A stretch of 64,000 nucleotides of DNA. Origin: a virus. Positions 1 through 64,000 of the stretch are shown piece after piece. Numbering within the stretch: position 1 is the stretch's first letter; each line of letters opens with the position of its first letter. The notes under the pieces are model-generated. The model made no database searches and was not told the origin of the DNA. It saw only the letters and a list, made by a program, of their open reading frames with translations. The position numbers were made by a program, and so were the translations under genes. The DNA is taken from IMG/VR virus record IMGVR_UViG_3300023184_000079, positions 17,645-81,644 of that record, one strand, 5' to 3'.

Positions 1-1253
1 TCAACAGTGGCTACCAAAGGATTTGTTGCCGACACCATATAGTTTGTGTATGACAACTCACGCCCAGCATCCCACTCATTTGGCGTGTTCATGTCTGTAA
101 GAATTCTTGTATCAAGACGATCATAGGCTAGCGTCCCCTGATTGGACGCAAGACGAACAGAATTGCTAGTGAATGCGTAAAAGCCAGAACCACCAAGCCC
201 GGTGATAACCGGGGGTTGACCCCCATAGGGGTAGTAATTAGGGTTATTTCCCTGTAGAGCGGTTGCTGGCGGAAGGTTATTACCCTCGCCATCCTTTAGT
301 GGGGCTCTTCCGCCACTGGTGTCTTTTTTGCGAATGTTGTGGATATGGTTATCGTCTGCGACAAGGATATTTCCTGTTGAGCCTCCTACTTTGCCTGTTC
401 CTTTTTTTACGATTTGATTATACTTGTTATCAGGCGCGGCCATATCAACTGAATCGGCAGAGGTACCATAATGCGAGTGATTTGGTATCAGATGCTGATG
501 GTTCATGCCGTGCTGATGGGGGTTCAGGATATGCTTGTGATTAGTGATGCTATGGACGTGAGGCATCGCGTGGCTGTGGGACGGAATAAGAAGAGCCGAA
601 CCAGCCCCGTGATGGTGTGTTATGTCGCGAATGACATTCGTACCAGACTTGGCCGTGCCAATTGCTGTCTCTTTCCCGGAGTCGTAGCCAACACCGGGGG
701 CATAACTAGGGCCGTCTTGCGGCTCGGCTTGGCCGTCATCAATGTTATTGTAATCAGTAATTGCATCAGCACCCTGAGTGTTCTGGGCACCGACAACAGT
801 CTTGTTGCGAAGATCAGGAACAACAATTGGCTGTGTAAAACCATACGAATGGTCGGCAATCTCACTTCCGTCGCAGACGACCCAACCATTTGGCGGCTGA
901 AGATTGGCAACTGGACGCCACCACGCAACAATTGTTCCAAGTGGAACGTCATTGAAGTTTAGGCCAGAGATAACATTGTAGAGATTCTTTCCAGATTTCT
1001 GCTCAGGATAGTTTCCGTAGCCACCGCCGGGAACACGCTCCTTATCGGACCAGCCGTAGGGTTTGCTTGCACCGCCGATCCATTGGGATTCAACGCCAGT
1101 TGGATACTGTGTTGCGCTGCTTTGTCCGGGTCCTCCGTCCGGGCCACCAATTATCTCATCGATTTTGTCCCAGTTGTAAGAAAGATCGTTGTGGCTGTAT
1201 TGGTCTGTTCCCAGATCCCATATGCGAAATCTTCCTAAAAGAGATTTTCGCAT
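1..1253 (-). CDS. Tail-collar domain / tail fibre protein (runs off window start)
   Basis: Absent from the ORF track, consistent with having no stop in the window. Manual translation from ATG 1253: MRKSLLGRFRIWDLG...DVPLGTIVAWWRP...PPNGWVVCDG...VPDLRNKTVVGA, a tail-collar signature. Confidence 0.8.
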   Translation of the reverse strand, partial: MRKSLLGRFRIWDLGTDQYSHNDLSYNWDKIDEIIGGPDGGPGQSSATQYPTGVESQWIGGASKPYGWSDKERVPGGGYGNYPEQKSGKNLYNVISGLNFNDVPLGTIVAWWRPVANLQPPNGWVVCDGSEIADHSYGFTQPIVVPDLRNKTVVGAQNTQGADAITDYNNIDDGQAEPQDGPSYAPGVGYDSGKETAIGTAKSGTNVIRDITHHHGAGSALLIPSHSHAMPHVHSITNHKHILNPHQHGMNHQHLIPNHSHYGTSADSVDMAAPDNKYNQIVKKGTGKVGGSTGNILVADDNHIHNIRKKDTSGGRAPLKDGEGNNLPPATALQGNNPNYYPYGGQPPVITGLGGSGFYAFTSNSVRLASNQGTLAYDRLDTRILTDMNTPNEWDAGRELSYTNYMVSATNPLVATV

Positions 1254-1256
1254 TTA

Positions 1257-3617
1257 TTAAGCCCCAAACAAGAAGTAGTCGTCGTCTTCAAATCCCATTT
1301 CCTCGGGATAATGTGTGCCCTCTAAGTCAAGTTTGTCTAGATTGCGAGCGACGCCACCTTCATTAATAAAATGTTTTTGTTCATGAGGTTGGTAATCGTA
1401 ACCTGCAGTTTTGTTGGGCTTCTTGCTTTTCGGAGATTTCGGAGGCTGGGGGCTTTGCATTCTGCGGGAACCAATTTCGACATCCTGACCCTGCGCTTGC
1501 TGTTCAAGAATACGCACCTGCCTACGGATCCACTTCTCGCTATTTATTAGGGAGCGAGGGTCAGACGGTGTTGCAGAAAAGTTTCCGACTTTCACTCCAT
1601 TCCAATAAACGGTATAATGACCCGTTCCACCCAGAGTTACAATAAACTTTTCGCTCTCTAGGCGATCCTTGAGCGCTTTCACATCTCTGTTGGACACAGA
1701 GTAGTAATGGTCCTCAAGGCTTGCCTTACGCCCGCCGCTTAAATCTGTTGTACCCACGCCGTCTTGATGCCCCGGGCCTGCGTCATCCATTGTTTCAGGA
1801 GTTCCTGCTAGGGCGTCGTGCTCATCACCGCCGATTTCATTGGGGTTGAGTTTATCAACCTTTTCAATGTTTAAATCTTGAACCATAATGTCTTTAAGCG
1901 AGATGATATAGGGATGACCATCGTCATCGGGGAAAGCGGAATCGACACGGGTGACTTCGATGTATTGTGGATTGATTTCTTCGACCTTAATAACCTCGGG
2001 AAGTTCACCCTCGGGACCAATCTTGTAGACGCTACCGATTTCTAACTCGTCTCCTTCGGAATCCTGAATGCGGTCGCCATCGGCAGAACCCTCTTCATAA
2101 TCGTCTTCGCCCGGATATTCGTAAAATCGAACATCCTCACCCTCATCCTCGCTAGTTGCAGTAATAATCCAATTACGACTGCTTGCCATGACAAGATCCC
2201 CGGCAGGAGCAGACTCGTACGAACCGTTATCTACTGCGGAACCATAATCCGCATAATTCTCAGCCGGTAGGTAATCGTTATACGAAGGAGAGGAATCACC
2301 GGTATTGGTCATGTTATCGGTTTTAACAACAGTCTCTTCCTGAGGAGTTTCGTAGTCTTCGTAGAATTCTTCTATCTCAGGTTGTTCAAACTCAACCTCT
2401 TGTGTCTCCTCCATGACGGGATTCTGCGCTTGTTCAAAAGCCTTCTGCTCTTCGCGCTGTTGCTTGCGCTCTTCTGTTTCGCGTGCTTTTGTATCCCAAT
2501 ATTCGTTCAGGACCATCTCGGGTTTAAAGCGGCATTTAGTGCCCTCTGCTTCGCCCCAGCCGCCCTTGCAGGAGTTCTGAGTGTAAAGATGCTGGGACAA
2601 CGCACTGAGCGCAGAGCCGGGGTCATGGAGCGCTACAGCGTAGTCAACGAGATCAGCGTGATATGGGCACATTTTTGGCTTGCGAGCAGCCACGACTCTT
2701 AGCGTTTTGGTGATCTTGGGATACACGGGGAAGTTCAGTGTCTGGGGAACAGTGCTTGTTGGAGCCTGAGAAGGTTGTGCCGCAGGGGCTGGCTGCTGTG
2801 TAGGCTGATTTGTGGCCTCAATGGAGACAACAGGGCAGTCTGGAAGCGCCGGTACGTTTGAACAGGCCTGCTGGCCAATCACCACTGGTCGGTTGCACTT
2901 GCGACAGATGGCGCTATTGGGCTGGTCAGCGGCGACTTTCGATTCTTTTTTCTCTTTACCACTGGCCTCATCACGAGCCTTGGTGTATTCTTCGCCGAAA
3001 ACATTCTCAAAGAGTTCGTCAAGGGACTTGATTGCAGGGTTGTCTTCGCCGGAGTCTTCTTTGTCAGCAAACTCAATCATTGCAGGAATGCCTTCAGAGA
3101 TAAGTTCGGAAACGAGTTCCATTGCGCTGTCAATATCGTCTGCCTCTACATGATCGTGAATAACGCTGAGAGTGCCACCGATGTCGTTGACATCCTTTAG
3201 GTACTCATCGCCATCACCGTGTGTCATGTTATAATTGCCGGTGCCACCATTTTCGGGATGAGAGTTAATGCCATCAATTTCTATAGCAAAGGTGCCGGAA
3301 CTAGGTTCGGTAGTGCTTGTGTAATTGAATGGCGACTGATATGCGGGAACACCATCTGCATAATTTGTAGAACTCTCGTCGCCGGTCAATGCGTCTCCGA
3401 CGTCCTCGCCGCCCTTAAAGACGGCTTGACCAATAGCCCCTCTTGCGCCGAACCCAAGTGCTTTGCCTGCGAGACCGCCTAGACCGCCAGCGGCTGCCGC
3501 ACCTTCACCCGCAGCAGCAGCACCGGCACCAATACCGAGCGCCTCGGCAATTGGCGCGGCCAATGCAAGTAGCGGTGCAAAAGAAACTTTTTGGTTGGCC
3601 TGTCTCGCATTGTTCAT
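1257..3617 (-). CDS. Large acidic multi-domain protein, probably virion-associated; Zn-finger-like Cys motifs and a HicA-like segment
   Basis: 786-aa ORF with a Gly/Ala-rich N-terminus, CRKC..C..C and CPYH..C..C motifs, and GGTGHYTVY..ATPSDPRSLIN near the C-terminus. In frame with the upstream ORF across a single TAG. Confidence 0.6.
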   Translation of the reverse strand: MNNARQANQKVSFAPLLALAAPIAEALGIGAGAAAAGEGAAAAGGLGGLAGKALGFGARGAIGQAVFKGGEDVGDALTGDESSTNYADGVPAYQSPFNYTSTTEPSSGTFAIEIDGINSHPENGGTGNYNMTHGDGDEYLKDVNDIGGTLSVIHDHVEADDIDSAMELVSELISEGIPAMIEFADKEDSGEDNPAIKSLDELFENVFGEEYTKARDEASGKEKKESKVAADQPNSAICRKCNRPVVIGQQACSNVPALPDCPVVSIEATNQPTQQPAPAAQPSQAPTSTVPQTLNFPVYPKITKTLRVVAARKPKMCPYHADLVDYAVALHDPGSALSALSQHLYTQNSCKGGWGEAEGTKCRFKPEMVLNEYWDTKARETEERKQQREEQKAFEQAQNPVMEETQEVEFEQPEIEEFYEDYETPQEETVVKTDNMTNTGDSSPSYNDYLPAENYADYGSAVDNGSYESAPAGDLVMASSRNWIITATSEDEGEDVRFYEYPGEDDYEEGSADGDRIQDSEGDELEIGSVYKIGPEGELPEVIKVEEINPQYIEVTRVDSAFPDDDGHPYIISLKDIMVQDLNIEKVDKLNPNEIGGDEHDALAGTPETMDDAGPGHQDGVGTTDLSGGRKASLEDHYYSVSNRDVKALKDRLESEKFIVTLGGTGHYTVYWNGVKVGNFSATPSDPRSLINSEKWIRRQVRILEQQAQGQDVEIGSRRMQSPQPPKSPKSKKPNKTAGYDYQPHEQKHFINEGGVARNLDKLDLEGTHYPEEMGFEDDDYFLFGA

Positions 3618-3821
3618 TGGCGCGTGGTCTTTAATGTACTCTTCGGGGCTTATGCCATTCTTTTCTTTGCAACAGCCATAGCAGACGCCCTCAACTAGGG
3701 GATCGCCACAGTCTTCACAGACGAGGTTGTTGGCATAATGACGATCTTCCCACTCAGCCTGCTCACGAACGTGAGAGTGCTGGGGGAGTCGTGAGCGCTC
3801 GTTGTACTGACCCGATGGGAA

Positions 3822-4343
3822 CTATCTATCTGTTTTCTCTGGATCGGGTTCGGCTGTTTCTGCGCGTTCCATAAACGATTCAAGATCATGTGGGACTGGC
3901 GGCATCTGGACCACATCCTCTGCATCATCCACGAACTTTTGCTCGGGGTTGCCTTCTTCGTCTTTACGATTGTTATAAAGTTCTTTCTCAACGTGACGGA
4001 CTACGGAGTTGCCACCGATGTCTGAGCGCATATGCTCGTCGTCATAATCTTCGCCCTCAGAAACTTCGTGAGGCGCGCCGGTCTCCCAATATTGTCGGGA
4101 GAGGCTTACAACGTCCCAGCCACTTTCTTTATTAAAAACAATAGTCTCATCCTTGTGGCAATTAGCCAGACGATATTGAGCAACATCGGGTTCTGGGCTG
4201 ATCGCCGATTCCCAATTGACAACGGCGGTCTTAACGACGCGGCCGTCTTCAAACTCTACGGTGTACTCTTTTGACTCCTTATTGAAGTCCAAAATGATTC
4301 CGGGTACGGCACCGGCAAAAACGGTCAGGCCAAGATGATTCAT
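3822..4343 (-). CDS. Hypothetical protein (possibly the N-terminal part of a readthrough product with 1257..3617)
   Basis: 173-aa ORF ending in TAG; the same frame continues open into the next ORF. Confidence 0.6.
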   Translation of the reverse strand: MNHLGLTVFAGAVPGIILDFNKESKEYTVEFEDGRVVKTAVVNWESAISPEPDVAQYRLANCHKDETIVFNKESGWDVVSLSRQYWETGAPHEVSEGEDYDDEHMRSDIGGNSVVRHVEKELYNNRKDEEGNPEQKFVDDAEDVVQMPPVPHDLESFMERAETAEPDPEKTDR

Positions 4344-4384
4344 ATCAGTAATTAATTGTCAGGGAGAGGGTTGTTTTATACGTT

Positions 4385-5056
4385 CTAGATTTTTATTATG
4401 TGCCATATTTCTATATATGGCGGGTCGGTTGTTGATGGCGAAGCGCTTGAATATGGAACTGTTTGGCTATGAGAGTGACCGTGAACATTGGAAGCAATCT
4501 CTGTTCTTGCTGTAAGAACGTGAGAATGATTATTTCCTGAACCATATTGAAAATCAATAGCAACGGAATGTTGGTGGGTAGATCCGATAACAGATTGGGT
4601 GCCGCTGGTTACGACCGCCGAAAAGTTTGTATCGGAGTTTCCTGTACTGTTGATGTACGCCCAATGGCCACCAGCATAAGTTTCGGCTGTCGTCGCCGTC
4701 GCGGCATTATAGGAATGAGTGTGGTTTGCGTTGGGTAGATTTCCACTAATTGCAAAATTGGGGGAGTGCGTATGATTTCTCAGATCTGTACTCGGCAAAG
4801 AATAGGATGCCCCTCCCGCACTACCGCTGCCCGAGGATTTAAGATATCTTCCACCATAAGTAGAAGTTTGCCCCGGTAGACGGAAATTTCCCGCGCCTTC
4901 TCCGCTAGTATTGTATGTCGTTCCTATCGCCACAAAAAGGGCGGGGTAGGTGGTATAAGACACAGGGAGTCCATTGCAATAAAGCCAGCCGGGGGGCGGT
5001 GTGCTATTTGCGCCTCCCAAATAGGGGACTATTGTTCCTGAGGGGATATTTGTCAT
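4385..5056 (-). CDS. Tail-collar domain protein with HxH repeats
   Basis: IPSGTIVPY..PPPGWLYCNG..YPALFVAIGTTY..FRLP, followed by multiple HTH/HSH/HQH motifs. Confidence 0.85.
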   Translation of the reverse strand: MTNIPSGTIVPYLGGANSTPPPGWLYCNGLPVSYTTYPALFVAIGTTYNTSGEGAGNFRLPGQTSTYGGRYLKSSGSGSAGGASYSLPSTDLRNHTHSPNFAISGNLPNANHTHSYNAATATTAETYAGGHWAYINSTGNSDTNFSAVVTSGTQSVIGSTHQHSVAIDFQYGSGNNHSHVLTARTEIASNVHGHSHSQTVPYSSASPSTTDPPYIEIWHIIKI

Positions 5057-5751
5057 GTTTTTATTAGAAATCCTACGACTATTGCTGGTAGATCATTTGA
5101 TCCGGAAAAGTTTGAGGTTGGGTTTGTAACGTTTGTCGATGTATGAGCATGTGCGCCCGAGGTATTCATCCAACCAAATTCGGAAATGCTATGACTATGA
5201 TTGCCAGAATTGTAGTATGTATTTACCGCCGCAAAAGAATGCGAGTGACTACTGCTGTTTGCACCACCCGCAGTGCTGATAGTTCCTGAAGTTGCTTTAA
5301 TATTCGGATTTTGTGACGTGTTTCCTCCGATGTTTCCAGAATTCGTGCCGTGGCTGTGATCTCCAGAAGCATTCATCCACCCGGCGTAGCCATTGTCGTA
5401 GTTAGGAGACCCATGGTAATGCGTTCCAGTGCTTGCGGAAGAGTATGCAAGATCTGATGTTGCGCTGTGTGTATGGTTTGAGGCTCCCCCACTGCCTAAA
5501 GAGGAAGTTGTTCCCAAAGGAGTGTACCCAGATCCGAAATGAGGCAGAGCGAAATAACCGCTTGGCACTGCCGAACTGTTTATTGCTAGATACGCAGAGT
5601 CATATGCTCCGGCTATTACAGCCGAAAGTTCTGGGTAGAGCGATGTTTGTTTTGTGGTTCCATCACAAGCAAGCCAGCCAGAGGGTATGGTAGAAGACAA
5701 ATTCGGCAATATCATTCCGGTCTTAATTCCATGAAAGGGAATCTCAGCCAT
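5053..5751 (-). CDS. Tail-collar domain protein with HxH repeats
   Basis: TGMILP..IPSGWLACDG..YPELSAVI..FALP, many HxH motifs, C-terminal VGFLIKT. Confidence 0.85.
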   Translation of the reverse strand: MAEIPFHGIKTGMILPNLSSTIPSGWLACDGTTKQTSLYPELSAVIAGAYDSAYLAINSSAVPSGYFALPHFGSGYTPLGTTSSLGSGGASNHTHSATSDLAYSSASTGTHYHGSPNYDNGYAGWMNASGDHSHGTNSGNIGGNTSQNPNIKATSGTISTAGGANSSSHSHSFAAVNTYYNSGNHSHSISEFGWMNTSGAHAHTSTNVTNPTSNFSGSNDLPAIVVGFLIKT

Positions 5752-6487
5752 TTGTCACCCCCGCATATACGATATATTTTACTTTTGTGTGCGGAGGAAG
5801 GTGCGATGAAGAGTTTGAAGCGATTGTTCCCGAGGAGAACGACAACGTATGGTCGTGGGCCTCATAACCAAGGTACGTTGTGGTTTCCACTGACGTTGTG
5901 TTGCTATTGCTGGACCTAACAATAGTATGACCATGATTGGCTGATGTCGTATTATACGTTGCGGTATGTGCGTGTGGAGAATAAGTCGTAGCAAGATCGT
6001 CAGGAGCGCCCTTATAGTTGCCGCTGCCGGTTCTGTATACGTTCGCCACCCCGCCGCCGCCTGACGCTGCGGAAGCGCTGTGAGTATGGGCGTGCTCTGC
6101 AACTGCTGGATAATTAACATTGTGATTATGCGCCGATTCGGAATTTGAAGACCAAGAATTAGTGTTGGTGGTCAAATTGTGGCTGTGTGTGTTTCCGCCC
6201 CCGGTGGTTGCAGAAGATCTGCTTGTCCCCATACGAAGGAACTTCCCGTCAAAGGATGGAAGCACAAACTGACTGCCCGAATTTGCACCAAAAGGAAACG
6301 CAGTGGCCTCGGCAGTAATCACCGAATAAAGGCGGCCGTAGGTGTTGATCGATTTCAAAGAGCCATCGCAAAGGAGCCAACCGGTAGGTATCGTTGCCCC
6401 CGGCCAAGCCATGACGGTTCCAATTGGAAAAGCAAAAACTGGCTTCCTCTTGTTTGCGTAGATCTTATTTCTTGTCGTTATAAACAT
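5744..6487 (-). CDS. Tail-collar domain protein with HxH repeats
   Basis: FPIGTVMAWPG..IPTGWLLCDG..YGRLYSVI..FVLPSFDGKFLRMG, HxH repeats, C-terminal PPHTKVKYIV. Confidence 0.85.
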   Translation of the reverse strand: MFITTRNKIYANKRKPVFAFPIGTVMAWPGATIPTGWLLCDGSLKSINTYGRLYSVITAEATAFPFGANSGSQFVLPSFDGKFLRMGTSRSSATTGGGNTHSHNLTTNTNSWSSNSESAHNHNVNYPAVAEHAHTHSASAASGGGGVANVYRTGSGNYKGAPDDLATTYSPHAHTATYNTTSANHGHTIVRSSNSNTTSVETTTYLGYEAHDHTLSFSSGTIASNSSSHLPPHTKVKYIVYAGVTNG

Positions 6488-6490
6488 GAT

Positions 6491-8404
6491 CTACACCAAG
6501 AAGTCGCCGATAGCAACCCACGTTTCTGGAGAACTTTTAATACAGACAAGAGTAGCCGTTGAATACTGGGCGCGCAATACGAAAGGTGCACTTCCGTCGC
6601 TGCTGACAATAGTCACACCGGACGCGGCGATTGTTACAGCACCCGCTCCTGTTTGAAGCAATTGAATCTGCGAGCCAAGAGCGAACACACCGGACGGAAT
6701 GTTTACCGTTACAGGGGAGGAACTATTGACGGTGTTTATCTTGTTGTCTTCTGCTCCTGCGGCTAATGTCGTGGGGGAGGTTGTGATCTCCGAGAAGGAC
6801 AGGTTCTTGATATCGCTGCCAAGTTTGGAATACGAAATACTTCCGGCAAGATCGGTGTTTGTAACGCTACCAGAAAGATTAAGTTTAGAATAGGCAATGG
6901 CCGCGCCCGACGCTACGTCGGCATTAGCAATGCTAGTGGCAAGATTTAACTTGCTATAGGCAATAGCCGCGCCAGAGGCAACGTCGGCATTTACGATGCT
7001 GGTTGCCAGATTGAGTTTGGAATAGGCAATCGCTGCGCCAGATGCTACGTCAGCATTAACAATGCTTGTGGCGAGATTAAGTTTGCTATATAAAATCGCA
7101 GCGCCAGAGGCAACGTCGGCGTTGACAACTCCACCCGTTAGATTGAGTTTGCTATATACGATTGCCGCGCTTACGGAAACGTCAGCGTTAACAACACCAC
7201 CCGATAGGTTTAGTTTTGCATAGCCTATAGAACTGTCGGTGATGCCGTGGGCGTGATCTGCACGGGCAAGGCGAGTGCTTGTACCTACGGCGGCGGTTCC
7301 AATAGCGGCTGGAGTAGCGGCTGCGGCCTGTCCAAGGACAAATGCAGTGGTGGCTATCTGTGTTGTGTTTGTATCAACCGCTGCCGTGGTTGCCAACGGT
7401 GCTCCGGTAAGAGACGGGCTTGCAAGGGTGGCGTATGCCTGAGCCTTAACAAAGGCGGTTGTAGCAACCTTTGTGGAACTGTCTGCGGTCAGGGCGGTTG
7501 TGGTTGTCGGGGCACCCGGCAAGGCAACGTCTGACTTGATTGTTGGTGCCGGATAAGTACCAGCAAGATCACCAGACGCAGGACCCGTAGGAGCGCGGGA
7601 ATCGGTAAGCGCAGCGTTGTCTGTGTAAACGGGTGTCTTGCCGTTTACGGTTAGCGTAGACGAGATCGCAAGACTTCCAGTTAGGGTTAATGCGGCCGAG
7701 CCTGAACGGGCGAGAGTAGCATCAATAGAGCCAGAGCCAGACGACCAGCCGAGAGAGCCTGCAGAGTTTATGCGGAAACGGTATTGGCTTTCTGACGCAA
7801 TAGAAACAGATAGGGCATTTGCCGAGTCATTTGTTGCACGACCAATGTCAACGGCACCAGCGCTATTGATACGAGCGCCGGAGCCCGAATAAGCAGAGGG
7901 GTTAGATCCGACAAGAACATCATTATCTGATCGAAGAAGTCCAGCCGAACCGCGATACAGGTTGGCATCGGTAGAGGAACTACCGCCAACGCCCCAACTC
8001 AATTCACCAGTTTTGCTTACTCTGAAAGAGGGTTGGGCATCTGCAACGGCGAGATAACTTCCAAATACATTTGTAGCGGCTGTCGCTGCAATTTCCCCAG
8101 ACGTAACCTTGCCGCTGGCCGCAACCTTAAACAGTTCGCTTGAAGAACTGCTGACCTTAAATAGGTCTGCGGTCTGACTCACAAGACCTTGGACTGCTAA
8201 AGGAGTTGTGCTTGTAGATGCAGAAAGCGAGAATAGGGCCGCACCGGCCTGACCCCGGAGAACGTTCTGTATCTTGATAACCTCATCCCAAAGGGGGGCA
8301 ACATGTGAATACAGAATATCCTGACCATTCAGGATTGTATCGGGCTTTAGTGTGGTGGACCCGGGGAAGTATGGCGTATACGGATCCGCAGGCGTATACG
8401 TCAT
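6491..8404 (-). CDS. Tail fibre protein
   Basis: 637 aa, Ala/Ser/Thr-rich; GPASGDLAGTYPAP, ATTAFV repeats, ARADHAH, 22-aa tandem repeats and C-terminal LRAQYS..WVAIGD typical of phage fibres. Confidence 0.85.
   Translation of the reverse strand: MTYTPADPYTPYFPGSTTLKPDTILNGQDILYSHVAPLWDEVIKIQNVLRGQAGAALFSLSASTSTTPLAVQGLVSQTADLFKVSSSSSELFKVAASGKVTSGEIAATAATNVFGSYLAVADAQPSFRVSKTGELSWGVGGSSSTDANLYRGSAGLLRSDNDVLVGSNPSAYSGSGARINSAGAVDIGRATNDSANALSVSIASESQYRFRINSAGSLGWSSGSGSIDATLARSGSAALTLTGSLAISSTLTVNGKTPVYTDNAALTDSRAPTGPASGDLAGTYPAPTIKSDVALPGAPTTTTALTADSSTKVATTAFVKAQAYATLASPSLTGAPLATTAAVDTNTTQIATTAFVLGQAAAATPAAIGTAAVGTSTRLARADHAHGITDSSIGYAKLNLSGGVVNADVSVSAAIVYSKLNLTGGVVNADVASGAAILYSKLNLATSIVNADVASGAAIAYSKLNLATSIVNADVASGAAIAYSKLNLATSIANADVASGAAIAYSKLNLSGSVTNTDLAGSISYSKLGSDIKNLSFSEITTSPTTLAAGAEDNKINTVNSSSPVTVNIPSGVFALGSQIQLLQTGAGAVTIAASGVTIVSSDGSAPFVLRAQYSTATLVCIKSSPETWVAIGDFLV
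6822..7225 (-). repeat. About six tandem 66-bp / 22-aa repeats (IAYSKLNLATSIVNADVASGAA) in the tail fibre
   Basis: Seen directly in the translation; DNA copies differ at synonymous sites. Confidence 0.9.
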
Positions 8405-8407
8405 GGG

Positions 8408-8824
8408 TTACCCTACGACTTCTACAACCGCTGTCGCCGTGACATCATTGGTGCTGGTTAGGCGCAAGAAGTTTGGCGTGTAAGGAGAGAGTTCAATCGT
8501 CGCTTTTCCGGCAGCGCTGAACGTAACCTCGGGGCCACTTCCCCATCCGCCGGTAAACGTGTAGTAGGGATGAGCGTCTTGATGACCGGGGTTATAGTTT
8601 CTACCGGCGGAACGATTTGCAGCGTAAGCGGCTTCAACCTTAATCGTTGTTGCGTCATCAACTTCAATATGAACAGCAACATTTATTTGCGCACCAACAA
8701 CAGCATAAGAGGAAGCGCCATATACGTCGTTCGGACCAGTCGGACCAGTCGGACCAGTCGGACCATACGCCCCTGTGGATTCGTTGTTCCAGATTACTTG
8801 GACGCCACGATTAAGAACAGCCAT
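8408..8824 (-). CDS. Putative virion structural protein with a short collagen-like GPT repeat
   Basis: GPTGPTGPTGP; located in the tail module. Confidence 0.6.
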   Translation of the reverse strand: MAVLNRGVQVIWNNESTGAYGPTGPTGPTGPNDVYGASSYAVVGAQINVAVHIEVDDATTIKVEAAYAANRSAGRNYNPGHQDAHPYYTFTGGWGSGPEVTFSAAGKATIELSPYTPNFLRLTSTNDVTATAVVEVVG

Positions 8825-8825
8825 G

Positions 8826-9266
8826 CTAGTCTTCCGTAATTGATAGAGCGCCTACGGCGAACGAAGCGGTATCGCCTTCAGCAATTGTCTTAGGAGTTGT
8901 AAGATCACTCCAGTAGAGAATGTTGCCAGCGGTAGAAGCGTCTAGGATGGCAAACTGATTAATGGTTCCCCAACCACCCGCACCAGCGGTTGCAAACGTA
9001 ATGGCATTACCATTTGTCTTTGTGGCAACTGTGCTACCTGTAGCGTTAGGCCAGTTAGTGTCGTCGTTTGTTACAGACACACGAGCATATGATGTGCCGC
9101 TAACTTCGTTTGTTTGCACTGTGGCATCCGTTAACGATCCAGAGGTGGTCCACAAACCAACATAGACGGTTGTCATGGCAGAGCCAAAACCCGGAATCTG
9201 GCTGTCCTGACCAAGAACTGCGTCTAGCAGCAGTTTGGAAAGATAATTGCTTTTACTTCCCGCCAT
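8826..9266 (-). CDS. Minor tail / fibre-associated structural protein
   Basis: SNYL..YVGLWT..EVSGTSYARVSV..NGNAITFATA..WGTINQFAILDASTAGNILYW, a common phage tail-module family. Confidence 0.75.
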   Translation of the reverse strand: MAGSKSNYLSKLLLDAVLGQDSQIPGFGSAMTTVYVGLWTTSGSLTDATVQTNEVSGTSYARVSVTNDDTNWPNATGSTVATKTNGNAITFATAGAGGWGTINQFAILDASTAGNILYWSDLTTPKTIAEGDTASFAVGALSITED

Positions 9267-9441
9267 TTAGTTTTCTCCCTGAATTTCCCACTGTTGTTTA
9301 GTTTTATTCCATTCTATAACCGGGAGTTTCTGTATATCCTCGGCTGTTAAAGTTGAATGGATTGTAATATCTTCTGGCATCGCCCTTGTCAGTTGTCCAT
9401 CAAAGGCGCGAGGACCAGTGTACTTATTTTTTGTTGCCATT

Positions 9442-9939
9442 TTAGGTCTGGCGATAGGTGATTGTAATGCGCTCAGTGTCACCGTTTGAGAAGGTGCGTG
9501 TAGCCGCAAGATCTGCACCGAAGAGGCAGTCGTCGCCACCCTTGGTTACGGCTAGGCCGACAAACCAAAGTGTTGCGCCGTTCTGATTGGGCGAGCCAGT
9601 GAACGAGAATGTGACCTGCGGGGCAGTTGACTGATAAGAACCCGACGAGATCGTTGCTTGTGGCCAGCCAGTTCCGCCAGCGTCACGAGCGATTGGCTGA
9701 CGTGCATAGCCATTCGATGCAGCGGCCGAGGCGTGTGTGCCAAGTTCCGCAAGTTGTGAAGCAGGGTCTGGACCATTGACAACCGTCTTACTCGCACCGA
9801 CGCCGCCAGTTTTGCAGCCCATGCCGACATAAACGGTGGAGTCTGGAACCCACGGAATAGCGCTTGTACTTGTAGTAAAACCGCCTAGCCAAGTGTTGAT
9901 GAGACTCTGCTCACCTTTGGACCAAAGAATGTAAGCCAT
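9442..9939 (-). CDS. Minor tail protein, distant paralog of 8826..9266
   Basis: NGYARQPI..W..VTFSFT..LFGADLAATRTFSNGD; AGGAG Shine-Dalgarno upstream. Confidence 0.65.
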   Translation of the reverse strand: MAYILWSKGEQSLINTWLGGFTTSTSAIPWVPDSTVYVGMGCKTGGVGASKTVVNGPDPASQLAELGTHASAAASNGYARQPIARDAGGTGWPQATISSGSYQSTAPQVTFSFTGSPNQNGATLWFVGLAVTKGGDDCLFGADLAATRTFSNGDTERITITYRQT

Positions 9940-9986
9940 GTTATAAGATTTCTCCTAAAGTTCTTTCTCTATTTATATTGTGGAGT

Positions 9987-10502
9987 TTAGTGTTTTATAT
10001 GTAGGTCGTGCGTTTGCGGTTTAAGACTCTTAGGATTAAGCACCTCGCACAGACCGCCCTGCTTCGTACCGTCGGTAAAGATTACCCACCACTTACGTGG
10101 ACGGAGTCCTAGATAAATCTCTGTCCGATCCCAATAAACTACTTCTGCAAGTTGTTGAGGGCCGCTTCCAACATGAGCAAAACAGAAGCCGGGGATGGGG
10201 CCGGGGTAGTCTCTGCTTGAAACAACCGAGTTATTGACCCCCGCTTTATCGCCTTTCATATCAAACTGGACTTCACGTACCCAGACAGAGGCCTTGAGTT
10301 CGCAACCATTGCACCAGCAGGTATCTTGGCGCTGTTCAGACTTAATGGTCAGAATATTGTCTATGGCGTCCTGCATTATTTTTTCCCGTATCGTTGCTTC
10401 TTCTTTATTTGAGCCAACCGGGGTCTTTGTTGCCAGAAAGGTATTGCCGTCACGGTATTCGTTGGCGTACTCTTCTTCTTTGATTTCTTCTTCTTCGTTC
10501 AT
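9987..10502 (-). CDS. Hypothetical protein
   Basis: ORF with Cys motifs; start MNEEEE overlaps the stop of the upstream gene. Confidence 0.55.
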   Translation of the reverse strand: MNEEEEIKEEEYANEYRDGNTFLATKTPVGSNKEEATIREKIMQDAIDNILTIKSEQRQDTCWCNGCELKASVWVREVQFDMKGDKAGVNNSVVSSRDYPGPIPGFCFAHVGSGPQQLAEVVYWDRTEIYLGLRPRKWWVIFTDGTKQGGLCEVLNPKSLKPQTHDLHIKH

Positions 10503-13500
10503 ACTACGCCTTCTCCATCGCATACATCGCATTTGGCGGTGACTCTACCATCGGAGTCACAATCATAGCAAGTGGTTTGCCCGTGTCCATTGCATAATCC
10601 GCAAGTCACCCTCCCCGTGGCTTCACAACTCTCGCACGGCAGGCCATCAACGTGACCGTCTCCATCGCAATATCCACATTGCGCCTTGCCGCTCCCTATG
10701 TACATACCGGGACGGCGGCGGTCGGTGACGGCCATGTCGCATCCGTCGCATTTTAGTTTCTCCGTGCCATCGCACTTAGGACATTTTATATTAACTTCGC
10801 CATTTCCTTTACAATTGGAGCAAGTGTTGTCTGTTACTAAGCCGTGTCCATTGCAGATTTCGCAAATTTTCGAGAAATCCGAATACTCCGACAACCCATA
10901 ACCACTGCACGTGTCACACATCTTAAGGGCAACCTCGTCGTTGCTCCCGGTTTCCGCGTCCGCCTGCGTTAGATCCATTATTCGAAAATAACCGTTATTA
11001 AATCTCATTATCGCAAGATTTTTACCCCCAATAGTAGGATCAGTTATTTCGCTTTCTGTAGCGTCCGGCGGTTCTAGTTTCATTCTGCTCAAAGTAGAAA
11101 GCGACTCGGCCAAATCCATTTGCGAGACAGCATGCGTTCCGTCCCGGGCACCGTCGTCCATTCCCAATGCTAACATGTCTGATGCATTGTTGCGCATTGC
11201 AATTTGAACCCACGCTGCATATTCTTCGACATACCCAACAGCCGGAAAATTTTTACGCAAACTTGCGTTATGCCAAAGAATTTCAAGGCCTTGCCTATAG
11301 CCTTCCTCAAAATATTCGCTGATAATTCCGAAAGACTTCAAAAGATTTTTCATTCTGCGCTGATCCGTGCCTTTGTCGGTCGCAGCGAAACTTCCAGCGT
11401 AAGCAAGTATGTCGCTATTAACCGCGACAATAAGATCATTGGTAAAACCATTGTATTTTGCAGGAACTAGGTTAGTAGGATTTGCTATTTGTGCAAGCGT
11501 GTCAACGTCATTAAAATAAACAAATGGCGTTTTGGCGTCAAATGTTTTTGACCACATATCTAGTAAGTTGTCGTCTATCTTTCCACGCGCGAATTCAAGA
11601 ATCATTTGAAATTTTCTATACTCATTTTCTTCCCCGAGCAGGCCATCCGTTGTGCACTTGAAATAGTCAGAAAGAACTTCTGGATTTTCGTTATCAAGAT
11701 GATAAAGTTCCATTCCCAAAGTATTATAAAGACGCTTCCAGTCCTCTCTCTCTATCACGTTCCTCAGCCACCCCGGATCAGAACTTGTTTCGGCAACAAT
11801 TTCCGCAATATCATATATAATCTTTATGAACGTAATCTCAGCCGCTCTTTGTATTTGTTGAAGAGTAGTCGATGGAGATAATGAGGGATAATTATAAACT
11901 TCATTATTAATAAATACTGGCGTTTTTTCGCCATTACCATTGTCGTTAACAACCCACCAATCTGGACGTTCAATTTCTTGAAAAAGAGGCAACTGTTTAT
12001 CTTCTATGTAAATCGAATGATCTTCTTTAACCTTTTGATATATACGATTAAAATATTTCTGTTTTGCATTATCCACAGCCCGAGGGTCTGCCCGGTCTAA
12101 AACACCACCGTCTTCTAGTTCAACTTCTGCGTTATTGCCGTTGATATCCTGCTGAATCAAATTGAATTGTTGGGCGCTAAAGATATTCTTGAAAGTCTCA
12201 TAGTTTGAATAAAAATTTTGGTAGAATAGATATGCTCCGACACCGGGGTCTTCTGCAAAACTGCGCCGCCACTGCGTAAAAGAAATGTCTAAATCGCGCA
12301 GACACTGCCGAGTATCATCAATGGCATTTTCGGTTGCATAACTTTGCGATGCTATGGCGTCCAACAGGTCATTGCTGGAGACACTCTCATCAAGAAGGAA
12401 CTCTACCATTTTTTGAATTGTTTCATTGGGTCTTGTACTATTTGCAACAATAGAGCGCAGCCCCACTCCCACGTTTGGCTTGCTGCCCAAGTCAATGGCA
12501 GGGTCTACGCTTGTGTTGAGGTACGACATAATAACGTAATAGTAGGCAGCGTTTTTTGCGCCAACCTGATCATAGAAGTCGTCGCCCATAGTGTCTTTTT
12601 TGGTGTCCTCCCGGCCCCGGGCAAGTCGTTCTGATATAAGATCAATAATTTCATTGAACGGCTCCTCGGCCGCCCGATTGTTACCGAAAACTTCTGAACA
12701 GAAGGAATCTCCGTCACGGAAGGCGTCGCCGACACCTTTCATTTGTAAATCTTTGCTCCAATATCGCACCCCCTCTTTCGCCTTTGCCGAAAGCGTTTTT
12801 ATATTGCCAATCTCCTCCCCCTGCTCAATTCTGTAATAATTTTTGCCCTCGCGGAAAAAGAAAGTAATCAAAAGTATGATAACATCATGATATCTGTTTT
12901 TCGACCCTATATCTAACCCAACCAGTCCGATTATTTCTGCGACCATTGAGCGATAATCGTCCGGATACTCGGCCCATCTGGAAGCGTTTTCCAACGCCTC
13001 TTCGTAAATCTCGTCTTCAATTCTTGTCAAAAGGGTTTCCTCTTCAAAGAATTCGGCAACGTTGACTACAATATCTGTTCTAAGTTCTGAGTCAAACATT
13101 TTTTTGCCGGATATTCCAAGAGCGGCTTTAAATCCCTTTGCCTGCTCTGCCCGTCGCCGTGACCCCTCGAAGGCCTCCGACGACAGGCTTGCGTATTCGA
13201 CGACTCGTCGCTGCATTTCGTTGGCTCGTCGTATCTGTCTTCCCATCCCGCCGCCACGCAGCGCGTCTTTGTTGAGATAAATATCTATTAGGTTAATAAA
13301 AATATTAGAAGTATTTTTTTCAGAAATAGATGACGCTTGTATTAACTTGCGGTTCTCTCGCATCGGTCCAAAGTCTGGATCAACATGCTCTGTATTGTTC
13401 TCTTTCGACCACCGTATGCCCTGAAGAACTTCTTCTGGTGAGTAGGTGTTCATATACTCTTCAAGTTCTTTATCACCGCCCTCTTGATCGTCGCGAAGGA

Positions 13501-15133
13501 GGGGCATAATAAATCTTCCATATGCGTACTTGCCCTTTGCATTTAGATCTCTTAATGTCTCCCAATAATCTTCCCATGACATCGGCTCAAGAAGGTTTGT
13601 CTCGCCATTCTCTCTGACTCTTTCTTTTGAATTCTCATATTGGTCGTGATCTCCAGAAAGAAAATCTTCATAAAATTTAGATTTTCTTTCGCCAATGGCT
13701 TCTTCCGACGTGTCTACCCCAAGATATGCAAAAATATCTCTGAGCGCAAAGGCAGTCGGGTATGTTGGAATTCCATTTTTCCAAGAGTGCATGGCTGAAA
13801 GAACATATGAGCCCGGATCATTCATAATGGTAAACGTTGCTTGTGGAACTCCTTTGAGACGTACAGAGAAATCTCTGCTTATACCCTGATCGTGAGCGCG
13901 CTCGTAGTAGCCATGGCCGCCCCCAATACAATGGTCTAGAACCGCGCCCTCATTGGCGTAGTCGTCTTGCGTTTCCAGTTCGTAGAACTCCCAAGCGTCT
14001 GGTCTATTCTTATCCGGATCCACGCTTGGCACACCTTCTATCAAGCGCCCACCGAGACCGAAGTTTCTTGCGACAAAAGCCGTATTTGTGCTGCGCATGT
14101 TTTTCATTATGATTTTGGAGGCAACTGCAAGAACGGCAGCCGGAGTTTTGGCTTCATTAGCAAAGCGAATGGCAGGTCCTAGTACGTCGCGGTTATCATA
14201 TGGAATCTGTTCAGTTTCAAAATAATGTTTGGAATCGCCGTTTAAAAATGTATAGGGATTTGTTTTTAAATTTTGAACCAGTTCGCTATCAAGTTTGACG
14301 AAATCATAACTGTCAGTAACTTTCCTCTTTGAAAAAACATCCCAAGCCACTATTGCTTCCTTCATCTTCCTCAAGTCTTGGGCGCTTGTTGCGGCTCTGT
14401 ACATTAAATTAATAATGTCTGAAAAATAGTTTTTGTCTTCCATCATTTGCTTAAAAAGCAAATCAAAGAACTTCATAATTGCTCTATATCCACCGTCTGA
14501 ATTTGGATCCATCGGATCATATATCTTATAGAATCCATTTTTTAGCCTTTCTCGCGTCTGTCCTGTCGATTGAATTATTCCTTGCGGACCAACGTCACTA
14601 TCGTTTAGAAGCCACGGAATTTGCAGGGGGAAAATGGTAAATTTGTCAAGACAGGTCGTGAGGTTATCAATAAACTCCAGATACGTTTTTTCCGCTGATA
14701 AGTCATCAGAGATTAACCATTTCAAAGAATTTTGCTTTAAATCTTGATTAACCATTTCAAAGAATTTTGCTTTAAATCTTTTTGTTGAGGCGTTTGCAAT
14801 TATTTTTTCAAATGCCTGCTCTATACTCAGTATTGTTGCATCAGCCTCTACGATGAAAGATGCCGTGCGGGACAAGTAATCATAGACGACATCTGCGATG
14901 GCGTTACGGTCGCCGCTAGCGTCCTCAAACTTGACGTATCCGCCGGGGGTGATCTCTCCCTTGGCAAACAATCCTTGTGAGGAGTGGGGCAGGTATCCCG
15001 ATGCCATGAGATTGACCTCGGTTCTCAACTCCGGCATGCCCTCTTCCAGAAGAGCGAAGTGCGGATTATCCCCAATGTTTACATACGGCGCTTCGCCGTC
15101 AAAGGGAATAAATGCTATCCAATTCTTCGACAT
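10499..15133 (-). CDS. 1544-aa protein with a PcfJ-like (EG..L.HCIG) domain and a C-terminal DnaJ-type CxxCxGxG zinc finger
   Basis: NEGAVLDHCIGG motif; about ten CxxC(xGxG) repeats at the C-terminus. Confidence 0.7.
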   Translation of the reverse strand: MSKNWIAFIPFDGEAPYVNIGDNPHFALLEEGMPELRTEVNLMASGYLPHSSQGLFAKGEITPGGYVKFEDASGDRNAIADVVYDYLSRTASFIVEADATILSIEQAFEKIIANASTKRFKAKFFEMVNQDLKQNSLKWLISDDLSAEKTYLEFIDNLTTCLDKFTIFPLQIPWLLNDSDVGPQGIIQSTGQTRERLKNGFYKIYDPMDPNSDGGYRAIMKFFDLLFKQMMEDKNYFSDIINLMYRAATSAQDLRKMKEAIVAWDVFSKRKVTDSYDFVKLDSELVQNLKTNPYTFLNGDSKHYFETEQIPYDNRDVLGPAIRFANEAKTPAAVLAVASKIIMKNMRSTNTAFVARNFGLGGRLIEGVPSVDPDKNRPDAWEFYELETQDDYANEGAVLDHCIGGGHGYYERAHDQGISRDFSVRLKGVPQATFTIMNDPGSYVLSAMHSWKNGIPTYPTAFALRDIFAYLGVDTSEEAIGERKSKFYEDFLSGDHDQYENSKERVRENGETNLLEPMSWEDYWETLRDLNAKGKYAYGRFIMPLLRDDQEGGDKELEEYMNTYSPEEVLQGIRWSKENNTEHVDPDFGPMRENRKLIQASSISEKNTSNIFINLIDIYLNKDALRGGGMGRQIRRANEMQRRVVEYASLSSEAFEGSRRRAEQAKGFKAALGISGKKMFDSELRTDIVVNVAEFFEEETLLTRIEDEIYEEALENASRWAEYPDDYRSMVAEIIGLVGLDIGSKNRYHDVIILLITFFFREGKNYYRIEQGEEIGNIKTLSAKAKEGVRYWSKDLQMKGVGDAFRDGDSFCSEVFGNNRAAEEPFNEIIDLISERLARGREDTKKDTMGDDFYDQVGAKNAAYYYVIMSYLNTSVDPAIDLGSKPNVGVGLRSIVANSTRPNETIQKMVEFLLDESVSSNDLLDAIASQSYATENAIDDTRQCLRDLDISFTQWRRSFAEDPGVGAYLFYQNFYSNYETFKNIFSAQQFNLIQQDINGNNAEVELEDGGVLDRADPRAVDNAKQKYFNRIYQKVKEDHSIYIEDKQLPLFQEIERPDWWVVNDNGNGEKTPVFINNEVYNYPSLSPSTTLQQIQRAAEITFIKIIYDIAEIVAETSSDPGWLRNVIEREDWKRLYNTLGMELYHLDNENPEVLSDYFKCTTDGLLGEENEYRKFQMILEFARGKIDDNLLDMWSKTFDAKTPFVYFNDVDTLAQIANPTNLVPAKYNGFTNDLIVAVNSDILAYAGSFAATDKGTDQRRMKNLLKSFGIISEYFEEGYRQGLEILWHNASLRKNFPAVGYVEEYAAWVQIAMRNNASDMLALGMDDGARDGTHAVSQMDLAESLSTLSRMKLEPPDATESEITDPTIGGKNLAIMRFNNGYFRIMDLTQADAETGSNDEVALKMCDTCSGYGLSEYSDFSKICEICNGHGLVTDNTCSNCKGNGEVNIKCPKCDGTEKLKCDGCDMAVTDRRRPGMYIGSGKAQCGYCDGDGHVDGLPCESCEATGRVTCGLCNGHGQTTCYDCDSDGRVTAKCDVCDGEGVV

Positions 15134-15165
15134 GTCTATTATTTATGTTGCGCAAAAGAAGAATT

Positions 15166-15801
15166 CTATGGGGTAAAATTAATGCCGCTGTTCCAAATAA
15201 AATGGCTAGCCTTTTCCCAAAGTCGATCCTTTTGCTCCATGGACAGGCTGCCGTATCTCGGGTCATCATACATGTCTTTGACCTGCTTGATTAATTGTGA
15301 GCAATGATTATAAAATTCAATTTGCGCCTGCTTGTCCGGTTCTTGATTTGGCTGTCCCGCCCCCGGAAACTGGATAAGGTCGCCTGCGGTTTTGACCGCT
15401 TCTTTTTTCTTTTTTTTATTCACGGATTCAAGTGATTCATTTTCTAAGAGAATCTTGGCCCAGTCTGGTTGTCCGGGTTTATTTTCGCCCACGGGATAGC
15501 GTGGAAAATACAGATCTGACCCGACCTCGCCGCGCGGTTTTTTCTTTTCTTTTTTCTTACCTGATTGTTTGTCGTCAAATTTGACAGACCACACCTCATG
15601 CGATCCACAATCGGGACAAGTAGGTGGTATATCGAAGACATCATAGCCGCCTCGTTTTCCGCAGCCATAACATTCCATAGTGTTCCACAATTCGGATCGA
15701 AGACCGTCTTCAACTTCGTCCCAACTAAAATTACCTTTCTCGTCAACAGACTTTTTGAACCACTTCCAACGCTCGTTTGCTGTTTCAAATTTAAATGCCA
15801 T
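15166..15801 (-). CDS. Leader-family A protein (MAFKFETANERWKW) with a Zn ribbon
   Basis: Shared leader; CYGCG..CPDCG. Confidence 0.8.
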   Translation of the reverse strand: MAFKFETANERWKWFKKSVDEKGNFSWDEVEDGLRSELWNTMECYGCGKRGGYDVFDIPPTCPDCGSHEVWSVKFDDKQSGKKKEKKKPRGEVGSDLYFPRYPVGENKPGQPDWAKILLENESLESVNKKKKKEAVKTAGDLIQFPGAGQPNQEPDKQAQIEFYNHCSQLIKQVKDMYDDPRYGSLSMEQKDRLWEKASHFIWNSGINFTP

Positions 15802-15805
15802 TGTT

Positions 15806-16315
15806 TCACATTCCTAAATGATCAAAAAACTTTTTTTCTTTGCTCTGTTCTTTGTTCCTAAGATCATGGACTCGCCATCGATGTTTTGATTCGTCGAATT
15901 CCAAGTTGTCAAATCTGGTTTTCCATTGTTCTCCGACGAGGGTTGGGTCCATAAAACCGGAATTTGCATAAGTCTTTTGCATGTCGTCAAAGATATAGTT
16001 CCAGTCTATTTTTCTTTCGTCTATAAATCCAGAGTTGTCATAGAAATCTTGAAGTATTTTATTATTGTATGGGCCTAGCCATTTTCCAATAACATACTCT
16101 GCCAATCTCTGCGGCCCCGCGCCATCCGCCCCCATGCCTTTTCTTACGACACCCCAAGCGTCTTGGATACTGTTGTTGTTGTTGTTATTCATCTCTGTTC
16201 GGACTTGTTGTGTTTCGTAATTTGGAGCATCTTGATACGGAGCGTCTTGATCAAAAAGGCGACCAGAGAGATACCACTTCCAACGCTCGTTCGCTGTTTC
16301 AAATTTAATCGCCAT
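15806..16315 (-). CDS. Leader-family A protein (MAIKFETANERWKW)
   Basis: Start reassigned to ATG 16315 by the shared leader. Confidence 0.8.
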   Translation of the reverse strand: MAIKFETANERWKWYLSGRLFDQDAPYQDAPNYETQQVRTEMNNNNNNSIQDAWGVVRKGMGADGAGPQRLAEYVIGKWLGPYNNKILQDFYDNSGFIDERKIDWNYIFDDMQKTYANSGFMDPTLVGEQWKTRFDNLEFDESKHRWRVHDLRNKEQSKEKKFFDHLGM

Positions 16316-16844
16316 TTTTAAATTCAACCTGAACATTTCTCATCCTGTTAAAGACAACAGTCATATATAGGAAATCATAAACAAGTTTAAAAAAATCATT
16401 TGCATTCATATCATTGATATAAACATCTGGATCAGAGATAACCGCTTGAGCCACCATTTTGATATGTTCGGAAATTTCTAAAAGGGTTTGTTTTGCCTCG
16501 TCGGCCCATTTAGATTCACTCATCGGCCCTAAAAGTACCCAGTCCTTGTCTTCAGGCTCCCATCTCTTGAGCACCTCAACAAGACCAAGCGCAGCATCAT
16601 AAATAGTTTCGGCAGTTTCTGGAACTAAATCAATAGGGTCTCTTCCCTGAGCAAGAAGGGGGGACAGAAATTCATTATTGATATCGGTTAGCAAAGGTTG
16701 AATTCGGACAGCCTGATCAACATACTCTAGATCTTTGTCTACCCGATCCCATGATCCGTCGGTGGCTGGTTCATCCTGCCAATCGGACTGCTTACGATTG
16801 AACCACTTCCAACGCTCGTTTGCTGTTTCAAATTTAAATGCCAT
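16305..16844 (-). CDS. Leader-family A protein (MAFKFETANERWKW)
   Basis: Start reassigned to ATG 16844 by the shared leader. Confidence 0.8.
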   Translation of the reverse strand: MAFKFETANERWKWFNRKQSDWQDEPATDGSWDRVDKDLEYVDQAVRIQPLLTDINNEFLSPLLAQGRDPIDLVPETAETIYDAALGLVEVLKRWEPEDKDWVLLGPMSESKWADEAKQTLLEISEHIKMVAQAVISDPDVYINDMNANDFFKLVYDFLYMTVVFNRMRNVQVEFKNGD

Positions 16845-17382
16845 TGTTCTGTTCTTCCCATCTTCTGTTTTCTTCAATGCGGCCGACAATGGAATCATAA
16901 ATTTCTTGCCAATTCACTTTGGAGTCTTGAATTATGTGATCATTCATATCTGTTGGCTGCGGTTCTCCAAACAATCCATACGCTATGTTTCTCATTCTTT
17001 CAACATATTGCGTGCGAGCCTCGGGATCATTTGGATGACGCTCTTGTGCCCGCGCCATCCAGTCCTCTACGTCTCTCTCTCTCATGGCCGCTACTTCCTC
17101 TTCGTCGGTCCAATTCTGAGCCTCATCCATCAAGTTCTTATTGTAAGGACTTATAATGTTTTGCAGAGCCCAGTCGGATAGTTGCTGAACGGATCCACCG
17201 CGCTCAACGAGTTTGTAAGCATACGAAGACGTTTCTTCTTCGTTGTCAATTATTAAAGCAGTGTTCCAAGTGTCCCAGTTTGTCCAGCCATTATAGTTGT
17301 CCGCAGAAGGATCCATTGGGTCAATGACACTTTGCTTGTACCAGTCCCAACGTTCGTTTGCTGTTTCAAATCTAAATGCCAT
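16834..17382 (-). CDS. Leader-family A protein with a YNGWTNWDTW phage domain
   Basis: Shared leader, then the widespread phage motif YNGWTNxxTW..VNWQEI. Confidence 0.8.
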   Translation of the reverse strand: MAFRFETANERWDWYKQSVIDPMDPSADNYNGWTNWDTWNTALIIDNEEETSSYAYKLVERGGSVQQLSDWALQNIISPYNKNLMDEAQNWTDEEEVAAMRERDVEDWMARAQERHPNDPEARTQYVERMRNIAYGLFGEPQPTDMNDHIIQDSKVNWQEIYDSIVGRIEENRRWEEQNNGI

Positions 17383-17409
17383 TGTAACTATTACCTTGCG
17401 CTTGGGGCA

Positions 17410-17973
17410 CTAAGGAAGCGTCCTTAAAACGCGCGCGATGTCTTCATGCTGACGACCAATCGTCTTAGCAGATTGATTAAACCAATCTTTCAACTGTGCG
17501 ATTGAGTTTATTGCGTCTTCATTTGGAAGCGCCTGCTGTTCTTCAATGGCGAGAACTGCATTGCCGACGAGATAGGACATCTGGCCGATGGCATCAAGAA
17601 TATTCTTTCTAAAGTCTGCCTCTGCCTTATTTGTCGGAATCCAGACATTTATGATTTCCTTGTAGCCGCTTTCAAATATTGCCGATTCGGCCTGCTTCAA
17701 GTAATTCAGATATTTTTCGATATGGCTTCGGATTTCGCCGCCCGTGTAATCGTCCAACAATTCTTCAAAGGCAGCGTCACTATAGTCTTCAAGGGCGTGG
17801 TTGTTCCCTCCCGCTAGGCTCCATGACAAATCGAACAATTGGTCAAGAGCCGCAAGTTTTTCCTCCAGACGAATTCTTTGTTCGCTGGCGTCCGCAGAAG
17901 GATCCATTGGGTCAATGACACTTTGCTTGTACCATTTCCATCGTTCATTTGCTGTTTCAAAACGAAATGCCAT
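17410..17973 (-). CDS. Leader-family A protein (MAFRFETANERWKW)
   Basis: First 28 aa nearly identical to 16834..17382, remainder unrelated. Confidence 0.8.
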   Translation of the reverse strand: MAFRFETANERWKWYKQSVIDPMDPSADASEQRIRLEEKLAALDQLFDLSWSLAGGNNHALEDYSDAAFEELLDDYTGGEIRSHIEKYLNYLKQAESAIFESGYKEIINVWIPTNKAEADFRKNILDAIGQMSYLVGNAVLAIEEQQALPNEDAINSIAQLKDWFNQSAKTIGRQHEDIARVLRTLP

Positions 17974-18063
17974 TGCATCTATTACTATACGCTTAGGCTA
18001 TGAAGAAGGTAGTCATAGCCATTTCCTTCTAATAGTTTTACTAATTATATTTTTGTTTAGACC

Positions 18064-18097
18064 AAAAAGAAAGAGCCGCCCCCGAAGGGACGGCTCT
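18064..18097 (-). terminator. Rho-independent terminator
   Basis: AGAGCCGTCCC-TTCG-GGGGCGGCTCT followed by TTCTTTTT on the minus strand. Confidence 0.85.
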
Positions 18098-18170
18098 GAG
18101 AGAGGGGTGGGGGTTCTGCGACGTAGCAAGAAGAACCCCCATATGAGGATGGATGGTGGAGAGAAAATCT

Positions 18171-18503
18171 CTAGGAGTTCATCTGCTTCTGCATCTCCAG
18201 CAGGCGCTGGATCTTGCTAGCAACCGACCCGCCAGAGCGAACCGGTGTGAACCCACAAGCCTTCTGGTATTCGCTGAAGTTGCCAAAGACCTTGATGATC
18301 GTTGCACCGTGCGGCCAGCAAATGTCCTGCTGGAAACGGTTGATCAACGACTCCTTGTCGGAACGCTTTGACCTTGCAGCGTAGGCGGGGAAGAAGTGCG
18401 CCTGCGTCGGAACCTCGCCGTACTTCTGGTGATACATCTGACCGGCAAGAATGCAGTTCTCGCGCGTCCAAGTTGTATCGTCGTTCGTGATCTTGCTAGC
18501 CAT
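18171..18503 (-). CDS. Homing-endonuclease-associated repeat protein
   Basis: WTRENCI..YHQKYGEVPT..WPHGATIIKVFGNFSEY..ACG pattern. Confidence 0.6.
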   Translation of the reverse strand: MASKITNDDTTWTRENCILAGQMYHQKYGEVPTQAHFFPAYAARSKRSDKESLINRFQQDICWPHGATIIKVFGNFSEYQKACGFTPVRSGGSVASKIQRLLEMQKQMNS

Positions 18504-18504
18504 T

Positions 18505-18753
18505 TCAGTTTCCTTTTCGATTGGCTTTGATGGACTGCTTACCCATTGTATGGGAGTTTGCATTGAGAGTCAAACGACCCTCTATTTCCTTCCGATTGTT
18601 GAGTAACCAACGATGATCGGAAGGAGAATTCGGAACGGTTCCGACAAGCGCCTCGCCCTCATCATAAATTTTCCAATGAGAAGAGCGAGAACGCTTGACG
18701 GTAAGACCGTTCTTTTCCAGAAATCGAAGATATTTCCGGACTTCCTTGTCCAT
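18505..18753 (-). CDS. HicA-like protein
   Basis: LEKNGLTVKRSRSSHWKIY..TVPNSPSDHRWLLN. Confidence 0.6.
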   Translation of the reverse strand: MDKEVRKYLRFLEKNGLTVKRSRSSHWKIYDEGEALVGTVPNSPSDHRWLLNNRKEIEGRLTLNANSHTMGKQSIKANRKGN

Positions 18754-19161
18754 CTAGAAGCAGTTCTTGATCTGGTCAAGCCGATTGCGAAGATCGCCAT
18801 TCTCGTTGCGGAGAGTGGTGTTCTCGTTGCGGAGGGTAACGACCTCGCGCTCCATGGACTCAATCGCACCGGCCAGCGAAGGAATCTGCGCCTGAGCAGC
18901 AACCTCGGCAGGCTTCTGCGGTTGCGGCTTGGTAGTTGGCTTGATCGGCTGCACAGTCGTAGCGGCCTGAATCTTCGCCGTGGCGTAGTACGCGGCCTGC
19001 ACCGATCCGTGCGTCTTGTTGCGAACCTTAGCGACCACACGAATCGCAGCGGCTGTAGAACAGCCTTCCTTGCTCTTGATGCTCTGAACGGCTTTGAAGT
19101 CGCTCATCTGCTGGCCGCGTGGGCGGCGAGTGGAAGGGGTGGTGGTGGTGGTGCCAGTCAT
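18754..19161 (-). CDS. Hypothetical protein, C-terminal coiled coil
   Basis: AAGGAG SD; LRNENTTLRNENGDLRNRL heptads. Confidence 0.65.
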   Translation of the reverse strand: MTGTTTTTPSTRRPRGQQMSDFKAVQSIKSKEGCSTAAAIRVVAKVRNKTHGSVQAAYYATAKIQAATTVQPIKPTTKPQPQKPAEVAAQAQIPSLAGAIESMEREVVTLRNENTTLRNENGDLRNRLDQIKNCF

Positions 19162-19192
19162 TTAGACTCCTTTGGCTCCGGGGTGTAATTGG

Positions 19193-19268
19193 ATTATGCA
19201 CGAACCGTCTGTCGGTGTCAAGCACCAACCGACAATCGGATTGTAGACACATCCCAACGACATGTCAA
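19193..19268 (-). promoter_or_regulatory. Two tandem sigma-70-type promoters
   Basis: TTGACA-17-TACAAT (19268-19240) and TTGACA-17-CATAAT (19221-19193). Confidence 0.75.
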
Positions 19269-19660
19269 GTTGCTTGATTTTTTTGTTGCGCTCGCTTATC
19301 AGCACTGTAATGAGCGTTGCAAAATCCCTTACTGTGGTGGACTTTATCGCAGTCTTCAATACTGCAATTTTTATCATTCTCTTTCTTCTCGACAGTAGCA
19401 ACCTTGCCGCATTCGGCAAAAGCCTGATCGTCGTCGTACTCGGGATAGAAATCAATAATTGAACGACTACCCTCTGTAGAAATCATTTTATCCAAGGCAT
19501 TAAAATTTATCTTCGTACGTCGTCCAGACATAAAATCACTAAGACTCTTTGCCGAAACTCCGCACCGCTCTGCAAAAGCCCCTGCCGTCTCTTTCTCGCA
19601 GCACTCCTTGATCCAAGGGATCAGTGGCGCTACGGGAAGGACTCGGGGAAGTTTCATCAT
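19265..19660 (-). CDS. XRE-like HTH protein with a C-terminal CxxxxC..C..HY zinc finger
   Basis: FAERCGVSAKSLSDFMSG; CSIEDCDKVHHSKGFCNAHY. Confidence 0.65.
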   Translation of the reverse strand: MMKLPRVLPVAPLIPWIKECCEKETAGAFAERCGVSAKSLSDFMSGRRTKINFNALDKMISTEGSRSIIDFYPEYDDDQAFAECGKVATVEKKENDKNCSIEDCDKVHHSKGFCNAHYSADKRAQQKNQAT

Positions 19661-19715
19661 ACATCTCTCCTTTGAAAGTAAACAAACCCTAGTCGGACAC
19701 CTTTGGCGATGTCAA

Positions 19716-20192
19716 CTACGAGTCAGTTGATACCAACTTGTTTTTCTTATGAACCTCACGATGATGTGTGGCGCAGAGCCACACGATGTCGAACGGCTTG
19801 CTATAGTCCTCATGGTGCGCATGTACGTTTTCGTTAGTGCCGCACACTTCGCAGTCTTTACGCTCTAGACGACCACGGCGAATAGCGCCGCGCGTCTTCT
19901 CCCGCGCCTGTATCTTTAGGTAGCGGTCTTTATCATGCCGTCGTTTTCGGTCGGCGGCGCTACGGAGTTCCCTCGCGTCTGGACGCTGGCTGTACTCCTT
20001 CTTGTATTCTCTCACCTTTTCTCTATTTGTTTCTTTCCAATTTCTGGAGCAGGCGAGAATGCGATCCTTATTCTCTTCATAATAAGCGGCCGTCTTTTCT
20101 TTATTCTTTTTGCGCCAATTTTCAGCCTTGATGCGATTCTTGCATCGTTTGCATTTATCGCATTTACAACCGACTGGTGTATCAAATGCCAT
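19716..20192 (-). CDS. HNH-like / zinc-binding phage protein
   Basis: CEVCG..HAHHEDYSKPFDIVWLCATHHREVH. Confidence 0.7.
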   Translation of the reverse strand: MAFDTPVGCKCDKCKRCKNRIKAENWRKKNKEKTAAYYEENKDRILACSRNWKETNREKVREYKKEYSQRPDARELRSAADRKRRHDKDRYLKIQAREKTRGAIRRGRLERKDCEVCGTNENVHAHHEDYSKPFDIVWLCATHHREVHKKNKLVSTDS

Positions 20193-20211
20193 ATCCCTCT
20201 CCTTTAGTTAG

Positions 20212-20284
20212 TCCGCGAGGCTGGGATCGAACCAGCGACCATTCGCTTAGAAGGCGAAGACTCTATCCACTGAGTTACTCGCGG
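20212..20284 (-). tRNA. tRNA-Arg (anticodon TCT), CCA not encoded
   Basis: CCGCGAG/CTCGCGG acceptor stem, D arm with CTC/GAG pairing, anticodon loop CT-TCT-AA, T arm GCTGG-TTCGATC-CCAGC. Confidence 0.92.
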
Positions 20285-20465
20285 GTACTTTTGGGCGGTC
20301 GCCCACGACGTTTCTTCTGCTCTGGATAGCGCCATACCAGAACAGTATCAGACAGCCACTCGCCTGTAATGCCCAACTTCGCAAGTCCCTTCTCGGTTCT
20401 TTTGATCTCGGCCTCATCTTTGTCGCGCACAGCGATAGCGTGCTGCATCTTGAGTTGAGTCTCTG

Positions 20466-20708
20466 TCATGGCATTGGAGGAGCGTCAGGTATTTCTTCCA
20501 AATAGACCTTGTTGAGATGTCTCTCAATATGAGGGAGCGCTGCATACAGAACCTCTCGGACGACGCAAGTCTCACACCCACAGAATGGAGCGCAGGCATC
20601 GTCGTCGCATTCTTCTTCACCATCATCCATAAGAACACTAAAGCATTTGTTTAAATGATCCAACGCAACTTTATGTGCTTCGGCCCAGTAATTCGTATTA
20701 TCAATCAT
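20466..20708 (-). CDS. Hypothetical protein (PFCGCETCVVRE motif)
   Basis: ORF overlapping the downstream start; Cys motif. Confidence 0.6.
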   Translation of the reverse strand: MIDNTNYWAEAHKVALDHLNKCFSVLMDDGEEECDDDACAPFCGCETCVVREVLYAALPHIERHLNKVYLEEIPDAPPMP

Positions 20709-21080
20709 TAGCGCGGCGGCTTATCAAGAGCAAGAAAAATAATGGCAACAAAAAGAAGAGCGCCAAAAGTGCGCAACTGCTCAGTGGTGAGGAATGTGGT
20801 GAGCATGTGTGTTGTTTGTTGTTTGCGATGTCTGCAAGATAAATGTCAGAAGTGTAATCATCATCCATTTTTTTCTACCATAGACGGCCATTGCAAAATA
20901 TCGGGACGCAACGTATTGATGACATGAATGAATCGCTCATTCGACTCGTCTCTGCCAAAGTGCATATACATTGGGTAAAAACCATTTATGCCGATTTCAA
21001 CAATCTTTGTTCCGTCTTTGTTTTCAATGAAGTTGACCTCCCAGCCATCCTCCATGTCCATACTGAACGAAGTTTTTGTC

Positions 21081-21536
21081 TTACTCTTTTCCACTTGAAC
21101 CAAATCCTTTCTCTCCCCGATCTGACTCGGAGAGTTCGTTTACTTCATTCAAATACACAATGTAATTTGGAATGAACACAATTTGCGCAATTCGTTCTGC
21201 CGGAAGAATAGAGTAAACGGAATCGCTAAGGTTCTGAAGGATGATCTTTATCTCTCCACGATAGCCCGTATCAATGAGACCGGGAGCATTGAGAACAAAA
21301 ATCTGATCAACCGCCAGACCAGAACGAGACAGGATAGCGGCGTGGTGACTTGTCAGCCCTTGGGACATATCCAGAGCGATGCCTGTGCCGACAAGGGCAT
21401 TCTTCCCCGGAGAGATATCTACTCCTTCATCCGCATAAAGATCAAAGGCTGCATCGGTCTTGTGTGCCTTCTTAGGGGCTACTGCCGTTTTGGTAAGCCG
21501 TCGATAACTTACCGTAGGATAATCAGAAGAAAACAT
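21081..21536 (-). CDS. dut: dUTPase (trimeric)
   Basis: AAFDL, SRSGLA, GLIDTGYRGEI, ERIAQ and RGEKGFGSSG motifs. Confidence 0.95.
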   Translation of the reverse strand: MFSSDYPTVSYRRLTKTAVAPKKAHKTDAAFDLYADEGVDISPGKNALVGTGIALDMSQGLTSHHAAILSRSGLAVDQIFVLNAPGLIDTGYRGEIKIILQNLSDSVYSILPAERIAQIVFIPNYIVYLNEVNELSESDRGEKGFGSSGKE

Positions 21537-21947
21537 TTTGACATCTACTTCCTCTTTGTTACCAGAATAAGTTTTGGATACATTGTATTGTCCAGAGAGG
21601 GTATAGACTTTACTTCCATTACTCTGTTTTTGTGTTTATTGTTGTAGTAGGCTACTTGACTGTAAAGATTATCAAGTTTCTTACTGAACTTATTACAACA
21701 CTTCTTAGTAAGAAGATTTCTTTTTTTTGCGTTAGCCATTTTGGATTTCCAATACTTTTATAGAACAATTAAACTTTTCAAAATTATTAATCATATTCAT
21801 CAAATCTGAATAACAAGAATTTTTATCAATAGTTATTGTATATTCTTCAGATGAATAAAAGAACCAAAGGGTTTTCCAATTCTTCTTTGGTGCAGTAGTT
21901 ATCTTCAGTTGATAACTCAAACTTTCACCTTTTCCCTTCTATCAAAA

Positions 21948-22057
21948 CCCCCGGTGTCCCACCCGGCTGTTTCGGTCAGCCTGCTACCCAACGTGTCGCG
22001 CTCCCACGTCTAGACCCGACCCTCTGACGGTCTACGACCCGAGTGCGAACCGGGGAA
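21948..22057 (-). ncRNA. Candidate structured ncRNA (multibranch) with its own promoter
   Basis: Closing stem CCCCGGT/ACCGGGG; internal hairpins TAGACC/GGTCTA, ACGTG/CACGT, GGCTG/CAGCC; promoter TTGTCA-16-TACAAT (extended -10) at 22063-22090; no ORF. Confidence 0.55.
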
Positions 22058-22141
22058 GTAGTATTGTAGCATAATTTCCAAAAATGACAACCTGCTCATG
22101 CTTTTCTGGGTGGACGAGGAGAGCATACTCCTTTTGGCTGC

Positions 22142-22657
22142 TCAATGCAAGCCTTTCAGGATCTTAGTAGTCCGTGCTATTAGAACGGTCTGTCTAGCAG
22201 CCCAACGCACCTGCCTATCTGAGACAACCTTCAACGAGGCGTGTGATAGCGCAACCCCGCCACATCCCCATGCATGGATGTTGTATGTATTGATGATCCG
22301 CTGTGCTTGGATCATTTGCTGTATAGGTGTGGCTTTGTCTGCCGACGGTGCCATGTCAAGGCCACCGAACTCTTCGGAGTTCCAGTTTGCGGCGAACACA
22401 CCAAGCCCTCCGGGGTACGTCCAGTTCCTTGTTTGATGCCAAGCAATTCCCCACTTACCATCTCCCGGCTGCTCACAGCGACCCAGAGCAATGAACACCT
22501 TCCAGTTTGGGACAAGAGTCTCTAGACGGGTGTGCCTTACTGGCTTGTCTGCGCTTCTCATACTGAATAGTACCCGTGCCGAAGCAAAAGACGGATACAC
22601 ACAGACGCAAGCGAGCAAGGATAAAACGATACTGATTGTTATTATTCTCTTATTCAT
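22142..22657 (-). CDS. Secreted Rpf-like transglycosylase
   Basis: Signal peptide; ALGRCEQ..W..YPGGLG..ADKATPIQQMIQAQRI..WGC resembles the Rpf catalytic domain; start ATG 22657 overlaps the upstream TGA. Confidence 0.7.
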   Translation of the reverse strand: MNKRIITISIVLSLLACVCVYPSFASARVLFSMRSADKPVRHTRLETLVPNWKVFIALGRCEQPGDGKWGIAWHQTRNWTYPGGLGVFAANWNSEEFGGLDMAPSADKATPIQQMIQAQRIINTYNIHAWGCGGVALSHASLKVVSDRQVRWAARQTVLIARTTKILKGLH

Positions 22658-23079
22658 GCGATCCCCACCATTCTCCCGCAGGTCCAGTCGCTCCAGCCGC
22701 GTGTCTGCCAGAACCAGTAGGCGATTCTGGTATTCCACACTGGATCAAAGATGTTAGCGCCAAGCCTCCAGCCTTCACCGTTGTACAACTTGTTTATTTG
22801 GAACAAGCCGTAGTCTCCTGTGTGGCTGACGGCGCGAGGAGTCCATACGGATTCACACGCGACGATCAGCATGGCGTTGCTAGCCTCTGACCCAAAGCCG
22901 ATGCGAACAACACATTGCAACTCAGGCTTCGTCCAATTCGCAGGACGATGATTGCAAGCGTACATGCGGCGTGTCTGGGTGTTGTGTTCGTGAGGGTTAG
23001 GGACCTTCACTGATGCTGCCGCTATTGAGACGACAGTTAGAAATAACGAACAAACGATGAATGTTAATAGCACCTTCAC
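22654..23079 (-). CDS. Secreted SLT-type lytic transglycosylase
   Basis: Signal peptide; IVACES..RAVS..DYGLFQIN..DPVWNTRIA..GWSDW. Confidence 0.8.
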   Translation of the reverse strand: MKVLLTFIVCSLFLTVVSIAAASVKVPNPHEHNTQTRRMYACNHRPANWTKPELQCVVRIGFGSEASNAMLIVACESVWTPRAVSHTGDYGLFQINKLYNGEGWRLGANIFDPVWNTRIAYWFWQTRGWSDWTCGRMVGIA

Positions 23080-23383
23080 GGGCTACCTCCTTCTCATACC
23101 GTCCCTTTTGGGTGGTTAGTCACACGGCTTTTTTGTGACGGAAATGCGGATCGTCAACATCTCCTAAACAAGTAGTTCCCTTATTATGGTTCGTGCCTAC
23201 GATTTATAATAGCCTGTCTCCTCCACCCGCTTTACCTGAGCCTTTAGTTTATCCACATTTGCCGTAGGTGTGTTCTTGCCGTGACCGGGCAGCGGATTGC
23301 CCATCTTTTTTGCCCCACGAATGATGCGACGCATCTTCGCAGCCTCCATCTTATTCTTCTTGATGCTTCCGATATTTGCCATA

Positions 23384-23860
23384 TCAGCCCTTCTCGTTGA
23401 CGATTTCTTCTGCCAGCATATCAGCAATGACGGCCAACACGTCGTCGGAGTCGCGCTGCTGCTTTAGCAGAGTATCGTACTCTTCGTCGGTCAGCGCCCT
23501 ACTAAACGTGATTTGCACAAAGCGCGAACCGTTGAACCCGTTATGCGACGGATTCAAATTGAGCGTTTTTGCGACTCCGTGTTCGTCCATATGCTCTGGC
23601 AGGGTGAGCGAATCGTACTCCTCCGGGTCAAGCGTGATGTGCATGCGCACTCTCTGCCCAATGACCTTGGAGTCCGGGTCGCCAGCCTCGCCGCTCCATG
23701 CGTTTCCCACAATTGCGCTGACCGAAGGCAGCGTGACCATCATCAATCCGCTCTGAATGATGTCCCGCTTCACATCTGCACCGTTGTGATAGATGACTTG
23801 AACCTTGGGTTCTGCGATATTGATTTCCATTGTGCTTGTCCTTTGTTCGTGGTTGCACAT
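23384..23860 (-). CDS. Hypothetical protein
   Basis: 158-aa ORF with GAGG SD. Confidence 0.55.
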   Translation of the reverse strand: MCNHEQRTSTMEINIAEPKVQVIYHNGADVKRDIIQSGLMMVTLPSVSAIVGNAWSGEAGDPDSKVIGQRVRMHITLDPEEYDSLTLPEHMDEHGVAKTLNLNPSHNGFNGSRFVQITFSRALTDEEYDTLLKQQRDSDDVLAVIADMLAEEIVNEKG

Positions 23861-24255
23861 TGTTGTCGCCTCTTATGACCAAAATCTTACTACAGAAAAA
23901 TTTGCTTTGTGTTAAAATCTTTTTGCAATTTATTCGCAGAAATCTGGTTCCGTTGCAAAGCATCCATTCACGCGCCCATGAATATCTACGACACGACTAG
24001 GGTGTCCGAAACGCGCAATCCACTCTTCAATGGTGTACAGCGTGATGTCCTTGCGCTGGGGCCGCCACTCCGTCTCAATCCAGTCCGCGAGCGTCATGGC
24101 ACCCTCGCTTATTGCAGCATCAAACTCTGCAAGCCTTGCTAGGTAAGTTTCCACCGTTTTGACATCTTGCGTTTCACGCAGGTGGGCTATTCTATTTTTC
24201 AGCGACTTTTTGTATTGCGCGTCTTGGGTCTTGCTTTCGTCGCACAGCGCCATCC

Positions 24256-24726
24256 TTAGACTCCTTGTCCTTGCAATTTACGAGGGTAGCCCCATACATA
24301 CGGAAGGTCGTCAGGGACATGCCCGTAGAACGGAGAGTAGTGGTCAGGGTTTTTTCGCATGAGATTGGATTGATGAGAAACATGGATCTCCATATCACCC
24401 CACCAGCCGGGATGACTAGCAATCACAAATGGTTCACGATAATGCTTGTGGTAAAAGGCGGATCGCACCCTCTCCATGCAGTTGTCGATGTAGCCTCTAT
24501 CCGTCCACTCGTCGCAAATCGCTTCGGTGTAATGGAGCAGGGCGTACTCCCAGCCTTGCCACATGACAACAGCAGGATGATTCCGCCAGCCCTTGCGATG
24601 CGTTGGCTGCACACCGCAAAGGATGTTCATAATCTGCAAGCACTCCACGCGCTGCTTACCCAGCCGCTGTCTATCTAAAACAGCGGCGCAGTCTGCATAA
24701 ACTATTTCAGGAATAAAGGTCTGCAT
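24256..24726 (-). CDS. Pyrimidine-dimer DNA glycosylase / MSMEG_6728-family protein
   Basis: MQTF.P..LDRQRLGKQRVECLQI..GWRNHPAVVMW..SHQSNLMRKNPDHY..DDLPYVW. Confidence 0.85.
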   Translation of the reverse strand: MQTFIPEIVYADCAAVLDRQRLGKQRVECLQIMNILCGVQPTHRKGWRNHPAVVMWQGWEYALLHYTEAICDEWTDRGYIDNCMERVRSAFYHKHYREPFVIASHPGWWGDMEIHVSHQSNLMRKNPDHYSPFYGHVPDDLPYVWGYPRKLQGQGV

Positions 24727-26607
24727 TCAGAACGCTCCGTTGATGATCCGTGCAAGCAAGCCTACCAGAATCGACTCGTCCTCGTCCACTTCACGACCGT
24801 CGATAGCAGCGGAGATAATCTGGTTTTTACGATCCAGCAAGGCGGCAAGAGTCTCATCTACCGTGTCCTCTGCCATGAGGTAGTAGCAGGTGACGGGATT
24901 CTGCTGACCGCTGCGGTGGCAGCGATCCTCCGCCTGATGGTGGCGCACGGGAGACCATGCCAACTCCGCAAAGGCGACGTTAGAGCAAACATCCTGCCAG
25001 CCGTCAATACCCTCGGCAGCCGCGTCAATGTTCGCCACAACCAGCCGCACGTTGTCGTCATTGATAAATGCGTCAATCGCTTTCTGACGCTTCTCGGCAC
25101 TCATGCCGCCGTAAATCTTGACAGCCTTGTCACCGAACTCGTCCATGAGACGATTGACCGTTCGGCGATGGATGCAGTAAATCAGCAACTTCTCATTATC
25201 GTTGGTCATAAAATCGCGCACCCAATCAACGATGCCGCTCATCTTCCCATCAACACAGGTCTGGCGCAACGCACCCAGCCGCACCAGAGCCTCTGCCTTT
25301 TCGGCACGAAACATCCGCTCCGCAATGGCGTAGCCACGACGCTCCGCACGAAGGGACGGCGGCATCGAAGCCAACTCAGATTGCAAGCCAGAGTCACGAG
25401 CGACCCGATCTTCAACCCAATAGCGCAAGTCGCGCATGATGTTGTCATAGTCACCACGATTGGTGATTTTCAGGGGCAGGCTAATGCGCTCCTTCGGCGG
25501 CAGTTCGCCCATGATCTCGTCCTTTGTGCGACGGATGACGATGCCGTACTCGCGCAACTTCTGCGACAACTCAAACAGATTGCTAGATCCGCTGATGTCC
25601 CAGCCGTACCCGTTGTGGACGGGGCGGCAGTACCGCTCCATAAAATACCACTTATTGCGACCCTGTAGGAAGTCGTCAAAGCGACCCAACACCTGTAGTT
25701 GCGAAACGATTTCAGCAGGACGGTTCACCATTGGCGTGCCGGACAAGGCGATGCGGAAATCCACGCGCGCAGCAAGGTTGAGAAGAGTCTTGGTGCGCTT
25801 CGCCTTTGGGTTCTTGATGAAGTGCGCTTCGTCGATAATGACGCTCTTGTAATCGAACACAGAGAGATGTCCATCTTTGACCGTGGTCAGCGGCGACCAC
25901 GCCTCCACGATGTCGTAGTTCATCACAACGACATCGGTGTCAGCCGGAATAATGTTCTTGGCGCTGGCAATATGGGCGGGAGCATTTTCGGTATTTTTCT
26001 TGCCGCTAGCGACGTACACCTTGAGGTCGGGGAAGAAGCGATTGATCTGGCGCTCCCATCCCAACTTGACCGACGCAGGGCAAACAACAGCCACCGGCAG
26101 CCGGTCTGCAACGACACACGCAGCCATTGCCGAAAGCGTTTTGCCCGTGCCCATGTCGTCAGCAATGTAGACCTTGCGGTTCTCTAACGCCCAATGCACA
26201 GCGGCACGTTGATAGCCGCGCAGGTCGCCTACAAGCCCCGGCACGTTTACCGGCGGTGCGTCAGCAGCAGAAGCCTTCTCACGGTTGTTGGCGTGGCGCA
26301 CAGGAGCATCATCGTGGCGCTTCTTGACCTCAGAGAGCAGCGCCTTGGCGTCCTTCGACATCTCTAGGTCGTAGTCCCGAATCAGACGAGACAGGTTGTC
26401 GATGATGCGCGGCTCTGCAGGCACCGTCCAAGCCCCGACGTTCTCACCCTTATAGGGGAAATACTTTGGATGAAACTTGACGCGGGCGTCCTGCGTGCGG
26501 AGAACGCGCAGGCAACCAACGATGAGGTCAAACTCATTGCGGTCAAGATCATGGATTGCTACTCCGAAACCGGAGCCGTCCTTTAGTGCGCCTACATACT
26601 TCAACAA
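24727..26607 (-). CDS. SNF2/SWI2-family (SMARCAL1-like) helicase
   Basis: IADDMGTGKT, VVCPAS, IIDEAH, LSGTPMVN, QAEDRCHRSGQ. Confidence 0.92.
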   Translation of the reverse strand: MLKYVGALKDGSGFGVAIHDLDRNEFDLIVGCLRVLRTQDARVKFHPKYFPYKGENVGAWTVPAEPRIIDNLSRLIRDYDLEMSKDAKALLSEVKKRHDDAPVRHANNREKASAADAPPVNVPGLVGDLRGYQRAAVHWALENRKVYIADDMGTGKTLSAMAACVVADRLPVAVVCPASVKLGWERQINRFFPDLKVYVASGKKNTENAPAHIASAKNIIPADTDVVVMNYDIVEAWSPLTTVKDGHLSVFDYKSVIIDEAHFIKNPKAKRTKTLLNLAARVDFRIALSGTPMVNRPAEIVSQLQVLGRFDDFLQGRNKWYFMERYCRPVHNGYGWDISGSSNLFELSQKLREYGIVIRRTKDEIMGELPPKERISLPLKITNRGDYDNIMRDLRYWVEDRVARDSGLQSELASMPPSLRAERRGYAIAERMFRAEKAEALVRLGALRQTCVDGKMSGIVDWVRDFMTNDNEKLLIYCIHRRTVNRLMDEFGDKAVKIYGGMSAEKRQKAIDAFINDDNVRLVVANIDAAAEGIDGWQDVCSNVAFAELAWSPVRHHQAEDRCHRSGQQNPVTCYYLMAEDTVDETLAALLDRKNQIISAAIDGREVDEDESILVGLLARIINGAF

Positions 26608-26630
26608 GATGTTTCCTTTCTACAAATACA

Positions 26631-26676
26631 ACTCTATCACATGTTGTTGTAAAACACAAGTTAAGATTGTGTTTAG
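26631..26676 (-). promoter_or_regulatory. Early promoter repeat, copy 1
   Basis: CTAAACACAATCTTAAC-TTGTGT-17-TAGAGT. Confidence 0.6.
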
Positions 26677-26906
26677 TAGTTATTGCGATTTATTGGTTGG
26701 GGAGGTGACCGCTGCTCTCATCGCCGGGATCGCTGTTTGTGAAGAAGGGAGCAGCGGCTGTAGTTACGCAGACGACCTGCCGCTCGTACTCCACAACGTC
26801 ATCTGCAACGTCGCCCGCCTCAGCAGTACGCACCAGCGTTTCGGCATCAGCCGCCGTGAATGCAGACACAAGCACAACGCACTTGGCGGTTGCCGTGTAT
26901 ATGACC

Positions 26907-27410
26907 TCAAATGTTTGGAGTTTCATTATTCTTCTTCTCCATTACGGCAATACAAAAGTTATTCCAGTTGCCAAACTTACGATAGATTGTTGTAAACACT
27001 GGGTGGTCGTTATTGGCGCTGTGCCAATCAGAACTTTTCGGGAGCCTGCCATGTGTTTGCTCCCAGCAAATCGCTGCGTAAATACATTTGCTAATCGGCC
27101 ACTTGGTCTTGGCGCGTGCTGCGGCAGCGAGAGAGAGCGTAGAGTCTTTGACCACACCATAACGAACAAGCGTGCTGCGAGAAGTGCCAAGAGCACTTTC
27201 GATTGTCTCCCAAGTAATCTCAGGATTCTCCAAAATCATTCTGTTTGCGTCAGCAACAAGCATACCGATGCGAGCACCTTTATACTCGGTCCCAATAATC
27301 TGCCGTACTCGCTCACGACTGATCTGAAACATTCCGCCAATGTCGGCAAGTGTCGCCCCATCTGCGCGAAGCGCAAGCATTACCTCTACACGAGAATCGT
27401 TTGTTGTCAT
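26907..27410 (-). CDS. Sigma-70 region-4-like HTH protein with a homing-endonuclease-associated repeat
   Basis: GATLADIGGMFQISRERVRQI; WPISKCI..HGRLPKSSDW..TIYRKFGNWNNF. Confidence 0.7.
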   Translation of the reverse strand: MTTNDSRVEVMLALRADGATLADIGGMFQISRERVRQIIGTEYKGARIGMLVADANRMILENPEITWETIESALGTSRSTLVRYGVVKDSTLSLAAAARAKTKWPISKCIYAAICWEQTHGRLPKSSDWHSANNDHPVFTTIYRKFGNWNNFCIAVMEKKNNETPNI

Positions 27411-28516
27411 ATCATATACTCCTAAAATGGATTGCTGGATTTGGTGGCGACGGTGCTGGTAATGATCGCTTGAAAGCATTCAGGATGAAAGGCTGGCGGA
27501 CGACCACGACGGTGCGAACGGGGTATGGGCAGATTGCAACGCTGACAATCTTGCTCATAAAACTTGGGCTTGCTCCCTGCACAGGGCAAGCACCGCTTGC
27601 GCGGACGACCCTTCTTGCCCGTTGCCGGGATGACGGTGCCGCACGATATGCACTGGCTAATAGACATGTAAAGAAACAACCTCCAAAGTGATTGCCGATC
27701 CAATAATAATACCAGAAATAAGCGAAATGATTATTTTGACTTTCATGTTACCGATTCGGATTTCGCATCGACGATTGCCGTTGTCAAGCCCGGAAAGGTA
27801 TCCGCGAAGGTAACTATTACGATTGTACATCATTACTCCCTGTTTGTCAAATCGGTTCTTGAGAAGGATAGCCGTCAATGCTGGGGTACAGCCAAAAAGA
27901 AATGGTGCCGCCGTAAAACGACATGTCATAACGCACCCCGCCAATAACGTCATGCTCAGGCATCGTGCTAACTTGTCCCATTGCAGAGAGGCATCTTTCT
28001 TTGTCAATGCCACGGAGTTCAGAAAAACTTTCAATCTGTTTATATAATGTATTGATGGCGTTTTCTCGTGAATCGCATAGAATCGGATCGCCGTCATAGA
28101 CACCATTCACGTTTGTCCCGACAATAAACTTGCCATGAATACGGACATGGTACAGACCCCATTCTTCCTCGTTGTAAAGACCACTAATCAGACGTAGGCA
28201 GTCCTCAATAAGAGGGGTGTCTACCGTAATGCTAGTGAGCCGAAGCGAGTCCAGAGCCGCACAGAGCGTGTGTGCTTGTGCAATACCAATCTCTACCGAT
28301 CTCATCGCGCGTCCTTTTTAGTCAGCGGAGCCTTGCGAATGTTATTGACCGTAATCACCAGTAGAGCGGCAACGATGCAGCCTACGCTGGTACCGATAAC
28401 TGCATCAAACTTGCTGCCCGCCATGTAAACCTCAGTCACAGCGCACATCTCAACAAGTACGAACATCGTCAATGCGATTAGGTATGTGACGATTTTTTCA
28501 TTTGCGGTCATGGTGG

Positions 28517-28711
28517 TCATGCTACCACCACCCAATCCATCGTCGTGCGGAGCAGGTTGTTGTAGTCGCCAGACATTGCTTCCTTCATGTAGGAATCAAC
28601 CTCTGCCTTGTCTGCGCCAGCAGCCTTCAGAGCCTTGCTGACGGTGCCAAGGATGCCAAACGCATTTCCGTCCTTGCCGATCAGACTCACGGTGATGTCA
28701 TACTTCGCCAT
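28517..28711 (-). CDS. Conserved small phage protein
   Basis: LIGKDGNAFGILGTVSKALK..AMSGDYNNLL motif. Confidence 0.7.
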   Translation of the reverse strand: MAKYDITVSLIGKDGNAFGILGTVSKALKAAGADKAEVDSYMKEAMSGDYNNLLRTTMDWVVVA

Positions 28712-28840
28712 TTACTTCTTCTCCTTTGGGGTTTTCTTTTGGGGTTTTCTTAGGCTTAGGAATACTCTTACCACTAGCAGAATCTTCCATACGAATACCA
28801 TACTTCGCAAGGATTTGCTCAACCGTGAGGCGGTCGTCAG

Positions 28841-29086
28841 TCACAGGTACGTCCCCCTGAGCGGTCCCCAGTTAGAGGGGCGTCGGCTGGGGTTTGCCGG
28901 TTCGATGTCCATTTTCTCAATCTCAACGATGCAGTCACACTTGGAACACACGAGAGACTGCGGGGAAGGCGTACCGTCGTGGCACACCCAATCTTCCTCA
29001 CGGGTGATGGGGTCGTCGTGCCGGGTGGCACAGGTCACGCAGTACGTTTCGTCGTCCTGCCGGTATGCAATGGGGTCTGTTTCCAT
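28841..29086 (-). CDS. Small Cys-rich hypothetical protein (leaderless)
   Basis: ATG 7 nt after the -10 box; CVTC..CSKC. Confidence 0.6.
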   Translation of the reverse strand: METDPIAYRQDDETYCVTCATRHDDPITREEDWVCHDGTPSPQSLVCSKCDCIVEIEKMDIEPANPSRRPSNWGPLRGTYL

Positions 29087-29093
29087 GTGATGA

Positions 29094-29139
29094 ATGATAG
29101 GATACAATGTTTAGAAAGTCAAATGAAGATTGTGTTTAG
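29094..29139 (-). promoter_or_regulatory. Early promoter repeat, copy 2 (leaderless)
   Basis: CTAAACACAATCTTCAT-TTGACT-17-TATCAT-7-ATG. Confidence 0.75.
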
Positions 29140-29148
29140 ATATTTATG

Positions 29149-30006
29149 CTAGATATCTTTGATGCCGTGAAACAGGATACCCGTCTTGACAGCGGACAAG
29201 TCACTCAACTTGTTTTCTAGCGCCGCAGCCATGCGCTCCAACGCCTCGTCGTCCATTGTGTCCGCAGCCGTAGCCGTCGGAGCAATCGGGGCAATGAAAG
29301 CGCCACTAGCAATGAGCGTATCCAACAGCGAGCGCACGGAGTCCGTAAAGGAATCGTTATACTTTGTCATATTCAACGATCCAGTCAGTAACGCGCCGAT
29401 GCGGTCAAATGTCGCCAAACGCTTTTCGGACACGGTGGGAACCGGGATAGCCGGGGACTCGCACACCTCGTCCTCGTAGTACAGGGTAGACAGAAGCAGC
29501 CGACCGTCGCGCTGGCGCAGCGCAATCGTGTGCTGCCGCTGCCGGTAGACGAACGAACCCACGGCGATTCGGTCGCCAACGAGAGCGCAAATCTCTGCAT
29601 AGCGAGCGGGAGCCTCTTTGCCTGCTTTTGCTTTCTTGTCTACACCCACAAAGTAGGTGTCCTCAAACCAGATCGGGTCAATCTTGTCCACGAAATCTGT
29701 CAAGATGATGGTCTTGCAAGCCTCGGGCATGAGGCTGTCAATCGCATCGTCGGGGACGTGAATAAACACGCCCTCATTCACCTCGTAGCCCTTGCGGAGA
29801 TCCGCCAACTCAACATTGTTGTCGTCGCTGTCCACGCGGCGTTGCGCGATGGGGAAGCCATTGGGAGCAATCTGGCGGAAGGAGATGTTGTGCGACTCCC
29901 GCGCCTTGTAGAGGCTCACGGGCGCGTCCACGGCAATCGCCACATCATCGCCCTCGTAATCAAAAGAAATCGTTCCTGTCCAGATGCTACGCATTGGTGG
30001 CCTCAT
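29149..30006 (-). CDS. ku: Ku-like DNA end-binding protein
   Basis: MRSIWTGTISF..PVSLYKA..ISFRQI..KGYEV..IDPIWFEDTYFV..TLYYEDEV. Confidence 0.88.
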   Translation of the reverse strand: MRPPMRSIWTGTISFDYEGDDVAIAVDAPVSLYKARESHNISFRQIAPNGFPIAQRRVDSDDNNVELADLRKGYEVNEGVFIHVPDDAIDSLMPEACKTIILTDFVDKIDPIWFEDTYFVGVDKKAKAGKEAPARYAEICALVGDRIAVGSFVYRQRQHTIALRQRDGRLLLSTLYYEDEVCESPAIPVPTVSEKRLATFDRIGALLTGSLNMTKYNDSFTDSVRSLLDTLIASGAFIAPIAPTATAADTMDDEALERMAAALENKLSDLSAVKTGILFHGIKDI

Positions 30007-30277
30007 TGTCGTCGTAGTTGTCGGCGTGGTCCCGATTGCCGATGTACTCACACGTCATATGCAGGCGCAAAATCGTGCCGTCGTAGTAGGTCAGGGTCAG
30101 ACTGCCAAGGCTGATGTCGGCATTCGCAACGTGCCCGTCGTATCCCACGGTCTCGCCTTTGCGTACCCACTCCGCGTAGTCGCGGAGGATCTCCTCCGGC
30201 GTGTTGTTGTGAATCACCAGCATCTCCTGAGTTTCGTCGTACTCGCGGTCGTTGGCTTCGTAGTGGTCGGTTGTCAT
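29987..30277 (-). CDS. Hypothetical protein (leaderless)
   Basis: ATG 6 nt after TATAAT. Confidence 0.6.
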   Translation of the reverse strand: MTTDHYEANDREYDETQEMLVIHNNTPEEILRDYAEWVRKGETVGYDGHVANADISLGSLTLTYYDGTILRLHMTCEYIGNRDHADNYDDNEATNA

Positions 30278-30283
30278 ATAAGT

Positions 30284-30329
30284 ATTATACACACGGGTGG
30301 TCAGATTGCAAGTTGTGTTTGCGTTTAGT
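30284..30329 (-). promoter_or_regulatory. Early promoter repeat, copy 3 (leaderless)
   Basis: ACTAAACGCAAACACAAC-TTGCAA-16-TATAAT-6-ATG. Confidence 0.75.
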
Positions 30330-30346
30330 TATTTACACAATATAAA

Positions 30347-30421
30347 TGGGGAAGCCCGGAATCGAACCGGGGCGCCAACAGCGTCAAGCCTGTTGTGTCG
30401 CTACCCTACGACCACCTCCCC
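30347..30421 (-). tRNA. Atypical tRNA-like gene (extended anticodon arm, nominal TGA anticodon)
   Basis: GGGGAGG/CTTCCCC acceptor, GTCG/CGAC D stem, CAACAG-GCTTGACG-CTGTTG anticodon arm, CCCGG-TTCGATT-CCGGG T arm. Confidence 0.7.
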
Positions 30422-30600
30422 TAAAGGGTTTTCCGCCAGAAAGGTAAGAGCATCGGAGGTCAAGTCAGCCAATGCTTTTTGCTCTCTATTACGAAGCCAC
30501 CGGAGATCAAACCCGGTTTCTTCTTTTTGACCGTGAGCCTTTTCGAAATCTGTCTCTTGGTGACGGAAATCGCGTAACTCAACGTGGTGGAAAGGTTTGT

Positions 30601-30927
30601 TTAGTCGTCTCTGCTGACCTTCCGCGCCTCCACAGCGAGCAGCACCTCGTAGACCTCGCCGTCGGCAATGATGTCTCGCTCGTCGTCAGTCAGGTCGCTT
30701 TCGCAGACGATGATAAGGTCGCTGCGTTTGCAGCCACCCCACGAACCATCTGGGGAAGCCCAGATAATGTTTGTCTTGTGCAGCGGACTCCTGATTTCGT
30801 CTTGGATTTCTTCCATCATATTTACGAGTCCCCAGAGAATAGACTCTTTGTCCTCACCGATGATTGTGATGAGCAACTCCAACTGCTCAGAGAGCATTTG
30901 GCTATCAATACTGGTCTTGTCAATCAT
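30601..30927 (-). CDS. Hypothetical protein
   Basis: AAGGAG SD downstream of promoter copy 4. Confidence 0.65.
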   Translation of the reverse strand: MIDKTSIDSQMLSEQLELLITIIGEDKESILWGLVNMMEEIQDEIRSPLHKTNIIWASPDGSWGGCKRSDLIIVCESDLTDDERDIIADGEVYEVLLAVEARKVSRDD

Positions 30928-30951
30928 GCAGCGGACTCCTTGTGTATTTAT

Positions 30952-30997
30952 AGACTAGGGCATGTTGCCCTGAATGTCAAGTTGCGTTTGTGTTTAG
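30952..30997 (-). promoter_or_regulatory. Early promoter repeat, copy 4 (leadered, with SD)
   Basis: CTAAACACAAACGCAAC-TTGACA-17-TAGTCT. Confidence 0.8.
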
Positions 30998-31015
30998 ATG
31001 ATTTGCGGGATTTAT

Positions 31016-31570
31016 TTACATCCCGACGGCAGCCTGAGCCGCATCGATCTTTTCTTCGTACCACTTGTGGTACTTGTCGTCAAAAGTTCCCTCGTCGTCA
31101 ATCACAGGGTAGTCGCTTAGAGAGATGTCGCAATGAATCTTGATCTCTCCGTTCCGGATCACCTCGCCGCCGCAGAAGCCGCAGCCTTCTTCGATGTATG
31201 CCTGCCGAAACGTAAGGTTAGGATACATTTGACTAATGCTTACGAGAGCCTCGGTCATGGGCGACCACGCCGTAAGGTAGAAGAAGTTGGCGGACAAGGG
31301 GTTAGAGGACTCCAACAGTTGCACGTCGTAATCGCCCCACTTGGTGCCCCACAGACGAAGCGCCGTGTCGTAGCCTGTGTCGGAGAACACGGTCATGGTG
31401 CCGTCGTCGATGGTCTTGTGAGCGTCCTTGGGTAGCGGCAGAAGGGTACGGCAAATCTGGTACTCCTCGTCGTGGGTCGTCGGCACAGACACGGCATCCA
31501 TGAAACTCTTTACGTCCTCTGCCGTGCCGTCCACCTGCAAATAGTTTGTGCAATGATTAGGCATCGCCAT
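31016..31570 (-). CDS. DUF1281/YubB ferredoxin-like protein
   Basis: MPNHCTNYL..WGTKWG..FYLTAWSP..YPNLTF..YIEEG..FCG. Confidence 0.75.
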   Translation of the reverse strand: MAMPNHCTNYLQVDGTAEDVKSFMDAVSVPTTHDEEYQICRTLLPLPKDAHKTIDDGTMTVFSDTGYDTALRLWGTKWGDYDVQLLESSNPLSANFFYLTAWSPMTEALVSISQMYPNLTFRQAYIEEGCGFCGGEVIRNGEIKIHCDISLSDYPVIDDEGTFDDKYHKWYEEKIDAAQAAVGM

Positions 31571-32175
31571 CCTCCTTTGGAAACGTCTGTGGAAGGTTCA
31601 GTTCCTTTTCCAGATCGCGGATTGCCTGCACCGCTTCGGGTGCCGCGCCAGCCGCGTTTTCGGGCAAACGCTTTTTCAGGCTTGCGTAGAGATTTCGCAG
31701 AATATACTCCTGCGCTTTTTTGGTCTGCATACTCATGCTTTCTCCACTTCGTGAATAGGACAGGACTCGCTGTCATGCTGAAGCGAAAACTGCAATGTAT
31801 CGTCATGGTCCATAACGTGGACCATAATCCATCCAGTACAGTCAAGGCGAGGGCGAACCGTCACCTGCTTTTCGCTGTAGTCAATGAAAAACTTTTCACT
31901 GACTGCGTTCTCGTGAATCTGCATACTCATACTTTCTCCACTTCGATGTCATGAGATATGGCAGCAACATCCCAGCCGTAGTGGTCCTTGAGATAAACGT
32001 TCGCCTTGGCGATGATCTGTCCCTCGTCCATGTCCTCGGTGTCAGTCACGAAGGTGCGTAGGACGAGGTTGGAAGCGATAAACAGGACGCTGTGCATATA
32101 GTCTCCTTTTGTTAGTTGGCGTAGACGGTGGTCGCCGTGCCGTTATGATCGACGATGATCCAGCCGCAGCCGCCG

Positions 32176-32424
32176 TCAGTCTCGGAAGCAGCAATCGTCC
32201 CAGCGGTCGCCGTGCAAGGCTGCCGTCTCCCGGCACAGATTGCGCTGCGCCTCCCATATCTTGCTATCGGCGGCTACGCAGTCGTCGCAACTGCACCAAC
32301 CTGTCTGGTCCCCTCTGCCACCGTTCTGCAGCCCTCCCTCCTCGCAGCGGTCGATCTCTGCCGCGAGGATTGCCGCGTCAACATTCTGTTGGGCCTTGCT
32401 GATCTTGCTGATGTCGTTGCTCAT
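32176..32424 (-). CDS. Small early protein (leaderless)
   Basis: ATG 6 nt after the -10 box of promoter copy 5. Confidence 0.65.
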   Translation of the reverse strand: MSNDISKISKAQQNVDAAILAAEIDRCEEGGLQNGGRGDQTGWCSCDDCVAADSKIWEAQRNLCRETAALHGDRWDDCCFRD

Positions 32425-32430
32425 GTCAGT

Positions 32431-32477
32431 AGACTACTACCTTTCGGGTCAGATGTCAAGTTGAGATTGTGTTTAGT
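32431..32477 (-). promoter_or_regulatory. Early promoter repeat, copy 5
   Basis: ACTAAACACAATCTCAAC-TTGACA-TCTGACCCGAAAGGTAG-TAGTCT-6-ATG. Confidence 0.85.
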
Positions 32478-32498
32478 GATTTTTGCAGTTTTTTGGAT

Positions 32499-33419
32499 TT
32501 ACTGCTTTTCGATTTTCTTCTGAGCCTTGGCCTTGGCTTCGGCGGCGACGGCTTCAGGCGTGGTCCCAATCTTCTGAGCGATTGCCGACACAACCCAAGC
32601 CTCGTTTTCGACGGTCCACGCCCGATCCGTCAGGGCGTAGTCCGAATCCCAAGCGTGAGCATCGCTGACCTCGCGGAGCCAAGTCTTGGCCTGAGCCAGC
32701 GTCGTGATCTGCTCCTTGCGGGTGTACTCTCCGCGCTCCGTCATCTGAGGAGCGCCGTGCAGCGTAGTGGTCGAACCATCGGGCAGGAGCGCCTTTTCCA
32801 ACTTCTTGGCGAGCCGCTCTGCCTTGCAGCGGGCGGCCTCTTCGCGCGCCGCGATCTTTGCGACCGGCAAACCATCCGTCCACTCGGTCGGGGCCGACGG
32901 GTAGCAGACGGAGCAAAGCACCTTGCCCCAGTCAGCGACGGCCTCTGCCTCAGTCCTGTCGCTGAGGTGGGTGAGCCACTGGTAGTCGGTCGTGTCGTAA
33001 CACGTCGAGCAGTGCATCGACTCGTGGATGTGGCCGTTGGTGTTCGTGACAAAAAAGTAGCGCGACCACCTCCATTCGTACCACACTATGTGCAGTTCAG
33101 TCTGTTCTGCGCGGAGGGCGCTCATTTCGTCTGCCATGACGCGGTACTTGGCGGCGGCACTCTGCCGCCAAGAATCGGCAGACGATTCGCAGGTTGCGAC
33201 GGCCTCGGCGAACGTCATCTGCCATTGGCGCTCGGGGCGTCGGCCATACGTGTCGGTACGCTCGGGCGCGACTTTCTTGTCCCCGGCGCAATCGTGGATC
33301 TGGTCGGCCTGCCAACCCATCGTCTGGGTGAGCCGGTACTGCATCTCTGCAAGTTCTGCGAGTCGCGTGTCGATTTCTACGATGCGCTCGCGAGTCGGTT
33401 TTGTGGTGAGTGTGCTCAT
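32499..33419 (-). CDS. Conserved actinophage-type protein with a zinc-binding motif (leaderless)
   Basis: WSRYFFV..GHIHESMHCSTC..LCSVCYPSAP. Confidence 0.75.
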   Translation of the reverse strand: MSTLTTKPTRERIVEIDTRLAELAEMQYRLTQTMGWQADQIHDCAGDKKVAPERTDTYGRRPERQWQMTFAEAVATCESSADSWRQSAAAKYRVMADEMSALRAEQTELHIVWYEWRWSRYFFVTNTNGHIHESMHCSTCYDTTDYQWLTHLSDRTEAEAVADWGKVLCSVCYPSAPTEWTDGLPVAKIAAREEAARCKAERLAKKLEKALLPDGSTTTLHGAPQMTERGEYTRKEQITTLAQAKTWLREVSDAHAWDSDYALTDRAWTVENEAWVVSAIAQKIGTTPEAVAAEAKAKAQKKIEKQ

Positions 33420-33425
33420 GTCTAA

Positions 33426-33472
33426 AGACTACTACCTTTCGGGTCGGATGTCAAGTTGAGATTGTGTTTAGT
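33426..33472 (-). promoter_or_regulatory. Early promoter repeat, copy 6
   Basis: Nearly identical to copy 5; TTGACA-17-TAGTCT-6-ATG. Confidence 0.85.
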
Positions 33473-33609
33473 GATTTTTGCAGTTTTTCGGCGGTAGTGA
33501 TTTATTGCTTTTTTCTTGCTGGCGAACCAACGTTCGCTTATCACTTCGCCGCCGCCGTCGCACAGGCGCACGACGTAAACGTCGTCAATGCGTAACACCT
33601 GATACACCC

Positions 33610-34410
33610 TCACCCCACCATCGTCATGGGGTGAGGGACCGGCACGGTGTTGGGCTTGCGAATCGCCTCAATCGCAGCAAGGGTCGCTTGCGCCTCCTCC
33701 GTCCACGCCTTCTGCGCCGCCGTAACCCTCTCCGGGGCGTCAGCGGTGATGCGGAACAGATCGCCGCCAACAGCCACGCCGTTGGTGGTGCCCACCATGA
33801 TGCGGGGATTCTTGCGCCACACCGGTAGCGTCCAGCCCGTGTTCGGCAGCGTCAGGCTGCCCACGGTGTCGTGCAGACCCTCGTTCTTGCGAGCCTCCAC
33901 CTCCCACGGCAGGCTTTCGTACCGCGCGTGAGCAGCGCCGGAACGCTGCGTGCTCTTGGCACGGCTGTCGCGGAGCGCCGTCTGGTACTTCTTGTGGAAC
34001 AGGGGGTCTCGCTCCGCCTGCGCCGCGTGGGTCAACTCATGCCACAGGACGCGGGACGCCTGATCGTCGGTCAGCCGCGCGCTGACGGTGATGTAGTGAT
34101 AGGTCGTGACAGGCTCGGCAGCCGCGTTCAGTTGGCATCCCAACCTCGTACCCTTGTACGCACCCAGCAGGCGCACGCCCTTGGAGCGGCGGACGTAGAC
34201 CGGGCGAACAAGACCGAAGTGCTTGACGGCAGCGGCGAGCATGTCGTCGTCCAAGCGCCACGGGGCGCTGTTGCCAGACTTCGCGCGCTGGCGGTTGTCG
34301 CGGCAGTCGGGGCACTTGGTGACGGGCCGACCGCGCTTGCCGGTCAACTGAATCACGTTAGTGCAGCCGTCGGTCGCGCAGGTCTTGGTGGTGTCGGTGG
34401 TGGTGTTCAT
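33610..34410 (-). CDS. Zn-finger plus HExxH metallopeptidase-like protein (leaderless)
   Basis: CATDGC..GRP..CPDC; VLWHELTHAAQ..PWEVEAR. Confidence 0.7.
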   Translation of the reverse strand: MNTTTDTTKTCATDGCTNVIQLTGKRGRPVTKCPDCRDNRQRAKSGNSAPWRLDDDMLAAAVKHFGLVRPVYVRRSKGVRLLGAYKGTRLGCQLNAAAEPVTTYHYITVSARLTDDQASRVLWHELTHAAQAERDPLFHKKYQTALRDSRAKSTQRSGAAHARYESLPWEVEARKNEGLHDTVGSLTLPNTGWTLPVWRKNPRIMVGTTNGVAVGGDLFRITADAPERVTAAQKAWTEEAQATLAAIEAIRKPNTVPVPHPMTMVG

Positions 34411-34417
34411 AAAAGTG

Positions 34418-34471
34418 ATCTTACTACCTTTCGGTCGGGATGTCAAGGGGATTTGTGTTACGATTGCGTTT
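34418..34471 (-). promoter_or_regulatory. Early promoter repeat, copy 7
   Basis: AAACGCAATCGTAACACAAATCCCC-TTGACA-17-TAAGAT-7-ATG. Confidence 0.8.
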
Positions 34472-34765
34472 GGCTACAGTCGCAATGACATCGCGCATCG
34501 TGTCGGCGGAAGCGATCAGAGTACCATCGGACCACGCCTCCCAGCCGTAGTGCTCGCAGGAGCCGCGACCCGCCGAATAACCGGGCCACGTCGTCTTGTA
34601 AACGACGACGGGCAGCAGGTCCGCCTTGGGCACGTAGGCGATGCGCGACGAAAGACTGCCCAGCATAGTCTCCTTCTTTCCGGGGTAAGCCTGAGCCACC
34701 CCCCATTCGGCCTGCTTCCACGCCTTCCGGTCGGAGAGGTCAGTAGTGATGGTGTCGTTGTTCAT
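34424..34765 (-). CDS. Small early protein (leaderless)
   Basis: ATG 6 nt after the -10 box of copy 8. Confidence 0.6.
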   Translation of the reverse strand: MNNDTITTDLSDRKAWKQAEWGVAQAYPGKKETMLGSLSSRIAYVPKADLLPVVVYKTTWPGYSAGRGSCEHYGWEAWSDGTLIASADTMRDVIATVAKRNRNTNPLDIPTER

Positions 34766-34771
34766 GTCTAC

Positions 34772-34825
34772 AGACTACATTCTTTCGGGTTGAATGTCAA
34801 GGGGATTTGTGTTACGATTGCGTTT
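34772..34825 (-). promoter_or_regulatory. Early promoter repeat, copy 8
   Basis: Same 31-bp upstream block as copy 7; TTGACA-17-TAGTCT-6-ATG. Confidence 0.85.
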
Positions 34826-35150
34826 ACCGCGCCGGAGCCGCGCAGAAGCGGCCCGTGGTCCGGCAGCGCCAGCAGACGCGCTTGCCACAGCCGCAGGTGC
34901 AGAGGGTGCCGGAGCGGTCGTAGACAGCGGCGCAGCCGCCGACGACGTGCGCGCCTTGCTCGCGCATGGCATGGCCGATGCGCTTGATGGCCGTCTTACG
35001 GTCTAGCGCAGCGAGAGCCTGCACGTCCGCCGTGGGGCGGCGCTTGACCGGGCTAGCCGTGTGGATACGGAAGGTCGTCGGGTCTGCTGCCAACGCAAGT
35101 GCGCGGTGGGAGAAGCCGGAGCCGGGGCGGTTGGTGTTCTTGATCTTCAT
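34824..35150 (-). CDS. Small Cys-rich early protein (leaderless)
   Basis: ATG 6 nt after the -10 box of copy 9. Confidence 0.6.
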   Translation of the reverse strand: MKIKNTNRPGSGFSHRALALAADPTTFRIHTASPVKRRPTADVQALAALDRKTAIKRIGHAMREQGAHVVGGCAAVYDRSGTLCTCGCGKRVCWRCRTTGRFCAAPAR

Positions 35151-35156
35151 ACTTAG

Positions 35157-35186
35157 AGACTACTACATTTTGGGTCAGATGTCAAG
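35157..35186 (-). promoter_or_regulatory. Early promoter repeat, copy 9
   Basis: TTGACA-17-TAGTCT-6-ATG. Confidence 0.8.
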
Positions 35187-35285
35187 AGGTCATAACATAA
35201 ACTCAACACTTGACAAATGCCCGATTCTTTGCTACAGTGTGTATAATGAAGAGAGTGCGCCTAAAAAAGTCGATTTATACAAACT

Positions 35286-35323
35286 AAAAAAAAAAGAAGG
35301 GCGGAGCCGAAGCCCCGCCCCTC
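35286..35323 (-). terminator. Rho-independent terminator
   Basis: AGGGCGGGGC-TTCG-GCTCCGCCCT followed by a long T run on the minus strand, after 35334..35846. Confidence 0.88.
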
Positions 35324-35333
35324 CGTCCAATCG

Positions 35334-35846
35334 TTACACCCGGTTCGCGCACACCGGGCCGATGCCCCGGTCAATGGACTCGGGATCGGTCAGAGTGCGA
35401 CCGCAGATCGCGCAGACCCCGAAGCGGGCACCAAACTCCTGCGCCTGCTGCATCGTGATGCGGTTAGCCAGCGACAGGAGTCGCACGGCACCGGGCGCGT
35501 ACTCCCATCCCAACACATCAGTGCGTAAGACCTTGGCATACAGATTGCCGCTCGTGCGCGACCTCTGCACCTTGTACACGGCCTCCTCTCTCATGTAGCA
35601 GCCCTCCGCCAGCGGCTCCACAGCGGGAGCAGCGGCACGGGCCTCGCGGCGCACCGCCGCCAGACCAGCCTTGAGGAGGTCAATGGTGTTGGGCGGAAAA
35701 GCCACCGTCCACACCGTGGCGGCAGCCTCCAGCGTCGTCGTGATGTCGGCCTCGTCTGTCCCAAGGATGGTCAGGTGCTCGCGCAGAAGGTCGCTGGCAA
35801 ACTTGACCTGCGCGGGAGAGGCGGGGCGGGTGCGGGTGTTGTTCAT
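35334..35846 (-). CDS. DUF6011-domain protein (leaderless)
   Basis: C-terminal CAICGRTLTDPESIDRGIGPVCA. Confidence 0.8.
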   Translation of the reverse strand: MNNTRTRPASPAQVKFASDLLREHLTILGTDEADITTTLEAAATVWTVAFPPNTIDLLKAGLAAVRREARAAAPAVEPLAEGCYMREEAVYKVQRSRTSGNLYAKVLRTDVLGWEYAPGAVRLLSLANRITMQQAQEFGARFGVCAICGRTLTDPESIDRGIGPVCANRV

Positions 35847-35852
35847 GTCTGT

Positions 35853-35906
35853 AGACTATCTACTCTCTGTGAGAATGTCAAGGTGATTCATGTTAGGATT
35901 GTGTTT
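35853..35906 (-). promoter_or_regulatory. Early promoter repeat, copy 10
   Basis: AAACACAATCCTAAC..TTGACA-17-TAGTCT-6-ATG. Confidence 0.8.
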
Positions 35907-35949
35907 ACTCTGCTAGGGCGGCGGAGCCGCCCCGCGCGGGGGGTCAGGG

Positions 35950-36318
35950 TCAGGCGACCCTTGCGACCGCCCAGACGTACTCCGCAGCCTCGTCTCGCGT
36001 CCAGCCCCGAGCGGCGTACTCCGGGGCGAAGCGGTCGTCGTCGTCTAGCCCGTCGATCTGCCACAGGCTGTCCGCCAGAGTCAGCCCCGACAAGCCAGCC
36101 GTGTCCTCGTCGTGACAGACCGCGAGGGTGGCGGAGTCGTACCAGCCGTTTTGCGACACGCCGGGGCAACCGGACAGCGCCTGCAGGGCAGAGATGAGGC
36201 TGCCGCCGAACAGGAAGTCTGCGACCTCCTGAGCCGTGACGGCAAAGCCGGTGATCTTAGACTGACAGGCGGTGCCGACGTAGTGGGCCACGTCGGCAGG
36301 CTGCATATACTTGCTCAT
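35950..36318 (-). CDS. Hypothetical early protein
   Basis: AAGGAG SD; overlaps the upstream stop. Confidence 0.65.
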   Translation of the reverse strand: MSKYMQPADVAHYVGTACQSKITGFAVTAQEVADFLFGGSLISALQALSGCPGVSQNGWYDSATLAVCHDEDTAGLSGLTLADSLWQIDGLDDDDRFAPEYAARGWTRDEAAEYVWAVARVA

Positions 36319-36638
36319 GCTGTCTGCTCCTTGGTTGCGTAAGCGATTGCGGCAAGTGCCGCACGCTTGGTATCAAACACATCGCTTAGTCCGTAGCCGA
36401 CTGCTCGGTCGCCGGTCGTGGTGTCCAAGATGTACCAGTCAAAACGCTCCACGTCGTGCCACGAGTGACAGCCTCGTCCGCTGATCTTGCCTGCGACGAT
36501 CCGGTTGCCGTCAATGTTGGTTAGCCAGCGGAATCGGCGCTCGTTGCGATGTAGTGTCTCGCACTTCTCGTGTTCGCATGGGGTAGACCACTCGTTGCGA
36601 TCAGGGACGTATCGGTTTGTGGTGGTGGTTATGCTCAT
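36315..36638 (-). CDS. Hypothetical early protein
   Basis: GGAGGT SD; ATGA overlap. Confidence 0.65.
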   Translation of the reverse strand: MSITTTTNRYVPDRNEWSTPCEHEKCETLHRNERRFRWLTNIDGNRIVAGKISGRGCHSWHDVERFDWYILDTTTGDRAVGYGLSDVFDTKRAALAAIAYATKEQTA

Positions 36639-36922
36639 GCCGTCACCTCCACCGCAACCCAGATGCCGTCGGAGCGGTAGGTGAAGGTCTGCCCGTCGTG
36701 GAAGGCGGCGATGCGGCTGCGAATGCCGCGCAGGCGCTTCACTTCGGCGGCGACGTAGGCGCGAGGGGTCAGGTAGCGGTAGCCGTCGAAGATCTCGTTG
36801 TCGTCGCGGTGGCGGAAGGCGTAGGCAATATGAGCCTCGCTGATCTCCGCGTACATGGCGTCAGTCTCCGCGTCCGCCGCGTTGTAGGTGATGGTGTTGT
36901 TGTCGTTCATGCGATTGCTCAT
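36635..36922 (-). CDS. Hypothetical early protein (leaderless)
   Basis: ATG 6 nt after the -10 box of copy 11. Confidence 0.65.
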   Translation of the reverse strand: MSNRMNDNNTITYNAADAETDAMYAEISEAHIAYAFRHRDDNEIFDGYRYLTPRAYVAAEVKRLRGIRSRIAAFHDGQTFTYRSDGIWVAVEVTA

Positions 36923-36928
36923 GTCTAA

Positions 36929-36971
36929 AGACTACTACCTTTCGGGTCGGATGTCAAGTTAAGATTGTGTT
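36929..36971 (-). promoter_or_regulatory. Early promoter repeat, copy 11
   Basis: AACACAATCTTAAC-TTGACA-TCCGACCCGAAAGGTAG-TAGTCT-6-ATG. Confidence 0.85.
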
Positions 36972-37224
36972 GGGCGGTAGTGATCGTCTTGGCACTCTTC
37001 GCACCACTGCTCCGGTGCTGCCATCCACGAGACGGCATTGGCCTGCGTCTCAAACTGCATGATCGTGCTGTGCTGCTCGCAGATCAGAGTCCACGGCAGG
37101 TCGGGGTCGCAAGCCTGTTCGGCGCTGCTGACCAGCACGACGAGCGTGCCCGTGCTGCGCGCGAAAGAGGCGCGGCGGAAGCCGCAGTAGGTGCGAGCCT
37201 CCGCAATCGCCTGCTGACGGGCAG

Positions 37225-37536
37225 TCACGCCCCCACCTCCCAAGCACCGTCGCGGCTGGCATTGGCGACGACGTACAGGATCGCGATGACCTCCGCCGGA
37301 GTCATGTCGGGAACGTACGCGGAGATCACATCGGCGCACCATTCGTTGCCGTCGTTGTCGTTGCCCTCGCCCCAGCCGAAGAGGGCGGCGCGGGACACGA
37401 GGCTACGGAACCGCATCGGCATGCGGTAGACGTAGCCGTCAATCTTGTTGCCAGACGGCTGCCCTTCGACCATGCGGTCGGGGTCGCAGTCAATCAGGTG
37501 GTCAGGGTTCACGGTGTCGTACATGTCTTTGTTCAT
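37225..37536 (-). CDS. Hypothetical early protein (leaderless)
   Basis: ATG 6 nt after the -10 box of copy 12. Confidence 0.65.
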   Translation of the reverse strand: MNKDMYDTVNPDHLIDCDPDRMVEGQPSGNKIDGYVYRMPMRFRSLVSRAALFGWGEGNDNDGNEWCADVISAYVPDMTPAEVIAILYVVANASRDGAWEVGA

Positions 37537-37542
37537 GTCTGT

Positions 37543-37596
37543 AGACTACTACCTTTCGAGTCAGATGTCAAGGGGATTTGTGTTATTTTTGTGTTT
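37543..37596 (-). promoter_or_regulatory. Early promoter repeat, copy 12
   Basis: TTGACA-17-TAGTCT-6-ATG with the AACACAAATCCCC upstream block. Confidence 0.85.
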
Positions 37597-37908
37597 ACTC
37601 TACTTGGGCGGCGGAGCCGCCCCGCGCGCGGGGTCAGGCCCTAGAGATGTCGAACGCTTGGCTCGGCGTGGTTGATCGTCACGAGATCCGTACCCGTCAC
37701 GATATGCACGGAGTTGAACCTGCCGCGAGCGTTGATTTTGATATGGTTGTTTTGCTCGCGCTCGCGGTAGTAGAAACTGCGGCCATCCTGCCCCATGTAC
37801 TGCCACGGCAGATGCGCTTTGGCAGGCGCGCGTGTGAGGTAGGCGGTGAGGGGCGCGAAGTCGTGCTGCGGGTCGTAGTTCATGGTGTCCTTCGGGTCGT
37901 ATTCCATT

Positions 37909-38253
37909 TTACTGGCAGTCGCCGCAGAGGGTCTGGGCGCCAGTCCACGCGAGGTTGTCGGTGTCGCCACAGTCGTCGCAGCAGCCGCTGCGAGGAGCCA
38001 TCAGGCCAGCCGAAGGAGCAGCCGGAGTCGTCGTCCACCCATCGGTGAAGTCGAAGATGTAGGCGACCTTGCCGTTACCGAGGTCGCGCTGGTCGAACAC
38101 GTCGCCTAGCGTCACCTGCTTGAGGCCGCCGCTCTTGAGGTGGACGGTGACGTGGCTGCCAACGCCGAAGCCGTGGCCCTGACCATTCTGGACGCGGACG
38201 GCCCAGCCGTCTCCGAATCGGGTAAACGTGCCCTGCGGGTGCTTGGTGCTCAT
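37909..38253 (-). CDS. Hypothetical early protein with a C-terminal CxxC..CxxC (leaderless)
   Basis: ATG 6 nt after the -10 box of copy 13. Confidence 0.65.
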   Translation of the reverse strand: MSTKHPQGTFTRFGDGWAVRVQNGQGHGFGVGSHVTVHLKSGGLKQVTLGDVFDQRDLGNGKVAYIFDFTDGWTTTPAAPSAGLMAPRSGCCDDCGDTDNLAWTGAQTLCGDCQ

Positions 38254-38259
38254 ATTTAG

Positions 38260-38306
38260 AGACTACTACCTTCCGGGTCGGATGTCAAGTTAGGATTGTG
38301 TTTAGT
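38260..38306 (-). promoter_or_regulatory. Early promoter repeat, copy 13
   Basis: ACTAAACACAATCCTAAC-TTGACA-17-TAGTCT-6-ATG. Confidence 0.85.
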
Positions 38307-38497
38307 CACAGCAGCGAAGCGGTGATTCTCGCAAGCGGCGATGAACCGCTCGCGGGAGAAATGAACGTTGTCACGGGCGTAGGTGGCCGCGATTTCGTCG
38401 CGCACCGTCTCCCATTCGGACCGGCTGCTGATGGACCAGCGCAGGCACCGGACCGTCTCTGCCATGTCCTCGTAATGTCGCCGGGATAGCGACGACA

Positions 38498-38857
38498 TTA
38501 GAGGCGCTCCAGCAGCAGGCGGACCTGCGGGTCAACAGCCACAGCGTTGAGCGCAATCCAGTCGCTGTCAGACTCCGACAGATCCAGCGTGTAGTCGGAG
38601 GCGATGGCGATGCCGCCGAGGTCCGGGTGCTGCTCAACCGTCACAAAGCGAACGCGGTAGGTGCTGTGGTCAAGCCCGTGGGAGTCGCAGCCGCGACCGA
38701 CCAACGTCTCCACAGCCGACCGCAGGGCGGCAAACGTGGTGCCGCGATTGGCGACCTCAGCAATGGCCGTCTGCATACCACGGCTCATCACCTTGGCGGC
38801 TTCAGCGTCCTCTAGGGCTTTGTCGCGCTTGCTCTGGCTCTGATGATTGGCGCTCAC
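38498..38857 (-). CDS. Hypothetical early protein
   Basis: ORF within a tightly packed operon. Confidence 0.55.
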   Translation of the reverse strand: MSANHQSQSKRDKALEDAEAAKVMSRGMQTAIAEVANRGTTFAALRSAVETLVGRGCDSHGLDHSTYRVRFVTVEQHPDLGGIAIASDYTLDLSESDSDWIALNAVAVDPQVRLLLERL

Positions 38858-38859
38858 GC

Positions 38860-39162
38860 CTACACCCCCGTTCCGAAATCGACGTTCTCAAAGCAGGAGG
38901 CGCGGTAGGCGACTTCGCCGATCTGGTCGCAGTAGACGCCGAAGACCTCGCCGTGAATGAAGGTCTGGGTGTCGCGCTTGAAGGTGCGGCGGACGTTGTA
39001 AAGGTCGTTTTCGATGGTGATCTCAACGCGGTAGCCCTTCCCGGCAGGGAGAATGAACGTGTCGTCTTGGACGAACCAACGTCCGCCGCTGATGGCGAGA
39101 AGGTTGCTCCATCCGATCTGGCGCTCAATCGTGCAGGCTTCTGGCTTCGTCAAAATGCTCAT
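38860..39162 (-). CDS. Hypothetical early protein
   Basis: GGAGGT SD, ATGA overlap; QIGWSNLLAISGGR..VYCDQIGEV. Confidence 0.65.
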   Translation of the reverse strand: MSILTKPEACTIERQIGWSNLLAISGGRWFVQDDTFILPAGKGYRVEITIENDLYNVRRTFKRDTQTFIHGEVFGVYCDQIGEVAYRASCFENVDFGTGV

Positions 39163-39485
39163 GCCGTCACCTCCTCGCTGCACCACTGGCAGACGCACTG
39201 GATGTCGGCAGGCACGGTCTGGTCAAGGCGCGCGACAACGGTGGCGGGATCAATGCCGATGCCGCGCAGCCAGTGCGCCTGATCGTCTCGCTTGAAGGCG
39301 AGGCGCGCGGCCAAGTTGATCTCGCGCGTCAGCGCGCCCGAATGCGTGGTGCCGGTCAGCGTGGCGATCTGGCGCTTGCAGCGGACGAGCCTGCTCACGA
39401 TGTCGTGGTAGGCAACAACGGCCTGCGCGACGTGGAGGAGATTCTCCGGGGCGATGGTGATGTTCGTGCTCTCGGTCTGGTTCAT
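39159..39485 (-). CDS. Hypothetical early protein (leaderless)
   Basis: ATG 6 nt after TATACT of copy 14. Confidence 0.6.
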   Translation of the reverse strand: MNQTESTNITIAPENLLHVAQAVVAYHDIVSRLVRCKRQIATLTGTTHSGALTREINLAARLAFKRDDQAHWLRGIGIDPATVVARLDQTVPADIQCVCQWCSEEVTA

Positions 39486-39491
39486 AGGCAC

Positions 39492-39520
39492 AGTATACAC
39501 AACTACGGTCAGATGTCAAG
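39492..39520 (-). promoter_or_regulatory. Early promoter repeat, copy 14
   Basis: TTGACA-16-TATACT-6-ATG. Confidence 0.8.
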
Positions 39521-40378
39521 CCCCATAGGGCAGATTTTTTCTACATATTTTTCAGAGGAACGTACGCACACGCATATAGCATGGGGGCGGGGGGTCTGTC
39601 AAGTACCAACTGTCAATGCCGCCTAGCATACCCTGAACGACATGTCAAGGACTCTAATGCCGAACTGCGGCTGTTCGGGAGAGGGGGGCCGGGTGGGTCC
39701 GGGTCCCATCAAAGACTCAGGACGGACGGTTCTGGCGACATAGCATATATACACTTACTATGTGGCACTATGGCTGGCTGTAAGGTAGATAGGTGATGGC
39801 CGCTCCTAGCATACAGCATAGGCAATGTCAAGTAAGTGAATGAGTAAGTCTTACTTGACAAACAGGCAGGATTGTGCTATGATATGGTGGGGGGAGCCAC
39901 GGGATGGGCATGACGAGCGGGTAAGCGGGTTCGTTTGGGGTAAAGAGGCGCGCACTTCAGGACAGTTAATAGTAAATATTTGGCTTACCTAAGCGAAATA
40001 ACAGATGTCAAGTATGGCAAGTTCATTAGGGGGCAAACTCGCTCTTTACTGTCCAAGTGGTACAAGTTAGTACAGAGTAATCCGCAGTAGGGTGAACAGG
40101 TTCAAGGGCAAAGAAAAACCCCCTGAAAGGTGCGAAGCGGGTGGCTGCTGATGTGCTGGAGGTTCTTCTTCTCCTATACTGGAGAGGTATTACTTCTATT
40201 GGTCTGAGGGGGAGGGTTTGGGTTATGGCCGCCTTCGGATCCCCCTATGGTTCTTCGCCGCCTTGTATGGGCAGATCAGTACACGGGAAGCGAATGTGCT
40301 GAATTGGCGGCATTCTTCACCCCTCAAAGGGCAGTGCCCGTTACGGTCGGTTAACCCATACTGATCTGCTGTTATTGA

Positions 40379-40915
40379 CTATAGCAGAGTGGGAGGATCC
40401 CAGAATTCAAGCCATTGATCCCGATCTACATCGGTGCCAGTAAATATATCTAGGGGCGAAAATTTTGCATCAAGAAACCTATGATAGTATTCTGGTTTGA
40501 TATCTGAATTATGTCTTCCTGTAAGGTTTGCCGAACTTAGATCCAATTCAGTATCCAGTGTTGCACGAGGAATATTATTCGGATCTCTGAGCGAATATAT
40601 TGCCATGTTTGGCAATGCTGAGTCTGCCGCCTCGCCAGCATATTCTTCCCATCTATCAGATATAAAATCTTGATCCGACCATTTATCGCGCTCAATGCCT
40701 TCCCATTCGCATGGAGGAGACAAACAATTGCCTACCAGTTCACCTTCACGAACAAGGTCTTTCCATGTTTGCGGTTGTCTAATAGTCCATCCATCGGGGA
40801 ATGTATAGATAATTTTGCTAGTATCTTCTGGGAGTTGGGCCGCTCTATTCAGAAGTTGAGTGGTTGTTTCTGCCGCTTGATGCAGCATCTCCGCTCTTGT
40901 TTCAATACGCTTCAT
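40379..40915 (-). CDS. Leader-family B protein (MKRIETRAEML), PcfJ-like domain
   Basis: Leader; IIYTFPDGWTI..EGELVGNCL..IYSLRDPNNIPRATL..GRHN. Confidence 0.75.
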   Translation of the reverse strand: MKRIETRAEMLHQAAETTTQLLNRAAQLPEDTSKIIYTFPDGWTIRQPQTWKDLVREGELVGNCLSPPCEWEGIERDKWSDQDFISDRWEEYAGEAADSALPNMAIYSLRDPNNIPRATLDTELDLSSANLTGRHNSDIKPEYYHRFLDAKFSPLDIFTGTDVDRDQWLEFWDPPTLL

Positions 40916-40955
40916 TATCTATTATCTTGCCGCCATCTTATATATAATAGATACC

Positions 40956-41528
40956 ATGTGGCGTATATCAACTAGAAAAGAAATGCTATTTAAGACGGCG
41001 GAAGAAGAGAGGGTAGAAGTTAACCCAAACACAAGAAATCAGTCTCAATGGTATTTTAATATCTATGAGATTAGTGAGGTTTATGGCGGTTCAGAAGAGG
41101 GTGGTTGGTATTATACTGCTGGCGAGCCTGTTGAAAGCATAAAACTTAAAAATCCTTTTCCGGAGAATGCGTACATTTCCCCACAAGAAGATGGCGGTAA
41201 CGAGGCATATTTTGAAAAAGAAAATACAGAAGTAGACGATTTTCTTAAGTTTTTTGAAAGCAAAGGGTATACTTTTAATGGCAAAAACAGATTCAAAACA
41301 AGCCCCCAACAAGCCGAACAAGAGGATTTCGCTAACGCGCAAAGAAATTATGGTCCCGATGAGGCTGCTGAAGTTTATTTAGAGGGTTCTAAAGCCATGG
41401 AAGAGTTCGCTCAAGGGCATCCGGAATTGTTGGACAAGTGGTACATGGATCAATACACCGATTATTCTTATCGGATTGAAGACCACCCCGGCAGATCATT
41501 CCCCCAACAGGGGCAATACTACCAATAA
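40956..41528 (+). CDS. Leader-family B protein (MWRISTRKEML)
   Basis: Leader; YGGSEEGGWYY phage motif. Confidence 0.75.
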   Translation: MWRISTRKEMLFKTAEEERVEVNPNTRNQSQWYFNIYEISEVYGGSEEGGWYYTAGEPVESIKLKNPFPENAYISPQEDGGNEAYFEKENTEVDDFLKFFESKGYTFNGKNRFKTSPQQAEQEDFANAQRNYGPDEAAEVYLEGSKAMEEFAQGHPELLDKWYMDQYTDYSYRIEDHPGRSFPQQGQYYQ

Positions 41529-41531
41529 CCT

Positions 41532-41627
41532 ATGTGGCGCATATCTACTAGACGAGAGATGTTATCTGATTTTGATGACGGTAAAAATCCGTTTGACCTC
41601 CGCTCACGTTGCGGACCTCAAAACTAA
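41532..41627 (+). pseudogene. 31-aa leader-only ORF (MWRISTRREMLSDFDDG...), probably a truncated family B gene
   Basis: Manual translation; the ORF ends inside a perfect 15-bp inverted repeat. Confidence 0.55.
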
Positions 41628-42148
41628 TACAATACTCATAAAAAGTGAAGATAACGTATTAGTTTTGAGGAGAGTCTTTGACGTTGTTCACGTATAGAGT
41701 GTATTGCGTGTGATCTGGTGCGACGCTCATGTGTCCATTACGAGACTCTCGTATGTCCAATAGTGTGGTTGTTATGTCGTCTTTGACGTTGTAGATAAGC
41801 CCGGTGTGTATCTACATGTGTGTGCGGAACCGTATCAGTTTGATACGCTATAGCACATGGCGTGTTGTGTACTACTGCAGGTGTACGCCATCATGTATCC
41901 TCTGCAGGCGATTACCTGCAAATGGCTTGTATCTCTCTAGGTGGTACTTTCCAAGTGTAGGATCGGTTCTAGGCATTACCGCTTGTTGTGTCTAGGCATT
42001 CGTGAAGATTGGGTCTGAGAGGTTCTCTTTGTCTGCGAAATATCGTGCATACGGACGATATTTCGTGCATACTTGGGTCGTGAATCTGGCTCGCATAAAG
42101 ATGCGAGTTAAAGGCGTTTAACCCTGCGTAATCGCTTATTTATGCGAG

Positions 42149-42793
42149 TTAACGTAGCAAAGATGCTAGTTTATCGTATTGGAAATAAGACTCATTTAAT
42201 GATATCGCCTCTGGTGAAATCGGCCCTTTGTATGAAAAAGTTTTTAAATTGAATATTGATTCTTGAACAAATTTCGGCTGATCTATTATGTGAGATTGCG
42301 ACTCAGCGTACTCGCCAAGTGATTGCTGCCCCGGCTCAAGTTTGTGATGAATATTAATTAGATTTTTGGGATGAAGTCTAAAGTGTTCAGGTAAGGAATC
42401 AATACCCTCAATCTCCATATTTGTATCTAGGGCATCTTCATCAAAATCTACTTTTGATGGATCCAGTTGTCTTGCGTCTATTTTGAATTGACAAAACGTT
42501 TTACTGTCAGTTCTTAGATAAACATGATTTGCTCTTGGTTCCCCAACTGTTCTATCGTAGACACTTTTACCAAGAACGTCCCATGGTATTAGACCGTTTT
42601 GCAATATGCTTTGAATAGTTTTAATTCCCTCTTCATCAATTCTTGCAGACATATTTTGATGATATACAAAAGGATATGTCTGAATGAACGTATTCCACCA
42701 ACGCTGATCAACAGCCATGCTTAAAAGCGTAAACCTGTGGCCGCCCTGTGAATAGCCATAGATCATCTCTTTTCTTGTTTCAATACGTTTCAC
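42149..42793 (-). CDS. Leader-family B protein, ADP-ribosyltransferase-like fold
   Basis: MKRIETRKEMI; VYH..SILQNGLIPWD..HVYL; paralog of the C-terminal domain of 44296..45711. Confidence 0.65.
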   Translation of the reverse strand: MKRIETRKEMIYGYSQGGHRFTLLSMAVDQRWWNTFIQTYPFVYHQNMSARIDEEGIKTIQSILQNGLIPWDVLGKSVYDRTVGEPRANHVYLRTDSKTFCQFKIDARQLDPSKVDFDEDALDTNMEIEGIDSLPEHFRLHPKNLINIHHKLEPGQQSLGEYAESQSHIIDQPKFVQESIFNLKTFSYKGPISPEAISLNESYFQYDKLASLLR

Positions 42794-43599
42794 TATTGAA
42801 ATCCCATTTCAAATGATCCCGGCTCTGAGCCCATCTCTTCATGAAGCGGATTCATTGTTCTTTGGCGTTCTGTGGCCACCCATATAGCGGCTTGTGTATC
42901 GCGAGGAGATTGGCCGTATTCCTTCGCAATTCTCCGAATAGCGTTTTGAATTGCTCTTCTTGCTGGATTTCCCACACTTCGCAAAGAATCAAATCCTGCT
43001 GCTCTTGCAATAATGACATCTACGGCAATTGCATCAGGATCGCCAGTCATGGCTTTAAAGAATTCAGTGACCTTGGGTCCGGTAACATACTGTTCAAAAT
43101 TTGATTCGTCTGCTATGAGAACATTGAAAGCGGCTCTAAGGTTTGATGAATTCTTAAGTTTTATTTCATCAAACGGAAATGTCGGACCGACTGGGTGAGT
43201 ATCCATAGGACCCCTCCCCCATGGACCGGCCGACCATTCGCCTTGTTCATTTATTTCAGCCACAGGATTCGTAACGAAGCCTGCTCCATGTTTTAAAACG
43301 TAAGAGATTATCTCTTTTGCTTTTCTAACATTAATTGCCCATTCTACTTGTGGACTGGTGACTGCGATGACAGCGGCCACTCTTTCGGGAGATACTGCGC
43401 CATTGAATTCGTCACTTATATTTTGACAAAGGTTGAAAGCATTTGGGTACCAGTTAACCCCTTCGGAAAAAGCGCGTTCTTTTCCATAAATATTAAGAAT
43501 TTTTCTAAACCGTCTGGAATAGAGATTTTCCTGACTGTTATCTTTAATACTGGCCGCAGCATTAAAGATCATTTGATCTCTGGTTTCAAGACGTTTCAT
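42793..43599 (-). CDS. Leader-family B protein, putative HhH-GPD-like DNA glycosylase
   Basis: MKRLETRDQMI; GVNWY..AAVIAVTSPQVEWAINV..GPKVTEF..IAVDV..QAAIWV. Confidence 0.6.
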   Translation of the reverse strand: MKRLETRDQMIFNAAASIKDNSQENLYSRRFRKILNIYGKERAFSEGVNWYPNAFNLCQNISDEFNGAVSPERVAAVIAVTSPQVEWAINVRKAKEIISYVLKHGAGFVTNPVAEINEQGEWSAGPWGRGPMDTHPVGPTFPFDEIKLKNSSNLRAAFNVLIADESNFEQYVTGPKVTEFFKAMTGDPDAIAVDVIIARAAGFDSLRSVGNPARRAIQNAIRRIAKEYGQSPRDTQAAIWVATERQRTMNPLHEEMGSEPGSFEMGFQ

Positions 43600-43601
43600 A
43601 T

Positions 43602-44294
43602 CTATCCTATACCAAGTGTTTGTGTTGCTTGTTGACCGACTTCAGACCAATAGTCCTCACTGGGAAATCTTCCGGGATTGTTGGGGTCACCATTCTGTAT
43701 CAACTTCATGTTGTTTGTTGATAGTTCCTGTATATCGGGAGGCAAAGAATTGAAATACTCTTCTGTTTGCGGTTCAATAAATTGTATGCCGCTTTCAACC
43801 AATTTCTGAGCCATCGCGTTTGCATCAATTTCTTGCTCTCTTCTCTGGTGTATCTTTTGTGTTTCCAACCAATCAGTGGTTCGTTCACGAGGCGCATTTT
43901 CAAATTCTCTTTCTTCCATATATTGGTACAGATGCTGTAACTCATGGATAAAAATGTAGTTTGCATTTTTTGGAGTTTGATATTGAAAAAGATATATTCT
44001 ATACTCTTTGCCGCGCTGCGGCCTCCTCCACTGAACGCTGACGTTCTTGTAGTTTCCAATTCTAATTATCAAAGGAGCATCTAATCCAAAAACTGGATCA
44101 AATATTAACTTATTGACAAGATCCTCATTGACTTTAAAATACGGCAAATACTCACCAACAACATCAACTTCGACTTTGACAGGAGAATTGTGCCGTGCGG
44201 GACCTTGTCGGTTTTTGATTGCTTCTGCAAATGGTTGCCAATCATTGGCTGCTGGTACAGAAAGCATTTGCATTCTTGTTTCTATGCGCTTCAT
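43602..44294 (-). CDS. Leader-family B protein, HExxH metallopeptidase-like
   Basis: Start reassigned to MKRIETRMQML (44294); FIHELQHLYQ..EIDAN. Confidence 0.7.
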   Translation of the reverse strand: MKRIETRMQMLSVPAANDWQPFAEAIKNRQGPARHNSPVKVEVDVVGEYLPYFKVNEDLVNKLIFDPVFGLDAPLIIRIGNYKNVSVQWRRPQRGKEYRIYLFQYQTPKNANYIFIHELQHLYQYMEEREFENAPRERTTDWLETQKIHQRREQEIDANAMAQKLVESGIQFIEPQTEEYFNSLPPDIQELSTNNMKLIQNGDPNNPGRFPSEDYWSEVGQQATQTLGIG

Positions 44295-44295
44295 A

Positions 44296-45711
44296 CTACC
44301 GCGCAGGCCCGAGAAAAAGTTTATCCAGTTCATCACCCGTGAGTGGCCGACCCCATGCGTCTAAGACGACGGGCAGCACTATATCCGCTATCGCTTCTAA
44401 AGGCACAGTTCCCCAATATGCGAGAGTCTTGTTATGTTGAAGAGATTTCTGAGTAACATCTGGGTCATCAAGAATCTCTGCATTTTCCTCTGCCCAAGCC
44501 CCAAGACTTTCTGGGCCACTTTCCGGCCACCATTCTGGATGGCTTGTAGGATAGGACCGAATTCCATCAAACATCTCATTATTTGGATTTTTAAGATATT
44601 CGTCTTCAACATAGTCTTCATCTGCTGAGAATCTTGATGCTTCTAGTTTGCGTAGGTCTATAGTGAGTCTTACGCCGTCTCCATGAAAGTGGGGACTTAT
44701 ATCCTTAACATGCATATAAACAAATCCTGCTCTAGGGATAACGTGTGCGAGGCCGTCGTCAATATACTTTTCTTCTACTCTTGAATTTGGAATTTCATCC
44801 CATGGCATTAGGCCGTTTTTGAGGATTCCCTCAAGGCTTTCATAACTTGTGTCATGGTAGGCATAGGGGCCGTTTTGTTCAATCCATTCTTGTAAATCTT
44901 CTGGCCGCATAGCCATTGCCTTTTTGGAGAACATTGGCTGATATTTGTAGCGGGGAGTGCCATCTTCATATTGAGTGAATTCGTCTTCGTAATCATCGTA
45001 GGCAATAGTGTTGACGCTGTTTGGCGAGGGCTCAGTTCCTGCTGGGTAATATGAGGCGATACTTATATTTTGAGCCGGGATTACACCAAGATATACGAAA
45101 GCGCCATTAGAACGTAATTCTTTCCACAACTCGGTCAAATCACTTCTTTGTTGACGGCTCATTTTCATAATTTCATCGAAAAGAATACCGCCCGATGTGT
45201 CATTTTCCATCCAGTAGAAAAAACTTTCGGCATTTTGTGGTGCTTCTGGGGCTTTGTTTCCATTTATTCCCCATTCAACAAAGAATTCGGGGAATCCTGC
45301 TTCTCTGATATCAACGTATGCCTCTTCCCAACCTTCTACTGTGCCATCATATGCATCGCTTACACGAACAGCAAGAAATTGATTTAATTCCTCTGGATCA
45401 GGAATAATCTTTTGAAGATCAAGTCCAGTAATTTTAAGAATGACTGGATCTCCGCCCGGATATCCCTCGCTCTTAGCAAGAGAACTTTCGTTGAAGGACC
45501 ATTCTTGAGCCGTGGCTATTGTAGAAGCAAGATAAACTCCATTCTCAGCCACACTGTGCCTTGGGAAATTCTTATTTGCAATACCTCTACCAGTCGGCGT
45601 CAAGCCATGATCCCGAATAGACTGGAGGTTGAGTTCGCTAGTGACGTGATACCATACGTTTGTATCGTATGGCATAGAGAGCATCTGTCGTCTTGTTTCT
45701 ATGCGTTTCAT
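44296..45711 (-). CDS. Leader-family B protein with two tandem ADP-ribosyltransferase-like domains
   Basis: MKRIETRRQML; WYHVTS..SIRDHGL..GVYLAS and AYHDTS..GILKNGL..FVYM (Tpt1/PARP-type H-x-T/S pattern). Confidence 0.7.
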   Translation of the reverse strand: MKRIETRRQMLSMPYDTNVWYHVTSELNLQSIRDHGLTPTGRGIANKNFPRHSVAENGVYLASTIATAQEWSFNESSLAKSEGYPGGDPVILKITGLDLQKIIPDPEELNQFLAVRVSDAYDGTVEGWEEAYVDIREAGFPEFFVEWGINGNKAPEAPQNAESFFYWMENDTSGGILFDEIMKMSRQQRSDLTELWKELRSNGAFVYLGVIPAQNISIASYYPAGTEPSPNSVNTIAYDDYEDEFTQYEDGTPRYKYQPMFSKKAMAMRPEDLQEWIEQNGPYAYHDTSYESLEGILKNGLMPWDEIPNSRVEEKYIDDGLAHVIPRAGFVYMHVKDISPHFHGDGVRLTIDLRKLEASRFSADEDYVEDEYLKNPNNEMFDGIRSYPTSHPEWWPESGPESLGAWAEENAEILDDPDVTQKSLQHNKTLAYWGTVPLEAIADIVLPVVLDAWGRPLTGDELDKLFLGPAR

Positions 45712-45717
45712 TATCTA

Positions 45718-46170
45718 TTATTGTCTAGTCGGCGCAGGATAAGTTGCAAAACCTATCTGACTGGGATACAGATACGATGGCAGGTAATTATGCTCATCGG
45801 TAAGGAGTTCTGGGTCAATCATTTGGCGGCTTTTCAGGCCTTTTCTTCTGCCCCGCATTACTTGAACTGGCACAAGTTGATTGTCTTCTGCCGCCATCAA
45901 GCGGTGATTGCCTTCTGATACATGAGCCTGACCTGTTAAGTCATTGTAATCAACAATGATTGCATTATCATACTGCTGGCCGCGAAGTTCTTCAACTTTG
46001 TCCCAATCAGCGATATCATTGCCTTCCATACCACGAAGATCACCGGCTCTGACGTATTCCACATTAGGATAGCCGGGTAATGTGACTGGGTGTTTTGCTC
46101 TTTCTTCGTTAGGAACTTTATTCCAAAGCCATGAGAGCATTTGCCGTCTTGTTTCTACACGTTTTGCCAT
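45718..46170 (-). CDS. Leader-family B protein, ParB/Srx-like domain
   Basis: MAKRVETRRQML; IIVDY..VSEGNHRLMAA..VPVQV. Confidence 0.7.
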   Translation of the reverse strand: MAKRVETRRQMLSWLWNKVPNEERAKHPVTLPGYPNVEYVRAGDLRGMEGNDIADWDKVEELRGQQYDNAIIVDYNDLTGQAHVSEGNHRLMAAEDNQLVPVQVMRGRRKGLKSRQMIDPELLTDEHNYLPSYLYPSQIGFATYPAPTRQ

Positions 46171-46319
46171 CGTACACCTTATGTCGTAGATATGGATCGA
46201 ATGCGTGGTCTTCTTATTCGCTCATATACGCGAGTTAAAGCAGTATAACCTAGAATAATCGCAAGTTTATGCGAATAACGACATACCCAATTTTAAACAT
46301 CAATTATGTCGATTTTGGA

Positions 46320-46346
46320 ATGAACATTATCTCTTATCGGGATGAG
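46320..46346. repeat. 27-bp direct repeat, left copy
   Basis: ATGAACATTATCTCTTATCGGGATGAG; matches 48240..48266 with one mismatch. Confidence 0.9.
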
Positions 46347-46388
46347 AGTTTCTATTATTTTGCCGTTATCTCAGATATAATAGATATA

Positions 46389-48236
46389 ATGGCGTTCCGC
46401 ATAGAGACTCGTCAAGAGATGTTGTCCGGTTTTCGTTATGCCGCCATCATTAAAGAGCAAAAACAGTTTGGATACTTCCTTGGCTCTTGGGTTTTTTCTG
46501 ATGTAGATGATGCCACCAAAGCAGCGAATACCCGCCAACAGATTCTTAATACGAAAAATGTAAAAGAAAACGAAGAAACAAGATACGTTGTTGAACAAGT
46601 ATTGACTTCGCTTGATGACTCCGCTTGGCGCTGGTTTGAATATGCCACAAAGTGGACACTGCATTACACCAAGCAAGTCGCTGCTGAAGGGCTGGTTCCT
46701 GAGGAGTATAAGACAAGACTCAACGGTCTAGTTGAGAACCTCATCACTCAAGTCAATCAAGGCTCTGCTAATCACACTCGGATGCAGTCTCCAGAACAAT
46801 ATTCTCAATGGACTCCAAAACAATTAGAAGAGTGGAACAAAGAGAACAATCAAGGGGATAGGCTTCAAGGATCAAAGTTTTATAAGAACAACGTTATTTA
46901 CACGTTTCCAGATGGCTCGACTATGGTTCGACTTGAGAACGAAAAAGACTACGAGATGGTTGGAGAGAAACTCTTTAACTGCGTAAGACACGAGCAACCA
47001 AATGGATGGAAGAACCATCCGGGAATGATCGCTCTTGTTGATCCAGAAGGAAATCCAAAAGCGGTTGCTAGGTTTGGTGGAGATGGACAAAGGATAATAA
47101 GTCCCGGCGAACCACAGTACATGAAGATTTGCTATGAGTTCCAATCTCAAGAGAAAGGTCATCCGGTAATAGCATACAACTACGGAGAATACCTGTTTGA
47201 GTTTCTTGAAAAAACGACTCCTGAGGACTTAGGATTCGAAGGAGAAGCATGGGAAAACGAATCCAAAGTTCAACCACCACATGAAATTGTTAAAAGATAT
47301 AAACAAGGAGAGAGGGATTTCCAAAGTATGGACCTGAAGGGCGCGGACCTGCGTGGCGCGAACCTGTCTCGCGCGGTCCTGCGTGGCGCGAACCTGCAGG
47401 ACGCGAAACTGCGTGGCGCGAACCTGTATCGCGCGGACCTGTCTGACGCGGACCTGAAGGGCGCGAACGCTGGCGGCGCGGACATGAAGCGCGCGAACCT
47501 GAATGGCGCGAACCTGATTGGCGCGCTCCTGTCTCGCGCGGACCTAAATAGCGCGGACCTGAAGGGCGCGGACCTGTCTGGCGCGCGCCTGTTCAAAACG
47601 GACCTGTATGGCGCGGACCTGTATGGCGCGAACCTGTCTGGCGCGGATCTGACGGAAGCGGACATGAATGGCGCGGACCTGTCTGGCTCGGACCTGTCTG
47701 GCGCGAATCTGACTGGCACGGACCTGCGTGGCGCGATCCTGCGTGGCGCGAACCTGTCTGGCGCGTTCCTGTCTCGCGCGGATCTGATTGACGCGATCCT
47801 GTCTGGCGCGAACCTGTCTCTCGCGGACCTAAATCACGCGATCCTGCGTGGCGCGATCCTGCGTGGCGCGAATCTGACTGGCACGGACCTGTATCGCGCG
47901 GACCTGTATGGCGCGAACGTGACTGACGCGAACCTGAAGGGCGCGAACCTAAATAGCGCGATCCTGACTGGCGCGAACCTGTCTGGCGTAGACCTGTCTG
48001 GCGTAGACCTGCGTGGCGCGAAACTGATTAGCGCGAACCTGTCTGGCTCGGACCTGTCTGGCGCGGACCTGAAGGGCGCGGACCTGTCTGGCGCGGATCT
48101 GACGGGTGCGAACCTGACGGGTGCGAACCTGACGGGTGCGAATCTGTATCACGCGAACCTGTCTGACGCGGACCTGTCTGGCGCGAATCTAGAGGGCGCG
48201 AACATGACTGGCGTAATAGACAATCAAAGTTATTAG
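46389..48236 (+). CDS. Leader protein (MAFRIETRQEML) with a PcfJ-like domain and long pentapeptide repeat
   Basis: Start reassigned to 46389 by the leader and the upstream TAATAG; VIYTFPDG..VGEKLFNCV; about 55-60 A(D/N)Lxx repeats. Confidence 0.85.
   Translation: MAFRIETRQEMLSGFRYAAIIKEQKQFGYFLGSWVFSDVDDATKAANTRQQILNTKNVKENEETRYVVEQVLTSLDDSAWRWFEYATKWTLHYTKQVAAEGLVPEEYKTRLNGLVENLITQVNQGSANHTRMQSPEQYSQWTPKQLEEWNKENNQGDRLQGSKFYKNNVIYTFPDGSTMVRLENEKDYEMVGEKLFNCVRHEQPNGWKNHPGMIALVDPEGNPKAVARFGGDGQRIISPGEPQYMKICYEFQSQEKGHPVIAYNYGEYLFEFLEKTTPEDLGFEGEAWENESKVQPPHEIVKRYKQGERDFQSMDLKGADLRGANLSRAVLRGANLQDAKLRGANLYRADLSDADLKGANAGGADMKRANLNGANLIGALLSRADLNSADLKGADLSGARLFKTDLYGADLYGANLSGADLTEADMNGADLSGSDLSGANLTGTDLRGAILRGANLSGAFLSRADLIDAILSGANLSLADLNHAILRGAILRGANLTGTDLYRADLYGANVTDANLKGANLNSAILTGANLSGVDLSGVDLRGAKLISANLSGSDLSGADLKGADLSGADLTGANLTGANLTGANLYHANLSDADLSGANLEGANMTGVIDNQSY
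47330..48210 (+). repeat. 15-bp tandem repeat array encoding the pentapeptide repeats
   Basis: GCGCG[GA]ACCTGxxxG units, GC-rich compared with the flanks. Confidence 0.95.
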
Positions 48237-48239
48237 AGG

Positions 48240-48266
48240 ATGAACGTTATCTCTTATCGGGATGAG
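48240..48266. repeat. 27-bp direct repeat, right copy
   Basis: ATGAACGTTATCTCTTATCGGGATGAG; overlaps the stop of 48254..48523. Confidence 0.9.
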
Positions 48267-48523
48267 CAACAACCATCGCAACCATGTACTGCTGCTAGAA
48301 ATGGTTTGACTGTTAATAGGTATTCGTCTGGGTCGGGGTGGCCGATTCCATGCGGGCAGATACGTTCCATGAATCCCCAGTCTCCACGCCAGTGTTGCCG
48401 CCATGATCTCATGTGATGGTCAGACATCTTGTGAATCGTGCAGTATTCGCCCTTGCACTGGTCTGGACCGTGCGTTCCGTAAAGCACCTGATCGCTGTTT
48501 TCTAGTTGGTGAGTGGTAGTCAT
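48254..48523 (-). CDS. Conserved Cys/His-rich phage protein
   Basis: CTIH..SDHHM..MERICPHGIGHPDPD..HGCDGCC. Confidence 0.7.
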   Translation of the reverse strand: MTTTHQLENSDQVLYGTHGPDQCKGEYCTIHKMSDHHMRSWRQHWRGDWGFMERICPHGIGHPDPDEYLLTVKPFLAAVHGCDGCCSSR

Positions 48524-49008
48524 TATTTGTCCAATGCTGCACGAATGGATCTGCGAATGGCGCAAGCAATCTCAATATTAAAATACATGCCGTTTGCACT
48601 GCTCTCTACATCAACAAGCCAGTCAAGATCATATAACTTGTTCTTGTGAACCGCATTTTCAATCTGTGCCTTGTTCCTCTTGGCCTGAAGATCGTAATGT
48701 CTGGCTACGGCAACTGCTCTGCGGATTTCGTCAATGGTCATGTTTGCATCATAGCGGACTATCGACCAAAAATAAAGCGGAACTTTTTTCGTAGGTTCAT
48801 GGGGCGATGCATGCGCATGAGGTCGCGCTCTTTGGCTCGGTATTGAAGATGCATGCTGTGGTGAGTCATTATTTCTCCTGTTTTTGTCACAAGCGTGTAA
48901 CGAAGTTTGTATTTGGCCGAAATTTAGCCCGCCTAACGTGCTCAGGGCGGGCTTAGAGGGATCTGTGGCGCGTTTTAAGCGCTTTGTAGACTACTAGAGT
49001 AGTCTAGC

Positions 49009-49227
49009 CTAGTTTTTTTCTGGAGGCTCTGTATATAGCGCTTTAAGCGTCTTAGCATCCTCTACCTTTTGAACCTTATTACCGACTCCCAAAAAGGCCA
49101 GCAGCACAAGGACCACAACTTCGACAGGAATCTCCGGATACAGTCTTGCTACGAAGGCAGCAAAAGCGAAAGCAAAGGCGTAAATCCTTGCCGGATTTGC
49201 TTTCGCGAAATCTTTGACGTTATTCAC
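49009..49227 (-). CDS. Small two-TM membrane protein (holin-like)
   Basis: NPARIYAFAFAFAAFV and VVVLVLLAFLGV hydrophobic segments. Confidence 0.55.
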   Translation of the reverse strand: MNNVKDFAKANPARIYAFAFAFAAFVARLYPEIPVEVVVLVLLAFLGVGNKVQKVEDAKTLKALYTEPPEKN

Positions 49228-49675
49228 TGATTGGCTGAATTCTATCTAAAAGATCTTTTAATATATCTGCATTAATAGTTTCTTTGATGCCAAATATAAA
49301 GTCTCTTAGAATTTTATTTTCTCTTCTTAAGCGGCCATTCTCTTGTTTCGTGCCTGAATGTTGCTGGGCAAGGAGTTCATGGGCGGCGTTTAGGCTGGCG
49401 TACTTGTCACGCCAACTATCAACCTCGTCTCTAAGGACCCTAACCTCGGTGCGAAGTTTTGTAACTTCATCATGGAGTTCTGCCCGAATCTGTTCTGCTA
49501 CTTCAGACTGTAATTTTTGTAAATCCACAGAATCACGCATCTCTCTTCTTTGGTCAACGTTGCGTTGTTTAAACCACACAGTTCCAAAATTTAAAACAAA
49601 ATATCCCGCTAGGGCTGTGACCACGACCCAAAGGCCGTCATAGCCGGAAATTTGGAATAAATCAACAATACCCAT
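49220..49675 (-). CDS. Membrane-anchored coiled-coil protein
   Basis: N-terminal TM segment followed by heptad repeats. Confidence 0.6.
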   Translation of the reverse strand: MGIVDLFQISGYDGLWVVVTALAGYFVLNFGTVWFKQRNVDQRREMRDSVDLQKLQSEVAEQIRAELHDEVTKLRTEVRVLRDEVDSWRDKYASLNAAHELLAQQHSGTKQENGRLRRENKILRDFIFGIKETINADILKDLLDRIQPISE

Positions 49676-49712
49676 CTTATCAATTAATAGACAGAACTAT
49701 CGAGAAAAAACA

Positions 49713-52700
49713 TTAATCTTCTTTGTAACCAACGGGTTGCAGACAAAGAACATAAGAATGATCGTCGTGACAGAAATGAAAACTCCATCTTTCGTCTTCA
49801 ACAGCCTTTTTAATGTCTTCTAAAGCCCAAGCGTCTTGCTGTTTTGCGTCTTCAGAGATATTGGTATTATCTTGTTCTTTGGGATTAAGTTTGCCGCGTG
49901 AAAGGTCTTTAAGCCACGACTCTACGGACTTGTGTGCCTCTTTCCAAGATTCAAATGCTCCGACAATATCATAGCCCATGTCGCCGTCCAAAACAATTTC
50001 CCATGGTTCTTTTTTGGCACTTTCAAAGACTTTTTGCATCCAAACACCAGATGAATCGACTAATTCTGATCCGCTGTCCCCAACCATTGGTTTGTTAGTC
50101 AGAAATTCCGATCCATTGAAAAGGTAGTACGGAGAGAATAGATTTTTTAACTGCTCCACTTCATTTTCAGAAAAGCCGCCACTCTTCAGTTTAGTGTTAA
50201 TACGATTAACAAGATTGAACATTGCCGTACGATGCGACGGCACCGCCGCGATGTCAAGCAAATTTGCATGTAAATTTGCATCTATAATATCATTTTGATA
50301 TGCGTTATCAATAAACTCACTGATTGACCCGTGATAATCATAATATTGAAATTCATTTTTTATTCGCTGCGTGGCAGGCAAATCAGGCGTGCCCCAATCG
50401 AAATACCGTATGGTATCGAAGAGTTTATTGTTTTGAATTGGCGTCTCTGGTTTTTCTTCTTGAGATTCTAAATAGGAATACTCTTCAACAAGGCTAAAAA
50501 ATTTGTTTATGTTTTGTTTTTCTATTGACATTCCGTTAAGAATAGATATAACTTCTTGTTGGGATCTGGCCGATTGTATTTTTTTAAGAATTAAATCAGA
50601 ATAATCGTCTACGTCTTCTGACAGAACATTAGAAGCGAATAGCATAGCCATTGCGTTAAGGTTGTTTTCCGTTTTAATATCGTCTACTCCAACCGATAAT
50701 AAGTTTAGGTCTTCACGGAATTTTCCTGCTGCTTCGTATTCTTTTGGAAGTTTTTGATATGTCATATATAAAGCGTTTGCAACGTCGTTAAAGAATTTTG
50801 GCGCCGACGGGGAATCTTTTGAAAAATGCAAAAACAATTCTATCCAACCAATATAAGGAGGTTCAAACGCATTATCAAACTCAAGAAAATATTGCTCTAT
50901 TTTGTTTTTATCATAAGCCTCATTAAAATCAAGTGGTTCGGCAAAAAATCGCTTAGCGGCGTCTCTTCCGGCATCAAATATCGCCTGACTAACGGCATCT
51001 GTAATATCTGTTGGCCGGAGACGTACTTGAACATTGTTACCCTCCTCGTCTTCTTCAACCTCTCCATAATCTTGATACTCTTCCGATTTAGATAATGCAA
51101 TTCCTTCTTTTATAAAGTTTATTGATGATTGAACATCAGATCTTCTATAGTGAGGTGCCCAATCTTGCAAATCTTGCATATCGGCTGGTGGAATATGTTC
51201 TTGATACAAGAAATCACCATCAAGAAAATTAATATCAATTTCATCTTGAAAACGAGTTTCTGTTTCAATACTTTGTATGTGACCATATTTCTCGCCATCG
51301 TATTCTTTATCAAGAAAACGGAGAATTCTTTTAACAATGGGAATCGGTTCGTGGTTTGATGGCCCAAAAAACTCCATGAGATTGTATTCTTTTGGAGATA
51401 CAGAGTTTTTTATGTCCTCTGAAAAACTCAACACTTCCCCATCAGATTTTCCAAAATAATATGCTGAGCCTTTAGAAGCACCGTCTTTGCCTATCTCAAT
51501 AGCAAATCCGTTTCCCGCATCTAAAGTATTTCCATATTTATCGTCCGATCCAATGCAATGGCCCATCGCCCATCCGTTGTACAGCAAATCAACTGGCTCA
51601 GTTAGAAGTTTTGCGTAATATCCATTGTTTGATATTTCTTCTGGAAGTTCCAAATCTTTGCCATAGTCAATATATAGCATGGTATTCTTGATTACTTTGT
51701 CGTTAAAAAATCCTCTAATTATGCCTTGAGGATATTCTTTTGAACTTAAACTTTGCATCTCGCGCATAATTTGAAGATCTCTAAAAAGGCTCGGTCTCGC
51801 GGCGAAGGGACCCGTGGTTGTAGATGGCGAACTTGGGAGTGGAAGCAATGAAGGAATATCCTTCAGATTGAATTTGAACGGTTTCAGTTTGCCGTTCTCG
51901 TTCCGATTTTCAATTCTAAATTTATTTGTTATAAATTGGAATTTGAACATTTCTGCAAGAATTCTCTCGGCACTGGCAAAATTTGGTAAATAAACAGAAT
52001 GCCCGCGCTGGTCACGATCGTCGCTCATGAGATAAGCGGGATCTTCTTTAATTTTTTCACATATTGCTTTGTAGAACCCGTAAATACCAGTAAAATTCTT
52101 TTGTCCTCCATTATAATAATCCGGATAATGGATATCAAACTTATCTTTTGTTCGTGCAAAAATGCTTGCGTCGTTACGACTTGCAAACCTTTCCGGATCT
52201 TCCTGTATTTTTGAAGCAATTTCTTCAAAATTATCCGGAATATAATAATAACTGTACCCTTCGGCTGGAGCCTCGTCGTCTGACCCGGTGTTAACGACAA
52301 TATTTGCTTCTATAAAATATTTTAAGACTTTGTATATATCAAAAAGCGGCTTTGCTTCTTCATAGGTCGGAAAACGTTCTTGCGGGAGGCTTATTCCGAT
52401 TCCTTCGTATATTTTCCTTGAGTTATTCCATATACGACGCGGATCCAATCTAGCAGGGACATCTCCCCGTAGGTGTGTTAACCCGCCATAGCCATTAGTA
52501 TCGGGGCCCTCGGCAAGCGCTTTTTCAATAGCAGAAGCGTATGGTTCATAAAGATTTTCAGATATTGCGTCCAACTTTTTTTTATTTTGGTCGCAAACAT
52601 CTCTGACAGTAATGGCGATGGCTTCTTCGGGACTACTACCGGCAGCCAAAAACGGATCGAAAGAATAGAAATCCGGATTTGTTTGTATTCGCCAACCCAT

Positions 52701-52880
52701 CTTGTTAATTTTTGCCGCTTTTTTGATATCAAAATACCCGGGATCATTCTCGCTCCATTCTTGCGGCGGTTCGGGGCGATCCTTATAGCGCCAACTTGGG
52801 CCTAGCGAATCAAAAGAGTCTTCCGGATTTCTCCAATAAAGCCATTTTCTATATGCTTTTTGATTGTTGTCCATGTACAC
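49713..52880 (-). CDS. 1055-aa acidic protein with a PcfJ-like (G.AMGHCIG) domain
   Basis: LLYNGWAMGHCIGSDD..EFFGPSNHEP. Confidence 0.65.
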   Translation of the reverse strand: MYMDNNQKAYRKWLYWRNPEDSFDSLGPSWRYKDRPEPPQEWSENDPGYFDIKKAAKINKMGWRIQTNPDFYSFDPFLAAGSSPEEAIAITVRDVCDQNKKKLDAISENLYEPYASAIEKALAEGPDTNGYGGLTHLRGDVPARLDPRRIWNNSRKIYEGIGISLPQERFPTYEEAKPLFDIYKVLKYFIEANIVVNTGSDDEAPAEGYSYYYIPDNFEEIASKIQEDPERFASRNDASIFARTKDKFDIHYPDYYNGGQKNFTGIYGFYKAICEKIKEDPAYLMSDDRDQRGHSVYLPNFASAERILAEMFKFQFITNKFRIENRNENGKLKPFKFNLKDIPSLLPLPSSPSTTTGPFAARPSLFRDLQIMREMQSLSSKEYPQGIIRGFFNDKVIKNTMLYIDYGKDLELPEEISNNGYYAKLLTEPVDLLYNGWAMGHCIGSDDKYGNTLDAGNGFAIEIGKDGASKGSAYYFGKSDGEVLSFSEDIKNSVSPKEYNLMEFFGPSNHEPIPIVKRILRFLDKEYDGEKYGHIQSIETETRFQDEIDINFLDGDFLYQEHIPPADMQDLQDWAPHYRRSDVQSSINFIKEGIALSKSEEYQDYGEVEEDEEGNNVQVRLRPTDITDAVSQAIFDAGRDAAKRFFAEPLDFNEAYDKNKIEQYFLEFDNAFEPPYIGWIELFLHFSKDSPSAPKFFNDVANALYMTYQKLPKEYEAAGKFREDLNLLSVGVDDIKTENNLNAMAMLFASNVLSEDVDDYSDLILKKIQSARSQQEVISILNGMSIEKQNINKFFSLVEEYSYLESQEEKPETPIQNNKLFDTIRYFDWGTPDLPATQRIKNEFQYYDYHGSISEFIDNAYQNDIIDANLHANLLDIAAVPSHRTAMFNLVNRINTKLKSGGFSENEVEQLKNLFSPYYLFNGSEFLTNKPMVGDSGSELVDSSGVWMQKVFESAKKEPWEIVLDGDMGYDIVGAFESWKEAHKSVESWLKDLSRGKLNPKEQDNTNISEDAKQQDAWALEDIKKAVEDERWSFHFCHDDHSYVLCLQPVGYKED

Positions 52881-53526
52881 TTTAATGTCAGCAGGCAGCG
52901 TGAATGAAGGTCTTTTATCATACCCGTTTTAGTCAACTGCTTCCTGCGAAGGATTTTTTAAGACTTGCAAGCACAGTTGCCGCCGCACGGGCATCCGTTG
53001 TCCACCAGATGTCTCATTTCGCTAGCGAGGTCTTTAGCAATCTCATACACGGCAATCTCATAAAAATCCGTATTTACAGGAAGATCATGGAACCATTGTC
53101 CGAGACGGGACCCAAGAGAATTGGTTAGAAATTCTGTCAGTTCGTCTTTGGGCGGGTTATTTTCAAATTCTTTCCCATCAAACAATTCAAGTTGATCACT
53201 CATTTGGCTTTTCCTTGCTTTCTTTTTTAATTTCTTCAACCTTTTCGGATTTCTCCATATAGAGTTCCGTTGTTGTTTTCGCTTTTGTGCTGTTGACTCC
53301 GCCCTCTGTCATGGTGACGATGACGGTCTTTTCATTCTGCATTAAAATTCTCCACTATCTTCCAAAATTCTTTTCGTTTTTGTATGAAATCATCTACGCA
53401 TTTTTGAGAACAAAAATTATATTCAATTTCTTCTCCTGCCGAGGTAGGAGCGTAAAAGGATACAATTGTTCCAAATATGGTCATAGGCTTTTTACAAGAA
53501 TAGCACTTCACATATCTTATATTTCG

Positions 53527-53934
53527 CTAACTGTTATAAGACAATAAAACAGTTATATAATGACCAATTAATTTAGGAAGATTAACATCTTCAGAATCGT
53601 AATTAGCCACTGGCGTAAGCACAAAAAAATAATTGCCTTCTGCCGATTTATCAAAAAGGAAACCACCGGAACGAATAAAATACTTATTGTACTTCAGAGT
53701 ATCTTTATCAGGGGTTTCAATCTTGGAAGAACAAAAACCCATATCATTTAATTGAAATAATTTTTTCTCTTCATCAAAAATGGCTGTAATGACAATGTTT
53801 TCTTCCGTGTCAAGATTGTAAAAGGGCAACGAAACCCGGATATTTGTTGTCTCACCGGGTGCGTCCTTTACATGCTCATATTCAGCAAACGGAAGGATCT
53901 TGCCAAAAGTTTTTTCAAAAAGTTCTTCTACCAT
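53527..53934 (-). CDS. Hypothetical protein (DUF1828-like)
   Basis: IRVSLPFY..ENIVI..LNDMG. Confidence 0.45.
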   Translation of the reverse strand: MVEELFEKTFGKILPFAEYEHVKDAPGETTNIRVSLPFYNLDTEENIVITAIFDEEKKLFQLNDMGFCSSKIETPDKDTLKYNKYFIRSGGFLFDKSAEGNYFFVLTPVANYDSEDVNLPKLIGHYITVLLSYNS

Positions 53935-54094
53935 TCTTCATCTCCTATATCGATATAACTAGACAAATCGTCTTCTTTTTCGCCCCATTCGTCATCGTTA
54001 GATGAGTCCCATTCTTGATAAGACGAATCATCTACGACATCTTCATAGTCGCGATCATCTGGATCAATCCATGACATTGATTTCACCTCCTTTA

Positions 54095-55414
54095 TTATAT
54101 CAGATAAATGTCTTTAAGCGCAACCCAAACATCAATATGCTCATGATTTGGGTATTGATTCCCAATTTCATAATGGATAAGCGCTAGACGGTCTCTTGGA
54201 TCAACACTTATAACTTTTACTTCTGACTGGGCAGGGATCGCGCCATAAGTTCCGCGTTCTTCTTCTTCGTGCCCCATGTCAAAAAATTCTGGGTGCCAAC
54301 CGAGGTCTTCATCCATAAAAATGAAGTTTCCATCTTCCATGCGGTCAATTGGCGCTGCATCGGGGTGCGCATGAAGTCCGCCTCTGCGCTCTCCCCAAAA
54401 CTCTTTTGTGGTGTATGCAGACACATCACCACCCTCCATAAGTGTATGCTTTATATATTTTATAATGTCATTAATAGGATTTATCTCTTTATCGCCTTTT
54501 ACGGTCAATATTGTGAATGAAGAATTCACTCTCTTCCTTAAATCCTCTAGCCTCTCAACATTTTTGACAAATTTCCCACCCGGACCTCTATAAACTTTTG
54601 CATCGCCAAATCCGGGAATCTCTGTAGGCTGTTTATTCGGCTTTTTGGGTTCTTGATAGCGTGTGTCTAAGTCAAGAGGACGTTGAGCCTGTTCGTAAGG
54701 CAACCATGGCTCTCTGTGGTGTTCTCCCTCTTCGTCCTGCTTTTCTATATTGAACTGCAATGCCTCTTCCTCTGGACTCCATAGCGTCATATTCGTACTC
54801 GGATTGACCGGAACTTCAGCGTCATATCCGAATTCGCCCGGTTCGCCCCGTGAGCGGTCTTTTAAGGCCTCTGGGAGCCTTCCCGGTATCTCCGGTGCCT
54901 CAAACAGTTGCTGCTGGTCCTCGGACGGCTTAGAGCGCTGTATGGCTTCCTGAGAGTCCTCATCTAATTTCTCTTTTTTGGAATGCCAGTACAATGCCAA
55001 TACATGCGAGCAAAGACGCCCTTCATATTTTTTCCATTGCCTTGTGCGGTTCCACACATATCGGTTCCAAGTGCATTCACACGCCCACGAACGAATAAAA
55101 AGAGATCTAGGATCTGAATTGGCTGTCCATATTTGAGATTTATAAACAGAATTGTCGCCAACAACTGTGCCCTCTATATAAATCGGTCCCTCAGGCAATT
55201 CAAAATCGTGTAATTTCTTTTCGCTTATGTAGACCTTGCCGTCGGCTACAAGTCTCTTTGCCTTGTTCTCAACATCAACCCAAGCAGACTCATGCTGAAT
55301 GCGTCCAAGTTTCTCTATGTTTATGCCCTCTGGAAAATATTCAAAAGGCTCTTTGATATTGAGCCGGTCTTCTAAACTAAGCACCGGAGACTCTTTCTCT
55401 AACCTTTTTGTCAT
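54095..55414 (-). CDS. SWIM zinc-finger protein
   Basis: WACECTW..LCSHVLAL (CxC..CxH); KAKRL motif; start taken at MTKRLEK. Confidence 0.7.
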   Translation of the reverse strand: MTKRLEKESPVLSLEDRLNIKEPFEYFPEGINIEKLGRIQHESAWVDVENKAKRLVADGKVYISEKKLHDFELPEGPIYIEGTVVGDNSVYKSQIWTANSDPRSLFIRSWACECTWNRYVWNRTRQWKKYEGRLCSHVLALYWHSKKEKLDEDSQEAIQRSKPSEDQQQLFEAPEIPGRLPEALKDRSRGEPGEFGYDAEVPVNPSTNMTLWSPEEEALQFNIEKQDEEGEHHREPWLPYEQAQRPLDLDTRYQEPKKPNKQPTEIPGFGDAKVYRGPGGKFVKNVERLEDLRKRVNSSFTILTVKGDKEINPINDIIKYIKHTLMEGGDVSAYTTKEFWGERRGGLHAHPDAAPIDRMEDGNFIFMDEDLGWHPEFFDMGHEEEERGTYGAIPAQSEVKVISVDPRDRLALIHYEIGNQYPNHEHIDVWVALKDIYLI

Positions 55415-56459
55415 CTTGTTTATGAACGACGTAAATGTGATTGATTTCATATTCTGGGTGCATATATTCCCATAACCGTCTAACGTGGCTTATGGTGTAG
55501 GGGACGCTTGTTTGCGTAGATATTATCAAATCTTGTTCCGGTGTGTAAAATCCTTCAACCATTCCAAACGGATTGTATTCGCCGATATCAACGCGCTCGT
55601 CACCGGGCTGTCCGGTTCTAATTCTGTCTTCTTCAATGTCGTATATAAACGGAATTGGCCCGGGGATGTCTATATCCTTCTTTGCACCGGTATGGACGCC
55701 CACTTCTCCACCGGGTCTTGACATTTCATTGTCTGGATAAAAGAATTCGTCGTTGTCGCGAATTTCTTCTTCATGACCCGTAGGTTTTTCTTTTGGATGA
55801 TCAAAAGAGACATGATTTAACATGTGTTTGTAATCAGAAAAAGAATCACCACAAGTAATACATTGGTAAGGTTCTTCGGTAAGTGAGCCATCTTCAGAAC
55901 GCATTGTTCCTTGTCCCGGAAAAGTTCCTCTATCTTTTTCTTGAATTTGGATGTCTGTTCGGATATCGTCATCAGTTTTATTCCAAAGTTTTGGAACTGT
56001 CTGCCAATTAGAGCCGGGATCAGAAGCCGTCTTGCTCAACCCTACGGGGAGCGGAATACCGTCCTTGTTTGTAATCAACGCCAACTCTAATGGATGGTCT
56101 AATTGATTCCTTCCTATCTGTGGGGAACCAGCCCAACTCTTAAGCATTTTATATAGAGTATCTAAATCAATATTTGATTGCTCTATTACAAATACACAAG
56201 TCCAATGATGACTTATTGTGACTGTTCCATGAGCAACGGGTCCATGAGCATCAAGAGCATTACCAAGTGCTGCGTAGCCGTCATCATGACCATCACTCTC
56301 AAAAACAACAAATTCTTTTTTGCCTACAGCGACCCATTTGTAGTTCTCCGAGGCTTGGGGCATGCTGTATCCAGCCGACTCTTGCCAGTTGTTTTGTAAT
56401 TCTTGAGGTTGTTGCGCTGGGTAGGCGTCTCCGCCCCAGCCTAAAGATTCTTTATTCAT
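55377..56459 (-). CDS. Hypothetical protein with a C2H2-type finger
   Basis: YQCITCGDSF..MLNHVSFDH; start reassigned to ATG 56459 because the upstream sequence folds as structured RNA. Confidence 0.65.
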   Translation of the reverse strand: MNKESLGWGGDAYPAQQPQELQNNWQESAGYSMPQASENYKWVAVGKKEFVVFESDGHDDGYAALGNALDAHGPVAHGTVTISHHWTCVFVIEQSNIDLDTLYKMLKSWAGSPQIGRNQLDHPLELALITNKDGIPLPVGLSKTASDPGSNWQTVPKLWNKTDDDIRTDIQIQEKDRGTFPGQGTMRSEDGSLTEEPYQCITCGDSFSDYKHMLNHVSFDHPKEKPTGHEEEIRDNDEFFYPDNEMSRPGGEVGVHTGAKKDIDIPGPIPFIYDIEEDRIRTGQPGDERVDIGEYNPFGMVEGFYTPEQDLIISTQTSVPYTISHVRRLWEYMHPEYEINHIYVVHKQDDKKVRERVSGA

Positions 56460-56461
56460 AA

Positions 56462-56620
56462 TAAAAAAAAGCCCGTACAGGGCCGAAGGAGTTGAGCCGG
56501 AAGACAGGCTGGAAGAGGGTTGGGTGTTTTCTTGCGCCAGTCCCCCGGCTCGGTGATATTGCAAATCTCATTTCTGAGAAGAAACTAGGATCACCTCCAT
56601 CAAACTTTCCTGTCTTCCAT
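56462..56620 (-). ncRNA. Candidate structured RNA ending in a terminator
   Basis: 10-bp closing stem GGAAGACAGG/CCTGTCTTCC; GGTGAT/ATCACC stem; two GNRA hairpins (TCTCA-GAAA-TGAGA, GCCGG-GGGA-CTGGC); then GCCC-TGTAC-GGGC and a T run. Confidence 0.6.
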
Positions 56621-57319
56621 CTATTATTCATCGCTGAGACCCAATATGTAGAGTGCTTTTTCTTGATCTCCACATTTTATTGCTGCTTCGGCAATGCGCA
56701 AATCAATTTTAGATCTTGCAATTTCCATCGCCGCCGCTGGCTCCCACCCGACTTTTACAAGGCATTCCTTTCGCCATGCGAAAACTTGATCGTTTTTCTC
56801 ATCCATTGTCGCCTTACGAATTTTGGTCTTCATCTACATCAAAAAATTCTGCCGCTTCTTTAATCTTTTCCATTGTTTGGTGCGCTTCTATACTGCCGTG
56901 AATTGAAACCTCGGCAAGTTGAATTGCAACAGCAAGCGCGTCCGGAACAATTTTTAAAGCGTCTAAAGGAGTTGCGGCATCAGTAATTGTATATGGTATA
57001 CCGTTTTTAATAAAAATTAAAATAAAAGATGATACATTGTCTTGCGATACGGCTTTTGATGCCAGTTGTTTTGATCGAAAAAATTGTTTTAATGTTGTTA
57101 TTTTTTCAATATTTTTTGCTGCACAAACATGATGACAATCAACTAGGCCATCCATCTGACCATTCACTTTTGGATCTTCTTCATCCCAGATGATCTGGTA
57201 ATAGTTGAAGCCATCTTCTTGAACACAACCCTCCACAACCCCTCTAGCACCCTTGGCGGCTAAATATATTGCCGAATAACCATCTTGCAATTCTACAACA
57301 GTGCCTACAGGTAAAAATT

Positions 57320-57556
57320 TCATTTAACAATTCCGTTATTTGTGTTTATTTTAGAGTTTTCTGCACCGCCAGAAGGTGGTTTTGGTTCTGGGAGACCAGA
57401 CAGAGACACTCGCGATGGAGAACCGCCCGCGCCATTCACCGTAGAAACACCAAAAGCAAATACTCTTTTCCATTCGCCGGGTTCTTGAGGCGGTGTAGAA
57501 AAATCGTTTGTGATTCGGGATTCACCTTTTTCGTTTACCCATTCGTATTCCAGCAT
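57320..57556 (-). CDS. FmdB-like small protein lacking the zinc Cys residues
   Basis: MLEYEW..EWKRVFAFGVS..G.GGSPSR. Confidence 0.4.
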   Translation of the reverse strand: MLEYEWVNEKGESRITNDFSTPPQEPGEWKRVFAFGVSTVNGAGGSPSRVSLSGLPEPKPPSGGAENSKINTNNGIVK

Positions 57557-58668
57557 TTTAGCCCTCTATGCCACTTGCATACGTTTTTAGATATCTATTA
57601 ATAATTCGATAGGCATTTCTAAGAGGCTTTTTGACATCTTCATAGTCTTCTCTTTCAAAATGCGAAATTGCCCGGACAAGGTCGTTCTGAAGATCAAACA
57701 AAACTTTCGCTTCTGGAACCTGTGATCTCGGGCGGCGAGGTTTAAATTTATCAGGGCCAGCAGGCGGAGAACCGAATGAAAAGGGATCAGTGCTAAACGG
57801 TTTTAATGGATCATTATTCTTTGGCATTGTTTTCCTCCTTCTGATACTTCTCGTAAATGTAATCTTTGAGGAACCCAGACAATCGTGTATGAATTCTCTC
57901 TACCTCTTTAGTTAACGGTCTGTACACAATAACTTCATTTAAATTATTATAATTTTCCGCAACATCCTGAGATTGCATTGCTCCGGACACCAAATGAAGG
58001 ATAGAAACAACATCTTCCAAGTCATTTACGCCGATTTCAACCATGCCCGTTAGGACGAGTGGTGGTTCTTCAATATTCTCTTTATTGTCTTCACTTTTCA
58101 TCTGTTTCTAGACCCCAATCAGGCATTTCTGGTGCCATTATTGTAACAGACAATATGTCCTCAACAAAAAATATTTTTTTGTTATTTTGAGAATCCTCAA
58201 GAAAGAAATGAGCAATAGACTTCGCATCAAGAAGCGTGTTCAGCCAAACATGTGCAAAATCTGTAATCTCTTTAACATTTTCCGGCGAGTCTTCTTTCAT
58301 ATAGTAAAAAACATGCGATGCAAAAAGAGGATCATTTCGGCTTTTGAGATAAAAAATCATGTCAATTTCTACATTGACCATACCTTCAACCATTTCGTCA
58401 TCCTCTTCAAAAAAGTTATCCATCGATTGCCTCTTTGCCATTAAAATCTACTAAACGTAGCATTTGTTTGCAAAGAGAACAAACAAATAGGTTTGTAGGA
58501 ACTTGACGATGAATCCGTGTGTCTTCATCGATAACCCAATCAATAGCCGATGCAGGGTGAGGGCACGGTGTTTGCGGAATTTCTCCTGCACGGGCTTTTG
58601 CGGCTTCTTTTGCGCGCATGATTGCTGGATCTGGCGATTCAATATGTTTAAGAACGTCAGACATATAC

Positions 58669-58983
58669 CTAATCCATCACATACCATGTTGGATTAGTGC
58701 AAGACTCACAAGTACAAATTTTCTTCTTTTTTTTAACGCTCTTAGCAAACGGGCTATTGGAATCAGCAGATGTTGCCACCTCTTTCTCAACAAGACTTAT
58801 ATAGCGCTCAAGATACCAAGCGGCTTTTTTAAGATCTTCAAGTTCCTTCCCCTTGCGTTTTGCACGGGAAACATACTTGACAACATTGCCAAGATGGTAG
58901 GGAAGATCCCAAGCCTCAATAACATCAATGGTCTCATGCGGACCAAAATTATAATGAGGCGGATGATTTACCATATCAGCCAT
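58669..58983 (-). CDS. DUF3310 (SaV / T7 gp1.7-like) protein
   Basis: DMVNHPPHYN..ETIDVI..LGNVVKYVSRA..EDLKKAAWYLER. Confidence 0.88.
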   Translation of the reverse strand: MADMVNHPPHYNFGPHETIDVIEAWDLPYHLGNVVKYVSRAKRKGKELEDLKKAAWYLERYISLVEKEVATSADSNSPFAKSVKKKKKICTCESCTNPTWYVMD

Positions 58984-59385
58984 TGTTGTCTTGTCCCTTC
59001 AGTTCGGAATAACCTTCCTCAAGGTAGGAATCAACCTCGCCCTTGAGAAATTTCCTACGTGATTCAACAAACTGCTGGACAGCGTCGGCAGAATCGTCAG
59101 CGTTAAAAACCCAAGTTTCCGTACGACCTTCGGAAATATCGGCCGATTCGTAATTCCCGAGATTCGCCTTGACACCTGCACGATATGAGATTGTGACCTC
59201 TTTGAGTTCCATTTACTCTGATCCCATCTTTTTGCTATCACAAAGGAGACGAATGCCCTGATCTTCCTCGGCTTTTTTCATAGCCTCTTCCAAAGCCTTT
59301 GTAAGATTGTCAGAGGTACTTTGAGGTATAGAACCGCCATTCATATTCCAAATGGCAAAATAGACATAATTTTTCTTGGTATCGC

Positions 59386-60420
59386 TCATGCTAGAACCAT
59401 TTCTTCGTCATAGATATTTCCATAATGTTTGCCTCCATATATATAACCATTGTTAACGGCACGAACAAGTTCAACATGGAAGTTTGAGGTTCGTGTGGAA
59501 AAATGTCCCACAGCAAATCCCGGCTGCCAGTTTGTTTCGCCGATTTTGTACTCGGCATTACGCATACAGAGACAACCCTGTTCATACCAAGTAAGGTTAC
59601 GATAGCCATACTTGGGGTATTCCGCCATGCGGTGGGTATGACCCATCATGCCAGAGATAAGGGTGTTATTTAGACGAGCCTTAGCACTTGCGCCAGCATC
59701 AGAACGGACAACATGACCATGCTCAAACACAAACTCAGGACGAATACGGAATCCGCTACGTCCATAGAGTGTGATTTCTAGTTCCTCCAATTGCAAAAGA
59801 GCCTCCGGCTTTAAAGCACGAAGGCTTGAAAGAGAACGAGCGTTATTTTCAACATAAGAGAGAAGTCGTTCGTCATGGTTGCCGAGTGTTTCGCGAATTA
59901 CGGCATTGGGAGCGATATCACGAAGGGTCCTTCTGAAATCGACACCCATATCAATTTCCTCTTGCAATTCGTCAAGGCGTTCTAATCCCTGATTAAACCG
60001 AGATAATTGGAAAAAGTCATTCACATCTCCATTAATCACGATGCAATGAGGCTTAATGTCTTCAATAAGTAGAAAAGTCGAAGCCAACAGAGTTTCATTG
60101 TGATAAGGGAAATGGATGTCTGAGACGGATACGACAACCTCAAATTGTTCATCCGTTGTTGAAGAAACAAGCGGGGCTAAACCATCCCCCCATTTTTCGG
60201 CAACAGGAATAACAAATCCCTCACCGGGGACGTATCGGCCTTGGCGTGAACGTAGGTTGCGGTACTCCGATACACGACCACGCAGACCGGATACCGAGAC
60301 ATCGACTCCAAAACGGCTATAAACCTCTTGAGCGAGGTCCTGCCAAGATGGTGCGCCGTCATCGGGCGTAGCGCCCTTTGGTTTGCGCTCTATACAGTAT
60401 TCAAGGATTTCTTTATTCAT
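59386..60420 (-). CDS. Calcineurin-like metallophosphoesterase
   Basis: SDIHFP, NGDVND, GNHDER, HGH and GHTHR motifs. Confidence 0.88.
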   Translation of the reverse strand: MNKEILEYCIERKPKGATPDDGAPSWQDLAQEVYSRFGVDVSVSGLRGRVSEYRNLRSRQGRYVPGEGFVIPVAEKWGDGLAPLVSSTTDEQFEVVVSVSDIHFPYHNETLLASTFLLIEDIKPHCIVINGDVNDFFQLSRFNQGLERLDELQEEIDMGVDFRRTLRDIAPNAVIRETLGNHDERLLSYVENNARSLSSLRALKPEALLQLEELEITLYGRSGFRIRPEFVFEHGHVVRSDAGASAKARLNNTLISGMMGHTHRMAEYPKYGYRNLTWYEQGCLCMRNAEYKIGETNWQPGFAVGHFSTRTSNFHVELVRAVNNGYIYGGKHYGNIYDEEMVLA

Positions 60421-62539
60421 TGGGTTCCTGAATTAGTTTGATTGAACGGGATTTTTTTGCTGTTGGTAGTTTCTTTATAGCAGATTCTACATCTAACTGC
60501 AAATCCTCAGACGATTTTTTTTCGCCTTCGACTGAACCCTGTCTATTATATTGGAGTCCGGGCCGACGTTCATTACTAATTTCAGGAACTGGTCCCTTTT
60601 CAGAACCGATTGGGCCTGCTGGGGGCGGCCCACCACCGGGCGGAGTTCCGCCCATACCACCGGGTCCAAGACCCTCACCCATACCGCCGGGTGCTGGCGG
60701 CATCGCAATTGGTCCTCCACCGGGGGCCATGCCGGGACCGACACCACCCTCTTGAGGGGCTGCACCCTCTTGTCCCATTGTCGCAATTTCGGCTGCGAGG
60801 TCTGGGGGGATGGGAAGACCTTTTCTAACAAGAATCTTGTACGTTTCCATCTTTGCCTCTTGCTGAGCAACTGTTTTGGAAATCATCTCTGTCTGCATTT
60901 CGTCAAGACTATCCTTAAACTCAAACGGAATGCCGACCATAAGGTGTTCATCAGAAATTGGAACACCCATTGTGCGTAGAGTCTGAAGGAACTGTCGCTC
61001 CGTTGCCTCGTCGCGCATGTCTAGGACAGCCATATTCATATCTGGAATAAGAAGTTTTTGACGTTTTTCTATTCGGAAACCCTCTTTCGCTTCCGGATCG
61101 GGAACGACGACTTCTTCGTAAATGGGGACACGAGTTTGTCCCTTCTTCTCATAATCGTAATGGCCGTGGGCTTCCGCAATAACCATCGCTCTTTCTCTAT
61201 AATGCCTCTTCAAATAATCCTGATAGGTGCGAAGCATCTGATTCATAAACTCTGCTTGAAGGGCTGAAGAGGCGTAGGGCTGAGAGTTCACGCCGCCGCC
61301 AAGTAGCGATGGGTTAATACCAAAGACCTGCATGAGGCGGCGCTCAATGCGGTCAAAATCGTTCCAGAGGTCCGGCACTTGCTCACGACCAAAGACATTT
61401 GTAACGTCAAGAGCGAAATGATGAACAAGTAGGCGGAAATCCGAGGATAAAGCGATATCCATGTCATCACGGAATTGCTCCAATTCGCCCGGGCCGGGAA
61501 TCCATGGACCCTGCCCATCACCGAGATCCGTAGCGCCGAGTTTGGCGAGGATGAGAGGGGAATAGAGACGTTCTGCGATGGCATCCTGCGATGCAAGCAA
61601 TTTCTCTTCATGTATGAGCATGCGAAGGCCACGAAGAAGGATCGGTGTGCCGTGATCGTCCCAAGGATTTGCACGAAAGGCAATTTGCTTCATCAAAACG
61701 TCAGAAACGGGAAATGCCTCACTACGTTCTAGGAACGGAATAAGGTCGCCGTAATTCTGAACGAGCATCTTGTATTCTTCGGTCGGCTGCTTGGTACGAG
61801 CGATGCGCTTCAAATAATCCGGGGGTACGATCTTCATCTGCTTGGATCCGAGAAGCGGATAGTTCTCAATAATTACATCTTCGGGATTAATAAGTTCTTC
61901 GCGTTCCCATGTTCCGAGATGTTCGTTAAAAGATGCAAGCGGGAATGCCTCGCCAATCATCCAGTATTCGCGCCCAAGGGACACGAGAAACTCTGGGTAG
62001 TTCAACTGATCAAGAAAAACATCTTCGTAGAAAGATGTTAGTTGATTATCTTTGCATTCAAAATACATTCCCGAAAGCGGGAAGCGCGTAAATATATCAA
62101 CAAGAATTGGAATAAGATAGTGCGTCATATAAAACAAACGCATCCACTTGTGCAACTTATGACGATGTCCTTCGTCCGCCATATTCCATGGTAAACCCGA
62201 AAGATCCCAATACTCCATTGGGTCATAGAAACGCGGAATGGCGGAATACACGTCGCCCATATTTGACGACTTATTGAATCCTCCGCTCTTGCTCATGCGA
62301 GAATTTCGCATGGCCCTTGTAAGACGCGCGTTTTCTTGAATTGAGGAGACGGTCTGATCGTTAGCGCCGGGGATGGATGACGCGGTGCGTGAGAGATCGT
62401 CGCGCAGAGATCCGCCCGACGCCATGCCATACATTTCCTGAACAGACTTCATTGCCCTGCCGGGATGACGAGGCAGGATGAGTTTCTGATCCCGAAGTCT
62501 CTGAAGTTCTTGGTCTAGTTTTATTGTATTTTTTGGCAT
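60413..62539 (-). CDS. Portal protein
   Basis: 708 aa; FYMTHYLIPILVDIFTRFPL..YWMIGEAFP..INPEDV..HGTPILLR..RLYSPL, resembling portals of large actinobacterial myophages; Gly/Pro-rich C-terminus. Confidence 0.8.
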   Translation of the reverse strand: MPKNTIKLDQELQRLRDQKLILPRHPGRAMKSVQEMYGMASGGSLRDDLSRTASSIPGANDQTVSSIQENARLTRAMRNSRMSKSGGFNKSSNMGDVYSAIPRFYDPMEYWDLSGLPWNMADEGHRHKLHKWMRLFYMTHYLIPILVDIFTRFPLSGMYFECKDNQLTSFYEDVFLDQLNYPEFLVSLGREYWMIGEAFPLASFNEHLGTWEREELINPEDVIIENYPLLGSKQMKIVPPDYLKRIARTKQPTEEYKMLVQNYGDLIPFLERSEAFPVSDVLMKQIAFRANPWDDHGTPILLRGLRMLIHEEKLLASQDAIAERLYSPLILAKLGATDLGDGQGPWIPGPGELEQFRDDMDIALSSDFRLLVHHFALDVTNVFGREQVPDLWNDFDRIERRLMQVFGINPSLLGGGVNSQPYASSALQAEFMNQMLRTYQDYLKRHYRERAMVIAEAHGHYDYEKKGQTRVPIYEEVVVPDPEAKEGFRIEKRQKLLIPDMNMAVLDMRDEATERQFLQTLRTMGVPISDEHLMVGIPFEFKDSLDEMQTEMISKTVAQQEAKMETYKILVRKGLPIPPDLAAEIATMGQEGAAPQEGGVGPGMAPGGGPIAMPPAPGGMGEGLGPGGMGGTPPGGGPPPAGPIGSEKGPVPEISNERRPGLQYNRQGSVEGEKKSSEDLQLDVESAIKKLPTAKKSRSIKLIQEPNE

Positions 62540-62769
62540 GGATCCTCTGATTTTAATCCATTATAGCAGTCTTTATGATTTTCGCAATTATGCATGACGA
62601 AATTCGCTAGCCCAACGCGGGTTAACATGATTAACATACCAATCTACGCATTCTTGAGCATTATCAACATTATACTTATGGGTTAAATGTTTTGCTGCCT
62701 GAAGCGGAGACATTCCTTCTTTGGATAGCCCATTTAGAACGTCCATTATCCCCTTCATCTGGGATTGGC

Positions 62770-63594
62770 TTATCTCAGAAGTTTTTTTTTACCGTATTTT
62801 TTGCCACCATCACGGGCAATTTCGACAACTGCATCTTTTATATTATGTGACAATTCATTATACTTATCATCTTGCATCAACTGCTCAATTGCGTTTTCTT
62901 TTTTGTTATCAGGAATTTCCTGTTCAAAAATTATAGACGCTTTTTCTTTAAGGTCGTAAGCGAGATCTCTAATATTGCCTATTTTTTTTTTAGAGGCTAC
63001 TGGTCGTGCTTGACCTTTGTTTGGAAAAACTTTGGTGTTGTCACCAACATTAAACTCAGGCTGCATTGGGATGTCTGCATTAACGCGGTTGACAAGAGGA
63101 TGATCCATTTCTAAATCAGCAACGTAATCAGCGCGATCCTGAGGGTGCTGTAGTTCTTTACGATGACGAACCGAATCAATCTCTGGTGCCTCTTGGGATG
63201 TGTGCCATTCGTCACCCGCTGTGTCGGGATTCAATTTTGGAGAAGGCTCACCGGAAAGTTCTCCATGCTCACCGGCTTTGGGGAGTTCATCGCGACGAGT
63301 GTAATAGTTGTCGCCATCTTCAACATCAGCCGCTAGGAGTTCAATCTGACCGTGGACAATCTTAGAGATGTGATCGGTGTCAGCGTAGTTGAATTCTTCA
63401 CAGGCGTCTTGGATCATTCCGTCAATCTTGTCCTGAACTAAGGCAAGACGAGAATTGAATTCAGAAATGTTTGAAGACTTCTCTAGAAACGGATAAAGTG
63501 CTTCCGAACGGCTAACCGCGATAGCAGCGGCCTTGCGGAGCGAATCGCCCTCGCCGTCTGAGATAATTTCAAGATATTCAAAAATGTCGGCCAT
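62770..63594 (-). CDS. Hypothetical head-module protein
   Basis: FL..SSN.SEFNSRLAL motif; adjacent to the portal. Confidence 0.6.
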   Translation of the reverse strand: MADIFEYLEIISDGEGDSLRKAAAIAVSRSEALYPFLEKSSNISEFNSRLALVQDKIDGMIQDACEEFNYADTDHISKIVHGQIELLAADVEDGDNYYTRRDELPKAGEHGELSGEPSPKLNPDTAGDEWHTSQEAPEIDSVRHRKELQHPQDRADYVADLEMDHPLVNRVNADIPMQPEFNVGDNTKVFPNKGQARPVASKKKIGNIRDLAYDLKEKASIIFEQEIPDNKKENAIEQLMQDDKYNELSHNIKDAVVEIARDGGKKYGKKKLLR

Positions 63595-64000
63595 TAGAGA
63601 TATAATCCTTCGTCTGGAACAGAATTAAAAGATGTTTTTTTATTCTGTATCTTTTGACTCTTTTCAATTTTAGAAATACGCAATGCGTTTCTGCGAGCAT
63701 TTTCTGCGTTTTCAATATACTTTGTAATAAATTCTTGACGAATGTCTTCATTAAGATAGGCCGCTGCACTAGCAACTCGGCGCTTTGCGTGGGAGCGGAC
63801 GGCACCAGCGTCAGACATCATCTCTTCAGGAAGGTCTGTGATCATAAGGATCGGATCTTCACGAACAAACTTGTCTACGTCTTCAACGACATTGGAGGCG
63901 GCATCTTCAGCGGCTCCATCCAACCAGTCAGCACTGTGCTGAGTGAAGGCGGAGGAATATATCTCTTTGCCGATCTCATATGTGGGAAGTTCCGCAATCT
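63594..64000 (-). CDS. Hypothetical head-module protein (5' end outside the window)
   Basis: The frame stays open to the window end (IAELPTYEIGK..DWLDGAAED..PDEGLYL). Confidence 0.6.
   Translation of the reverse strand, partial: IAELPTYEIGKEIYSSAFTQHSADWLDGAAEDAASNVVEDVDKFVREDPILMITDLPEEMMSDAGAVRSHAKRRVASAAAYLNEDIRQEFITKYIENAENARRNALRISKIEKSQKIQNKKTSFNSVPDEGLYL

Follow-up and report, generated by a model that had tools for sequence, protein, structure and literature searches.

A short N-terminal leader on unrelated accessory proteins, shared by an uncultured freshwater phage and its nearest relatives, resembles an address tag

We found that a peptide of 12-18 residues stands at the start of dozens of unrelated accessory proteins in an uncultured phage from fresh water and in its nearest relatives, and that it looks like an address tag. 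The window, the whole stretch of DNA that was analysed, comprises 64,000 nucleotides of an IMG/VR virus record (IMGVR_UViG_3300023184_000079, positions 17,645 to 81,644), and positions refer to it unless given as genome positions. The first-pass annotation had named 14 ORFs as opening with the leader, and the motif lies directly after the start codon at 14 of 14 positions; on the 81.6-kb contig there are 16 copies in total, each directly behind a start codon. Five genes, all on the minus strand, carry an A form (MA[FI][KR]FETANERW[KD]W; leader of about 18 residues), and nine ORFs on both strands carry a B form (M(A)[KWF]R[ILV][ES]TRx[EQ]M[LI]; 12 residues). As had been proposed, the two belong to a single family, bridged by four intermediate copies, among them the gene starting at 46389, and both fit the combined motif M-(A/P)-[FKWR]-[KR]-[FILV]-[ES]-T-[AR]-x-[EQ]-[RM]-[WLI]. 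A regular expression of M plus the core, run over all six translated frames of the contig (81,644 bases), matched 14 times, a count that leaves out two GTG-start copies, against a mean of 0.025 and a maximum of 1 in 200 mononucleotide shuffles. Just upstream of the window the contig has two further copies, at genome 11950 (minus strand; leader MAFRIETAAERLEWY) and genome 11385 (U2; minus strand; GTG start; leader AFRIETRVEMLSSF).

The A-form genes, all on the minus strand, form an array between tail-fibre-side genes. A1 (15166..15801; 211 aa) has the leader MAFKFETANERWKWF and then a CxxC...CxxC zinc-ribbon-like segment, and its C-terminal half is also present in a small leader protein of the relative L100, there directly behind the leader. 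A2 (15806..16315; 169 aa) opens with MAIKFETANERWKWY, and neither A1 nor A2 has a match in Pfam or PHROG. A3 (16305..16844; 179 aa; again MAFKFETANERWKWF) has a homologue in the relative L097, A4 (16834..17382; 182 aa; MAFRFETANERWDWY) has a DUF7249 body (E 1.6e-6) and a TAATAG box that ends 5 nt 5' of the ATG, and A5 (17410..17973; 187 aa; MAFRFETANERWKWY) likewise has a TAATAG box 5' of its ATG; A4 and A5 have 28 N-terminal residues in common and then diverge. The neighbouring gene for a 1544-aa protein (10499..15133, minus strand) has no leader and shares the TAATAG box. The first ~100 aa of this protein are kept in relatives as the N-terminal part of ~365-376-aa proteins that have an HD-like motif, and its C-terminus is an array of CxxCxGxG zinc fingers (DnaJ-type).

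The B island adjoins small membrane proteins and lies about 12 kb from the portal gene. B1 (40379..40915, minus strand; 178 aa; leader MKRIETRAEML) is followed by B2 (40956..41528, plus strand; 190 aa; leader MWRISTRKEML; weak PHROG matches, function unknown) and B3 (41532..41627, plus strand; leader MWRISTRREML). Two corrections apply here: B3, an ORF just 31 codons long, is possibly a remnant, and the start codon of B4 (42149..42793, minus strand; 214 aa; leader (M)KRIETRKEMI) is GTG. The next four are also on the minus strand, namely B5 (42793..43599; 268 aa; leader MKRLETRDQMI; DUF7178 body, E 8.2e-24), B6 (43602..44294; 230 aa; leader MKRIETRMQML; HExxH body), B7 (44296..45711; 471 aa; leader MKRIETRRQML), whose second half is related to the B4 body, and B8 (45718..46170; 150 aa; leader MAKRVETRRQML). 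B9 (46389..48236, plus strand; 615 aa) has the leader MAFRIETRQEML, intermediate between the A and B forms, then an N-terminal domain common to B1 and U2, and then a long pentapeptide-repeat region (PF00805, E 1.2e-99). With tail-fibre genes as neighbours at one of the non-capsid sites and lysis-like genes at the other, the A array and B island sit in what read as late-type neighbourhoods.

We examined the leader as a peptide. The AlphaFold model has a short extended segment, M-x-[KR]-hydrophobic-E ending in Thr, followed by a helix, which starts at residue 8 in the A form modelled alone (residues 1-7 extended; pLDDT about 82 over residues 1-20) and at residue 7 in the B form (pLDDT 83 over residues 1-10). 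The leader sequences have no hydrophobic core, and a Sec or Tat signal is therefore not indicated, as the first-pass annotation had argued. Its claim that selection acts on the peptide rather than on a DNA site agrees both with synonymous codon variation, B-form copies using six codons for the Leu that follows [EQ]M, and with Nei-Gojobori proportions over nine core codons in 13 B-type and 13 A-type copies. In the B form pS is 0.76 and pN 0.24, with synonymous sites saturated (0.77-0.79 in unrelated sequence), in the A form pS is 0.42 and pN 0.035, with partial DNA identity retained, and in the unrelated codons just 3' of the leader pN is 0.56-0.71. The peptide is thus conserved and the DNA is not, which is purifying selection at the protein level.

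The bodies behind the leader had been described as mostly unrelated, and an all-against-all blastp of 26 bodies agrees for most of them, the exceptions being a few related groups (B9, U2 and B1; B4 and B7; A1 with two relatives). Single linkage gave 33 body groups among 77 entries, duplicates included. The leader is also portable, as supposed, occurring on at least 33 unrelated bodies and being retained in P0052, an orthologue of B5 with an extra domain inserted directly after it. As for the functions assigned to the bodies, pentapeptide repeats lie above the Pfam cut-off, together with DUF7178 and DUF7249, whereas the ParB-like match of B8 (phrog_723, E 0.0073) is below cut-off or a lead only and the metallopeptidase-like match of the HExxH protein B6 (DUF6782, E 0.015) is below cut-off. 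For B7, a DUF7002 match (E 0.0082; below cut-off or lead only) and language-model neighbours of the DarT/Arr/exotoxin-A type (0.87-0.90) make an ADP-ribosyltransferase-like body a lead only. A PcfJ-like match (E 0.009) turned up solely for the neighbouring 1544-aa gene and for none of the leader proteins, and none of the searches returned a glycosylase-like match for a leader protein. Acidic proteins (pI<6) account for 47 of 51 leader proteins; many cargo proteins are small, acidic and rich in Pro and Asp, and Pro/Asp/Gly-rich stretches come after many A leaders.

Next, we investigated the distribution of the leader. A profile built from 26 leaders and run against 1,835,955,588 proteins (E<=0.001) gave 40 matches, about 12 of them the query's own proteins or near-identical ones and 28 new, and as predicted for a leader on diverse cargo, all 40 have the motif at the N-terminus. 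The match begins at residue 1 in 31 and at residue 4-41 in the other nine, each of which has an M exactly at the motif start, indicating overcalled starts. The survey of relatives covered 91 sources and 1.19 Mb, made up of 80 loci retrieved by the capsid protein and of other loci. Here the motif is confined to the closest relatives, with capsid proteins 85-87% identical, and it is absent within +/-10 kb, as far as sequenced, of every locus whose capsid protein is <=77% identical. Among 185,579 prokaryote genomes, the A pattern had 0 matches and the B pattern 7, all unrelated chance hits. Records of cultured phages, 50,697 in all, did not contain the tag either. In these searches the tag is phage-only and restricted to phages sharing one head module, a narrow clade of freshwater myoviruses.

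The leader genes at genome 11950 and 11385 come immediately after the major capsid gene, on its downstream side. The slot that begins there and ends at the next conserved gene holds two leader genes in this phage, two in G003, one in G002 and two in L100, a recurrence in four phages, and none in G001 and L003. The capsid-slot leader genes have a terminator-like hairpin 5' of them and their own TAATAG/TAATAAG box, and hence do not simply share a transcript with the capsid gene. The phage encodes a capsid, a head protease, a portal and a sheath, with a Bxz1-type head and a protease-scaffold fusion. Taking the post-capsid slot, the late-gene neighbourhoods and the ART-like cargo together, capsid targeting of the T4 CTS type would be the best-fitting reading, which we put forward tentatively, at somewhat less than even chances, and with the same reserve we regard the leader as possibly a lineage-specific, portable N-terminal address tag. 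The tag would dock the protein that bears it onto a prohead component during assembly, and the docked cargo, with ART-like enzymes, a pentapeptide-repeat protein and numerous small acidic proteins among it, would be packaged and later delivered together with the DNA. The hairpin and boxes of the capsid slot count against this reading. So does the close relative G001, which has zero leader copies in 71.5 kb spanning its whole structural half, and the tag system is therefore dispensable for assembly. A further point against it is that, compared with 28 protease-scaffold sequences, the leader profile scored at most 1.8 bits and has no likeness to their N-termini.

The T4 cargo that bears the capsid targeting sequence (CTS) includes the ADP-ribosyltransferase Alt, and the leader cargo may be similar in its ART-like member (lead only). 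In the passages cited, the N-terminal CTS of the T4 internal proteins IPI, IPII and IPIII is the only common part of a diverse, fast-evolving set and these proteins touch DNA via lysines (PMC3012670). The leader is likewise the sole shared part, at the extreme N-terminus, of diverse accessory proteins in one phage lineage; in contrast, leader proteins are mostly acidic, which counts against the capsid reading. No sequence relation between the leader and the T4 CTS was found (tblastn of the A leader against 50,697 cultured-phage records gave one match, at E=9, and no T-even hit). No head-protease cleavage motif was recognised behind the leader, and at its conserved acidic position four of 13 B copies have Q, points that count against the capsid reading. 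Further differences from T4 are a Bxz1-type head module with a protease-scaffold fusion and a far bigger repertoire (16 per half genome). A cargo of at least 16 species of up to 615 aa is far above the T4 load and also counts against the capsid reading. Packaging, processing and injection are proven in T4, whereas for the leader proteins all three are putative.

Other systems offer partial parallels. In the myovirus P1, an N-terminal segment guides DarB, a large accessory protein of the Dar antirestriction system, into the capsid; the passages cited describe its N-terminal 30 residues as sufficient to bring a reporter there, and Dar N-termini as apparently without consensus (PMC9024508), unlike the strict consensus in all leader carriers. 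Loading in P1 is stepwise and needs other Dar proteins, and no such helpers are known for leader proteins. In Photorhabdus virulence cassettes and extracellular contractile injection systems, N-terminal signal peptides reportedly load the payloads (Jiang et al. 2022). There too a non-Sec N-terminal tag is found on unrelated effectors encoded beside contractile-tail genes, whereas the leader belongs to a complete phage and is found in no bacterial genome among those searched. The payload signal is a ~50-residue disordered region, in contrast to the strict consensus of 12-18 residues seen here. In encapsulins, a short conserved peptide plus a flexible linker docks unrelated cargo on the inner face of an HK97-fold shell, a tag-linker-body layout to which that of many A leaders, with their Pro/Asp/Gly-rich stretches, is similar; the encapsulin peptide is usually C-terminal, whereas the leader is N-terminal and its capsid binding is putative.

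It is less likely, though still worth weighing, that the tag is recognised by a shared non-virion partner, such as a chaperone of the phage or the host, a modifying enzyme, a regulator, or a protease for which the tag would be an N-terminal signal of degradation or timing, with the tagged proteins acting inside the producing cell rather than being injected. Strict N-terminal position and peptide-level selection suit any recognition tag, the accessory distribution (16, 1, 2 and 0 copies in four long contigs) agrees, and neither a cleavage site nor a receptor was found for the leader; however, the recurrent slot after the capsid gene is given no obvious reason, and no candidate partner gene was seen that varies together with the tag. 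Apart from a 64-aa ORF and portions of leader genes, no protein of this phage (G000) is matched in G002 and G003 yet unmatched in G001. The DnaJ-type zinc-finger array of the 1544-aa protein is not a general partner, since G002 and G003 carry the tag and have at that locus a ~370-aa protein without the array.

Tail fibres and spikes are plugged onto the particle by conserved N-terminal anchors, and the leader could similarly be an external docking peptide that plugs interchangeable proteins onto tail, baseplate, neck or capsid surface, not inside the head. The structural block has the A array on its tail-fibre side, and the gene directly downstream of the array has conserved first ~100 residues and swapped bodies, but we consider such a role improbable, as the bodies (ART-like, pentapeptide repeats, weakly ParB-like, small acidic) are unlike receptor-binding or structural proteins, and none of the 33 groups, judged by reading the sequences, is a fibre, spike or collagen-like body.

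Finally, leader genes also behave as exchangeable cassettes, as follows from the start-proximal TAATAG box and from rearrangement joints at leaders. The box lies <=15 nt from the start of 6 of 16 leader genes and of 1 of 75 other ORFs of >=100 aa (Fisher p 7.6e-5), the exception being the neighbouring 1544-aa gene, and similar boxes stand 5' of leader genes in G002, L100 and L105. A related contig of 8372 bases has the B island in rearranged form, the alignment joints falling 7-30 nt within the leader-coding 5' ends (to be read with caution, the sides being short and at 85% likeness). That the shared 5' end is chiefly a cassette for expression and recombination, the box serving as a promoter -10-like element for leaderless or nearly leaderless mRNAs and being copied with the first codons upon gene capture, and the peptide incidental or only for translation initiation, would also suit the partial DNA identity among A-form copies, but is very improbable, as 10 of 16 leader genes have no box, B-form synonymous sites have diverged like unrelated sequence with amino acids kept, the peptide is conserved over at least 33 body groups from many samples, and orthologues retain the tag within the allowed variation. 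It is more natural to regard recombination at leaders as resulting from the shared sequence than as explaining it. The 40-bp divergent intergenic region between B1 and B2 (40916..40955) has inverted TAATAG(AT) boxes 5' of both genes, and a near copy of it precedes B9 at about 46340-46388.

We find that the leader is a portable, strictly N-terminal peptide that is under purifying selection and is confined to phages with one head module. The first-pass annotation had described it on 14 ORFs of the window, and in every one of them the motif is present directly at the start, including the B4 gene (42149..42793, minus strand), which opens with GTG, and the ORF starting at 41532, which has only 31 codons. 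Upon a six-frame scan of the whole contig, two extra copies were detected just outside the window (genome 11950- and genome 11385-), in the pair of genes that directly follow the capsid gene, and each of the contig's 16 copies is N-terminal. A regular expression of Met plus the core matched the contig 14 times, compared to a mean of 0.025 and a maximum of 1 in 200 shuffles. We then aligned 26 leaders, consisting of the 16 of the contig and 10 from relatives. The proposed link between the A form (about 18 residues, five genes of the window) and the B form (12 residues, nine genes) is borne out by this alignment, in which they make up one family and not two, with a gradation from MAFRFETANERW through MAFRIETAAERLEWY, MAFRIETRVEMLSSF, MAFRIETRQEMLSGF and MAKRVETRRQMLSW to MKRIETRxQMLS. 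The Thr of the leader is invariant across the 26 sequences and the Glu before it nearly so. Read by eye, the alignment shows charged residues alternating with single hydrophobic ones and no hydrophobic stretch, in agreement with the annotation's exclusion of a Sec or Tat signal. Separately, residue 61 of a 1055-aa ORF (window 49713-52880, minus strand) is a Met from which the sequence runs on as GWRIQTNPDF, resembling a degenerate leader start, and the C-terminal ~100 residues of this ORF are 45% identical to a small ORF of a related locus (L105:3314-3655), which itself begins GKRLATRQEML, has no ATG and possibly uses a TTG start.

The codons of the B form are highly varied, with Leu written by six codons, Arg by CGT, CGC and AGA, and Thr by three. 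Using pooled Nei-Gojobori proportions over nine core codons, we obtained a pS of 0.76 and a pN of 0.24 for 13 B copies, and a pS of 0.42 and a pN of 0.035 for 13 A copies, compared to 0.77-0.83 and 0.56-0.71, respectively, for unrelated codons downstream of the leader. The synonymous sites of the B form are as diverged as unrelated sequence and the residues are retained, indicating that the conserved object is the peptide, as had been proposed from codon usage. The A copies, either more recent or partly homogenised, point in the same direction. Nucleotide conservation independent of codon position, of the kind that marks a DNA or RNA site such as a promoter, operator or recombination site, was not observed, with pS exceeding pN in both forms.

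When a profile of the 26 leaders (30 columns) was run against 1,835,955,588 cluster representatives at E<=0.001, it returned 40 proteins, of which about 12 are the contig's own or those of the relatives in the profile and 28 are new. The match begins at residue 1 in 31 proteins, and at residue 4-41 in the other nine, each with a Met exactly at the motif start, which indicates that gene callers had picked an upstream start; the expectation that such a model would find solely the N-termini of diverse cargo thus held for 40 of 40. Six further B-type carriers (P0045 and P0047-P0051) came from a word-based search that used 11 B-type N-termini, as did P0052, in which a domain of ~190 residues is inserted between the leader and a DUF7178 body. 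At the DNA level, the A motif as a degenerate pattern was found in none of the genomes of 185,579 prokaryote species, the B-type pattern had no matches in viral contigs, and its seven matches in prokaryote genomes lie in unrelated places where the motif is not continued. A tblastn search with the A leader (23 aa) against 50,697 cultured-phage records at E<=10 gave nothing credible: its single match is to a Xanthomonas phage (E=9), and none is to a T-even phage. Among metagenome contigs, 12 stretches carry the A-type pattern, with real N-terminal leaders in four (L097, L100, L105 and L101, the last being the G002 contig). Seven others have it internally or away from a start, as chance matches would, and L098 has no in-frame FETANERW. 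Upon examining 80 loci retrieved with the capsid protein (±10 kb sampled), the motif was found only where capsid identity is 85-87% and was absent at 77% or below. An HMM scan of 1.19 Mb of relatives gave no new member, the strong matches being the training set and chance stretches. The number of leader genes differs between contigs, with 16 in this phage (81.6 kb), one in its relative G002 (76.0 kb), two in G003 (42.8 kb) and none in G001 (71.5 kb).

The window covers bases 17645-81644 of the 81,644-base virus record. Encoded on this contig are a major head protein (phrog_2522, E 2e-92), a decoration protein of the cement type, a portal (phrog_2833, E 1.2e-159), a tail sheath and a helicase. 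A head maturation protease domain (phrog_18299, E 1.7e-22) is fused to a long acidic scaffold-like tail in a protein of 844 aa, which has no Pfam match and whose residues 1-270 matched nothing at E<=1 in a phmmer search of PDB sequences. The capsid protein shares 50-53% identity with its counterparts in cluster C mycobacteriophages (Bxz1), Gordonia phages and Rhodococcus phage E3, and all 227 records matched in the capsid-protein search lie below 60% identity. For the three relatives with a CheckV estimate, 71.5 kb correspond to 45% and 76.0 kb to 48% completeness, implying a genome of ~160 kb, of which the contig is about half. DNA of the phage is present in lake and freshwater metagenomes from four studies. 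We also observe that the protease-scaffold protein (L001:13765-16296 with 27 relatives, alignment A3) ends in a conserved D-S/A-A-L-F-M/S tail, kept in relatives down to ~35% identity, which is a candidate capsid-binding tail.

Next, we investigated the bodies behind the leader. After removal of the leader, 77 entries, including window and database duplicates, were joined by single linkage (blastp E<1e-3) into 33 groups, 17 of them composed solely of new database proteins. The largest group is held together by common pieces, with the C-terminal half of the A1 protein (15166..15801, minus strand) standing directly after the leader in L100, a sign that domains are shuffled behind a constant head. 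Matches to pentapeptide repeats, DUF7178 and DUF7249 exceed Pfam cut-offs. Among the body labels of the first-pass annotation, pentapeptide repeats therefore stand, the ART-like, ParB-like and metallopeptidase-like (HExxH) labels are weak or at the level of leads, and the PcfJ-like label was not recovered, as Pfam at E<=10 gave no PcfJ match for the leader proteins at 40915, 46389 and genome 11385. A-type carriers are mostly 83-217 aa long, many with Pro/Asp/Gly-rich stretches directly behind the leader. The isoelectric point is below 6 in 47 of 51 carriers (median 4.7), and on the contig the leader ORFs are acidic in 11 of 14 cases versus 35 of 75 for other ORFs of at least 100 aa (Mann-Whitney, p-value 0.008). 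One database protein, P0022 (367 aa), has a full A leader at residue 1 and, mid-protein, a second body with the leader remnant ...RWGDYKKSAEQ, and resembles two leader proteins fused into one.

Leader genes occupy three sites. The first is the slot that separates the capsid gene from the next conserved gene, preceded in this phage by a terminator-like hairpin and a TAATAAG box; it contains two leader genes each in this phage, G003 and L100, and one in G002, and there are none in the slot of G001 or L003. The second, the A array, lies upstream of a 1544-aa gene without the leader (10499..15133, minus strand), on the tail-fibre side, with the same arrangement in L097; the array is absent from G001-G003, where the locus spans ~2 kb versus 7.6 kb. 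The third, the B island, adjoins a block of four genes, small membrane proteins among them, and is syntenic in L105, whose leaders are of both forms. Parts of four B island genes (B9, 46389..48236, plus strand; B7, 471 aa; B6, 43602..44294, minus strand; and B5, the DUF7178 gene) occur in altered order on a related 8372-base contig from another study, with alignment joints 7-30 nt inside the leader-coding 5' ends, short-sided joints at such likeness being uncertain. Gene order in the B island differs in a related strain (~90% identity, run X5; window 40300-48300 compared), in which 584 extra letters matching P0052 directly follow the leader of the DUF7178 gene.

Six of the 16 leader genes have a TAATAG box at most 15 nt from their start, versus 1 of 75 other ORFs, the latter being the 1544-aa gene (Fisher p-value 7.6e-5), and the hexamer itself is not over-represented, with 41 copies against ~40 expected. 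The boxes before these starts, at 15136-15141, 17388-17393, 17979-17984, 40919-40924, 40945-40950, 45715-45720 and 46378-46383, end 2-7 nt 5' of the start codon, and a region of ~40 bp with inverted boxes is common to B1/B2 and B9. Each box contains or abuts TAAT, which could close a -10 hexamer, making leaderless transcripts conceivable, and TAATAG may represent the -10 element of a single promoter class whose mRNAs are leaderless. The hexamer is also seen at 56621-56626 and 53 nt before a conserved 166-aa gene upstream of the window. The 1544-aa protein is itself a second case of a constant head and a variable body: its first ~100 residues are conserved (33-45% identity, 69% in L097) and in G001-G003 (G001:42345-42668, G002:55590-55862, G003:21433-21702) open proteins of ~365-376 aa with an HD-like motif (HDxGK), and the body here has a weak PcfJ-like match and a C-terminal CxxCxGxG zinc-finger array.

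By analogy with the T4 capsid targeting sequence, the best-fitting function of the tag, which we propose tentatively, is docking to the assembling prohead, onto which the leader would bring its bearer. We prefer it on the basis of the tie to the head module, the recurrent slot at the capsid gene, the late-type neighbourhoods, the layout of tag, linker and cargo, and the enzyme cargo. The wider proposal is more doubtful, namely that in a clade of uncultured freshwater myoviruses one N-terminal code of 12-18 residues serves to place a large and fast-exchanged protein library (at least 33 unrelated families so far, including ART-like enzymes, numerous small acidic proteins and a pentapeptide-repeat protein that may mimic DNA) in the capsid, to be co-injected, with the tag-coding 5' end and the TAATAG box as the joint for capturing cargo genes. 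AlphaFold, run on leader alignments, predicts the first 6-7 residues as extended and a helix after the invariant Thr (pLDDT ~82 over the conserved part), a weak model as the peptide was modelled in isolation. Complex prediction of the leader (alignment A1) with the capsid protein, the protease domain (1-260) and the scaffold part (560-844) gave no answer (score 0.00), which speaks neither for nor against binding.

A partner outside the virion may instead recognise the tag, a reading that is somewhat unlikely. The contig encodes a head maturation protease domain, and behind the tag no site is conserved across the two forms. T4- and phiKZ-type proteases cleave after Glu, and such cleavage was set aside for the leader, as Q takes the place of Glu in 4 of 13 B copies and the residues ahead of it are not alike in the A and B forms. 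Docking on the outside of the virion is improbable. A mere expression or recombination cassette is very improbable, being contradicted by the saturated synonymous sites, and the cassette behaviour, real as it is, more plausibly follows from the shared leader sequence. Further candidates were discarded: an arginine-rich RNA-binding motif, with a leader net charge of only about +1 to +2; a likeness to the protease-scaffold N-terminus (both M(A)F, with E near position 10), on 28 of which N-termini the leader HMM scored at most 1.8 bits; and the zinc-finger array of the 1544-aa neighbour as general receptor, since tag-bearing relatives have a ~370-aa protein without the array.

The likeness of the leader to a T4-type capsid targeting sequence is that of a short peptide at the extreme N-terminus of otherwise unrelated proteins, and in the search of the 50,697 phage records the A leader showed no sequence relation to the T-even one. 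It would work in the manner of that sequence and of the P1 DarB signal, but by sequence it does not belong with them; if prohead docking is correct, it differs from both in its tag, its head type, its far larger cargo set and the acidity of its cargo. An extracellular contractile injection system, a capsid-less tail-like particle, does not match the locus, which encodes a major head protein, a head protease, a portal and a tail sheath. Should the tag load heads, the principle of T4 and P1, in which a short N-terminal address lets counter-defence or takeover proteins enter the cell along with the DNA, would extend to a distant phage lineage with much larger and more diverse cargo, and a simple sequence rule would be available for candidate injected effectors in metagenomes, most of them without a known family. 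If a whole library is loaded, no natural capsid-cargo system known so far would be larger, and the tag would be ready-made for protein delivery. Alternatively, if the tag serves another partner, it would be an undescribed recognition code spanning dozens of protein families, in phages only. Since the profile gives only N-terminal matches among 1.84 billion proteins, the family is easy to follow whichever function applies.

Finally, we observe a block of 60-62% G+C at window 32001-40000, with flanks of 37-45%. Three leader proteins of the window (P0041, P0043 and P0044) are on record on a 135,188-base contig, indicating that a more complete genome of the phage is present in public assemblies.
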